Positions 1-64,000 are shown, counted from the first letter of the stretch. The stretch is 64,000 nt of DNA from Cirrosporium novae-zelandiae (GCA_026023565.1 JAPETS010000019.1:124001-188000), one strand, 5' to 3'. Notes: generated by a model from the letters alone, not told the origin. A program made the numbers and translations.

Positions 1-2925
1 CTATGCAATTCCTGCTTGGACTTTCTTCTGAGTGAGCATCTCCATAGAAGTGCGCACTTTCGAGGAAGACAGTTGATAAATCGCGTTTGGAACCCCCCCT
101 CCGATGACTTTCTAGCCTCATATCCTTTTTTTGATTATGCTGTGCTTTATTGGTCCGACTATGCTCTCGATGTATTTGAGACGTTTGATCACTCAAAATC
201 CCAAGTACACCAGCCGGAAGTACCCCAGTTGGAAAGGAAAATTTCGAAATTCAGCCAACAAGAGTTCTCTACTATCTGGCTTGAAGAGTATATTCGACAA
301 GTCACAGTGGAATTTGCATACTATACATTTTCACGATTTCAAGGTATAAGGTTGCTTAGCCCCGACCTTGTAAATTGGACACTCTCAATCAAAGACACTT
401 TGAATAACTTTGGACTCACTATCTCGAAAAAACCGCAAACAATACATAGGTATTCGAATACAAACTCATCATATATTCGACGAAACAAAATAATACAAGA
501 GACACATTACTTTAACTCTGGTGATGATAATATTAAGTCCGATGACCAAAGAACAACAATGGAAAAGGCTGATCGAGCATGGCTTGAGTACGAACCTCGC
601 TCAGGCAGTCTCTACTCTGCAAGATATATTGCTGATACCATATCATTAAGTCGGGTTACCTTAGACACCAAGGCAAGATATCGAGCAGCCATCGACGCAG
701 GAGAAGTGAGCCCCGCTGGAAAATGGGTTGTTCGATCCGCAGTCATCCGAGATAGAGGTAGCTTTATTGCGATTACCTTTTGTCCTTTGGGGAGAGGAAA
801 CGTGCCCGATCTACTGTTTTTGCGTACAGTTTGTTGGAGTGTCATATCTGGTCATGATAGCAAGAGCAATAGTAGATGGGCCGAAATCGCTTTTATTGAC
901 CGCCTGGAAGACCCCGGCTGTTCTATATTCAGACATATTGTTCCATCGTTTTCCATCGTCGATGGACGAGCTGACGTTGTAGCGTTCGGTGACAGCCATA
1001 CGCTTATTGCTCCTGGAGGGATTTGGAATATACTTACAGAAGAAAAGGTTGCTCGCCCTACTGCGATATATGAACCTGACCCGAGCCTGAAGGTGTCATA
1101 TACATGTTTCAGTGGAAATGGTAATCGGGTTGCCAGGGTCAGTCATCAAAGTGAGCTTCAGGTACTCGACATCAAAGGAAATATCCTCTTGCGCCATGAA
1201 TTTCCAGTCCTAAAATCAGAAGACCAAAGCGTTCATATTCTTGCCTTTAGCCCTTCCGGCAAAAAGCTTATTCTTTGGTTCAGAGAAGACTTACGACAAA
1301 ATGATGGGGCTTTTGAAGCATTCAAGTCCCGGCGGCTTTGTTTCTACGCTGATGAAGGAAGATGTGTAGAGCTCCATACCCCCCCGAAACTTACGGCTTT
1401 ACAATTCCCTAAGTTCAATAAAGGGGAGAACTTTATCATTGGCAGGATCCCTGAAATCAGATATAGCGAAACAGACACAAATACCTTGGAAGGTAGTTCT
1501 ATCGCTTTGTGGACCTTGCCCCTTGACCCCGCTTCCGATTCCGAGGCCCAGATGGTCTTTCTCTTCAAAAGCATTACTACCAGATTGACGTTTTCATTTA
1601 TGTGGAATAAAGCCGCCCGTGAACAAATGGTTATACTCGCAGATTCTGATGGCTCCATACATCAGCGACCCTTGAAGCAGCAGTGGTCAGCAGACGAGGA
1701 GGAAGCCTTGCTTAGTTCGCGCCACTTCCTCACTGCAGGTGGTAAATCTATTCAGTGTATTTCAAGTGACGGATCAAAGTTACATATGGCTTTGTGCTCT
1801 AACATTAAGTGAGTTGTATAACGATTCTACGAATCTTACCCTCTAACACGCATAGCTTGACTTCACCAAATCTTACCTACGAGTCCTGGACGCTCGGGAC
1901 TCGACCACCGCATCTTATTATGCGACTTTCTGATACGCCCAAAGCCTCCGATTGTAGCGACATATCACTGAGCCACGATGCTCGATATATAGGTGCCAAA
2001 GGGCAACTATTTTCTGTGGATGATTTTCATCTCAAAAGAATTCCTATTGCTATAAACCAAACGTACGAGATTATTAGCATAACCTTCTGCGGCGATGAGT
2101 CAAGGTTTGCATTGGTCGGAAGGTCTAATGAAAACGTCTTTTTGGAAATTTACACGGTAGAAATCCTTAAAGAATTTACAATGACCGTAAATAGTACTGG
2201 GGATCTCGCTGAGATCAGGGTCACATTTGACCATGCTAATCCATCATTGTTGATCTATTCCTTCTGGACTTATACCACGGACGCAGCGACCTATGTATTA
2301 GATTTTAACCAGAATGATGTTATACCAACACATATCACTGGTTAGTATCTCTCTCCTTGTTTCGACAATGGCTAATTCTATAGCTGAATTTTGGGATCAT
2401 CCTCAAATATCCTTATGTGGGAAATACGCGTACAATGTGGACCGGGCTGTTCTTTCCGACAATATAGCATGGCCAACTCTATTCCTACTGAGTTCAATAT
2501 CAACCACTCACTCTCAAGTGAAAAGGGCCTCCCGCCCTACAATACTTCGGAGGGATTCCTGCTACGTTCATAAAAACCGCATGTTCCGCTTCCGCCCCGA
2601 TAAAGGCTCGGGCCTAGATAGCGGCTTTATATTCCTCGACGTTTTGAACATTGGCGAATTTGGTACGTTCAGCTCCAGGACTCGTATAATTTGTGTCAAA
2701 CCCGATGAACACTTGAAAAATGCGTCAAACGATTCAGTTATGATCTGGCCCCCAGAAAATGCAGAGGATGATGAAGTCAAGTTTCTCATGCTCCCTACCG
2801 GGAACCCTGTACTTATTAGGACGGGAATTCGTTCAGAGGAGCTACTCCAACAGGAAGACGAATGGGTTGCTAATCCATCGAGCCCGGATGATATAATAGC
2901 TATTCGTACTGTACCTGAATGGTGA
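1..2925 (+). CDS. 3' part of a large probable NACHT-type NTPase (fungal NLR-like) protein with a degenerate C-terminal beta-propeller; 5' end lies outside the window
   Basis: ORFs 16-1812, 1809-2345 and 2314-2925 join in frame via introns 1809-1855 (GTGAGT..CTAAC..CATAG) and 2341-2383 (GTTAGT..CTAAT..TAG). 'YPFFDYAVLYWSDY..WLE' resembles the post-NACHT helical region. Repeated WD-like strands follow ('CFSGNGNRVA', 'LAFSPSGKKL', 'ISSDGSKL', 'TFCGDESRFA'). The NACHT domain itself is not visible. Confidence 0.6.
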
Positions 2926-3249
2926 AATATGCATGTGAAAATGGAAATTTGGATGATAGTACAACTCTCTCGGGTCATGACCACCTACCACTACCAAGAT
3001 GAAATCACGACTCAAGTACTTGTACCAATCAAGCAAAATTGATCTGATAGTATACAGTGCCCAAGCAAATTTGATCTAGAGCTTAGCCGCGTCGTGCATT
3101 TTGCATTAGAAGTCCAGATTGCTTACAACCCAAGGATACGTTGTTAGATTATAATACTCAACTTTGTCATGTTTGATCGATATCAACATTATAACACCAG
3201 TTTCTTCATGTTCGGGGTTTACGTTTTGTCTGTACTATCCTAGATGTTT

Positions 3250-3860
3250 ACCCATCAATAATTTTGAATATTACTTCAATCCCTATGATGACCTATATAT
3301 TACCAGTCATGGAGACAGACTGTTCGCTGATCCTTGTATTGCTTCTGCCCCTGACTACAAGATGCATGGCTAATCCTTCTGTCTTGCCCCAGACCTTGAT
3401 TGGCCGAATGGTCTCGCCTCTTTCGCCCCAATGCTAGATGCAGCAAGCTATCGCTTTCGACCCTCGACTGGCTCCATCTCAATTGTAGAAGATACTCTTC
3501 ACTCACCGAACAGAATATCCTTCTCTCCTGGCGGTCGCACAACATATATTTCAGACACAGCTCTTATATTCTCCACGTCAACCTCTCAAGATCCACCGAC
3601 AGCATATTCATCATCTAATTATACCCTCTAACTAACTATATACGCCTTCGATGTCGTATCCAATGGTACAGGTTTAAGCGACCGATATATAGGGGCCAGC
3701 TGTAGTTACCTAATAGGTTGAAGGCTTCGAGGGAGGGGTATATTTGACAGACCCTAGAAATGGAGTCGACGTTCTGGGGAAGATTCTAGCACTCTTTAGA
3801 CTGTTAGTATGGGGGTCGTTAGCCGGGGGAGGATGAATTTAAAGGGACTATTTTGACGTA
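3250..3860 (+). pseudogene. Decayed SMP-30/gluconolactonase (lactonohydrolase) family gene
   Basis: Family-like fragments in different frames: 'YFNPYDDLYITSHGDRLFADP', 'YRFRPSTGSISIVEDTLHSPNRISFSPGGRTTYISDT', 'TIYAFDVVSNG', 'NGVDVL'. They are separated by stops and frameshifts. Confidence 0.7.
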
Positions 3861-4226
3861 GACGAGTAATGTTTGTTAGAGGTACTTTGTATTTGTATAA
3901 TTGTATGAATGGTTATATTGAAGATGAGGTTTGGTCAGAGGAAAAGATAATTAAGCTCTAGTGCCTAAATTGGATTAGGCATCATTTAGTCAATGGCGGA
4001 ATATTTCGGCAACGTCATTGTTGCCCAACAAGCCAGGCAATGAGGGGCTGACCCCTCCAATTTTGATAACTTGTACTGTCTAACTCAGGGCTGGCTTGCA
4101 TTTAATTTCAAAAAGTAGACAGCTTTTACTTTATTGTTTGCGCTTCATCATCGCCAATATTAAGACCTCATCGCTTGCCGATTACTCCTCTCTGTTTTGT
4201 CGTCTCATGACATTTAATTTGCGATC

Positions 4227-5872
4227 ATGTTCTCTAGCCCGGTAAGCAAGCATCTTCATTTTTCACTGTACGCTATTCATTACAAGTGTTTGATTGCCTT
4301 GTAACCTGGTGAAGGGTATTTGCGTAGTTTGTGTTTTACTGGCCCTGGTGTTGTTTAATCTGCTACTTTTTATTTTCACCATTATTGGAAGTTGCCCCCC
4401 TCAAACGAGCCTTGATATGTCACCAGGCGTTTGACCAAAAAACAAGATAACCCACGTACAATTTCTATGTATCCCCTCCTGTTCGGAATCTCTATTAGAA
4501 GAAATGTGTCCACGACGAAGTCTTTCCTAACACGAGAACAGAAACCTTTCTCGGCTGTCACAGTCCAGATTGACCAGCTAACCAGCGAGGAATTTGAAGA
4601 GAATGATCTAGGTGGAATTCCAGATCTGATTGAAGTCATTCGTCTTCAGTCCACAGGGCCCACTGAAGCTGCGAGAGCTCTCAGGAAGAAACTGTGAGTG
4701 GTGCTCGGATAAGAGCGCCATTTATATTATCTACTAACAGCATGAAACAGCAAATATGGGAATGTCCACCGCCAACTGCGAGCTCTAACGCTCCTCGATG
4801 GTCTTATTCAGAATGCTGGTCCTCGATTTCAAAGGGTCTTTGCCGATGAGCCACTGCTGGAGCGGCTACGAGTGGCAGGTGTGGATCCAGTATCTGACCC
4901 TGAAGTTAAAGCCAAATGCAGGCAGCTTTTTGGGCAATGGGCAGTTTCTTATAAAGGCACACCGGGAATGGAGGGAGTCGCCGCGCTATACCGCCAGCTA
5001 CCCCAACGGAAAAAACCAGCCCGACAACAGCCATCCAAGGTGCTTAAAGAGACTGAAGCAGAGGCTGGATTTGGTACCACTACTACCATTACTGGAGGGG
5101 TCCACAGTCCGACTTCCTCAATCTCGGGTCCATCAAGGCCTTTATCGCTTTCCGCAACGCCTAGCCTTCTATCACCCACAAAAAACAAGAATAAGAAGGA
5201 GAAGACGAAGCCCTTTAACCTTGAAAAGGAAAAGCCCGAATTACAGAAAGCCATTGGCCTAGCTTCTGTTGCAAGTACTAACCTTATGAATGCGCTCAAG
5301 TTCATTAACCGTGAAAATAACCGAGTAAGTGAAGACAAGGAAGCTTCGAAACGGTTCGAGGAGTGTAAGCAGTTGCGAAGGCAGATCTTGGGTTATATTC
5401 AGCTTATAGAGAGCGAGCAGTGGCTTGGCAGTCTTATCCATGCAAATGATGAGCTTGTTACCGCTTTAAGGGCATTCGAACTTTTAGATAAGAGCATTGA
5501 AGATGATAGCGATAGTGAGGATGCTTGGGAAGACAGTTCCGCTGTTAAATCAAGTAGTGCTGGAAAACAAGATGCTGCGGACGCACTTGCAGGGCTTCAT
5601 TTACAATCCCCTTCTTCGCCAAAGTCAAAGCCTCCGAGACCACTCAGTATTCCCATTCCTCCACCTCCTGCTAACGGGAAGGAAAGGTTACAAGAGAGCG
5701 AGAGTGAGAGCGAGGAATCGGAGGTAGAAGAGGAGGATGAGAATGATCCCTTTGCGGATCGGAATGCTGTTGCCGGAACCACCCCTTCATCTGAAAAGCC
5801 GGGAATGATCTGGTAAGCTCTACAAAATCTAATAACGAGCAAAAGCTTATGAACTATAGGCGAGAGGTTTGA
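4227..5872 (+). CDS. LSB5: VHS/GAT-domain endocytic adaptor, Lsb5 ortholog
   Basis: Exons 4227-4241 (MFSSP), 4542-4693, 4751-5812, 5860-5872 with canonical splice sites. 'GPTEAARALRKKLKYGNVHRQLRALTLLDGL' (VHS), 'GSLIHANDELVTAL' (GAT) and a C-terminal 'DENDPFAD'. Confidence 0.92.
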
Positions 5873-6877
5873 TTTGGATACCCCTTGTGCATATGAAGAC
5901 TGAGATTTATGTGGGAATGCGATGGATGGCAGCGTTTGATATTGGAGTCTGGAACCCCTGGACGAGACTCATGGCATTCGGCGATATTGATTTCTCACCA
6001 ACTTCTTGAGCCTGGCTGCCGGAAGTGCCCTACCTACATTATTTGTCATTGCTAGAGACAATTCGAATTATGAATATCAACTATTATATATCCATTGTTG
6101 GGAAGATATGATTGATTAGGCCCTCATCCTTGGCGAAAATTGCAGGCGTCCGACACGTGCTCAGCCCAGACTCCAAAACAACTTTGTTAGAGTTCAAAGT
6201 CAAATGCGACAACTACGCCATCGTGCCTCATCAACATATGACTTGATTGCCATGCTTCACCTGATGTCTACTAAATTACACAGTATGATTTAGAGCATTT
6301 TACGTCAGAATGGAAAAATGTCGGATTACTCTTTTTGGAAATCCTGACCACTCTTTAAGTTGGATAATGACAAGAGGATGTATTACCGGAAACGTTGATT
6401 CTCTTTAACCCAGCTTCAACAGCCATCCATATACTCCATTAACCAATCCTTGCAATCGACTACAAGCCTATATCGGATTCCTAATTATCCAGCTTTTATT
6501 TTCTCTTCACATTCTCATCTAGGGACCCTGTCGCATCTTTCGTATATCTCGTCGCAAAACCCCACAAAAACATATTTGAGCTCCAAGAGTTAGAATAAAG
6601 ACACCACATTCATCCCATCCTAATACCTATATCAAAAACATACGAAAAAAAATGTGTTTCGGAAGGAGTTCTGTGCGTGGTCCCAAAATTCCCGACCTGA
6701 TCGAGAACGATGCGCTTCAGCCGGTTCGTCCGGTCGCGACTTCCAACTCTTATACTCTAGTCTATCCTCCAATCAAAGTACGAGATAGTGAAGAGGCTAT
6801 GAAGAAAAAAATAAAGTAGAAGCGATATTCGGGGGGGGGCAAATACTCGAAAGGTTGGAATGGTAGGAGGTGTCGAG

Positions 6878-6907
6878 GTTGTTGTTGTTGTTGTTGTTGT
6901 TGTTGTT
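6878..6907 (+). repeat. (GTT)10 microsatellite
   Basis: Ten perfect GTT units. Confidence 0.95.
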
Positions 6908-7262
6908 GGAGGAGGTATATAATGACTACAAATGACAAGAAAGAAAGAGTGGAGTTGGATCAGGTGGTTCCGTTTACAAGGCCTGCATAAGCTGAAGAAT
7001 GTGGATGTCAAAAGCCAAGAGATGTCTCGATAAGCCTAAGCCAGATGAAGGATTAAGCTACCTGCTTCAAGGATTCTGTTTATGGAGATTATTCATGAAA
7101 GCGGGCCGTGATATATTCAGTGATTATTATTGTATGTATGAGCACTGAGATTTTGTTAATGGCTTGTCTCCTGAGCCCCATTTAATGTCCTAAAGGTAAC
7201 CGTCGACGGCGTTGCTTGAACGCGAGATCCACGGCTTAAATATCCGGTCAAAGACAGACAGA

Positions 7263-8451
7263 CTAAGCGAACGAAGTAACTTCAAGCTTTCTCTCTCTTA
7301 TTTCATCAATTGCACCTCTATTTCGTACTGATTCAAATCTCTCTGTCATATGTTCCTCCACAGTATATTTCTCTTGCTGTGGAATCGGGCCATCGATGAT
7401 TGGCTTCACCACGAAATCGAGTGCGCCATCCAGAAAACATGGCATGCTGTACCTGTGTTTATCCGTGGTGTTTATGACACGATGAACGGAAGATTTGTAA
7501 AGTCCGGATGTCATCTTGGTGAACATGTCGCCGATATTAACAATCTGACAATAAAACCCCTTGAATTAGGATTATTCAATTCAATGTCTGTATTGATGTG
7601 ACATGGTTCATAAGAACTTACATATGCATCCGAATTGGGTACCACATCGACCCACTCTCCTCTATCCAAGATCTGCAGTCCGCCAATCTCATCTGTGAGG
7701 AGCAATGTCAACGCTCCAAAATCTGTATGTGCCCCCGTGCCTAGCTGTCCCTTCTCCGACTCCTTCATAGGCGGATAATGCAACAACCTCACTGCCCTCA
7801 AGCTATCCTCACAATACGGTTTAAAGCAGGTTTCAAAATCAACATCCAATGTCAAAGCCAGAATCTTCATAATTTCTATGGAGATGGGACAGACAGTGTC
7901 GAAATATTCCTTCATCGTCGTGCTAAATGTCGGCTCGAGCGCGCTTGGCCAGATATTAGGTCCGGTGAGTATTCGCTTTCTCTGGACATGTGGATCATTA
8001 ATCTTCTTTTCGACACCCATTTGGAAGCCCTGTTGAATAAAGGTGATTTTGGTTAATAGATTTTCGGGATCATTCTACAACATCACTATAGCTCGCGAGT
8101 AGGCTACAGCAAACCAGGATTAATATCTCGACATACCTCCTTCACATCCGCCCCCTTTCCTTCCTGTGCCCCTTCTCCCCCAATCATTTGATATCCCCTA
8201 TGACTCTTACCCCAGCTCTTTTCTTCAGAAAGCTCCAATTTTTGTTCCAACGGGAGATCAAAGAACCTCCGCGATTGTTTGAACACGCGATCTTGTAGCT
8301 CACGAGAAACGCCATGACCGGTTATCAGGAAAAATCCATGGTCGAGACAGGCCTGTCTCATGGGCCCGAGGATTACTTTGCGATCGTCATCCGTGAAGTC
8401 GGATGGATGTAGGAATGGACTGACGTCTATGGTTGGGACAATAGTTGACAT
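7263..8451 (-). CDS. 2-oxoglutarate/Fe(II) oxygenase, DIOX_N + 2OG-FeII_Oxy (IPNS-like; HxnY/CitB-type)
   Basis: Exons 8451-8137, 8029-7622, 7544-7263. Motifs 'VPTIDVSPF', 'ACLDHGFFLITGHGV', 'RLLHYPP', 'GAHTDFGALTLL' (HxD), 'IVNIGDM', 'HRV' and 'RYS'. Confidence 0.92.
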
Positions 8452-8976
8452 GGCTATCGTAACTATGGGGGAAATGTACCGGTGAAAGGTTAACAGCAGT
8501 TAGTTACAGTGGCCACCTTGACAGACATGGTGGGCCTAAATGGCTTTAATCTTCCTACCATATTTCAGTCATGGTCGCCGTTAAACCAAGGTTGATTGTG
8601 GACGATAAGTAAAACCCCCACCATTACTGTACTACATATATGCGATAAGCAATAATCATCTGCAATTATTATTTAATTGGCCCCCAAGCCATGCGGGCAA
8701 CCCCCCCAGGTTCTGATCGACAGGGATTCTCCCCCTGAAACTCGGCCGAGTTTCTTACTCTTCTTATCTTCCGCATAAATCCATCCTTTCATCGTCATCG
8801 TATCTCTAGCTATTCACGTGGGACTTTACCATCAGCGATTGGGAAGCTCCTAACTTGCCAGCGCCTATGCTATGAAGATACTATTTTACACGTCTTCCCG
8901 AAGTTTTGGAAAAGTAGCTGGTCGTCGATACCATCATTAATATTCAATATTTTATTTCGACCAGGTTATCTCAACA
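8452..8976. promoter_or_regulatory. Bidirectional promoter with GATA sites and a perfect 18-bp palindrome GAAACTCGGCCGAGTTTC (8737-8754)
   Basis: 525 bp between two divergent ATGs. CGATAAG at 8603 and 8643, CTTATC at 8763. The palindrome contains inverted CGG triplets, typical of Zn2Cys6 sites. Confidence 0.6.
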
Positions 8977-10378
8977 ATGCCCCACTTCCACGAACCCCTC
9001 CTCGTTTCCCCTCTCCCCCCCTCCCTCCGCAAATCCTCCAGAGTCGGCGCAACTATAACACTCCCTCAATCCATGCCCCTCCTCTCCCTCTCCTCTCTAA
9101 CCCCAGCCGATAAAGAAACGCTCCGCAACGCCGTCTTCAACCACGGTGTCGTAGTAATCCCCAACCAACAAGGAATCGAACCTACCCTCCTCCCCGAGCT
9201 CGCGAAAATATTCGACGACACGGCACAGGATATCCATTCTGGTGGGAGGAAACAGGTTACCGATACCAAGAATATTCTGGCGCAGAATCGGGGCGCCAGG
9301 ATACCGAGGGCGCCGCAGGTTAGTGTTATTGGGAAAGGGAGGTTTCGGGGATATGAGGGTTTGGTGGGGGATTTGGATCTGAAGCATGTGGATCATACTG
9401 AATTTCATGATGAGCCGCTTACGCAGGAGGAAATTGATGCTGGGTTTACACGTCCGTACCGCTGGCATATGGATGCTCCGCTTTATGAGAATTTACCGGG
9501 GAGGGTTACGACGCTGCATTCAATCCGGAATCCGGATCTCCTCCCTGATCAGAAGATCAGGTTTCCGGATGAAAGGATAATGGATATACCCGCTGGAGCA
9601 ACGGCTTGTGAGTTGTTTCTTCTCTTAGTGCCAAAAAAAAAACAATTGCAAAGCGTAAATTTTACCTAATTGGCTGCTGCGCTTACATTTTAAGTATTGT
9701 ATGTTAGTCTTCTCCGGAGCACGAGCCTTTGAGCTGCTATCCCCCGAAGAGAAGGAATTCGCTTTGAATACGACGGTGCAATATGCACCGCGTGCGTACG
9801 AATGGATGCGCGATTGCAAAGCTACGGCTGATGGAATTACGATTGTACGCACCGGGAATGAGAAGCCTTTGGATGAATTGCCGGAGTGGACGTGGGATAA
9901 AGTGCAGGCATTCCCGGTATTTCATCCCGATCCCATCCTATCCTATCCCATTCCATTCCAACAAACCAACAAACCCCCCAATTAATTAACTGACTAACCA
10001 AATCCACCCACCCACCCATAGATGGTCTGGAAAAACCCCAGCACCAACCAACCGCACCTCCAAGTCCTCGGCTGCTGCGTCTACAAACTCACAACCACAA
10101 ACCCCTCCACAGGCTCCAAAACCACCATCTCCAATCTCGACGAAGTGCGTGGGATTTGTCATAAGCTTATTCGGAAAGTTTATTCTCCTGAGAATATATA
10201 TGCGCATCGGTGGAGGGAGGGGGATTTGGTTGTTTTTCATAATTGGGGCGTGTTGCATAGTATTACGGGGAGGTTGTTGGGGGAGAAGGGGGATGGGGAG
10301 GATGGAGAGGATGGGGAGAGGAGGTTGCTTTGGCAGTGTAGTATGGCTAGTGGGACGGCACCTGTGGGGTTTAGGTAG
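8977..10378 (+). CDS. TauD/TfdA-family alpha-ketoglutarate dioxygenase, divergent XanA (xanthine dioxygenase) paralog
   Basis: Exons 8977-9607, 9708-9916, 10022-10378. 'RPYRWHMDAPLY' (HxD), 'PMVWKNP', 'WREGDLVVFHNWGVLHSITG', 'RRLLWQC'. Collinear with the xanA at 30.5 kb. Confidence 0.88.
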
Positions 10379-10616
10379 GAGGGTATAAACACTAGGGGAG
10401 GGGGGGCAAGTTTGAGTGCGGTCACAATATCTTTTGCCTTAGGCTAGAACTGACTGCACTGAGCATTCTACCGAGGAATGCTTTATTAAACACCCCTAAT
10501 TCTCGACTGTTGTTATATATATTATACCTTAAGACCCCCCAATCTCCCCAAGGTCCGAATACCCAAATTCGGCCTCCCGAGTCGATTCAAACTAAATCCT
10601 TTTTCCGCTTACGAGT

Positions 10617-10650
10617 TTTATATTATATTATATATATATATATATTATAA
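10617..10650. repeat. (TA)-rich microsatellite flanked by imperfect inverted repeats (about 10535-10551 and 10666-10682)
   Basis: TTTATATTATATTATATATATATATATATTATAA, with CCCCCCAATCTCCCCAA upstream and TTGGGGGAGATTAGGGG downstream. Confidence 0.6.
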
Positions 10651-11038
10651 CTGGGGATGGAGGAGTTGGGGGAGATTAGGGGATTGGGGATCCTCCACCG
10701 TACTAGGGATTATTTGGCCTGCATAACGTAACTGGCCTGGAGTTGGACAACAATAAGGAGTTTGTCATTTCGCCAGCATTTGGTCCCTTGGCATTAGAGG
10801 TCGGAAGCTAGGAGCAACCGACATGTGAAGAAAGTGATTAACTCCCGGCCGTTGTTCAACCCTAGGTCAGTTATGTTATATAATGCCTAAAAATCAACAC
10901 AGATCTCACTGTAAGCGGTTAGCACGTTCATTGGTATTTTACTTAATGGCTTACACCTGCTGTGCATCAGTATCCTATGCACGGGCGTACCCTGGTGAGG
11001 TTTGGCATACCTTGGTTAATACTAATGAATGTGGGCTC

Positions 11039-12517
11039 TTAAGAGGATTCTTTGGCATTAAGCCATGAATCGCTTAGTAGTTCTTTAGCTGTTTTTCGCT
11101 CCTCTGGTACCCAACATAACATTGATGTCATAAACCTTAAGAATGATTCTTTAGTGATACCTGTAAGATTTTCTTCTGAATGCTCGAGGGAAAGAGCGGG
11201 AATTGTAACACCGCCTGCGGCTTTCCATTTCCCTAAAAAAAATATTAGCGAGAATAAATAGGAAGGCTTTAGAGGAGGGCATTAAAAACCTTGTTTATCG
11301 AAAACGTTAAGGGTTTCCTGGCTCCTTTGAAGAAAATGAAGAGGTGGTGAATCAAGATATGCGACCATCTCTGCGACGTGATGTGAGGGGGAATATTCGT
11401 TATCTTCATCAAGAGCGGTAAACAGGTGTTTGTTTTCAAAAATATCCCAGATCTATTGATTAATTAATAACCAAAAAAATCTACTAAAAAAATATTTATG
11501 TACCATAACTCCGACATTCCATATGTCGACACTATAACTCCACCCCATTTCGAAAAGTACCTCTGGAGCTGTGTAAATCTCAGGTTGGATATTACCATCA
11601 TGTCGTCCGTCCCCAATACGAGCCTCTCCGAAATCACACAGTACCGGCTCGCCCCAACATCCATTTTTTGGAAGCCGGAATGCACGAGAAGCGTAAATCA
11701 TACGATTATCATCAATCTTTTTACAGAATCCAGGTTCTTCATACTCAGCTTGCTCGTAATCTGCAAGGATAGACTTGTCTTCAAGAGTAAGCATGAGATT
11801 TGTTGCTTTAATATCTATCATGAATCAATGAATCAAATGATTAAGTGGGGAAAATCTATAGCCTACCTGTATGAATAATTTTAGCTTCGGTATGAAGAAA
11901 GTCAAGGGCGCGAAAGAGCCGCTGTAATGTCTCCCTTAATAGTAACGTATTGTATCTATGTGAAGGGCCGAGTTTTTGTAACGAGCTGACGGTCATATGC
12001 ATTGGCGGATGAACGAGACAATAATGTTGACCGTGTGGGCCATTAATCGGAAATAAATCATATAACTCCCGGATGAATGCTTGACCTGGATGTGAAGAAT
12101 GGATGTTGCTTAGTTGCTCGTAGGCGGCAACCTCACGAGTCACGGCGACCTCTCCTAGGCGATTCCGAGTGAGGATCTTGAGTGCTACGTAGCGGGGTTC
12201 ATTGTCCCTATGACACAGTTCAGATGCCCGACATACTCTGAGTATGAAGGGTTGGAACCAACTTACTTCACATCCCGACCAAGCCAGGTGGTGGAGTTGG
12301 CCCCATAGCCAAGTTTGCCTAGTACCCGGTATCTCGAGTTGAACACTTCTCCTTTGAAAACTGGATAGAACTGCTCTGGCCTGTAGTAGGGGAGTGTCTC
12401 CTCTTCAAGCAGTAGTGCAGAGATCGTTGATTGAGAATGGAAAGTATTCATTTTTTTCAATGATGTTGGCGATATTTGGACGAGTTTTCTCCAGTGAGTG
12501 ATTGATGTCATCATCAT
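11039..12517 (-). CDS. Ser/Thr protein kinase, fungal expanded SRPK-like (CMGC) family
   Basis: Multi-exon gene. 'YRVLGKLGYGANSTTWL', 'YVALKI', 'ALDFLHTEAKIIHT|DIKATN', 'LCDFGEAR', 'YTAPEVL', 'VDIWNVG', last exon 'MLCWVPEERKTAKELLSDSWL' with stop at 11039. The frame appears intact. Confidence 0.88.
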
Positions 12518-13099
12518 GGTTGGTTTCCCATAACAGCTTTGAAGGGCGAACAATAGTCACGGTAAATGGATAGCTCAGTCTACACTATGGTTTTGCTAGT
12601 CGTATAGAATATGTTAGAGAGAGTATGTAACTCGAAGTTTGTAATAGTGACGTTCGTCGAGGTTGGTGGTGATGGCGCGAGCTTAGGCGGAAGACGACAT
12701 TGCAACGACATCCACGCGCCTTTCATTTCATGTTGTCGTTCTCCACTAATCTCCATCATTAATTAATTTAATATAGTACTATCGCATGAGGTATCAAGGT
12801 TCTTTTGGATTATCCTTTTCATTGGCGCTAGTTTTATAAAATCTCTATTAATATAATGTATACGGTTGTAGGCTCTATACACCATGGGCATGACTTCACT
12901 ATATTATTACTATTATTTTAGGGTTGCACAATTCGAAGGCAGCAATGACAATAGACCAGTAACAGTAAGGAAATGGCTAATATAGCCTAAGCAGCTAATA
13001 CTACAGTTCAAAGATAAAATCCACCCTTTCAATTAATCTGCAGTGCTTTGCCTTGATAATGCTTTTTATCTCAGTTAGTAACGAGTACTCATTCTCACT

Positions 13100-13456
13100 A
13101 TGAATCCGACCCGAGCAAAACTCATACAGTTTGTTGGCAAGGTAGCCCTCGATGACACCCAACACCGGACCCATAGGGTAGGCGTACAGATACTCTGTGA
13201 GGCTCAGGAAAAGGCTGTAAGAATGCTACCTCCTTGATCAATAGTTATGAAATCACAGCCGATACAACCTCTTCGTTCTCAGGACCCTCATATTAAGAAA
13301 GCCGAGATTAAAGATTCTATACCACATAAATCCCACGACGACCCTAACGACCCCGAAGAAGTAATCTCCGTACACTTCAAAGACGAGAATGATAAACGAA
13401 TTGGGACTGCACATGTCTACAAAAATGGCACTGGGAAGGTCAGCTGGAAAAAGTGA
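13100..13456 (+). CDS. Small (about 96 aa) uncharacterised protein with His/Asp motif
   Basis: ATG at 13100, exon to 13216, intron 13217-13282 (GTAAGA..CTCAG) joining in frame to ORF 13247-13456. Product: MNPTRAKLIQFVG...DPHIKKAEIKDSIPHKSHDDPNDPEEVISVHFKDENDKRIGTAHVYKNGTGKVSWKK. No textbook branch site is visible. Confidence 0.6.
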
Positions 13457-14540
13457 GCTGGGTGGGTAGCGCGAATATCAATCCTAGTGCCAGCGAGTTC
13501 AAACGGGGGATACTTATGACGAGCTGATATTGTGGATAGATATATCATAGCAGGATTTGACCTTGAGTCCCGTGCAATGACTGCCATTGGATTACTAAAC
13601 AATAAAGTCTGGATGTACCTGATTGTGACTAAGGAGCCTTGCTTTATATATCATGCAAGCAGTGCAAAGCTTCTATCAATGATGATTAGTCTTCCAGCAT
13701 GACTACACCGTCGGCTAGGGCCACCATAAATTGATGTCATAAGAAAAAGTACGTAGGCATAAAAGTCCATTATAAAAACTTTCTTAGAACATATTCCTCC
13801 GACGAAATATAAGATTTCGCGTGGGATCTTAGCTCATATGGTACGTTTTATCAGATCTTATATGGCTGACGATTACCACGCAGGCTAGAAACTCTTGTCG
13901 GGTAGGGTTTCTCGGTGGGTATCTGTTATCCTGTGGGGTGTTCAGCATCAGTCTCATAGTTGGGGTAGCACGATAGATATACTTTAGAACATAGCATTTC
14001 CTTTCTTACAACACAGCATGAAAAAATCGACACTACCATCGAAATGTTGATATGGAAAGTTTGATTTGACCAACAGCTTTTTCCATTTTGGTTGTAGATT
14101 ACTGGGCCACGTGCTAGCCTATACCTAAGGTTAATCATACTTCGAAATCCAAATTCGGCTCCGTAATGACCTACTCCAAGTGATATCCTATTATAATCCG
14201 AACCTTAGATACGTACCCTATGATACCTTACTCTAGCATTACTACATCTCTCACAAATGGGACAGTTGCTGGATTTTTTAAGCAAAGCTGGAACACAAAA
14301 ATACGGAAAACTGAAAATGGAATGTATTGGAGCAAAAGTTGACTATCTCGGTAAGAGGTAGTGAGCCTCTACCCTAAGGGTATTACAACAATATTTTTAA
14401 ACAATATTAACATAAACAAAATCTATCTCAGAACCTAGTCCCAATAAATTGTTTGGAGGTACTAATTTCCTATACATATCTATTAAAGCAATAAACATGC
14501 CTTTGCGAGTCCAACTGCGGCATTCGATCAGCGGTCATCC

Positions 14541-14790
14541 CTTATCATGCCCGGGCCAGATTAAAATTCAAAATATCATATCTCACCCGAGAAGATATTG
14601 CCAACATGGGCTGCACGATCCTTGCTGATTTCGAGGGATCTTCGTTATCTCTGTGATACATTTGTGGGATATGCAACTGATAAGATAGGGTAGCCATCCA
14701 GTATCTCAGTTACAGTGCATCTAGCTCCAAATAAATGGGAATGCTGCAGAACTTCATCCGAATATTTCTTTATTGATCCAGGTTATCCAA
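14541..14790. promoter_or_regulatory. GATA-site cluster upstream of the NCS1 permease (AreA/NIT2-type nitrogen control)
   Basis: CTTATC 14541, TTATCT 14645, overlapping TGATAAGATAG 14678-14688, and further TATC sites within 300 bp of the ATG. Confidence 0.55.
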
Positions 14791-14830
14791 GTTCTTTCTG
14801 GGAATTTATTTTGGGAAATAATACTTCAAG

Positions 14831-16885
14831 ATGTCAAACATAGAGAAGAGAGACTCAAAATTACAACATGGCATCTATGTTGGCGATGTCAGCCCATCTA
14901 ATGAAGAGCCTATCAGGGCTGAAGTGTATGAGACAAAGATTGGGAATATATGGATCCGAACGATGCGAAAGATCCAGATCCAGCCTGAGCCTTCGATAAT
15001 AGCTCCTGGGAGATGGAGTAACAGGGGTGAGAGCAAGATAGAAGCTCAAACAGTGATGGCCACTGATGTCGTACAAAAGATCTCGATCCAACCCCTCCAG
15101 AGCAGCAAACATGGAGAACCTGGAATTGTAAGAAAAACTCTTAACCACGTTAACTGAAAAAAATTATTAATATTATTATACAGATGTTACATATTGGGTG
15201 TGCGACGCTGTATCGCCAGGGAATCTACGACTAGGAAGCTCTCTCTACTCACTCGGACTATCCTGGAGGCTCACTCTAGCCGCGATTGGAATTGCTCATA
15301 TTCTTGTCGCTATTCTTATTACCCTCAATGGCACAGTCGGCGCCCGATTTCACATCCCTTTCTCTGTTCAGAGTCGTTCCTCTTTCGGATTCTACTTCTC
15401 TTTTGTTGTAGTGATTGTTCGAATGATTGTCAGTGCATTCTGGTACGGAACATCCTGCTACACAGGTGCAGAGTGTGTTGATACCGTTATCCGTGCTATT
15501 TGGCCTTCCTTTGCCAATATACCTAACCATTTACCGGCATCGGCTAATATCACAACGGAGATGATGATTGGTAAGAGATTTATATGCTTGTTAATGCAGC
15601 TATCGTGTTTATATAAAGGATGAAATAGTACTAACCCAAGTCACTTCCACGATGTGTACCCCCCATACCTTTCCCCCAACTGTAAAAATAATCAAAATTA
15701 GCTTGGTTCATTTTGGAACAATCAAGAAGAATTGTGCTAATTAGTTTATAGCCTACATTATTTATTTCGTTATTGTCCTTCCTTTTCACTGGATCCATCC
15801 TCGGAATTTGAGGTGGTTCATGACAGCCAAAGCAGTGGTGTGTCCTCCAGCAGTTCTTGGTATGCTTGGCTGGGCTTGTAATGCCACTGGGGGTGGTCTA
15901 GATACTCCTATTTTCAGAAGAGGAAACCAGCTAAGTGGAAGTGCACTCGGATGGGCTTTCATGAACGGTTTCAATGCTATGATAGGGAGCTATGGAACTC
16001 TAGCCGTCAACATGTAGGTTATTCCTCCTGAATGAGACGTGATTTTCTAATGTGATCTCAGCAACGACTTCACCCGCTATGCGCGCAAACCCAACTTCAC
16101 TTATGTTCAATTGTTCGTGGTTCCGGCCTCCTTTCTCGTCATGTCATTCATGGGAATCGTGATTGTCTCTGCAGCTCAAGAGCTTTACGGTTCTTTGATA
16201 TGGGATCCGCTCACAATAATGAACCACTGGGATGGCTCCTCCCAGGCCCGTGCCGGTGCAGCCTTCTGTGGGATTTCCTTCATCATTGCGGTTATGGGCG
16301 AGAACCTTAGCGCAAATTGCATTTCTGCTGCTAACGATCTCAATGCCATGTTTCCGAAATATATAAATTTAAGGAGAGGTCAGTTCATCGTTGCAATTAT
16401 CGGAGCATGGGCCTTGACTCCCTGGAATATACTTGCTTCTGCTCAAGGTCTCGTCAACTTTATGAGTGGATATACAATTTGGCTAGCACCTATGACGGGG
16501 GTATTACTGGCTGACTACTTCATCGTTCATCGGAGGTGGTATGACGTTAAAGAACTATATATGCCCCATGGAAAATACAGCTATGGAAAGTATGGAACCA
16601 ACTTCCGAGCTGTAGTAGCATGGTGTATTGGGTGGATACCTCTCTTGCCTGGATTTATACAATCGGTATGCATAATCAGTGATCTTGAGACGCTCTACTG
16701 TGATACTGATGGCCATCTCACCCTAGATCAATTCTTCGCTTAGTGTCAGCGAAGGCGCTGTACACTTTTACTACTTGGCTTATCTATACGGATTCACTAT
16801 CAGCTTTCTCCTTTACACTAGTTTCAGCATCATTTTCCCACCAGTCAAGACTATGTCTCGCCCCGAGGAGGAATACATTGCTTGA
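14831..16885 (+). CDS. NCS1 nucleobase:cation symporter (Fur/uracil-allantoin permease family)
   Basis: Multi-exon gene. 'RWSN..DLDP', 'GARFHIPFSVQSRSSFGFY', 'GTLAVNI|NDFTRYA', 'IWDP', 'NLSANCISAAND', 'PKYINLRRG', 'PWNIL', 'GVLLADYF', 'NFRAVVAW'. Stop at 16883-16885. Confidence 0.93.
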
Positions 16886-17625
16886 TTTATAGCTATAGAT
16901 AATCACTTCGAAGCGATGCATTTACATTGCTCATTATTTTCACAGCAGAATTCAAACCTCGGATAAGTTTCAAATTCAATTCTAGAAGAGAAATCTAGTG
17001 ACCATAGGTATTTATCCCACTTAAACACCTCATGTATAGTTGCTTCTTTTATACGACAACGATACCAGAGCATGAACCCATGCAATATCCAACGAGCTTT
17101 TCCAGAATTTCCACGTGTTCCTCGAAGATGTCTGTGGACCATTCAAGCAGTATCAAATCATCCGGAATTAGTGTCAAACAATCCGACTATAAAGCAAAAG
17201 GGTCAGTTCATTACGATCTGGTAGCTTTTAATCTCATCGTTGAAGTAGAATCTGCATACCATCCACAAGACACCCAAAAAGAAACCAGGTTCTGGTGACT
17301 GCAAATAAAGCTCGGTTGGAGGCCTTCATTTGCGCAAATGCCCTTTATCTCGGGTAATGGGGGATATTGACTTAGCATGGCGGCGCCACCATTTCAGACG
17401 TTGACACTTAATAGTATTCAATACGTTGGACAAGAATAACTGATTCTGTCGAGTGATTCTGTCTAGGTGCAGATGATTGATGTATTCTCGACGCTTGAGC
17501 TTCTCTTACTCTCTGTCAGTGGCGCAGCATTCACGAAGATCTTGCAGAGGTTTCTCACCCTAGGTAGATATTCCTAGGTAGCGCCTCATAGATCATCAAG
17601 AGACACCGTAACGGTGATTGCTATA

Positions 17626-17643
17626 GGGAGGGGGGGGGGGGGG
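17626..17643 (+). repeat. Poly-G tract in a TAG/CTA-rich intergenic patch
   Basis: GGGAG followed by 13 G. Confidence 0.85.
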
Positions 17644-17778
17644 TAAACTAGCCCACCAGCCAGCCAAGATACTTCGTCCTTAATGCTTAGGTCTAGTTGT
17701 AGCTTGGTTACTATAGCATATTGCAAAGGGTTATAGGTCGATGAATTGAGAAAAAACGGTTATCACCATCGAAATTAA

Positions 17779-18773
17779 TCAACTTTGAGCATAGGCTCTA
17801 CCTCCAGCTAAGAGAAAATAAATCACAGCACGTATTTCATCTCTATACCGAGCTGCAGCTTCTTGAAGAATGAGATCTACTTCGGCATCAAGGTCGTTAG
17901 GATGTCTTCGAACATTCGCGATAGTGTGGTGTTCTAGGAGACGATTGGTCACAGCATATATTTCATCTCTGTGTCGAGCTGCAGCTTCTTGGTGGGCAAG
18001 GTCCACTTCGATATGAAAGTCATTGGTGTGTTTTTGAATATTTCCGATCGTGTGATCAAACCTTTGGGCCACTCTGCTCCACAAGCAGCCCACGACATGA
18101 TCTGGATACCATCAATATTAGCCTTGATTTTCTGATAAAGTCAACGATTCGCTACTTACAGATAGATCTTCTTCGAAAGAAATTTATTGCATCAATGCAA
18201 AAGTCTAGATAATCGCCATAGATTTTTCTTAGGGCCCTTTGCAGCCTTTGAGCCGTCGGATATAGGCCCATGTACCTTTCGAAGCGAGGCATGGCATTGG
18301 TGATCTCCTCGAACATCTGGGTAATCTTACCTAGAGTGTTGGAGAAGCGGCATGCGCACTTGATAGTGGAAATATTAGTGGCTTGAAAATTAAAACAGAC
18401 CACAATTGGTGATATACCTCGATTACGAGTAATATGCCACCCCAGATCTAGAATTTTCCGATTAGCTCCATAAACGCAGCGAGGAACGAGATCTTACTAA
18501 TGAAGCATAGATAGGGTCTGACTGGACGAACAGGCTGATAGCTCTCCCAAATGACCTCAATCGCTCAAAAGTTGGAGTCAGGCTTTCGAGGCAGCGTACA
18601 ACTCTGTCCGATGAGTATTTTCTCTGGAGAACACCCAAAGATTCTTGCAGCGTTTCATAGCTAAGAATCTGTAACATCTTATCGGGGTTCTTCGCCTTGA
18701 GACGTTGTTTCCTGTCCTCTAACAGATTCGCCCATAATCTTTCCTCCGACTCGCGTGTGGCATTCCTCGCCAT
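17779..18773 (-). CDS. Stand-alone helical domain of the type found N-terminal to fungal NACHT/NLR proteins; no NTPase domain; C-terminal 42-aa tandem duplication
   Basis: ORF pieces 18773-18499, a short 'IWGGILLVIE' exon, 18359-18157 and 18101-17779, joined by GT..AG introns. 'LRSFGRAISLFVQSDPIYASL|IWGG' and 'MPRFERYMGLYPTAQRLQRALRKIYGDYLDFCIDAINFF' are typical of NACHT-associated N-termini. Confidence 0.7.
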
Positions 18774-21700
18774 GATGATTAATTCTCTAGGGGTAAATAA
18801 TTCCTTGAATGTGCTATAATGTATAAACGATAATTTTAAGCCATGCAAAAAAGCAAAAAGACTAGGTCATCCCCTGAAACATGGGTCGAGGTTGCTACTT
18901 TATGGGCCTGAATTGTAGCCGCATATTGTCACAGGCCTCAAGCATCGCCCTGTATTCCAGCAGGATGGTCACGATGAGCTGTCCGATATCCTACGTGCCC
19001 ATCATAATGTGGTATTGGGTCAAAGGCTTCCAATTTTTGCGACTGGGATAGGAACAGGACACATAGCTGCCACTTTGCAAGATGGCTAAGCCCACTAGAT
19101 TATTTTTACTAAATTAGGAAATTCGAAATGTAGATTATTTCGGCTAGTGATCCGAGATGGTGGTTAATGTTGAGTTGAGGCTCCCCTTGCTATTACCACA
19201 GCAAAGGTTGCGCTTCGCTAAAGACAGGCGGGGAAAGTTCAACCCGTCACGTCCGCGTCCCAAAAAAGCCTGAAGATAAATTTCAGCCCTAATCCTGAGG
19301 CTGTGGTCTTGGGCTCCTTTGATCTACAGAAATCCTCGTTTTGATGCGAGGTATCTCCTATGGATGCAGAAGAAGCCGAAAGTAGATAATCGACACAGAC
19401 ATTATATCTGAGTAGTGAATGGCTCCAGCAAGGTCCATTAAGCGAGCTGAAGAAGGTCCAACAATGCAAAGCTACCCAGCACACCATTTAGTTAGTTCAG
19501 AGGAAAATCGTTTGAAGCCTTGCACCTTGTTACGGTTTCCTGCGAGTTAATCATGAACAAGTAAGTTGGTGTCGTGACTGCTAATTCTCACAGCCTTTGG
19601 GGAATAATTCCGCTATTGGTAAAACACATCAGCTAAGAAGAAACGATATCTGAGAGACTTGGCAGCCTTTCTCATAATCAGCCCGGCTTGCCTTTCAATA
19701 TTAACCTTGGTTGTTGGTTTTGTTACTGGGATTATAAACGAGTGAAGTCGAGACAACGGAAGTGGGGGCCAGCCACTGGCTTATTAATATCAGGTTTGTG
19801 GATGGGATGGGGAATGGAAGGTGAGGGTCTTACACGTCGCTTTGATATATACGGCATGAAGGTCAGGAGATATCCAGCAGTAAATGATACTTTGTTCCGA
19901 TATCGGTCTCGACTTCGAGTTTATCAGATTATTAACAACTTTGCACCACCTTTATACTCACCATAGTCCTTCGAAGCATCGTCGGAGAGACCCATTTCAA
20001 GTGACCCTTCCTGGCAATCGGGAGAGTGTGAAGGTTATTGCATGGTACAGTACAGTACAGAGAGGAAAAAAGCCAGTACGTTATCTTTGAAAATTGACAG
20101 AGATTAGGCATGAAGAAGAAACAGGAAGTAGCGAATAGCACTAAATATGCAAGTAATTAGGCCCTTCTGACCGCGAGCCCACAGCGAAGATCCCACGAGT
20201 GTATAGCTTCCAACAGGTATATAAGGATGTTCCGGAATATTTTATACCAAGATAGATACCTACCTACTGTACTGTCTGTACTCACGCTAGTGACAGAAAG
20301 CACACAACTCACAAATTCGGATCCTATTATTGTGGACAATCTTTTTTTAAAGGCCTCCTGTTACCTTCATGTGGATCTCACATTAGGTCTCTTACCCTAG
20401 GTGGCTCGTGCGCTACACCTTCTAATCAAGGATCTCTTCTAAGCTTCTAAGCTCAGCAAGCATCACCACTGTACATGAAATTCATTCCTCAGTGAGAATA
20501 GATCTAACATTAAGTTCACCTTTTAGTTCCACTTTTTAGGTGATTAGGAACCAAATTCGTGAGTCGCTCTCTCTCTAACGCTCGTCTACTACTCACTCTC
20601 CTAGCAGCATTTAGATATATCTCCAAATTTGATTCATCATATCAATTATACACATAATTATCAATCTTATGGAAATTAAGCCAATACCTGTCCATGGACG
20701 CAGGTACCCGACAGCTAATTAAGACAAATCTGCAGGCATTTAGACCCTGCGTCCCCACCGTTGCTCTATCTATAATTAATTACTAAAAGGCTATTTTATA
20801 CGTGTTCGTTTAGCGCGTATAACCGGGTTTCTAACTGTCACCGGTTTACCGTAATTACCCTGACACTCTCATTCGTAACAGAAAGCCCCCTCGAAAGCCC
20901 CCCCATCAAGGCTGTTGCCCGGTTCCCCCCACCCCTGCTAGGCCTTTATACTCGAATATCGATGCTTCTACCCCCCCGTGTTAAAAGCACACCACCCCTA
21001 GGATGGATGGACCGTAATGTCGAGTAATTTAATGTTGAATTAGGGGTTTCCACTATAAGGTTAATTAAAAAATACTAACCGCTTGAAGATCAATTCAAGA
21101 TTGGTACGTACAGTAAGTACAAGCATTTAATTCATTATGATGTGATGAATTATCGGGATCTATTTCCAACACCATAGCCATGCTTACCCACCAACTCCAA
21201 GGATAACAATAGAAAACATACCCCCCTGCCCCCCCTCCCTCAAAAAAGCGATGCTAGTTCCATAAAACATACACGTGAATCCTTACCCTCTTATTATCAT
21301 TCCCCTTCACAGAAACGGACTACTCATGGCTACAACACCAAGGGATAACCCCTTTTTATAAAGCATAGGTATAAATCTAGGGGTATTGGTTAAATTAACT
21401 GGTTGTGTGTATGTTGGATCTACTGTTGCTAAGGATCCTTAGCCTACTTATACGGCGCTAACCTTACCTACAAAGATTTACTCGAAACTACGGAATATGT
21501 ATATGTATATATTACTTGAAGGATTTCTTTTTTTGGTCGTATGGGTTTGATAATGGACGGATAAATCTACTAGTCTGTGGGATAAAAATGGACTTTTCAA
21601 CGATTTAGAATTTTTTGTGGAGATTTCGGATGTTATTGGTGTTCTCGTAACGTCATGGAGTGACTGACTATGTGGTAGCACTCACCCCCTTACGATGGAA

Positions 21701-21815
21701 TAAACAAAAGAAGGAGAAAAAAACTTACCAAGAAAACAAAAAGGTAAAAGAAAAAATTGGGGGCGAGAAGGCGGGGGGATGTAAAGCTCAAATTCACCTG
21801 AGATGCCTACTATAT

Positions 21816-22457
21816 CTATGGTCCTCGTACACTGGCGGCAGTGGAGTTTTCCTGCCTCGAAGATCGGCTTGCATGCCGGCCGGATTCTGAAGCAGGAATT
21901 GGGGTTCGAGAGGAGGGGCGGCCGTAGTCATCTTCGTATGAGCGTGAGGAATACCAACTTGCGGATCTGGAGTCGCGGCGGATGTCTGGAGGCGAGGGGG
22001 CTTGGCTGCGGCGACTTGCGCCGGATGGGGGGCCCCGTCGGGGTGCTGGGGAGGGGATGTAGTCGTCGTCCTCGTTGTAGTAGGACCAGGTGGATCTGTT
22101 AGAGCAGCGGGGAAGGCTTGTAGGCTCGTCGTCGAAGTAGTAGTCGTTGCGGCAAGAGGAGGAGCGGCTAGGCGTCCTTTGGGGCAGGACTGTAGGGCCG
22201 TAATCGTTGTATGAGCGGCTGGAATACGAAGTGGATCTTTGGCTGCGGCTTGTAGGGCACCCGTAGCTATCAATGTATACTGGTTCGGGGGAGGGAGCTC
22301 CACTGCGCTTGTGGCGAGCGTCACGGTCCTCGTACTCGTCATCGTATGCTGATGATGATTCTGAGGTGCCACTCCTGTAGCGGGCTGAGCTGGCGCGGAT
22401 GGGGGTTTCGTAGTCGTCGTAGCTGGAGGGGGGACCTCGTCTTCCGCATCCAGACAT
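21816..22457 (-). CDS. Orphan Ser/Arg/Pro/Tyr/Asp-rich disordered protein (213 aa)
   Basis: GC-rich single ORF inside AT-rich flanks. ACCAACCATG start context. Internal repeats SSRSYNDYG/SSRSYEDDYG and PSPEP/PSPAP/PSPP. Confidence 0.6.
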   Translation of the reverse strand: MSGCGRRGPPSSYDDYETPIRASSARYRSGTSESSSAYDDEYEDRDARHKRSGAPSPEPVYIDSYGCPTSRSQRSTSYSSRSYNDYGPTVLPQRTPSRSSSCRNDYYFDDEPTSLPRCSNRSTWSYYNEDDDYIPSPAPRRGPPSGASRRSQAPSPPDIRRDSRSASWYSSRSYEDDYGRPSSRTPIPASESGRHASRSSRQENSTAASVRGP

Positions 22458-24383
22458 GGTTGGTAGGAAGTATGTAAAAAGTGGAAGTGTTTAGGGCTGT
22501 TAAATATTAGTAAACTATTTTAGATGTTGAAGTCTTCGTGTGATGAGGGAGGGATTGAAATGGGAGACCTCGAGGTGGTTTATTATATGGCTGTAGGTTA
22601 TGGGGAAACAATGGCATTGTACTTGAACAATGTTATTTCTATTGGGGATATATAAAGGAAACATTTTGTGAAGAGCCGTCAAGAGACAAGGAGCTTTTGG
22701 ACAAAGACATGTCATATTAAAGCATTCGTTGACAATTCCTGGGTCATACAAATTCTAACAAAGAACCTTTCTGTGAAAATATCGGTTAGGGCAATCCCTC
22801 ACCAAGCTGGCATTTGTGGCCTTGTTTTGAATGAGCCCTTGTATTCAATTGAAAGGTGAATTGGGACCCCATTGAGTCCTAGGATTCATTACCTCAATGA
22901 GCACAATCTATACGCATTCATAGCCCCAGTGATCATCGCATCTCGTCTCGATCCCTACTGAAAAAATTATACCAACTCATTGGTATTTTTGATGGCCTAT
23001 GGCAGTATTCGTGGAGAGGCTCCCAAGTAGAATGAGATAATGTCTTGGGTTAGCATGTTGCAAACATTGAGGCACGAAGCCTACTCGCTAGATGTTCCAA
23101 ATATTGTGACTATTTCTAGGTCGTCTCCAAAAGTGGCAACCTTTGATCAGATCCATTGCAATCCTAATCGTTAATCATAGAAACTAACGTTGTGTTTTGC
23201 CATTAGGGTTTTAGAAGAATTAGAAAAGCCGAAAGCCAAAGGTCCCTATTATTAGTTAAATTTCGGTGGTAAATTGATGTAGCAGATATCTCGCCATTCA
23301 ACCGATGATTTATGCGTATGATAATTATATCTTGCAGCGACATTAGCTGAAGAGATAATTATGATTGAGGGAAGATCCGAACCTAATTGGCAGCAAAGCT
23401 GCACTCATCACGTTAGCGATCGCAGCATTACCTTCAAGAAATAAGTCATCATTTTTATTGAGATGAACGACAAACATACCAGTAGCCAATCCTCTGCCAT
23501 AACTCCAAAAGTCACTATTCTACTTCCTCGATGAGATTCGCTAACAGGAGCAAAGACATCGAGGTACAGAAAATCCTTATTCTCAGTTGCTAGAAGTAAA
23601 TCTAATCGGAAGCTTAGTAACAAGCATGATCAAAAGCTGTAGCATTTAAAGGAGTAGAAGAAGAATTGAGCTCTTCTAGTAGAATGAATCTTAGGGACCC
23701 TATAGATGGTTTTGCAAACGGGATCCCAAGAAACTCATTGACCTTGACAGTAGTATTTTTAGAAGGTATATATAGGTTGCTGGTTCAGACATGACTTTAG
23801 AGGAGATCGTCGCAGTCAGAGCCGCGCTTCCTGGTCTAGCATAAAAGTCTAGAGCTAATTAAAGCAGAACTTTGAAAGAATAACATAATCTGACTTGGAC
23901 TGGACATTATTTTGAGAAACGATGGGTTGGCCATAACAACAAATTATATCTTAGGTCTTCTTGGTGGGAAGATGCATTTGGGGGTGGAGATAAAGATTGG
24001 AAACATAGCGATAAGGCTGGCAAGCCTTTCGCTTTCGGCACCGAGGCATTGGATCCTGGCATCGGTCCGATCCCCCGTATTCCGGGCCACTAAGACCTAA
24101 CCCGATCTCGCCCGGGACAAGTCCTATCCCAACAACATTATTTAACGTTTCCCGAATATTAGCAAGCAATTGCTTCGAAGCTTCATTCTTGTGAGGTTGT
24201 ATAAATTTTATTGACACCTAACCAACTACCTATTGAAGTAAACAAATTTAGCAATTGCATAAGACTTGTAAGACTCCTTGATGAAAAATAATTGAAGACG
24301 GAATACGTATACTGTTATTGCTGCCACTGCAAATACGTTTTGCACGCATACGTGTTCATCCAACTTCTGGTGGTAAAAGCTGC

Positions 24384-25546
24384 CTATTCAGAAACGCCAC
24401 CACTGGATGTGAGTAGAGAAGCATAGCTGGTGTTATAGCTGGCGGTGGTGTCAACTCCGACCGTCACCCAGGCGAAGAGACCATCTGATACGGTGTCACC
24501 AAGGAGAACGTATTCAAAGACCGGGTCGGAATTACTATCTTCGGTCTCAGTAGCAAATACCCGATCTTCGGCATTGGTGGTGACGTCGTTGGTGTTGGTG
24601 GTATAAGGGTAGGTGGCTTCGACCTCCGTGATGAGATCCTGATCATAAAAGAACTGGCCGATGTGGGCGACTGAGCCACCGGTTACGGTATTGTTGGGGA
24701 GGAGTGTAGCGTTCACATGGGCCACCACGTGGACATGGTTGGTGCGGCCAGAATAATGACCTTTTTGATGTTAGCTTACAGAGGCTTGGGGTAGATATAT
24801 AGTATCTTATCGCACCTGGGAAATTTGTAGTGAATTGTGCTACACCATCGCTATCTGTCATTTGGATCCCGCGTAAAAAGGTCTTATTAAGATTGGAGAG
24901 ATCATCACCATTGCCATTGCTGTCGGATACGATGCCCGAATAGACACCAGTCGAGTTGGCATTCCATACATCCCAGTATAGGCCCGAGATAGGTTCACAG
25001 GTGTTGACATCAATGAACTGACCGTCAATGATAACGGAGACGCCGGGCTCATTATCGATCAGATTCGAACGGACTAGTTCGCCTTTGACCCAGAAAGGTC
25101 CAATCTCACCCTCGGGGGAAAGAATGCAGGTCACATTTTCAGAGTAGAACACGTCGTCGGCCGAGCCAGCCGTAACTCCGGTAAGGTTAGAATAGTGAGA
25201 AGTATTTAATACTGTATCAGTATCACGGACCTGAAGGTATGAACCTAAAAATAGTTAGATATCAGAAGCTTTGTGAAGCACACGGGAGAATCATACCGGC
25301 CGGTTGAGCAGATCTCTTACGAAATTTCTCAGCAGTAGCCTTACGCCGAGCTTCGGCACGCATTTTTATGCCACGGCTTTCAAGATGCTCGGAACAGGAG
25401 TCGAGGCTGCGGCGAGATTGGGCGAGGAAATTCCTCTTAGCGTGCGGGTGCATAGACTTGTGCTCTCCTTGGCCACCAGGATGGGCCATGGCCACGCCAG
25501 CAATGCCAACGATGACAAGTTGAAGGACTTTGGATAGATAAACCAT
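24384..25546 (-). CDS. Secreted intradiol ring-cleavage dioxygenase-like protein
   Basis: Signal peptide 'MVYLSKVLQLVIVGIAGVAMAHP'. Motifs 'CILSPEGEIGPFWV', 'DVWNANSTGVYSG', 'FLRGIQMTD', 'FPG|HYSGRTNHVH', 'HIGQFFYDQ'. The expected Tyr/Tyr/His/His iron ligands are present. Two introns. Confidence 0.9.
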
Positions 25547-28430
25547 GATCAGAATAGGATAGTAACGGAAAGATCTATTTTCTTTCTAAAAAAGCTAAAT
25601 CGTGAAGAGTTGAGATGGAAGAGAGAAGATTTAATGAAGACCCAGATTGCTTGATGGGGAGTTTTGAAAACGCGGCCATGTATCCGTTATCTATAATGTT
25701 CCCCATAATCATAGACGTGTTTTATAGAAACATGAATGTTTGACCGTTGCAGGGTTCTAGCTTCACAACAATTCAACAGGAAGAGGGGAAAATAACATTC
25801 CGCCGCGCGTCGCGGAGTAAAATCTCAACTGGAAATTCATAGTGAAATCACAAATAAGGATAAAGAAATATCAAATTTTGAAGTCTCTGGATAGACTTTA
25901 CATCAATTGGGGAGATAGAAATGTGGGAAGTAAGTGAAAGACGTTCATTTGGGCGAATAAGAAGCAACCCAAAAGATTCGTAATATTCCTTCTTGGTTTT
26001 TGTTTCGAATAACTTTCCCCGCATATTTCTATGCTACTTGCGTAGGGTCGTGTCGATCTCTTCCTAATAAAATATTGTGGAGATGTGAGTCAGTTTTGGT
26101 GAGATACAAGGCCCAAATTCCAATTGGTGATGGCTGCGAGCAAGTGTCCCCTGTTTCCTTCTGTTTTAGAACGTTGGTTCCTGCAGCCTTTTATATATGC
26201 AACCCATGTAGACCGCGCAAGCAGTATGAAATTTCTTATCAATCCCTCCAATAGGGTGCTGTCCATATCGTCATAGTTGAAATAAGAGCCGACGCCATTG
26301 GGCCACTCTTGATATTTACTGAGTAGTATCCTCTGAAGCGGGCTCATATAGACTACGCTAAGAAATCTAAGAGCGCCATTTCATAAGCTTTGATTTGCTG
26401 GTTCTGACTACGTTTAACCTTCTAAAGGATAACGACCCTGTGAAAGATATAATTTCATCAACATAAACAGCATAATTGCCTGAACAATTTTAGTTTTTCA
26501 GGCGTGGTCCACGTGGAATGGCTTCAGAGGATAGTACTCTTAATTCCCGTTTATCTTCTATGGCGTAAAAACCTGATAAACTTGGCTCAAGACCTAACAC
26601 TGAACATTGAATAGTGAAAACTGACTTTATGTAATTAGATTAAAGCTTTCACATCTATCCAGTACCAAACCTCGGCCCTACCACGTGCCGAGGTAACAAA
26701 AATACTCCGAGATCTGCGATAGCACTCTACTAAAGTAAACCTTAGGTCAACCTGCAAGCATTCAGCAACATTACCTAATTACAAAAATATCTTTCCCTTC
26801 CTAATAAATGTGCACGATGTGTCTGCAGGAGTGTGATAAGTCGAAGAAAAAGGGGTTAAAACCTGGGTTTTAATATCCGTCCCTATAACATATGCTCTTG
26901 AGTTTAGCAGGTGAATCCTACCGCACGGCTATGAAGCAACTAGTAGTGCAAACTACCGCTGAGAGCTCCCAAAGAATAACCAATAAGCTCTACTTGATAT
27001 CTTGTTTCATCTGATTGTCTAGCTTTAGGGATTTCCGATGTTAAAAAGCCGTTCCAATGGACAACAACATTTCATTCAATGCAAGCATTCCACCAGTAGA
27101 AAACTAGTAATATGGCTAGATTCCCACTCTATGTCTCCTACCTCTGTTTGGCTGTGCGGTAGCTATCTTGCGTCCTAAATTAGTCGCGTAGGTGATGCTG
27201 CGCACAAGATTAATTTCATCCTCACATGGGATGTTCTATTTGGTATCAGTTCGACAGGTCCCATAACTGCTGCAATCCGAAACGCTGAAGTTGATGTTCA
27301 AATCCAGTTGAGCTGGATCATCGACTTGAGACACTGTTTCCTCAACAACCACGACTACCTCAACCTACGACGAGACCTCATTCCAAAACCGACAAGGATT
27401 TCGGGGAAATAGTGAACCAGGAGCTCACTCAAACGCTATTTCAATATCCGGCCCTCCTTGACGAATCGGACTTCAAGCTCCTAGTGGTATTCTGTGCCTA
27501 CTACTTCTGCCCCAAAAATAGAACCCGTATTCAACAAAAGCCACCTGGTTCCTAATTCGGCTATTTAGAAAGCTTTGTGTTTACAACATCACGACGAACG
27601 GTGGGTTCGTGCGTGTCCGGTAGTAGGACATTGACGACGTAGCGAGGTTCCTTAATTGCTGGTTGATATAAGTTTCATAAGAATCTGTTAGCTTCAATAT
27701 CGAAATGGAGCACTCTTCCGTCCTAGCTTCAGCAATAATCCTGCTGAGAAGTACTCTAGATTTCTTTCACGTCCTTGGGTTATATGATTCGGGTGGGTAT
27801 AAACAACGCCGGGTATGAACCAATCCTTAAGAAAGCGTTGTATTTTCCATGTTCTTTGAAATAATTGAGGAGATGTTTGGGCTACAGTACAATATCAGCG
27901 ATCATAGGCGAGTGTAGACAATCAAGATAAAGGTCTTTATACATTGTGTTAAGAAATTAAATATGGAGGCACACAGATAAGAATGGAATTTATGTATCAA
28001 TGCTTTGGGGCTGAACAAGGGAAAAGCATTCTTTTTATCGTAAACAAAGCTATTTGCTACTGAGTATACTACAAGAGAGGAAGATAGCATTTGTGAAAAG
28101 TTGAAAGTAAAAATCTGAATGAGTAGCCGACATCACCTAGATCGATGCGGAAAATTACAAGGAAATAGATGGATATCACCGTGGTTAGGAGAAGGGTTTT
28201 CGCAAATTTATACCGTTCCTATAGTGCATAATTCAAAGGCACAGGTCATGCTTACATACCCAGGTATCTTGGTAAATCAAAACAATGAGTGGAATTGGTC
28301 TTTGAGCCTTTGCTGATTAATAGGAAGACTAGGACAATACCGATTATGAAATCAAATTCTAAACAAACACTCCGAAACCACTAGAGATATCCCTAAGACA
28401 TCTCCATCTACTATTTCACTCGAGAGCTTG

Positions 28431-29780
28431 CTACTCTGATACCCAATTCGTCACAACTCGCTTGAGATATTTCATAAATTTCCAGAAACCTATCGCATAC
28501 TCAACATTTCCCATGGGATCTACCACTAACTCAGGCCAAGCAATTCCTGCACCATATAATCCCGGGACTTTCTTTCCCTTGTTGTTAGCAAACCCACCAG
28601 TCGTCGGATTATAAACAACATTCAACTCCTTTCCATCGCTATACATTGTGGGAATGGGATCTCGCTTGAACCCGATGGCCTGAACGAGATGCGTACATAG
28701 AGGTAGATGTCTCTCGTACAAGGCCTTCTCATCTATCTTGGAATCAATCTTTTGGATATATTTACTCACAGGAGAGCTAGAGAACTTATCCTCTTCAAGA
28801 TTCTCTCTAGCCCAATCCGCTGCAAGTCCTTTCAATCCGGTATTATCACGGAGAATCCAACCGTCCATATACTCAGCATATTCCAAGGGGTTGCGAAAGA
28901 ACCATTTAATTCGTAGCTGTGGATGTGTGGATGTGGCGAGATTGAATAGATTATGAAGAATAAGGACGGCACTGTGAGATGCACCGATTACGGCCACTGT
29001 CACAGGATTGTTGGTAGGAATGGATGATACAAGAACAGATGGCGTGAGAGCAGTATCGAGGTGTATTCTTTGTATGTTCAGATTAGGTACTGGAAGGGGG
29101 TGTTCGACAGGAGAGGAGCCAGTACAAAGAACAAGGCGAGGTGAGGAGACCTTAATAGGGTTGGATGCAGGGTCTTGGATTTGCACTATCCATTTCAAAG
29201 ACTAGGTACGCGAACCCCGCTTTAGTTTCTTACTCAACCATACAGTAGAATGGCTAACTAAGAGGCTTATTTACTGACCTCGTTTTCCCAATTTGCAGAC
29301 TTTACCCTTCCTAGTTGTGTATCTACATCCGGCGACTCGCCGATCCCTTTGGAAAGCATCAGACATGCATCAGCCGCATGCTTGAGCAAGCATCCCTTTT
29401 CCCCTTCCAGTTTTTTAAGGTCGGAAATAGCATTTGGGCCCGGTTTTGCTTGTATCACATCTCGGAAAGGCTTAACTGCTTCGACGAAGGAAACGAAGAG
29501 TGATGCTTTTGTGTTACTTTGGAGAAACAACCAATCAGCCATACAGTCCTACTTGGTTGGATTCGCCGCTCATTGCGTGATCCAGCACGTAAATTAAGGA
29601 TGGGGAATGTATTCACCTTGGAACCTCCCGATAAGCTCTATTAACCCTCCCTCCTTGGAAATGGGTATCGACCCAGAGTATTCTGCGAACCTGCTGCTCT
29701 AGAAGATTGCCAACTACGGCCAGGCCTGCTGGGCCGGCGCCTACGACAACAACTGCATAGTTTTTGAGGCCTGAAGACAT
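28431..29780 (-). CDS. Uncharacterised FAD/NAD(P)-dependent oxidoreductase (Pyr_redox-type, two dinucleotide-binding folds)
   Basis: ATG at 29780 gives '[41 protein letters not shown]'. Then 'LVLCTGS', second Rossmann motif '[10 protein letters not shown]', 'VQAIGF', '[10 protein letters not shown]'. Two introns. Confidence 0.85.
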
Positions 29781-30517
29781 GTTAATGAACGAAGCGAGGA
29801 TAACGGAGGAATTCTATAAAGGATGGCGAAAGAACAGGTGAACTAGGACATAGAAGACCGCAGAGTTAACATATAAAAGAAAGTCTGCGAGCACACCTGA
29901 AGCCTCAGGTAAGTCACTTTCCCCTTTCTACGCAATATGAGACCCGCAGACATGAAACCCAAAATACACATCTTGAGCGCCAATGTACGTATTGTCAGGG
30001 GGAGGGCCACCTAATCTTGATAACCCTAGTAACTTCCTCATGGCGACGATAAAGGCAGGTAGACCTGTCAGACGTTCAGAAAAACAACAGACTTCCTTAT
30101 CGGGGAGGATAGCAATGGAGTGCTAGAGGCCGTCAATTTCGTAGAGGATATTATTGCATCCCTAATCAAGGATCATATTGGAGTCTATTGGTCAACTTGG
30201 GGTTAAAGGATGGTAAATGGATGGTGACAACATCCAGGTCGCCATCACGCAATATATAATCAAATGCTCGAAATGAAAGCCAAGAGATGATATGTGCTTT
30301 GAATTAGAGAAGGTGTCATAGACCGTAAACGCAATGAAGTTACCGCCAACCGTAATATACTTTGTGTCACATGTCATGTCCTCCTTCCATCCCCCACCAA
30401 TTCTATTTTCTCCATTTCCCATCCATCATCATCATCATCAAGATCTTTCCACTCTCCACTTTTTATTAGAACATCTCCACTCAATTGAAGATAATTTCAT
30501 CAATCAATCAAATCAAA
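29781..30517. promoter_or_regulatory. Bidirectional promoter of xanA and the FAD oxidoreductase, with GATA sites
   Basis: TGATAA 30018, CGATAA 30047, CTTATCG 30096 (reverse CGATAAG). Confidence 0.5.
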
Positions 30518-31783
30518 ATGGTTTTCTCAGTTACCCCCATCGCCCCTCCCGTAAACTCGAAGGTCGACTTTGGCGCCGTCATCAAAGGTCTTAATATAGA
30601 AAATCTGAGCGGTAAGTCCGGAAGAGACAAACTTATAAAATGAGATTATTATTATTCAAGGGAGCACTCCGTGGATCGGTAACCTCCTTGCTGTAAGTAT
30701 GTGAAATAGGACATTCTAAAACGAGGGATCAAAAGGGATTCTAACCATATATCTACAGATGACGACTTCGCCCTTATTCGCGAAACCCTCTATAGAAAAA
30801 ATGTCGTAGTCCTGAAAGTTTCCCCATCTCTTTCCCCAAAGGCGCAATACGAACTCACCCGACGATTTGACCCCACTGCCGACAACTACGGGCATGGAAA
30901 GACACTCGACGTGAAGCGCAGTGTCCTACATCCGGATCTCAAAACCGTTCCCCATCAACCACAAGTTCAGGTTATTGGAAATGGATACATTCCCTCGTAC
31001 GAAGGGCTCGAGAACATCACCCTCAAACATCCGCATCACAAAGTCTTCCATAAAACCCATGTCCCGGAAGCCGACGACCTAAACTATACTCGTTTTTATC
31101 GTTGGCACATTGATGCCGCTCTTTACGACCTCAACCCTCCCCGCGTGACATCTCTCCTCGCCGTCTCCGTGCCGAAAGGCCGTCGTCAGACCGTCCGCTA
31201 CGATGACGGTACAGGCGATGAACTAGACGTCCCGTTGGGAACCACCGCCTTCGTAAGCGGTACTAATATGTACAATCTCCTCTCCGATGACGACAAAGAA
31301 TTCGTCCGGACCAGCAAAGTAGAATATGCACCCCACCCGTATGTGTGGATGAGCCCCGCAAAATCCTTTCCAGACGGCCTAGGCATGTTCTCCGACAACC
31401 TCGAGCTCCCAGAAACAGAGCTCCCACCCTTCGAAGAGTCCAAAATCAAAATCCTACCTATGGTCTGGAAGAACCCCGTCACCGGTGCCCTTGCCCTGCA
31501 GGTCCACCCAGCTGCGGTACGAAAAATCCATTTGAAGGATGGATCCGTCATCGACGACCTGCCTCGGGTTCGGAAAATAATTCATGACCTCCAGCGTCCA
31601 GCAATCAGTCCTGAGTTCGTGTATCCACATGACTGGCAAGAGGGAGATTTGGTTCTGTTTAATAACCAGGGCGTGCTGCATTCCGTGGTAGGTGCGTTTG
31701 CGAAGGATGAAGTTAGGCTCTTTAGGCAATGCAACATGGCTGCCAGTGAGGAGCCTTTGGGCCCTGAGGCTATTGTGGCTTGA
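30518..31783 (+). CDS. xanA: Alpha-ketoglutarate-dependent xanthine dioxygenase
   Basis: Exons 30518-30611 and 30759-31783. Signature stretches 'SPKAQYELTRRFDP..YGHGKTLD.KRS.LHPDLKT.PHQPQVQVIG', 'TRFYRWHIDAALY', 'DVPLGTTAF', 'GVLHSVVGAF', 'RLFRQCN' match what I recall of Aspergillus XanA. Confidence 0.93.
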
Positions 31784-32245
31784 GCACTCTTTTTTTTTCA
31801 AGGTTAAGATGGGTGTTTCTTTGTGGGACAGAAATATCTACATATACATATGCCTGGTTTGCTCAACCAGACCAGATCCATCTATTCCCTTTATATCCGC
31901 ATTTCCATTTACATTTATATTTACATTCGACTACACTCTTCTAGATAGATTATACATAGAATATAGAACTGAAGTTCCAAATCCCTATTTAAGAGCTACA
32001 GGTGGTATTCACTTTGACGACTGATTTTCGAAAATTATTAGAAAAGTAAAAGTCGTCTAGGGGACATTGAAGGACAAGATAGATGAATTATATGGTCATA
32101 CATATTTGTGGGCGTAGAATTAACACACCATTATTTAACGTCAGTTGGAGACAAAAATTGGATTGATCAGCTACTTTGACTCTTATGGACTTGAAAGATC
32201 TAACTACTTCTACTAAGTAGACTTTTTTTCTATCACCCCCACGAT

Positions 32246-35200
32246 TCATTCCAGTGCTGGCATCTCCTCCTCCTCCCGCATCCGATTAGCATAAATCGTA
32301 TCCACGGTATCCTTATTCTCCCGATAGAAATCCTCACAATACTGTCGTAACTGCAACGCCCTGGCTTCACCCGCACACTCAACAACACCCTTGACATTAT
32401 CAAGCCGCACAAGCTTCTTCGCGCTAATCAACATCTTATCCTCGATCTGTGCATGCAGCTCTCCAATCGTCCAGCGATCGGCCCCCCGCAGGAGGTCGAG
32501 CATGTCGTCCAGCTTGTCGGCGGTGGTGGCGAGGCTGTCGTCCTCGGCCAGGAGATACGGTTTCCAGGAGAAGGATCGGTATGCAAAATCTACCAGTGAG
32601 AATACGGTGCTGTATTTCATATCCTCGAGGGGGATTTCGCTCCGGTCGGATCCCATGTTCTGCCAGGGGCCCGTGAAGCGGGTTTTCCAGTACCCGGATA
32701 CCGAGGCCAGGATCAGTTTGTGTGCTCCGATTTCTCGGCCTTCGGGTAGAAGCTTGATGTCGAATCCCTGGCCCAGGGCGCGGAATTGCCGGAACTCTTT
32801 GAATTGCGATGCCATGTCCGTTGTAGAGGCATCCTGGAGCTGGGTGGAAGGTGACACCGAAGGATATACAATGGATTTGCAGCCAGCGGCTTTGAGAAGG
32901 TTCGAAAATGGATTCAAGAAGGTTCGGAGAGCAGCGAGAGAGCCGGAGTCACAAGTGCTTGACAGAATTAGATGCGCGGTATCACTCCAAGAGTTCTTCA
33001 GCTGGTCTAAGCTTAACCTATCGGACTCAGAAGTTTCTATGTTTAACCAAATGGCTTGATCTTTTCGTTTGAATGGTATGCTATTGATACCATGCGCAAG
33101 GTCGTTCTGGAGATAGTCGTAGGTGCTACGGACATCGGAGATAAAATCATAAATCTCGTCCGCATCTAGTGACTCGACTATGGATTTCAGATATTCTAGG
33201 TGTTTCCATACAGAGTCCACTGGAGGCCCAGAGAATCCATGATAGTGGTGAGAGGCTGGATACGACTCGGGGAAAGGAATTTGGCTCCAACAAAGAGCCT
33301 TGAACGAAAAGGGAACAGCTAAAGAAATCGGAATAAACTGAGCTTCTCTAGCTATAGCTTCCATCTTGGCTCTGCGAAAAGTAGGCTCCTCGACGTACTC
33401 GGTTCTGGAAATAAGTGAGACGAAATATCCCAATTCCTGCCAGTCGTTCATGGACGGATTTGCGAGATTACTTGGGGATCCTAAGATCGGAGAGAGGACA
33501 AGTCGCATATCATCCTTAAGTAAGGAATCTGATGGGTCTTTTTCCATTCTCCGATTCAAGGCCCGGACACAGAGTAGATAGTCATCTGGTTCTAAGAATC
33601 CATTGTTCCGCCGATGAAGACCTAATTTAGAGTAAAGGCCATTCAGACTTGCAAAATCAGGATGCAAGATCTTTTTCCCTAGTTCTGTTCTGAAAGCTGC
33701 CTTAAATATCTCGTCCCCGCCGTCAAAAAGCTCATTGGGGCGATGAAGTACTCCTGCAGAGTCTGGAGCTATATCCAGACCACTCAGTAGTAGGTGAAGG
33801 GGCCTCCCCTCGGACGACAAATAGTATGGATCGCGTGTTTGAATTTCGGAAACCTCACCACTGCTAGACAAGGCGTAAACGAATTCCAAAAAGGTTGGTA
33901 ACTCATCGTTTTGCAATTTACCCTGAGGTAGACTAGGTGCTATCCATTCGGATAGAAAGTCCATAATTGACACGGGCTTGATATCAAGTTTCATTAGAGT
34001 TTGAGCATGTTGCTTATAGAAACTGGGGTCGATGAATAAATCCCGATTTTTAACCCATTGTGGTAGCAGCCTAGGATTGCTCACAACTCTTGCGCTAGTT
34101 GCATCGATCATGAAATTTGGCCTTGAATACATGGGCCAAAGCGGTATTTCCCTCAAATAACGATACTCTTTTGATTGTGTCCATTTTTTCTCGCTTTGGG
34201 TTATAGTTTTAAGAGCTGAAAGAACTCCTTGTTGGAATATGTTTATATCTTCCCTATTCATATAAAAGTAGAAGAAAGGTGATATCTCTTGGCTTGGCTG
34301 TGAGGCTAATATGTGGAGGGAAAGAATAAATCTCTTCATAAAATAAAGGTCCTTTAGTGAACTATGTCTTTCGTTAAAGGCCGAAGGCATGAATTTCCGG
34401 TTTAGACGATAGAGTCCTGGTATGCTGGAGAAGAGTCTTTGCTCCCTTGGATCAATTGGATCAATTACATAGGGAATATTGTCTAATTGAGATGGCTGAA
34501 GATATATATTCTCGTGATTGCGCTGAGCAAGGAGCAACGGAAACGACCTGATGCCATATGTACAACAGAACGAGTGGAACCCGACATTCCTATCCGACTC
34601 GTCTATTTCAAAATTGGCGTTGAAGAAAGCCCAGAAAGATTTAAGCCAAATCATACTCTCATCTGAGTATTCAGTGCTCCATTGCTTCTTTTCTAGTAAT
34701 CCACTCAGGTGGGATAATTGAAAGGTGTAGACATTAAATCCAGAACTGCGTATTATGGCCTTAATGAAGGGTTTTCCAATATCGTTATTAATCATCAAAT
34801 CTGACGCAAAGTCTTGGAAGAGAAGGGCACCTGCGCGATGGTCTATCAGATAGTAAGATTTGGAAATCGCCTCTCCATGGTTCAAAATTTCAAGGGTGCC
34901 AAAAGAGCCATCGGCTAAAGGGACTATGGGACAAGAATCCCAAGGCTGAGTATCAAATCCAGTTGTCGGTTTTAGAAATTCAAAAAAAGTATTGAAGACT
35001 TTAACAGAATTATCCTTGCTTGATTGTTTAAGGAAGCTTTCTAAGCGACCTCGAGATCCCGTGTCAGATACAAGTCTATCTCGAAGGATATCAGGCGTCA
35101 TTTTCTCAACTTTGAGGTGAAGGGGATCAAGCTGTATTCTTTGACGAGTTGGTAACCGTACTAAGTTTGGGAATATTAGGCTAAGGAGACCGTGGAGAAT

Positions 35201-38200
35201 AATTGACTGCTCCTCTTCCATGAAATCAAAGCATGCTTCCATATTTGTGAGAAGCTTTGGGGCTTGGCGTCTCTTCTTGAGCTGAGGATAAGTAGAAAAT
35301 AGGGAATCTGAAGGTTGGCTAACTGGATAGAGCCGACATGTAGTTTCTTGGAGACTGTTCCAAAAGGCGTTTCGTAGGATATTCCCCGGATCATTTATGC
35401 TAGACTTCGTAATCGGAAGCTGCTCTGGCCAGAATCGAAACACGTCAGCCCCAACTTTCCTGCCAACCTCATCCAAGAATCCCAAGTAGAGGTTGCAGAG
35501 CGCAGACTCAAGGAGCCATCGGTTCCAACCTGCTCCAAGGGCCTCGGTCGATCCTTCGACCGCTATACTCTGCCTATCCCCAGAAATATAAAATGTGCCA
35601 TGAATTTGAACTGGTAGAGGGGACTGGAAAGGTAAAGGCAATGTTGCAAATATGCGGTAATCTGGTGGTTGATATATAATACAACCCTTTAGGGCTTTAG
35701 ACTTCAACAGACCAGCTATCCCGCACTCTGTAACCTTAGCCGTCCTCTTGTGCTTATGTAGCAAATCAACTGGTACTAATGACGGATCAAACATAGTGCG
35801 CGACCAGCGGTCTTCTATCTCATGACTGATCTGAGGCTGGTCTTGAGAATTGTCAAAAGTTCGGCATGTTATTTTCACCGTCGTAGAAAATTCAGTTTCA
35901 TATTCGTCATCACGGTCGCAAGTAACGGACCACTCTGGCTGTAAACGGCCCCGTACCCTAAAGTCGATGAAACAAATAGTCTTCAAAAAAAGCAGCGATA
36001 TGCGTGCCTCACCAAGTAAGTTTTTCAAATGCTCGTGAGTGCGGACAGTGTCTAAAATCTCAGTACTCTCGGTCAAACTCGTTTCAGTTTTGGGGTTTCT
36101 TAAAGGAAATCGGAATATTGTTCCTTTGTAGTAGTCCTGGTCTAACGAATAGCCCCATAGGCCGTGGAAAGGCTCCAGCTGGTTCGGATGAAGAGCCCGG
36201 ACTTTTGAAAGAGGCAGCTTTATTCCAGGCCTTCGCTGCCGTTTGAAGTAATTCATCTGCAGGTATTTCTGTTGTGGACTTATCGCTAGTTAGGCTTGTG
36301 CCAATTCTATAAAAAGAGAGAACTCACTCAAGTATTATAAGGCTTTCTCCAGAGAGAAGCATTGGAACATCTGTCCAGTGAAACATGGTTTGAGATCCCC
36401 TCCCAAATCTTCCTATTGCCCAAGCATCATCTCGTTTACTACCCCTACCTACCGATTTGAATCCATCAAAGTCTTTCTCCGTAAAGGCTAACATAACGTC
36501 AGTACTCTCAATTTCCCAAGGGTACCCCAATTGAGACTACTCACTTCCATTATTGTGGGCGAACAACGCAGGCCCCTGAAAGCCACCAAGTTGTGGGCTT
36601 AGTAAATTTTCTTGGGGGTGTTGGCCTTTATCTATGAGCCAATTTATTTCTGTAGCACTTCCACAGTCATCTGCATTGGCGAGAAACTCTTTGAATGTAG
36701 TATCACATGGGTAGCGTTCCAATGTATCCGCAATACCTGTAGTTACTTCTTCCTTTTGGTCGAACTCTTCGTCATCGTCGATGTCATCGAGGCCAAGCTC
36801 GCCCCTCTGTACGCGTTCGCTAAGAGGTTCAATATGCAACTTCTTTGCGACACTTTTTGGGATATCTCTATGTGTGAGGTATATTTCTTTAATACCATTC
36901 GTAGTTGTTGGGCCTAAATCCGGAAAGGAAACATCTTGTCTGGGCCTCAATATCCCTTCCTCGGTGATTATCTTCAAATCTTTTTGATCACCAGATAGAT
37001 GGCTTGCTTGTCGGAGAATTTCGACAGCAACGGAAGCGTCAACATCTGATAATTTCTGGCCGTTATCAAGTTCTCTTTGCACCATGAGAAGATCTTCTAT
37101 GGTTGGCTTCTCATGAACCCCTAGCTCGACGAGAAGAGGCTTAAAGCTTTCTAAAAAGCTCCCGTCAACGTCGTAGAGATATGGACTTAGCAAATGACAT
37201 GACCTGTAAAACACACGATGAGGAATGACCAAGACGCCTTTTTGTGTCCGGATGCAGTTCAGCGTCTTAAGAACACCAATAAATGAGGACACCTCACAAC
37301 TCTCTCGGATATATTTCAGCACTGATTCAACCACAGAGAGATCGTTCTGTTGAATTCCATACTGCAGTTGTCTCAATAATAAATTTTTGTCCAATGGTTG
37401 ATCCCAACCTAAAAACTGTCGCCATTCAAGAGACACATAAATGTCCAGGGTTGGCAAGACATAACCGATTACCGACCGATCTACCAAATCACGACATTGG
37501 AAAGAGCTTAATAGATATGTTGATAGGGTTCCGGGAGTATTGGTAGAACTTTTACTTTCCTGGGAATTCTTTACAGGAAGCCATTGAAGTTCTCGGAGTT
37601 CACGAATATTCGGGAAGTCGTCCAATGAACGCCAGCATGGGCGAAATTGTAGCAAGGCAAGAGCAGCGGAGGCAACAAGATCGATCGAATGATAGCCATT
37701 GGCATAAGCCCTTATCCGATTTATCATGAGATCAACATCAAGCGTAGACTTCAGCCCACAGTGTGAAAGAACAACATGGAATTCATCGTAATACTCTTTC
37801 CATGGTAAAAAGTCTTCGTCCTCGAAGAATAGACCGTGGATATTAGAAGTCGGTGCAACGAGGGTGTTCGCAGGAGCACACCTTAACTTTTTTTCCGAGC
37901 CAAAATGCTTAGCCTTCACGGGAACAATATCTAAAGGCATTACTCGCTGCTGGACGGAAGGAGAAAGGCGAAAGAAATGGCGAAAAACAAGCCTGAGAAT
38001 CTTTTCCTGATCTTGCTTGGAGAATTCATCATAGTTATGCCCAGCCAGTGCAGGAACAATGAACCTTCCAATAATCTCTTCGATCGAAAGGCACTCGGCA
38101 AGTTTAAGAACACGAACCATATTTTGGTGTTGAGGAGGTACATATATGAAAATCGCATGGTGATTATCGGGCACAAGGACTTCATTTTTGAGGGCAACAT

Positions 38201-41051
38201 AAGTGCAAGGTGAATCAAGACTAGTTAGGGTTCTTTGAAGCGTCCTACACCAGAAGACAACAATTAATAATATATAAAAAGCGCAAGAACGTAGGACTTA
38301 CAAGCTATCATTTACTTTCTTCCAAGACATTCGCTCGAAAAGTTTAAGCTTTTGTAACGGAGGTTTAAGAAGAGCCAAATCCTTGGGAGGGTACGACCAA
38401 TAGCAGCCGTTAACAATGTCTAATAACTCCTCTCGAAATCCCTTTTGTCCGATATCAAGATTACATTCGGACACAGAGAGCCACTGTATTAGTGATATGA
38501 GGTTCCCCATATCTTTAATAACAAAATTTGGTTCCTTCAGGGCCCATTTTGTTAATATTTGAATAGAGCCGGAGGCGCTAAATGCTTCTACCGACAGCAA
38601 TTTCGCATTTGGAACTACGTCATCAGCCAGGGATCGCTTCACGAATGACCCAACCGTTCCGAGAGATGCATAAACAACTAAAGAAGCAGGATTTTGTGGG
38701 CAGAGCTTCCGATGCTCAAGGCCTCCTGATATCGGCACCAGCCACAAAGATGATAGAGGTCCTCCGGCCGTAAGTGGAATGCTATTGTGGCCGATCCAAA
38801 TCCATGCCAGCTTCACAAATTCCGCCGCATCTTGCTGAAGAGTTATGAAATCCGTGTTCTGATAGTCCTTGAACCAAGTATGTTGGCAGTAACCGCCAAA
38901 ATCTTGAGCGCCTCGGAAGCATAGAGAGCCTACTGAGGAGTCCTCAGCAAGCTTATCAAGAACGGTTCGAGATATAGCAGAAATTCGACTCCGGTCGATA
39001 TTTCGATCAAGCTCTTTGGAGAAAAGCTGGTGTTCTAGAGCATTGTCACCAGGTCGATGGATAAAAGCTCTATGGTCAACAAACGATCTATAGACACCAT
39101 CCTCGAAAGGAAATATTGCAATTCCCCGGAGGTCGTCAGCGATTTCTCCAAACTTTGCTCTCAGGATGTAATCCAAAAGTGTCTGTTTAGCCTCTGCTGA
39201 GATGTGGGCCAGGTCAATAGAACGAAGATGACGTAGTACTGCGCGCGGGTTTATATGACGCTGGGGGAAAGCATATGTCACCTGGTCCCGCAGTGAATTA
39301 GGAACATAAACAACAGGAAGTTTAATGTCGCTAAGGGCCCTTTTTAAGAGGTCGGATTCCCTTCCAGTTGACAGAAATCCTTCTTCGAGATGTACATAGC
39401 CAAAGTCATGGGCAGGCCAGACCTGGAGATGTTCTTGAGTAACGAATTTTATGACCTTTTCACAAATATTATGAAAAAGTCCTCCACGCCCGGTGCAGTC
39501 CTGAGGCCAATTATTAAATGTAAAATCCCCCGGCTGGATCAGTCGTAATAAATCGAGAAGTTTTCCCCATGCCTTTGGAACAACGACTTCAATCAGCTCA
39601 GTGTTCCATCTGCCAGGTATCTTGTCTTGAATACTTTGATCAACAAGTTGATGTAAGTGGGATCGGTCCGTAGAGACACTGAAAATACCATGAATATGGA
39701 CGGGTTGATTGGTTGGGATATTCAGTGGCATAACAGTGAAAAGATCTCCGCATTCGATATTGCCATTAAATCCCTGGATAAAAAAACAAAAATTAATAAT
39801 TGTCCAATTTCTATATATTAGGTAATGAACCAGGGGGCTGTCATTAATGATATGCTAGAGAACCTTGAGAAATAGAACACTTCTGCTTACCGGAAGGAGT
39901 GCCGCGACCGCAACCCAAGGCAACACTTTGTTCTTTTGGCGCCAAGTATCCAGCTCATCATTGCTCAGACTACCTTCAAGCTGATGTTGCACAGCAAACT
40001 GAAAGAGGTCCTTTGAAGATTTCATTCTCTGTTCGATATCAATCTGAAAGCCAATGCTAAATGGCCTGTTCCCGCTAGATGAAGTTCTCAATGATTTGTT
40101 CAATGCCCCCTTGTGTCTATCAAGGTCAGGTAAAACATTCCATTAGGATACTGTTATTTTATCTCACTTACCGCTTAACATCATCTCCGTTTACAACACT
40201 GACTTCAACAAGAACGTCATTGTTCGTAATCAAAGTAACCTTTTCAATGCTTTTCGTAAACAACAAGCTGCGTGATAGTTCGGAAGCAAAGGCCTGGAAG
40301 GTCTCTTCCACTTCATTGACCGAAGTTACACGGTCAGAAATCTGACTTGTTTTGGCTTGGTCCTCTGTCCGTAGAGGCAGACGGATTACCGTTCCATTAA
40401 AGCCTTCATCCCATTTGGCATTGATTGGTGAGAATGCTTCTAAGTGTGCCTTCATCTCAGGGTCGTCGGAATCGGCGACAAAGTCATAGACTGGACCTCC
40501 AGGTTCGCCATGTTTTCCTGACCATGCATGATGGGGATCGAGGATCAAGAAGGAATTCCCCGAAACAATTGATGGAGAATCAGTCCAGTTATAGACCTAT
40601 GACTTATCAGCCTAAAATAATAAAAAAGCGTGGAGCCAATTGGAATATAATACTCACCGAGTTAAAGCCACGACCAAATTTTCCTGTGGTATATGCATCG
40701 TCTGCTTTACAGGAATCTCCGATTCGCGATAACGAATCAAAATCTGTTTCCTTGAAAAGGGCATCGTTGAACGCCAAGAGAGCAGGGCCTTGATACTGAG
40801 CAAGATCAGAGTCAAGCAAAGGTGCGGTGGCGTAACTCTGCTTATCAAGGACGTATTTCTATACCAGTGATCAATTTCTAGCTGAGAGATTTCAAAGAAA
40901 AGCTTACCACAACAGTTGCACCAGCATCATCTGCGTTCTGCAGAAGTTCTCGCAATATCCCTCCTCCAGCAGGATAGTCTTTGCATATATTTCGAAGTGT
41001 AGTGGTTATTCTTTGAGACTGGGGTTTATTAAATCGAGGCTTGGGCGCCAT
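32246..41051 (-). CDS. Sacsin-like protein (two SRR/GHKL HATPase repeats) with C-terminal BTB/POZ domain, roughly 2,700 aa
   Basis: ATG 41051 gives 'LRNICKDYPAGGGILRELLQNADDAGA', 'QGPALLAFND', 'TGKFGRGFNS', 'GTVIRLPLR', 'PVHIHGIF'. Second repeat: 'KEFLANADD', 'IGRFGRGSQ', 'GTIFRFPLR', 'PVQIHGTF'. C-terminal BTB: 'DIKLLPEGREIGAHKLILASVSGYWKTRFTGPW'. About 8 introns. Confidence 0.88.
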
Positions 41052-42963
41052 TTTTTTTATATTTCTTATGCTGAGAACAGGTGAGATATAAGGTAGCTCG
41101 GGCAGAGAATCAGAGGTGTCTACCTAGGTACGTAGGTAATCAATCGGCAGCAAATCACGGTTGTGGGACAGTAGATATTGAACTCTTGAGGTATTAGCGA
41201 GTAGGGTATTTAAGGGAAAATAAAATAGGGATTAGGGGTAGAGTATGTAGGGAGAAGTGAGGAAAGGCTAGGTCATATATACCCAGGTTCCTAGATAAGC
41301 ACAAGTCAAACAAGGCCTAATCCAATACTACAAGTATAACGGGGCTATCCAATATGAGATAATTAAGAAGCTATTGGTGTGGTATCAAGTTCAAGTGAGG
41401 TCAAAGCTGACTCTGCCGCTCAGGAATGTAGACAACCTCAAACCTCAGGTCTGCAAGGCTTTCAGCACTGTTCATCCAATTTGACCATAGACAAGCACGT
41501 CTGATACTGTTCCAAGAGCCTCTCACTGCTGCGCCGTATTTTAAGCGGCTGCTCTTACACAGAGCCCTAGATAACGGATCTCATCAACACTCATATTAGG
41601 CGGTTAGAAGAGGCTGAGTCCATTTGTTCGCGGCACAGCACATGGCACCGCAGAGGCAACGGGATTGTATTTGTTTATTGGTTAATCCATGGAATTGATG
41701 CTTGCTATTAAGATAAGGATGATTTTTGAGAAGATGAAAATGTACACAGTGTTCTGGCTGTCGTAGTAACGTTATTCATAATCTCTTGGCTTCCTGGCTT
41801 CTTTATAACGTCATGCCTGAGGCGACAGGGGAATGCCGTACCCTAAAATTCACCATTCTCAAATACACTAATTACTTCCCCAATCACAACTAACTAATAA
41901 ATCTTTTTCTTTTATAACCTCAAATTATCGTCGCCCCTTCAACTAATTTCATTTTCTAAATAATGAGATGATGAAGATAGTATGCTTTTGAGTGATGTGA
42001 CAATAGCTGTAAGGTTCCCTAATTTATGTACAGTACAGTACAAACTTTTCTTTTAGTCTATGTTGAGATTGAGTTAATTTTCATTGAACCTTAGCTCCTT
42101 TCTAAAATTATCTATTCGTCGCTATCTTCTTTAAGAAACAAATTGCAGGCACATGGTGATATACCTGCGAGGAATATTTCATGAAGGTAAGCTTCATAAA
42201 GCACAATCTATAATTGATATTTAGTTCGAATATCAGATCCAAAGAACGGTAGGGCGGGATGAGGGTAGAATGGTTAAGTTTGCTTGAATAAATAGGAGGG
42301 AGGACCGTTAAGTTTTTGTGGAAGAGAATGAGGAAGAGAATTTGGCTTGGTTGAAATATAAAGAGGAATAAGATCTGAGATCACTTAAATAAAATCTTGG
42401 TGGGGTCTAAAGTTTCCGTATTCTGACGCAAGACGGTGTCGTTGCCTAATTCCTATTGTTTGTGGTGTTTTTTTGAGGATGACCTTGTTACTGGAAGACA
42501 AGGGGCGTGATGGCAGGTTGAAAGGCCCTCCACATAAGTAGGCACATGCGGGTATTAAAATCTAGATATATGGTGCACAGTTAATATGGGCTCTTCTGTA
42601 TTATTAACATCATTGTGCTGCGATCTCATCTTTTTTCCCCGAGTCATAAGCCGTGACTTAACCTCGATGAAGAAAAGGGGTTCATTATCTTCGCCCGAGA
42701 TTAAGTACTATAGATGGATTTTTGTGGCTACTGTGCTTCTTCATCAATTTAGGGAAGGATAAAGCAAACCAAAAAGATGGGAGTATTTCTACTCATGCCT
42801 CCTTTAGGTTGGATAGCTTATCACTTAATAGTTCAACCCTAGTTCGGAACCAAGCCTTTAGAGATGCCTTTTCAACGCTCGAAGAAGAGAATGATATTAA
42901 ATTTGTGATATCCCCGCCAAAGCACACATCAGTGAGAATAAAATGGCACACCGCTATCCCTCT

Positions 42964-44758
42964 TTAATTCCAATGATGTCTAACCAATGGATCATATGTG
43001 TCATTCCCATATGCATCCCCTCCATACGTCAAATATCCCTGATCAGCCGGGTCTGACTGCCCCAGAATCTGTTCCCGAGTCCCCATTACCCACACCGTTT
43101 GCATGCCCATAATCATGTGTTGTAGAATATGGCAATGCACCATCCACACACCCGCGTCCTGTACTCGTACCCGAAATGCGCGCCATCCCATGACTGTCCC
43201 AGGGGTCGCTGCCTCAACATAGTGATATAGGACGGAAGTATCGCGTTTTATAGGAGTTGCGTTTAAGAGGTATGCTTCATTAGCAACAGGATCGTATGTT
43301 CCATTTCCAGAGCCAAGGTCATATGGATGGCCTCCGTGGAAGTGAAAGGGGTGGGTGTCATAGCCCCCGCTACTGGCTGCACCATTGATAAACACTATTT
43401 CTAACACCTCGCCTAGTTTGGCGGGGAATGTGCGGGTGGCTCCGTCTAGACCCCCGTTCGACATGGCACGATCGTAAGCGGCTTCGGTATCATATTTATA
43501 TTCGTAAAGTTCCACAAGATAGGGGACCGAAGGGAAAGTTTCCATCCATGGAACGCCATCATCCTCCCAGATCAAAGTGCCATTCGAGTTCTGGAATTGT
43601 TGGACGTAGATAGTTATACGACGGGTAACTTCTGCGAGGGTTGGGAAATCGGCATCAGTCTGGGGATCCAGGGAGCTCAGTTCATGGTCGAGGAAACCAT
43701 AAATAGTATCAGGTAAACTGAGCGGTGCAGGGTTGGGATAGACGTAGATGGAAGGAGTATTTGGAAGATAGTTGAGTATGGCAAACGAAGTTGTAACGGT
43801 GGGTCGATCGCGCGTTTCTAGTTGCATGTAGTATTGCTGCGTAGTGCTGTTTTGAAGTTCACTAAGTGTTTTTGTTTTTAGGAGGACGCTGAAGCGCTGG
43901 CCGGTTGCAATTTGCAGAAGCTCTACGTCGTACGGTTTGGTATATGCCCCGTCTACCTCGATAACAGTGAAACTATGAGATTCAATGCCAAGGGCGACAA
44001 AGGACAACGCCGTCCCCCCGATGAATCGTAAACGATAAGTCTTGCCTGGATCAACATTGATTGCAGCTAGTGCACAAGAGCTGGAATTGGCTGTAGCATT
44101 CGCTGTGCGACCCAAGCCGTTTACAAGCACATTTTCCGATTCTCCGCTCCACATAAAGTTCGGCGATAGCAACCCAGATTCAACCTCTTCATCGGTTTTG
44201 GAAAAGAAATCTCCTAGATGAAGAATGCGCTCATCGTCATATGAGTACGGAGGTGAATTCAGATCTTCAACAATCAATGCCCCTGACGCAGAAACGGCTT
44301 GGAAGCCAACGTGAGAATGGTAGAAGTATGTCCCCGAAGAACTATTGTCCGGATGGAGTTCATAATCGAAGAAATGTCCTGGTGCAATGGGCCATTGACT
44401 TGCGGCTGGTGTGCCATCTGAGAATGGCGCCACCATAGCAGTCAAGCCATGCCAATGCTATTGAGATTAGTTATGCATTGATATAAAAGCTTAGTAGAGG
44501 TCACTATACCACTGTCGCATTATCCACATCCATATCATTGTAGATGCGAATCCATGTTGTTTGACCTGGAGCAAGCCTAAGCTCCGGACCTGGCGATGTA
44601 CCGTTGATGAGAACAGAGTATCGATTAGCGCATGACTGCGCATAATTCGCGGCTGTCAGACGGAGAATGTAATCTGGATTGAAAGAGGAATCATGCCGAT
44701 ACGAATCAGCGAGAACGAATGTAATAAGACAGCAAGTGGTAAGAATGAAGGTGGTCAT
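42964..44758 (-). CDS. Secreted multicopper oxidase (AA1, ascorbate-oxidase-like laccase)
   Basis: Signal peptide 'MTTFILTTCCLITFVLA'. All four Cu motifs present: HWHG (just after the intron), YFYHSH, HPFHFHG, HCHILQHMIMGM. Confidence 0.95.
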
Positions 44759-45725
44759 CTTGGAAGGTATGACTTTTAACGCAGGCCCCCAGCAAGCCAT
44801 TGTATCTTTAGTCATACTCACGTGAATAGAGAATTCCAAGGAGATAGAAATATAATTAATATTGAATCAGTTTTGTATTGGCGATTAGTTTCAAAAAAAA
44901 AAACAAGGAAAAACGTCTACACATAGCATTATATGGGACCAGGGTTCATGGATTCGCGTCTTGGTCTTACAGTTCCCAAGTACATAGACCTGGGTCTCCA
45001 GGACCACGGTCGTCAGCTGTAATAGTAATAGAATCTAAGGCGGCTCTGATCCTGCAATCCATCAAAATGATAAATGATGTGAATTCGTCGAAAAAAGGTT
45101 CAAGGAGAGTTGTTCATATTAACGCCGAGACAAAGAATAGTCTTGGACTGCATTGCGGGACAAATGCATAACAACACATCGAAAAGGGCGCCGCTGACGT
45201 GAGATCCTGAACCACAATTACCTAACATTTCCAAAGCGTCGTGTCTGTTGAGTTATCAAAAAACTCAAAGGTGAGATAAGCATCGAAACTGTCGATCCAA
45301 TTTCACTGTCACGACTGTCTAACTATCTTCTAGTTAATAGAAACATGTTGAATTTAAATATTTGAAGGATGAACCTTGGAAGTTGGTATCGTGGTCTGTA
45401 ATTTTGTACTGTGTATTGTACGTACCTTCAGTATTAAAACCTTCAACCTGTCGACCGATCGAGTATGGCCGACGGTGCTAACTGAGTCAGGTCGTCAAAT
45501 CAGTCCCCTCCTCGACCAACCCTATTTCCGTCAATCACCTGTACTGAAATGGTACTTTGTGCATTTTCGTCATATTCAAAGACAACTATGGTCAACTAGC
45601 TACAATGTATCGGTGGAAGTTATATCATAGTCTCAAAATCAGAGCTGCGTAAATGGTCAACACTTGAGGATCCAGAAAATTCCAGAGGTCAGCCCCCAAT
45701 TTCACCTCTATTTTTCATCACATGG

Positions 45726-47662
45726 CTACTTATACTCCTCCATAAATTTCCTATGGAACTTCGAAATCCTCTCGACCCATTCAGTCCCGCCTGGTAAGAA
45801 GGTCGTTCGAAAGTGCCATGTTCCGTCCTTTTGACCAAACCCACTCCCGGGAACCGTGCAAATGCCCGTTCCTTCTAACATCCTTAAGCAATAGAATTCA
45901 TCAGGCTTTCGGCCTTCTTTGGTGGCAGCCTCGCACGCTTTCGGAGGAATGCGGATAGTAGGGAAGAGGTACATTGCTCCCTGTGGGTCCTGGCATTCGA
46001 TATTTGGGAGAGATGTGAAAACTTTGTGCAACGCTTTCGCACGACTTTCTAGGCCATAGTAAATGGTATCGTATTCCTTTTTGTACAAGTCGTAGGATTG
46101 CGAACCATTTCGAGGGGGGTTTACCATCAAGTCAACAAGGCATTGGGCGACCACCGGTGGGCACAATTGGATACTAACAAATTTGTTGATTTGGGCAGCG
46201 ACTTCGGGGTCAAACCCTACAAGCTCGAAGTAACCGCCACGGTGACCGCATTCCCCAACCATACCCTTAGAAGTCGAATGAAATGAAACAAGTTCGATAT
46301 TGTCAAACTTGCCTGAGTTTGAAGAATCAGACTGAAGATCGCGAAGTACCTTCTTGAAAGAGGTCCATTTGGCGGGGGCAAAAACGTTGGTTTGATAGAC
46401 TTCATCAGCCATAACTACAAGGCGTTCTTCAGCCGCAATATCAAATGCTGATTTCATGTCCTCGGGTGACAAAGATGCACCAGTAGGATTTCCTGGATTG
46501 ATGATGACCATTGCGCGGACATCGGTGCCACTTTTCTTGGCTTCTGCCAAAGAAGATTTAATATCCGAGATAGAGGTGCTCCATGAATTGGATTCGTCGA
46601 GATAGTAAGGTACGCAACGAGCATTGAGGACAGAAAGAGTAGCAGTGTAGAGTGGATATTGGGGGATTGGAACAAGGACACCAGTGGAAGAAGAAGCACA
46701 GATAACATTCATGAGTGTGTTGACTCCAGAGGAAGCACCTGCAGTAAGATAAATATCGTGGGGAGCTGAGGGGTATCCATCACGCTCTTTTAGAAAGTTT
46801 GCGACTGTTTGTCGGATGAATGGTACACCCTGCGAAACCGAGTATGCGCCTATTGAGTGGACCTCGGCGAGGAGCTTTTGAGCTCGTGATATGACATCAG
46901 GAGGATAGTTGAAAATGGAGGTGAGAGCTTCAGAATTCTCAAGAAGATGAGGATTTTCCAGCAATGAAAGGACTTGTCGGAAGAAGGTGATGGGCTTCTG
47001 GTCTAGTTGCTGCGGGTTTCCAATATTGGCAAAAATGACATCCTTAAAGGGAAGAGGAGACTTCTCGTCGGGAGGAGTGGGAGGACGCTTTTCTGAGCTT
47101 TGAGTAAGTCGTACGCGATATTCCTCTGCACGAGTAGCTAGTTCACCGCGAACCGCATACTTGGCTGCCTTGACGTGAGGATTGATATTGTGAATGGAGA
47201 GGCTGCAAGTGGGAGTTGTAGTTGACATAGTGTGGAAAGTTGGGGGAGTTGAACTTGGCTTCAGTCGGTCTATAATGGATATCAATGACGGAAACACATG
47301 AAAAAAGGAGGAAGAAGTCTCAGGGAAGAGATATAAGTCAAAAGTTTCAGAAAGTCAAAATTTTCAAAATTTCTGGTGAACGTATCATCTGAGGCAGGCA
47401 CTATTTGCTAGTCAAGTACGCAAGGCGGCTATGCAGGCACGCGCATAAATTATTTGTCTATTTCCCGATTTCGGAGCAATAGAATGACAATAAAGGTTGA
47501 AGATGATTTAAATGAATCCTTACATGAATTTGACAATGTCCGAATACTCGAGAGTAACAAAGGATTCCTAGTAGTAGTAGTGGTAGAACAACAAGCCTGA
47601 TGGAGACTGCGCTGAAAGACTTCTGCCCTGCCCAGAAGGGATGACGCATACAAAATAGCCAT
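45726..47662 (-). CDS. ALT1: Alanine aminotransferase with an upstream exon encoding a probable mitochondrial presequence
   Basis: 'AKYAVRGEL', 'ANIGNPQQL', 'IPQYPLY', 'INPGNPTG', 'ADEVYQ', 'HSTSKG..GECGHRGG' (PLP lysine), 'VPGSGFGQ'. Exon 47662-47524 splices in frame to 47269. Second ATG at 47228. Confidence 0.93.
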
Positions 47663-48267
47663 GGTGGGGGGGGTGGAGGGGCACAATATGTACCACAGTC
47701 TCCCTCCTCTACTTCCTTTCCTCCCTTGCACAGTGTGACTCAATTGGCAGTGTTTCTTTTCTTCAAAAGAAAAGAAACCGGGGCGTAACCAGGACGGATT
47801 CCGATCTCGAGGTCGAAGGGAGCGATGGTCTGACTGTCGATGATTCGTTCTCTTGGTACTTGCGGTTGGCAACGGGATTGCTCGTGCTGCCTTTTGGACG
47901 AGGAGAGTGGGCCAGGAAACGAGCAAAGACCAAATTGTGCGGATGAGCAAGAAGGAAAACCATGGGGGTGGTCGTTAGTCTCGGGGCTAGTGACCCCACC
48001 AGTGCGACCAAGTGACCGCCTAACTCTTAACGAAATGGTAATCCGTGGGGGATCTGAGGGGGCATCGGGGGCATCCCGTTAATTTTCCATCAACTACATG
48101 CCTTTCTAATTATTACTGTGTACATGTCACATTGCGGCAAAATGGGATCCTTCTTCTTCTTCTCGACACGACGCCTTCTTTATGCGGCTATCATACATCG
48201 CAGAAGCTATAATCTTTGCCGCCTAATGCCTCTACGGTTCCTTTTCTATCTCATCTCTCATCATCCT

Positions 48268-49844
48268 TTAGCCTCTCTCGCTTCCCCGAAGACGCACTGA
48301 CTGTCCGTATTTCTGCAGCTTGGTAATCAGCTGATCTCCTTGCTTTACCACATCTGCATATTGCTTGTTCTTGTCGTCAGGTCGTGTTGTCTCTATGATC
48401 CCGTTTACTCGATCAATTGTACATGCGATCCGATTACCGGCAATAAATCGTGCAAGATCCCTATGACAGTATTAGCATTTCCCAGGCATTCAACGACCCC
48501 AAAAGGGAATATATACCGATCAAGGAAATCGATAGAGACACCAAATTCATTTGCCATGCTCTGCAGGCCGACAATTCGATAACTCTGTAACAGCTGTTGA
48601 TATCCCCTAAGCCGCATTTCTCGGACAAACCATGCCTTGTGCTCAAACAAATATCGATCTTGGCTGAGGAAATTATCCTCAACCGCAGCCAAAGATAAGA
48701 AAAAGGAACGGTAGTTTCCAATGTAGAGGCTAGTGACCAGGCCAGCCAATGGTGAAAAGTCAACTGGTGTCTCGACATCTTCACCATTTGATTGTCCCAG
48801 AGTTGTCAGGTTGACAGCCGTAGAGGCATGTCCAGGAGTGGCCGAAGAGTCTTTCATCTCCTCATCAGCAGTAGGGCCTGCCGATGCAGCTCCAGTCAAT
48901 GCCGACAGTTTCTCCTCGCCGTCTCCTAAAATGGCCTTGATTTCAGGAGCATCGACAACTTTTGACTTGAAGTCAACCCGCTTGAGCGAGAGAGATCCGG
49001 CCAGAACAGAGTATACGACAAGATGAGAGTAGTTACATAGTTCGTAGCTAGTAAAGGTGGAAAGACTGTCGAGAAGAAGAGGCGCGGCTAGGTTATACGA
49101 GCGGATAGTAAGCAGATGAAGGCCCTTGTAAGCCTTCAATCGATTTCGTCTATCCCAGTCACCTCCGCTCTCGACGAGTGTATTGGCACGGTCGATCTGC
49201 TTCTTCACAAAAACTTTATCGTCGAAGAACAGCCCTATCCGAATAATCGCTAGAACCAGATCAATTTTAGTTCCAAGAATTCCAGTGTTCTCAAAAACGG
49301 CTTCATATGCTTGGATAGCTTTCTCCTAAGAGGAATTAGTATTTGGAACCAATATAACGAGACAGTCAACAGTCTTTACCTTATCTCCAACCCTCGCCCA
49401 GAACTCCGCTCGCCTTCCTCTTGCTGTTTGTACTTCAATTTCTCCAGCGTTCTCGGTAGCCTCATCTTCCTCTTTTTTAAAGCCAGCAAGCTCTTCCTCA
49501 TTCGCTTTTTGTAGTTTTTGGTATAGTTGCTCATCCCAAGGAAGAGGCATAGCGAAACCCGAGTTTCTTCTACCACTTAATGGATTTGCAGCTATGGACC
49601 CCCTTCGGGGACGAGGCTTAGAGGGATGTTGAGCAGATCCGGTACCAGTTGTATTTAGGATACCATCGAGAGGATGGGCCAAATGCCTATAAAGAGGGGC
49701 CATTTTGTGTTCGGAAATGGCATCTTGAACCTTCTTCAGGGAAGCCTGCTGGTTGGTTTTCGAACATGATGGGTTGGTGATGTTGAAGATATCTTGAGCG
49801 AGCGAGAGGTCTGGATACTTTGCGTATTGAGGATCTGAACCCAT
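48268..49844 (-). CDS. RPN7: 26S proteasome lid subunit Rpn7 (PCI domain)
   Basis: 'GGDWDRRNRLKAYKG', 'LLLDSLSTFTSYEL', 'REMRLRGYQQLLQSY', last exon 'CTIDRVNGIIETTRPDDKNKQY..KLQKYGQSVRLRGSERG*'. Two introns. Confidence 0.96.
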
Positions 49845-50323
49845 GATTGCAAAGAGTTGGAAGGAAAGGAGATTGAGAGTAGTGAGTATGGGGATGATGA
49901 TAGGTTGTACAAAAGATACCCAAGGCTTGTCAACGTCGGCGAAGAGCTCTCTCCAGTTGTCTACCTAGGTAGTCAGTCTCTTGTTGCTGAGATGGAATTC
50001 TTGGTAAGCGACTAAGCCAAATTGGGAGCTAGATTCCTCAGGCCTCCTAAAACTGATAGCAGTAATTGTAATTGGTGCCTTAGGCGATTACCAGACAGGA
50101 CGAATGAATGAGAAAGAATGAGAGACAGGACATGGATAAACCTGGATGAAGGTAGGCACATCGGAAAGGAACAGACATCGAACATCAGACAAACTTACAC
50201 AAGAGGCTAATCTTCTATATTCTTTCAACCAGATCAAGGATAAATGTGCAATAATACAAATAATATTTTGACTTTATTCTCCCATTTCTCGAATAAGCTG
50301 TGTTTACTTAATTCAGTCCAGCC

Positions 50324-53031
50324 ATGGAGTCACAGAGAAGGAAGTCCTCAATTTATGATCCGGCCCGGGACATCTTCAAGCTCGTACCGGAGGATCCACC
50401 TGCTAATAATGCTACTAATAACTCTCCTAATTTGGTTGAGCCCAGCAGCCACAAGCCCGGTCATGACCATCATCACCCTAAACATTCTGTCCTCCCTCAG
50501 GCTGACCCTCCTATCTGGTCCTCTGCAGCTTGGGCGGAGAGGAATCTTCACACCCATCCTGAACCTGCACCTCAACCAAAACTTGAACCAGAACAACCTG
50601 GACCAGAACTTGGGCCTTTCACGTCTTTTTCATCCTTGCACCAATTCCAATCTTCCTCCTTCCAAGTCGGTGGTCCTGAAGAAGCTACTAGTTCGGTTAC
50701 CCAAGGTTCCAGTCCACTACAACTCCATCACCACCAACATCTGACCAGTTCAACTCTCCCATCTACTCCGACAGAAGTTGACCTCTCCAGGCCATCAATA
50801 CCTATTCAATCACCTTCAATTCCTGCTCCACACACTCCCATCCCTCCTGAACCTCAGTTACCTCTATCATATTGCCAACAACCTCCCCCTACCCCACTAT
50901 CACTCAATTGCACGGACAGTCCTCACAAGGAACTTCAAGTTGAGAAGCTTCCTTCCTTGAGAAGTCTTGAGCAGTCACATCATACCACCAAATTGCCCAA
51001 GACACCCTCATCACCTACATCTCATCAACCTCCAGCTCAAACCAAGTCATCTTCTCTATCGCCGAAATTGACACGAGTTTCACTCGAACCATCCGCAGAG
51101 AAACCAACCTCGAGTACATTCCTCTCCAATTCCAAACCAACGTCACCTCAGCACAAAGCTACCTTTGAGTCGCCAAAATCTCCTAAAGTCTCACCTAAGC
51201 TGAAAAGCTTCGTGAAGACGCAATTGTCAAACATAGGAGCATTTCCACAACCAAGGGACAAGATGACCGCTCTTAAACGATCGGCCGAAGACGAGTCTCT
51301 CGAGCACAATAGGAAACGAGCTAGGTCACCAGAAACTAGCCGGGAGTACCCTGTTGGCTCATTCTCACCCCAATCTACTTCCAAGACTTCTACTCCGCAA
51401 TCTCCGCCATTAAAAAAGCACCAAGCGGGTTCACCAACTCAAGCTAGTAACGATGTTACGCCTTCAGAAATTCCCAAGGCTCCCATTCCCATAACTGCTT
51501 CTAATTTGGCGAAAATTCCTCGCAGAACAAACAACGGCACCAAAGTTGATGGAGGGCCTCGAAGACAAAGATCACGGTCCCCTCGACGCAACGCAAGTAG
51601 CAATTACCGCCGACGAGAACCAGCTACCCAAACAAGGTCCCCTTCACCTATCCGACGTTCTCCTTCTAGATCACCCCCTCGCCAACGCAAACGCCCAGGT
51701 GCTTCCTCAAGGTTGAATGCCTCGGATCGAGAAGCCATTCGAAAACGTCAAGCCGAACGAGAACGAGAGCAAGAAGAACAATCTAAGCAAATAGCAGCGG
51801 TTCGAGGGTTGCAAGACGTTGTAACCCAACACTACAACGCAGTTCCTGAACGAGGTCGTGAATGGAGAAAAACCGATAGCCGCATTAAGGGTCTTCGCAG
51901 CTTTAATAATTGGATCAAGAGCACTGTAATACAGAAGTTCTCTCCAGACGAAGACTTTGATCCCCAAAATCCCCAAAAGTCTAAACCCCTCCTCGTTCTT
52001 GATATTGGGTGTGGAAAAGGCGGAGATTTAGGGAAATGGCAGCAAGCTCCTCAACCCATTGAACTCTACATCGGTCTTGACCCTGCGGACGTGTCCATTC
52101 ATCAAGCCCGTGACAGGTATCAGGAGATGCGTCGACGTGGTGGAAGGGGACGCGACCATCGTCGTCCTCAACCCCCACTGTTCCATGCAGAATTCTTTCC
52201 TAAAGACTGTTATGGTGAATTCATTGGCGATATTCCTATCATACAACAAGTTGGCATCGATGCAAACGTAGGACCAGGTGGAAGTGGCAGTCAGCGATGG
52301 GGAGGGGGCGGTTTTGATGTTGTGAGCATGATGTTCTGTATGCACTATGCTTTTGAAAGCGAAACCTTAGCTAGAGGGATGCTTCGAAATGTAGCTGGCA
52401 GTCTTAAGAAAGGGGGGAGGTTCATTGGTGTGATACCCAACTCCGATATTCTTAGCGAGCACGTCGAAACATGGACGAAGAAACGCAAGGCCAAACCTGG
52501 AACGAAGGGAGAATCCGAGAAAAACAAGGATGACACCGATAAGAAAGAAGACGAACAGCCCGAAGATGGAGAAGTCTCCGATGAGGAGGAGAAAGAGGAA
52601 TTTCCAGAATGGGGAAATAGCATCTACAAGGTGCACTTCCATCGCGACGCTCCTAACGATGGTGTCTTCCGCCCTCCTTTCGGTTGGAAATACTCTTTCT
52701 TTCTCGAGGAAGCCGTCGAGCAGATCCCCGAATATGTTGTCCCGTGGGAAGCATTCCGAGCGTAAGCATTTCACTTCACTTCACTTCCGTACCCCCTTTT
52801 CCCCACTAACTCTTTATCACCACCACTAGCATGGCCGAAGACTATAACCTCGAGCTCAGCTACCGAAAGCCCTTTACCGACATCTGGCACGAGAACAAAG
52901 ACAACCCAGACCTCGGACCCCTGAGCGAGCGTATGGGTGTCAGGGAGAGAGGACGCGGTCGACTACTCGTCAGCGACGAGGAAATGGAAGCAGCGAGCTT
53001 CTATCACGCTTTCTGTTTTTATAAGGTGTAA
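50324..53031 (+). CDS. ABD1: mRNA cap guanine-N7 methyltransferase with long disordered N-terminus
   Basis: 'HYNAVPERGREWR', 'LRSFNNWIKS', 'VLDIGCGKGGDLGKW', 'FCMHYAFE', 'PEYVVPWEAF'. Intron 52762-52829. Ends 'FYHAFCFYKV'. Confidence 0.95.
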
Positions 53032-53962
53032 CTGTAAATTTTGTATTACAATTCATCGCTATGTGCGACATTTAGATAGTAGGCTTATTTTTTTTATATT
53101 GCCGATTAGATACCGCAACCCTAATGGTGATAGATTGAATTACCGGGGGATGGGAATATGCGGGGTTTTACATGGATTGAAACGCCCGAAACGTGAAATC
53201 GAAGTGAGGAAAGAGTAGGTGAACCAAGGGGAAAAAAATAAAGAGACGAGGAAATGTTTCAAAATACCGACGATACTTTGTTTTTTGCTTTTTATTATCC
53301 TCTCAACATAAACTTAATTATTTGCATTTCAAGTCTTGTCCCGGCATTCTGATAGCTCGCTGACTTGGTTATTTGGAGCATGGACCATGGAGGAGTCATG
53401 GCATGCTTCGTTGAGTTAGGTTTTATACTTTATAGCATACTTGTGTCCCTACAATATCATGTAATTATGGATGGATGCATGCTATAAATTAACTACGTGG
53501 GAATGTCATAGACTAGGTTTATAACGTTGTTTTAAAATTATCATAACTCGTTAAAAAATTGGTGAAGCTTATTTGTCTGCCGTAGCTTCGTAGCTTTGTA
53601 TCTATGTATGTATCCATCTCACTAGCAAATAAGGAAGTAAGCAAGCAAAGAAAAAAAGGGTATCATGATTTTGTGGTGGTTTTAAAAGTCATCTCTTTTT
53701 TGCAATCGTAATTGCAAATGCATAAGTTAACGCCAAGTGACGGAAAAAAAAAAACGCTGAATCGCTAATGTTGTAAAAGCCTAATAAGCTAAAGTTCCCA
53801 TAGATAGTGTATATTAGCCATGATGTATGGTGTTTCGTAAGAGTCATAATAGCTAGCGTCTTGTAGCGATGGGTCGTGGGTTTGGAATAACAATGGCAAT
53901 GAAGGCAAGATAAAGCAAGGAAAGCAGTAATCTGTAATGGTGATGGAGAGGGCCATCGACCA

Positions 53963-55717
53963 TTATTTCTCTGGGTCTTTGGTGGGCTCTCTTTTGTTCC
54001 ACCGCAGAGTTAAGAGGGCGATGGTGAGCATAGCTGTTACGAAGGTGGCAGCAGGGAAAAACCAAAAAGCAAGGGCATGTGGATGCCATGGCAGGATAGT
54101 CATGTCGAAAATCCCGAAATATACTCCTGTGTTCCATGGGTAGATTACGACGGCCATGAGCAACCCGGTGGCCGCAGGCCAGTTTCCTCCTGTGATTAGT
54201 ATCGTTGCCCAAATTGCAATGCCGTATCTCAGGAGTGGGGAGATGGAGCCGCTTGTGAACTGCATATCTTCGACCTTGGCGGATGTATTTTCTACGAGGG
54301 TTTGCAAGTTAATAGCGGCCGATGATACCTCAGTAAGACGGGTGATGGCAGATTCAATCTCGGCATGGACGGATTCTTGTAAGCGCTGTTGGGACTGGGC
54401 ATATTGCTGCTGGACCAATGTTAGGGATAGGGCTAGGTCTGAGGTTTGTTGAAGGCGCCTTTCAACTGTTTCAAGCACCTGACCAAGTGCATTCTGATTG
54501 ACCAGTAGCGCCCCAATGACCTCGTTCGACAACTGCGCCTCATCTCGAACACGGCTTATTTCTCTTAATAGTATCGAGATATCTTCATCTGCCAATAACC
54601 GTAATCCGGCTCTCGTTTGCTCAACAATTTCGTGATTTCTTTGTAAACCTACCTCCTGTGTACCAATTTCATTGGAGATACCACCAAATTTGACTGAAGC
54701 CTGGTTAATATTTTCTTGGAGTTTAATGCTTTCGTCGTTCGCAGTCTTGATATTCTACAAAGATGTTAGAAGACATGGATCTTTAAGGGTCCGGGTCCAG
54801 GTCCGGGTCCAGGTCCGGGGTTGTCACCTTGTTTAAATAGTCAATATCATCATTTGCAACTTGTGTCTTTATTAAAAGCTTCTCGAACAGGGTTCCCATA
54901 CCAGAATCCATGTTCTCAAAAAGCTTATCGAACCAAGACTGCGTTTTTGACGTGAACTCATCGAAGCTCTTAATAAAATATGATTGCCGGATAGAAATCA
55001 TCTCCATAAACTTCTTTCGCTTAGCTTGATTTGCATTTTCTTCATCGTGGTTCTTCTGAAGAGAAGTGGCAAGAGCGGATGAAACTTCAGTTAATGAGCG
55101 ATAATGTTCAATAAGTGAATCTTTCTCGATACCAATACGCGCAGCATGGCACATCACAACTGCATTCTGTCTACTATTGCTGTAGCTTGTCCACCATTGA
55201 GGAGTTGACTGCAACTCCTGGAGACATGAACTTAACTGTGAATCGTGATTGTAGCCACCAGCATTTGACATCATAGGTACACACTGGGGTGGTACATCAG
55301 CCCCTGCTCCTGAAATCTCGCAGATAGCAAGCCTAGCAGCATAAATAGACTTGGTTCTTTCCAATTGAGGTTCTAGCTCCCGACTTTTGGCTTTAGTAGT
55401 GCCATCGATTGCCGAGCAAGACTTCAACAATGCTTTTGCCGCTTGCTGATTACATGGCGGCGATGTTCTCAATGAATCAAAGAGCCGTAGAAGATCAGGC
55501 GATAAGTCCTGATTCTTGTGATATTTCACCACTGAGTTCACAAGCAAGTCAAGGTCGCCAACATGGTCAACTAGAGCTTCGGCAGTACGAGCATCTAGAA
55601 TACATTTAGCTTAGTTCAGTTACCATATGTAAATAGATAATAGTACATACCTCTGTGGAAAAGATTCAATGCATTAATAGAGCAGAAGCAAAAAGCAAAA
55701 ATCAACAGGAGATTCAT
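53963..55717 (-). CDS. KAR5: Nuclear membrane fusion protein Kar5/Tht1
   Basis: Signal peptide exon 'MNLLLIFAFCFCSINALN'. Cys-rich domain 'PPCNQQAAKALLKSC..YAARLAICEI..PPQC..CLQELQSTPQWWTSYSNSRQNAVVMCHAAR', then coiled coil and C-terminal TM segments. Confidence 0.88.
54787..54819 (+). repeat. Intronic hexamer tandem repeat (RGGTCC)x5 in KAR5
   Basis: GGGTCCGGGTCCAGGTCCGGGTCCAGGTCCGGG, just downstream of the minus-strand splice donor. Confidence 0.8.
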
Positions 55718-56421
55718 TCTGGAAACTGAGGTTGAAGTGCTTCTGAGTCGTAGTCAGTTGATTATCATAACTTGATGTGTATCGTTAATTGTGAGGAGAC
55801 GTGGAAAAGGGAAATCAATCTAGACGGAAAGATCAGAATGTGAAGAAAGCTGGTATCAAAAGGATCTCAAGGTTGGTTTGAAGAGGCTCGATGGTGGGGA
55901 AGACGACGAGATTTGGATACCTTGACAAGGTAAAATGATCGATATGCTGGGTGAGTTAGTAAATCATTCAATTTCACTCTTAGGCCTTGGAGCCCAAATA
56001 TATCATTTCAGTTGCATTGAAGAGCTCAAGAAGGTGTAAGGGTAGAAGGGTAGGCCAATGATCCCCCTATAATCTCCCACAGTATTTTTGTTCAAGAGCA
56101 GACAGTTGGACATAAGATATGAGAGAGAGAGACGTAAGGGAGTCTCAAGATTCGCAGTAAATCTAATAATCACTTGTGGAAGACTATTGATTAGAGTGCT
56201 CTCGACCGTTACAAAAGACAGCGATATAGCTTCTCATGGCTACAATAAATTTAATTTCAAGCTATATCAATTGGTGGGTTCTCCATCTCAGCAAGCTCAG
56301 TTCAAATAAGAAAATCTCTCGGCCGACGCTATCCCTAAAACGCTCTGATAGCTTTCCTCCAATTCCTAATTCTCGAGAAATATCATGATTTATCGCGCCT
56401 ACAAGCTATAAACGACTAAAA

Positions 56422-57305
56422 ATGGCCAGCACCACTCCCCTCCGCTCTGTCCAACATCTCGCTCGAATATCTGCTCCAACAGCTTCCTTGCCAATTTTCC
56501 TTGTTCCCGCCTTGACCCGATCGAAATATCAATCGTACAGATCTTTTTCCAGTTCTCCGTCATGCAAGTCTCGAGTCGGCGCTTCTACGATATCTATACC
56601 TCCAGAGGTTACGCTTAGCGTGGTTGACCCCCCGAAGAAGCGCGATGTGTTGAGTAAAGAAATACCGATGCGGACCGTGCATGTCGTCGGTCCATTAGGT
56701 AAGATTTGATCTAGCGTCTACCATCGAGGGCCATATTAATGGAATTGGTTCATCTGCAGGGGAAATGACCCTCAAATTGCCTCCTTATATGTCTATGCAT
56801 CATGATACAGAGGCAAGGAAAGTGAGCCTTGCTGTCGAAAATGCCGAAGAGAGACGACAACGGGAGATGTGGGGTAAGTTCACGCAGAAATATATTTCCA
56901 CGAGCTGCATGGTTGATGAGTACAATAGGAACCACCCGTTCTTACCTCGCAAATCACGTTATGGGTGTCTCAGAAGGCCATACCGCAGTTCTCCGTCTAA
57001 ATGGTGTTGGCTTTCGTGCCACGGTTGAAAAGACTGCAATCACCAAGAAACCCATATATCCCGGCCAGCAATTTGTCTCCCTGAAAGTGGGTATCACCTC
57101 GCATCCAGTCGAGTTGGGTGTACCGCAAGGTGTTAAGGCGAGCACTCCACAGCCGACCCGTATATTACTAGAAGGTATCGATAAGGAAGTTGTCAAAGAG
57201 TTTGCGGCTAACATACGGGAATGGGCGAAACCGGAGCCTTATAAGGGCAAGGGAATATTTGTCGATGGAGAGACCATCAAGTTAAAGGCCAAAAAGATTA
57301 AATGA
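56422..57305 (+). CDS. MRPL6: Mitochondrial ribosomal protein uL6m
   Basis: Presequence-like N-terminus, 'GPLG', 'MWG|TTRSYLANHVMGVSEG', 'GVGFRA', 'PEPYKGKGI'. Two introns. Confidence 0.95.
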
Positions 57306-57651
57306 TCTAGCAATCTTGGGATACCTTGTATTATACTGGGATCAATCGCCATACCAATCGGTGTTTGCAATAAGCCAATCCAACCTGGACATGAATCCAA
57401 ATTTCCTAGATATAGTGATATTGGTAAACCCTCAAGTAAGACCACCGAATGTTTGATATGCCAAAGAGGGATCTGGAGCGACTATGAAATCTTTGAAATC
57501 TTTGTATTTATATCTGTCCGGATTGTCTAGAAAGAGAAAAGCCTCTTCGGATACTATATCACCCACTATCCCAGAAATTTAGAGTACCAAAATGGGACCT
57601 TGAAGAATTCCATGTTCGTATTATCTCCCATTTTGCGTCCCTCGGCCCGAA

Positions 57652-58691
57652 TCAAATTTCAGCACCGGGCTTTCTCGCCACATAAATAACCCTATCAGGA
57701 ACAATGTCAATATCCGTTTCCTGGTATTTTCATCAAGTCCATGTGGGAGCTCAAAAAGAGATAAGTTACACAGGGATATGTCCCCCCACCTCCTTCAACT
57801 CCTTCATCGTCTTCCTCAGTCCCGCCTTCGAGGCCTCCTCACTCCACCCCAAAACCTTCCCATACAACATCGGATTCATATTCTGAACTACCTCGATGAA
57901 ATTCCGCATCGAGTCCGCCACCATACTTCTCTCTTTCTCATTCCTGGCTGCTTTTTCGTTGCTTGGCCACCGTTCCGTTGTCTGCTTAATGGAGTCAGGA
58001 AGGAAACCCGCGGCCTTGAGCAAAGCAGGAAAGTCCTTCCAGGCATTGAGGTCCTTGCCGGTTTTTGAGAAGGCGAGAAAGACATTGGAGTTCCATGCCT
58101 GAGTCCCGGGGGTGAGGCTGGGGTCGAGAGAGACGAATGGGTTTCCTAGTTCTTGAAGCTCGAGGTAGCCTCCTGGTTTGAGGGCTCTGAGACAAGCAAG
58201 TTAGTAGTCACTTGCTTCTCAGTCCAGGTATAACGGCAATACTTACGCATAGGCTTGCTTAAAGTACTTGGCCCAGTCTTTCCAGCCGACGAAGAGAAAG
58301 CGCGAATGGATGTAGTCGAACTGGTGTGGGAAGTTCCAGTCACTTTCGGCGTCCATGGCTTGGAAACTACAATTGGGAGGAACCATTGCTGGCGGGGTAG
58401 GACTAAGATCGATACCTAGAACCCTGGCTGATGGGAACTGGTTCGCGAACAAGGCGGTCCAGATGGCCGTCCCGCATCCGATGTCAAGGACTTCTTTAAT
58501 ATCATCCTTGAGTGGGGCAAGGTAGAGTTTGTTATTCAGGGATTTCAACCATAGAAGATGTTGGCGGTCTAGACGGTCGTTCTCCTCTTGGTCTTTTAGC
58601 AAGACATATAGGCCATCTTCATGATTTAGGTATCTGCGTCCACTCTGGTATCCTTAGGCTGAGATATTGGTCTCAACTGGTTTTCTCTCAT
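57652..58691 (-). pseudogene. LaeA-like SAM-dependent methyltransferase with a disrupted 5' end (possible pseudogene)
   Basis: 'GRRYLNHEDGLYVLLKDQEENDRLDRQH', 'VLDIGCGTAIW', 'GIDLSP', 'FDYIHSR', 'LKPGGYLELQE', final exon 'VIYVARKP'. The body is intact, but there is an in-frame TAA at 58656-58654 and the nearest upstream ATG (58691) is out of frame. Confidence 0.7.
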
Positions 58692-59493
58692 TATTTGCCT
58701 CCAATATTAGCGCTTGTGGATTGTAGGGACCTTATACTTGGTGGAAATGAGAAGAAGAGATAAAAAGAAAGAAGAGATGCATGTAAAATAACAGTTGACG
58801 GACAGTGAATTAGTTCCCTTATATACTTAATAAACCCATACCCACTGAACATTCTGGACTCGGAAATAGTTCCTAGTCCCTTTTCGCAATCCATACAACA
58901 ATGACAGTTGAAGCAGCTCACATCACATGCAGAGTTGGAGAGAAATTTAGAACCCCTTCTAGCTTGCGGTCCTCGTATATCGTATGTCGTATATCGGTTA
59001 TCGTTAGAAAGAGGGAAGATAGATGATAAGATCATAATATAGTCTCGCAACGACTACCGACAAGGGGAGATTGACAATGAAGGACCACGGAAATATTTCC
59101 GAATACAAGAAAAAAGATGAAGATTAATGCAATGATTGAAAATTCACCTGGAACCAGGGGTCTAAAGGGACCGCACATTAGATAGATATGTTGTGTACAT
59201 GTGTACTTGTAGCACCTCTAATTTTCTGACCGCTTTCACGAAAACATATTAGAAGTACCGAATGAAACACCAATCATTTGCAATCGTCAATAATCTCGCT
59301 CATATAAAAAAATCTCATGTCGAGTAACGCGTCACCTTCAATTGTCGGACGTGGCAGATTTCTGGCCTGCTCCACAATTCAATTGATATTCCTCCCACTT
59401 TGAAACCTTGGCGTTTTGTGCTATCTGACTTACAGTATGCAATTACCACCTAACCCCACGCTCTTATTTTAAATCAATTGTCTCTGATAATAC

Positions 59494-60741
59494 ATGAGCA
59501 GAAACATCTCCAACGCCTCGCATCTTTCTCCTAAAACACTCATCCTCACATCCCTCATAATTCTGGCCTTCAGTACCCTCCTCATCCCACTTCGATCCAC
59601 CCTTCTACCCCGCATCGGACTTCTAACCCGTCATCTGACGAACCCCACCATCACCACCACCACAATGGCAACCTCACCGACCTACGAAAAAGAACTCCTG
59701 GTAGCCCAATTGGCAGTCCAGCGCGCCACGCTCCTTACGAAACGAGTCTTCCACCAAAAAGTCAAGGGCACCACATCCAAAGATGACAAATCCCCCGTCA
59801 CCATCGGCGACTACGGCGCCCAGGCCCTGATCATCCACGCCATCAAGACCAACTTTCCCGACGATGAGATCGTCGCCGAGGAGGAAGCCTCGAGCCTTCG
59901 CGAGGACAAGAGCCTCGCAGAGCAGATCTGGGGATTTGTTAAGGAAACAAAATTAGATGATGCGGAGAGCGAGAGTCTGATTGGCGGGCCTATTAAGGAT
60001 GAGGAGGAGATGCTGACGAGGATTGATCAGGGCGGCAGTGCAGGAGGCGCGAGCGGCAGAATCTGGGCGCTGGATCCTATTGACGGCACAAAGGGGTTTC
60101 TCCGAGGAGGCCAGTACGCCGTTTGCCTGGGCCTAATGGTCGACGGCGACGTCAAGGTTGGCGCCATCGGGTGTCCCAACCTCCCCGTAGACGACTCCGC
60201 CCCACTAGACGCAGACATCGGCAAAGACGCCACTGACGAAGGCGACTCCCGCGGCGTCCTCTTCTCCGCCGTCCAAGGCCACGGCGCAAAGTCCGCCCAC
60301 CTCGCCAAGGGAAAACTCAACCCGGCCCACCCCATCTCCATGAAAAAAATCACAGATCTCTCCAACGCCACCTTCTGCGAGTCGGTCGAGGCCGCCCACT
60401 CCGCCCACGGTGACCAAGCCGAGATCGCCAAGAAGCTCGGCACCACCAAGGCTAGCGTGCGGATGGACTCGCAGGCGAAATACTGCTCCATCGCGCGGGG
60501 CGCGGGGGATATTTATCTGCGCCTGCCGGTGAAGAAGGATTATCAGGAGAAGATCTGGGATCATGCTGCCGGAGATTTGATTGTGAGGGAGGCCGGGGGC
60601 GAGGTCACGGATTCTGAGGGCAAGAGGCTCGATTTCAGTAAGGGGAGAACTCTGTCTCATAACAAGGGTGTTGTTGCCGCTCCTAGCGCTATTCATCCCA
60701 AGGTCATTGAGGTGGTCAAAAGTGTTTTGGGCTCCAAATAG
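59494..60741 (+). CDS. MET22: 3'(2'),5'-bisphosphate nucleotidase (Met22/Hal2)
   Basis: 'KDDKSPVTIGDYGAQA', 'IVAEE', 'WALDPIDGTKGFLRGGQYAV', 'RMDSQAKY', 'EKIWDHAAG'. A second in-frame ATG near 59665 starts the conserved core. Confidence 0.96.
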   Translation: MSRNISNASHLSPKTLILTSLIILAFSTLLIPLRSTLLPRIGLLTRHLTNPTITTTTMATSPTYEKELLVAQLAVQRATLLTKRVFHQKVKGTTSKDDKSPVTIGDYGAQALIIHAIKTNFPDDEIVAEEEASSLREDKSLAEQIWGFVKETKLDDAESESLIGGPIKDEEEMLTRIDQGGSAGGASGRIWALDPIDGTKGFLRGGQYAVCLGLMVDGDVKVGAIGCPNLPVDDSAPLDADIGKDATDEGDSRGVLFSAVQGHGAKSAHLAKGKLNPAHPISMKKITDLSNATFCESVEAAHSAHGDQAEIAKKLGTTKASVRMDSQAKYCSIARGAGDIYLRLPVKKDYQEKIWDHAAGDLIVREAGGEVTDSEGKRLDFSKGRTLSHNKGVVAAPSAIHPKVIEVVKSVLGSK

Positions 60742-61041
60742 AGAGAGATGCATTAGACAGGAGGCGCACCACGGGGTTTACAGATCTTAACTAAATATAT
60801 CTAAGAAAAGTTTTATTAGGATGGCATGGGGCGTGGAATACCATACCAATACCGTCATTCTAGAATATTTCAGTGGCATATCCTTTCTCTTTCTATCGAA
60901 TAAACCAATCTATCACCCCCACCCTCCCCTCTCTAAGTCTCACTTTCTATCAAAATCCTACACAACATCTCACCCCCAGTCTAACCTCGATATAGATATT
61001 CCGTCTTCCAGATTCCTTCCCCCCCATCTTCCTCTTCAAGC

Positions 61042-64000: not shown

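Follow-up and report, generated by a model that had tools for sequence, protein, structure and literature searches.

Background

Paralogues of XanA, the Fe(II)/2-oxoglutarate (2OG) xanthine dioxygenase, were reportedly first noted by Gournas et al. in 2011 (Fungal Genet Biol). Known NCS1 permeases include the Fur-type proteins FurA (allantoin), FurD (uracil), and FurE, and the bacterial hydantoin permease Mhp1, in which the Gln of transmembrane segment 3 (TMS3) contacts the substrate; other Fur-type NCS1 proteins are carriers of thiamine, pyridoxine, or nicotinamide riboside. In Penicillium and Amorphotheca, earlier work had noted XanA paralogues with no specificity assigned, and linkage to a permease is unmentioned in the sections consulted of the paper concerned (PMC5611559). 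The hxn (nicotinate) cluster of Aspergillus nidulans, as presented in the portions consulted of two reports (PMC5746545, PMC9304392), offers a likeness to the cluster proposed below, being an N-heterocycle cluster with a zinc-finger regulator and transporters, which also has a DIOX_N-type 2OG dioxygenase (HxnY) and AreA/GATA control. A description of a cluster joining a XanA paralog to an NCS1 permease was not found in the open-access literature searched.

Gene models

The window, meaning the whole stretch analysed, is 64,000 nucleotides of Cirrosporium novae-zelandiae DNA (GCA_026023565.1, JAPETS010000019.1:124001-188000). A sequence-only reading had proposed five genes in it, two divergent pairs among them and unrelated genes interspersed. 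Single-exon Pfam searches and stop-free gene models with GT..AG introns confirmed all five, and the start codons of the two pairs were found to lie 525 bp and 737 bp apart. The features are as follows.

7263..8451, minus strand: 2OG-Fe(II) oxygenase, IPNS-like, 334 aa; exons 8451-8137, 8029-7622, and 7544-7263 (with stop)
8452..8976, no strand: 525-bp divergent promoter region of the oxygenase and paralog genes, bounded by start codons
8977..10378, plus strand: XanA-family paralog, TauD/TfdA-fold, 398 aa; exons 8977-9607, 9708-9916, and 10022-10378
14640..14695, no strand: tight GATA motif group (motif count), lying roughly 140-190 bp before the start codon of the permease
14831..16885, plus strand: Fur-type NCS1 permease, 551 aa; six exons, 14831-15026, 15080-15127, 15184-15570, 15752-16013, 16062-16665, and 16727-16885
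28431..29780, minus strand: putative FAD/NAD(P)-binding flavoprotein, 390 aa; exons 29780-29617, 29516-29279, and 29201-28431
29781..30517, no strand: 737-bp intergenic region separating the FAD gene from xanA; GATA content ordinary
30518..31783, plus strand: xanA ortholog, predicted Fe(II)/2OG xanthine dioxygenase, 372 aa; exons 30518-30611 and 30759-31783

The Pfam matches were DIOX_N and 2OG-FeII_Oxy at 7263-8499 (minus strand), TauD at 8941-10378 (plus strand, the paralog), Transp_cyt_pur in three exons at 15171-16743 (plus strand), a weak Lys_Orn_oxgnase match at 28431-29201 (minus strand), and TauD (4.1e-34) at 30710-31783 (plus strand, xanA). The three permease exons matched profile positions 15-139, 139-220, and 222-422 of 440, which places the protein in the NCS1/Fur group. 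No specific NCBIfam match was obtained with the FAD protein or with the paralog and oxygenase exons searched. The interspersed unrelated genes encode a kinase, a DUF7708 protein, a low-complexity ORF, and an intradiol dioxygenase; the kinase gene lies in the 4.4 kb between the paralog and the permease.

The two XanA-family proteins

The gene at 30518-31783 falls inside the xanA clade of a quick tree of 51 rows and, among the best 120 of 2238 matches, is 73-81% identical to proteins across Pezizomycotina at 92-100% query coverage, several of them named xanthine dioxygenase. Its iron triad (H148, D150, H339) is conserved in 26 of 26 xanA rows. By these sequence comparisons the gene is a xanA ortholog, and probably the ordinary xanA of purine catabolism.

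The protein encoded at 8977-10378, identical to database entry P0241, shares 36-37% identity with xanA over its full length. In the same quick tree the two proteins belong to two clades separated by a branch with SH-aLRT support of 100. The H-x-D...H triad is kept in both, with 61 conserved columns in common, and in the paralog clade H164, D166, and H359 are invariant (25 of 25 members); 24 columns are fixed differently between the clades, and 29 columns invariant in XanA are variable among the paralogs. The predicted structure of the paralog (pLDDT 90.2, pTM 0.90) has the TauD/TfdA fold, the top Foldseek match being TauD (1gy9, E 3e-16), with TauD, RdpA, and AtsK at E values of about 1e-15 to 1e-16 and TM scores by target of 0.73-0.79. 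The identity is too low for an ortholog and invariant residues have been lost, so the paralog was not assigned to XanA itself. Because so many XanA-invariant residues are gone, its substrate is likely to be other than xanthine, as had been proposed from the sequence at the outset.

Promoters

GATA sites had been reported in all three promoters. Their presence was borne out in each; their enrichment was seen at the oxygenase/paralog promoter and at NCS1, and not at xanA. Five HGATAR motifs occur in the 525 bp between the oxygenase and the paralog, and only 3.7% of windows of that size have as many. In the 1 kb preceding NCS1 there are eight (2.2% of windows), with GATA motifs crowded together at 14645-14688, the adjoining HGATAR pair at 14678 and 14683 among them; the same 1 kb contains 24 GATA cores, as many as are found in only 0.1% of same-size windows. 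The four HGATAR motifs in the 737 bp between the FAD gene and xanA are ordinary, being reached by 29% of windows. This enrichment is only a hint that the paralog cluster may be under nitrogen control. UaY-type sites (CGG-N6-CCG) were absent from the three promoters, and only two occur in the whole window. Across the promoters of four lineages, five seven-letter words were in common, where shuffled sequences gave an expectation of 3.3 and a maximum of 9; no eight-letter word was in common, and no common promoter motif was recognised.

Linkage of the paralog to an NCS1 permease

In all six lineages that could be judged, the paralog has a member of one NCS1 ortholog group as its direct neighbour or no more than 7 kb away. 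These lineages are the window, three metagenome lineages (L012/L013, L003/L004, and L008), Paraconiothyrium brasiliense, and Phyllosticta; among the 15 metagenome loci, eight had flanks long enough for judgement. Adjacency in P. brasiliense (SLS60_011881 and SLS60_011882) and in two Phyllosticta assemblies was judged from the consecutive numbering of locus tags or accessions and not from the DNA itself. The permease of the window is 55-63% identical to the paralog-adjoining NCS1 proteins of L013, L003, and L008. The paralogs of these lineages have diverged by 36-50%, and the loci differ in the order and orientation of their genes as well as in what flanks them, so that the linkage of transporter to enzyme, as in a catabolic cluster, has been kept across distant taxa despite rearrangement.

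Other members are less constant. Among the four lineages with DNA inspected, a Zn2Cys6 factor stands beside the paralog in two, and a 2OG oxygenase lies near it in two and is absent in the other two. Orthologous Zn2Cys6 genes adjoin the paralog at L012/L013, L003/L004, L005, and L001; none was found in the 64 kb window or at L008. Orthologs of the window's oxygenase (52-59% identity) occur near the paralog in L012/L013 and in L014, where the two genes are head-to-head. The original grouping of paralog, oxygenase, and permease is thus upheld, by NCS1 linkage in every other judgeable lineage and, for the oxygenase, by linkage of its ortholog in a single further lineage. At a further locus, L015, a xanA-like C-terminal piece overlaps a paralog-like gene on the opposite strand; this is likely an assembly chimera and was left out.

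NCS1 and 2OG oxygenase genes are numerous in fungal genomes and a kinase gene interrupts the window copy, as would suit leftover synteny or coincidence devoid of functional meaning. Against this, all six lineages have a member of a single NCS1 ortholog group by the paralog, in differing flanks, orders, and orientations, and the chance of one specific gene lying within 10 kb of another is estimated at roughly 1 in 1,000 per genome; we regard leftover synteny or coincidence as highly improbable. We instead read the genes at 7263-16885 as a probable copy of a small accessory cluster of catabolic type, patchy across Pezizomycotina. Its putative core would pair a XanA-like dioxygenase with a Fur-type NCS1 proton symporter dedicated to the cluster; some lineages would add an IPNS-like 2OG oxygenase, a Zn2Cys6 regulator, or both.

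The xanA gene and its flavoprotein neighbour

The flavoprotein, identical to database entry P0121, belongs to an uncharacterised family that is widely conserved in Pezizomycotina. It carries a GxGxxG motif (GAGPAG, residues 14-19) and scored 23.3 bits against Lys_Orn_oxgnase (cut-off 21.3), with Pyr_redox_2 and NAD_binding_9 just below their cut-offs; its Atlas neighbours bear generic names only. One Penicillium homolog is named "FAD-dependent urate hydroxylase"; this name found no support in NCBIfam, the profile scores, or the Atlas neighbours, and was rejected.

Five genes within 25 kb, arranged in two divergent pairs, with both dioxygenases from one family and some GATA sites in every promoter, could belong to one loose regulon under nitrogen control, the paralog pair making xanthine-type products from modified nucleobases for the xanA pair. 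The comparative data speak against this. A xanA gene and a homolog of the FAD gene were adjacent in none of 13 other assemblies, drawn from Eurotiales and one Helotiales genus and none of them close to this fungus; the paralog was on one contig with xanA in neither of two species, and with the FAD homolog in none of six. Metagenome paralog loci with 10 kb flanks lacked both xanA and the FAD gene, and the GATA content of the xanA promoter is unexceptional. The proposals that xanA is linked to the paralog, and that the xanA-flavoprotein pair belongs to the paralog's unit or is fed by it, are not supported. A single regulon of all five genes appears quite improbable. We think it probable that the stretch comprises two unrelated units, the accessory cluster of paralog and permease (7263-16885) and an ordinary xanA with its flavoprotein neighbour (28431-31783), the latter two genes probably just happening to have one promoter region in common in this genome. 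A plausible but probably wrong grouping is thereby corrected, the true xanA and the flavoprotein being placed outside the paralog-NCS1 cluster.

Possible role of the cluster

For the accessory cluster, we propose the following working. The permease would import an N-heterocycle other than xanthine, which might be purine-, pyrimidine-, hydantoin-, or hydroxypyridine-like; the XanA-like enzyme would hydroxylate the ring of the imported compound with 2-oxoglutarate and O2; and the second oxygenase, where it occurs, could carry out a further oxidation step. Expression might be under nitrogen (GATA-factor) control, with a pathway-specific Zn2Cys6 factor contributing where one is present.

A real cluster could also serve salvage or detoxification of a vitamin-like or toxic heterocycle, or tailoring of a small secreted metabolite, instead of nitrogen catabolism. 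The closest solved relatives of the oxygenase are TropC, 9ovh (a structure deposited as an ethylene/succinate-forming enzyme), TraH, and T7H, none at ortholog level, and the secondary-metabolite enzymes TropC, TraH, and SpoC among its nearest solved relatives favour such a role. So do the suggestion, in the part consulted of one report, that the similar oxygenase HxnY of the nicotinate cluster is detoxifying (PMC9304392), and the statement, in the part consulted of another, that the substrate range of Fur permeases is unpredictable from sequence (PMC5307856). The absence of a PKS, NRPS, or terpene cyclase from every inspected locus weighs on the other side, as do the nature of NCS1 proteins as importers and the GATA enrichment, which suggests nitrogen control; on balance a role outside nitrogen catabolism seems unlikely.

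A bolder reading, to which we give somewhat less than even odds, is that the paralog and NCS1, joined optionally by the Zn2Cys6 factor and the second oxygenase, represent an undescribed eukaryotic pathway for the uptake of a non-xanthine N-heterocycle and its oxidative entry into catabolism. Selection would have held the cluster together, and its patchy spread among Pezizomycotina classes may have involved transfer. Candidate substrates under this reading would be a pyrimidine, a hydantoin, a methylated or oxidised purine, or a hydroxypyridine. With a permease, and in some fungi also a regulator, beside the paralog, the question of paralog specificity becomes testable on one small cluster. If the substrate were a pyrimidine or a modified purine, the cluster would provide a new oxidative route in fungal nucleobase catabolism and a new specificity in each of the XanA and Fur families.

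Comparison with known systems

The paralog resembles XanA in its fold, its H-x-D...H triad, the family-specific long inserts, and a conserved Arg near the C-terminus. One of the positions at which it departs from XanA is the residue following the C-terminal Q-C pair, which is Ser in the paralog and Asn in XanA; we take this Asn to be N358 of the A. nidulans enzyme, which presumably affects substrate choice.

The permease resembles the Fur proteins and Mhp1 in having Transp_cyt_pur across the protein and a TMS3 stretch, the stretch that the motif comparison across loci covered, alignable to that of Mhp1. The W-x-G-x-Q of Mhp1 TMS3 is altered at its Gln (Gln121), which is replaced by Ser in the window permease, unlike in the hydantoin, uracil, and allantoin carriers, and by Asn in the cluster-linked orthologs. 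Among eight relatives aligned, Asn occurs in L013, L003, L008, P0333, and P0336, Gln is kept in the more distant P0335 and P0348, and P0338 is unreadable at the site.

The oxygenase was compared with thymine-7-hydroxylase (T7H) of Neurospora crassa by eye, its translation being set against the residues given in the part consulted of PMC4787775. It keeps counterparts of Arg190, Tyr194, His214, Asp216, and His271, an aromatic residue at 217, and counterparts of Arg286, Ser288, and Phe292; it differs at Asn294 of T7H, which is Asp in the oxygenase. T7H scored 61 bits for exon 2 and 23 bits for exon 1, below TropC and 9ovh, and an assignment as T7H ortholog was rejected. Most of the residues common to the oxygenase and T7H are general to the enzyme subfamily.

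With respect to the hxn cluster, HxnT, V, W, X, M, and N are all unseen at the paralog cluster. The remaining differences lie in the kind of protein: the hxn transporters are MFS proteins and its hydroxylase a molybdenum enzyme under a Cys2/His2 regulator, whereas the paralog cluster has an NCS1 permease, a XanA-like dioxygenase, and, in some lineages, a Zn2Cys6 factor.

Gene content

The gene inventory was compiled from Pfam scans of single exons and from intron-aware gene models. Together these confirmed the presence of every gene named in the sequence-only reading, which had placed the five genes listed here in one loose GATA-controlled nucleobase regulon.

The five genes of interest in the window

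7263-8451, minus strand: DIOX_N/2OG-FeII_Oxy oxygenase, 334 aa (Pfam and gene model)
8977-10378, plus strand: TauD-family protein, the XanA-family paralog, 398 aa (equals database protein P0241; Pfam and gene model)
14831-16885, plus strand: Fur-type NCS1 permease, 551 aa, six exons (Pfam and gene model)
28431-29780, minus strand: flavoprotein with an N-terminal GAGPAG motif, 390 aa (equals database protein P0121)
30518-31783, plus strand: second TauD-family protein, xanA, 372 aa (Pfam and gene model)

In the gene models, the oxygenase and the paralog are divergent and head-to-head across a gap of 525 bp, as are the flavoprotein and xanA across 737 bp. A protein kinase, a DUF7708 protein, a low-complexity ORF, and an intradiol ring-cleavage dioxygenase are interspersed among these genes, and no Zn2Cys6 gene was seen across the whole 64 kb window. 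The intradiol dioxygenase (24384-25585, minus strand; Dioxygenase_C 2.4e-08), which lies between the two divergent pairs, has a hydrophobic N-terminus resembling a signal peptide and was found beside the paralog in no other locus. Three Sacsin-domain matches and, at the C-terminus, a BTB domain characterize a very large gene, or pair of genes, at 32246-40596 (minus strand), in which one open frame by itself reaches 1347 aa. A multicopper oxidase (42967-44866), a class I/II aminotransferase (45729-47354), and an MFS transporter (61235-62646), all on the minus strand, showed no linkage to the cluster at other loci. Housekeeping genes in the window include RPN7, an mRNA cap methyltransferase, ribosomal protein L6, and inositol monophosphatase.

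Relationship of xanA and its paralog

The main exon of the downstream gene (30518-31783) gave 2238 protein matches as a query. The best 120 of these had 72-82% identity (mostly 73-81%) with 92-100% query coverage, spanned many Pezizomycotina classes, and included several proteins named xanthine dioxygenase or xanA; as judged by homology, the gene is the xanA ortholog. The window's own xanA protein record was not among the matches (best match 81%), and the flavoprotein and paralog queries returned theirs at 100% and 94% identity, respectively, the paralog query ORF having included non-coding ends. The xanA gene may be missing from the deposited annotation or modelled differently there.

The upstream gene (8977-10378) aligns with xanA over the full length at 36-37% identity and is classed on this comparison as a true paralog. 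A quick maximum-likelihood tree, built on 26 xanA rows and 25 paralog rows, separated the two sets by one long branch (SH-aLRT 100). The paralog search returned 91 proteins at 47-70% identity, the window's own record (94%) excepted. Among the proteins retrieved the clade is small and patchy, with members in several Dothideomycetes, some Sordariomycetes and Leotiomycetes, and a few Penicillium and Aspergillus species. Because its topology in the quick tree departs from the species tree, an older sub-paralogy or gene transfer is suggested. Seven clade members (from Coleophoma, Grosmannia, Colletotrichum, one Aspergillus, and three Penicillium) share a long inner branch (0.57, SH-aLRT 100), and Aspergillus rows cluster with a Dothideomycete row inside the clade.

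Conserved linkage of the paralog and the NCS1 permease

An alignment built from 25 members of the paralog clade was used to scan metagenome contigs, which yielded 15 loci (L001-L015) that were grouped by paralog identity. Group A consists of L003/L004 (identical) with L005, L001, and L007 (87-90%), and group B of L012/L013 (identical) with L014 and L009 (85-87%); L008 is a lone lineage, and several further loci are short contigs. The flanks of L002, L006, L007, L009, L010, L011, and L015 were too short for judging, and synteny was based on the other eight metagenome loci together with two named genomes.

Gene order at the informative metagenome loci

L012/L013: NCS1 (-), oxygenase ortholog (+), Zn2Cys6 (-), paralog (+), within 8 kb as two divergent pairs
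L014: oxygenase head-to-head with the paralog across a 435 bp gap, an arrangement like that in the window
L003/L004: NCS1 (-), Zn2Cys6 (+), paralog (+)
L005, L001: Zn2Cys6 gene of the L003/L004 type immediately upstream of the paralog
L008: NCS1 head-to-head with the paralog

At L003/L004, the 10 kb of upstream and 2.4 kb of downstream sequence held no oxygenase, and L008 has neither regulator nor oxygenase at the locus. The Zn2Cys6 regulator is a feature of two of the four lineages with inspected DNA, and the oxygenase likewise of two of four. The NCS1 proteins of L013, L003, and L008 are 55-63% identical to that of the window (a second NCS1 fragment in L013 reaches 27-40% only). When the largest NCS1 exon was used as query in an exhaustive search, four representatives came out at 66-69% identity, followed by full-length matches at 49% or less. 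Two of the four are named, namely Paraconiothyrium brasiliense SLS60_011881 (KAL1591489.1) and Phyllosticta KAK7543206.1, KAK7630846.1; the paralogs in those genomes are SLS60_011882 (KAL1591490.1) and KAK7543205.1/KAK7630845.1, respectively, adjacency being read from consecutive locus tags or accession numbers on contigs of equal length. The metagenome paralogs are at most 72% identical to these.

The paralog neighbours the NCS1 clade in all six judgeable lineages, with flanking genes that are wholly different in each (PAF acetylhydrolase, Na/Ca exchanger, Kgd4, VHS/GAT, and kinase genes). Because the linkage has outlasted heavy rearrangement, it is taken, on gene order, as the signature of a functional cluster. 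No description of a XanA-paralog/NCS1 cluster was found in the searchable open-access literature.

The L013 and L014 paralogs are 87% identical and their oxygenases 85%, yet oxygenase placement differs: in L013 the gene lies 3 kb upstream of the paralog with the Zn2Cys6 gene between them, and in L014 it directly faces the paralog. This is read as a recent rearrangement of the cluster without break-up. Directly downstream of the paralog in L013, at 12466-14038, part of a third and more distant oxygenase of the DIOX_N type (30% identity to that of the window) and a second NCS1 piece, beginning at profile position 164, apparently overlap on opposite strands; these may be decayed copies or part of a larger cluster in the L013 fungus. 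In L015, a minus-strand xanA-like C-terminal piece (620-1232, 77% identical) overlaps the start of a plus-strand paralog-like gene and is probably an assembly chimera.

The five-gene grouping and its promoters

The flavoprotein, which gave weak, generic family matches only, belongs to a family with 54-63% identity across Pezizomycotina that includes AN1450 and a protein named AgnR1. Positions of xanA and the flavoprotein homolog were compared by locus tags or contigs within 13 assemblies (five Paecilomyces variotii strains, P. lecythidis, two Penicillium frequentans strains, P. longicatenatum, Penicillium sp. IBT 35674x, P. alfredii, Rasamsonia byssochlamydoides, and Talaromyces proteolyticus). 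The two genes adjoined in none of these 13, all from Eurotiales; in Rutstroemia (Helotiales), the contigs carrying them also differ in size. The proposed tie between xanA and the paralog was contradicted in Saccharata proteae and Phyllosticta capitalensis, where they occupy different contigs, and the paralog was apart from the flavoprotein homolog in all six species compared (Dothideomycetes sp. NU459, two Venturia, two Aspergillus, and P. brasilianum).

Five HGATAR (GATA-factor type) motifs occur in the 525 bp between the oxygenase and the paralog, a density that 3.7% of windows of that size attain, and eight occur in the 1 kb upstream of NCS1 (2.2% of windows), including a tight group at 14645-14688. 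GATA sites are present at an ordinary level in the xanA promoter, and enrichment is confined to the first two of the three promoters. No UaY-type site (CGG-N6-CCG) was present in the three promoters, and no motif common to the cluster promoters was found when words were compared across four lineages.

Because these linkages fail elsewhere and the xanA promoter is ordinary in GATA sites, the grouping of these genes within 25 kb is, on the present data, confined to the C. novae-zelandiae genome. Of the proposed single regulon, the association of paralog and NCS1 is supported and the inclusion of the xanA-flavoprotein pair is not; what replaces it is a narrower and better founded finding, a conserved XanA-paralog/NCS1 cluster.

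Putative function and comparison with known systems

In transmembrane segment 3 (TMS3), the window NCS1 can be aligned with the hydantoin permease Mhp1 and carries Ser in place of the substrate-binding Gln of Mhp1. The cluster-linked orthologs (L013, L003, L008, and the database proteins P0333 and P0336) have Asn there; the more distant P0335 and P0348 retain Gln, and P0338 is unreadable at the site. Among solved proteins, those nearest to the oxygenase, all at non-ortholog level, are TropC, 9ovh (deposited as an ethylene/succinate-forming enzyme), TraH, SpoC, and thymine-7-hydroxylase (T7H).

From these hints, we infer the following working. The permease would import a non-xanthine N-heterocycle, the ring of which would be hydroxylated by the XanA-like enzyme and, where the second oxygenase is present, oxidized further. 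Expression would be under nitrogen control and, in some fungi, also under a pathway-specific regulator.

Compared by eye with the T7H residues named in PMC4787775, the oxygenase retains those that bind 2OG and iron as well as the stacking Phe, most of them being common to the subfamily. The AlphaFold model of the paralog (pLDDT 90.2) has a TauD/TfdA fold. In the alignment comparison, the xanA and paralog clades share the iron triad and 61 conserved columns with the same residue in both; a further 24 columns are fixed in each clade but to a different residue, and 29 XanA-invariant columns are variable within the paralog clade. These comparisons agree with a remark in PMC5611559 that, in the XanA paralogues of Penicillium and Amorphotheca, the iron site is retained and the substrate residues are not.
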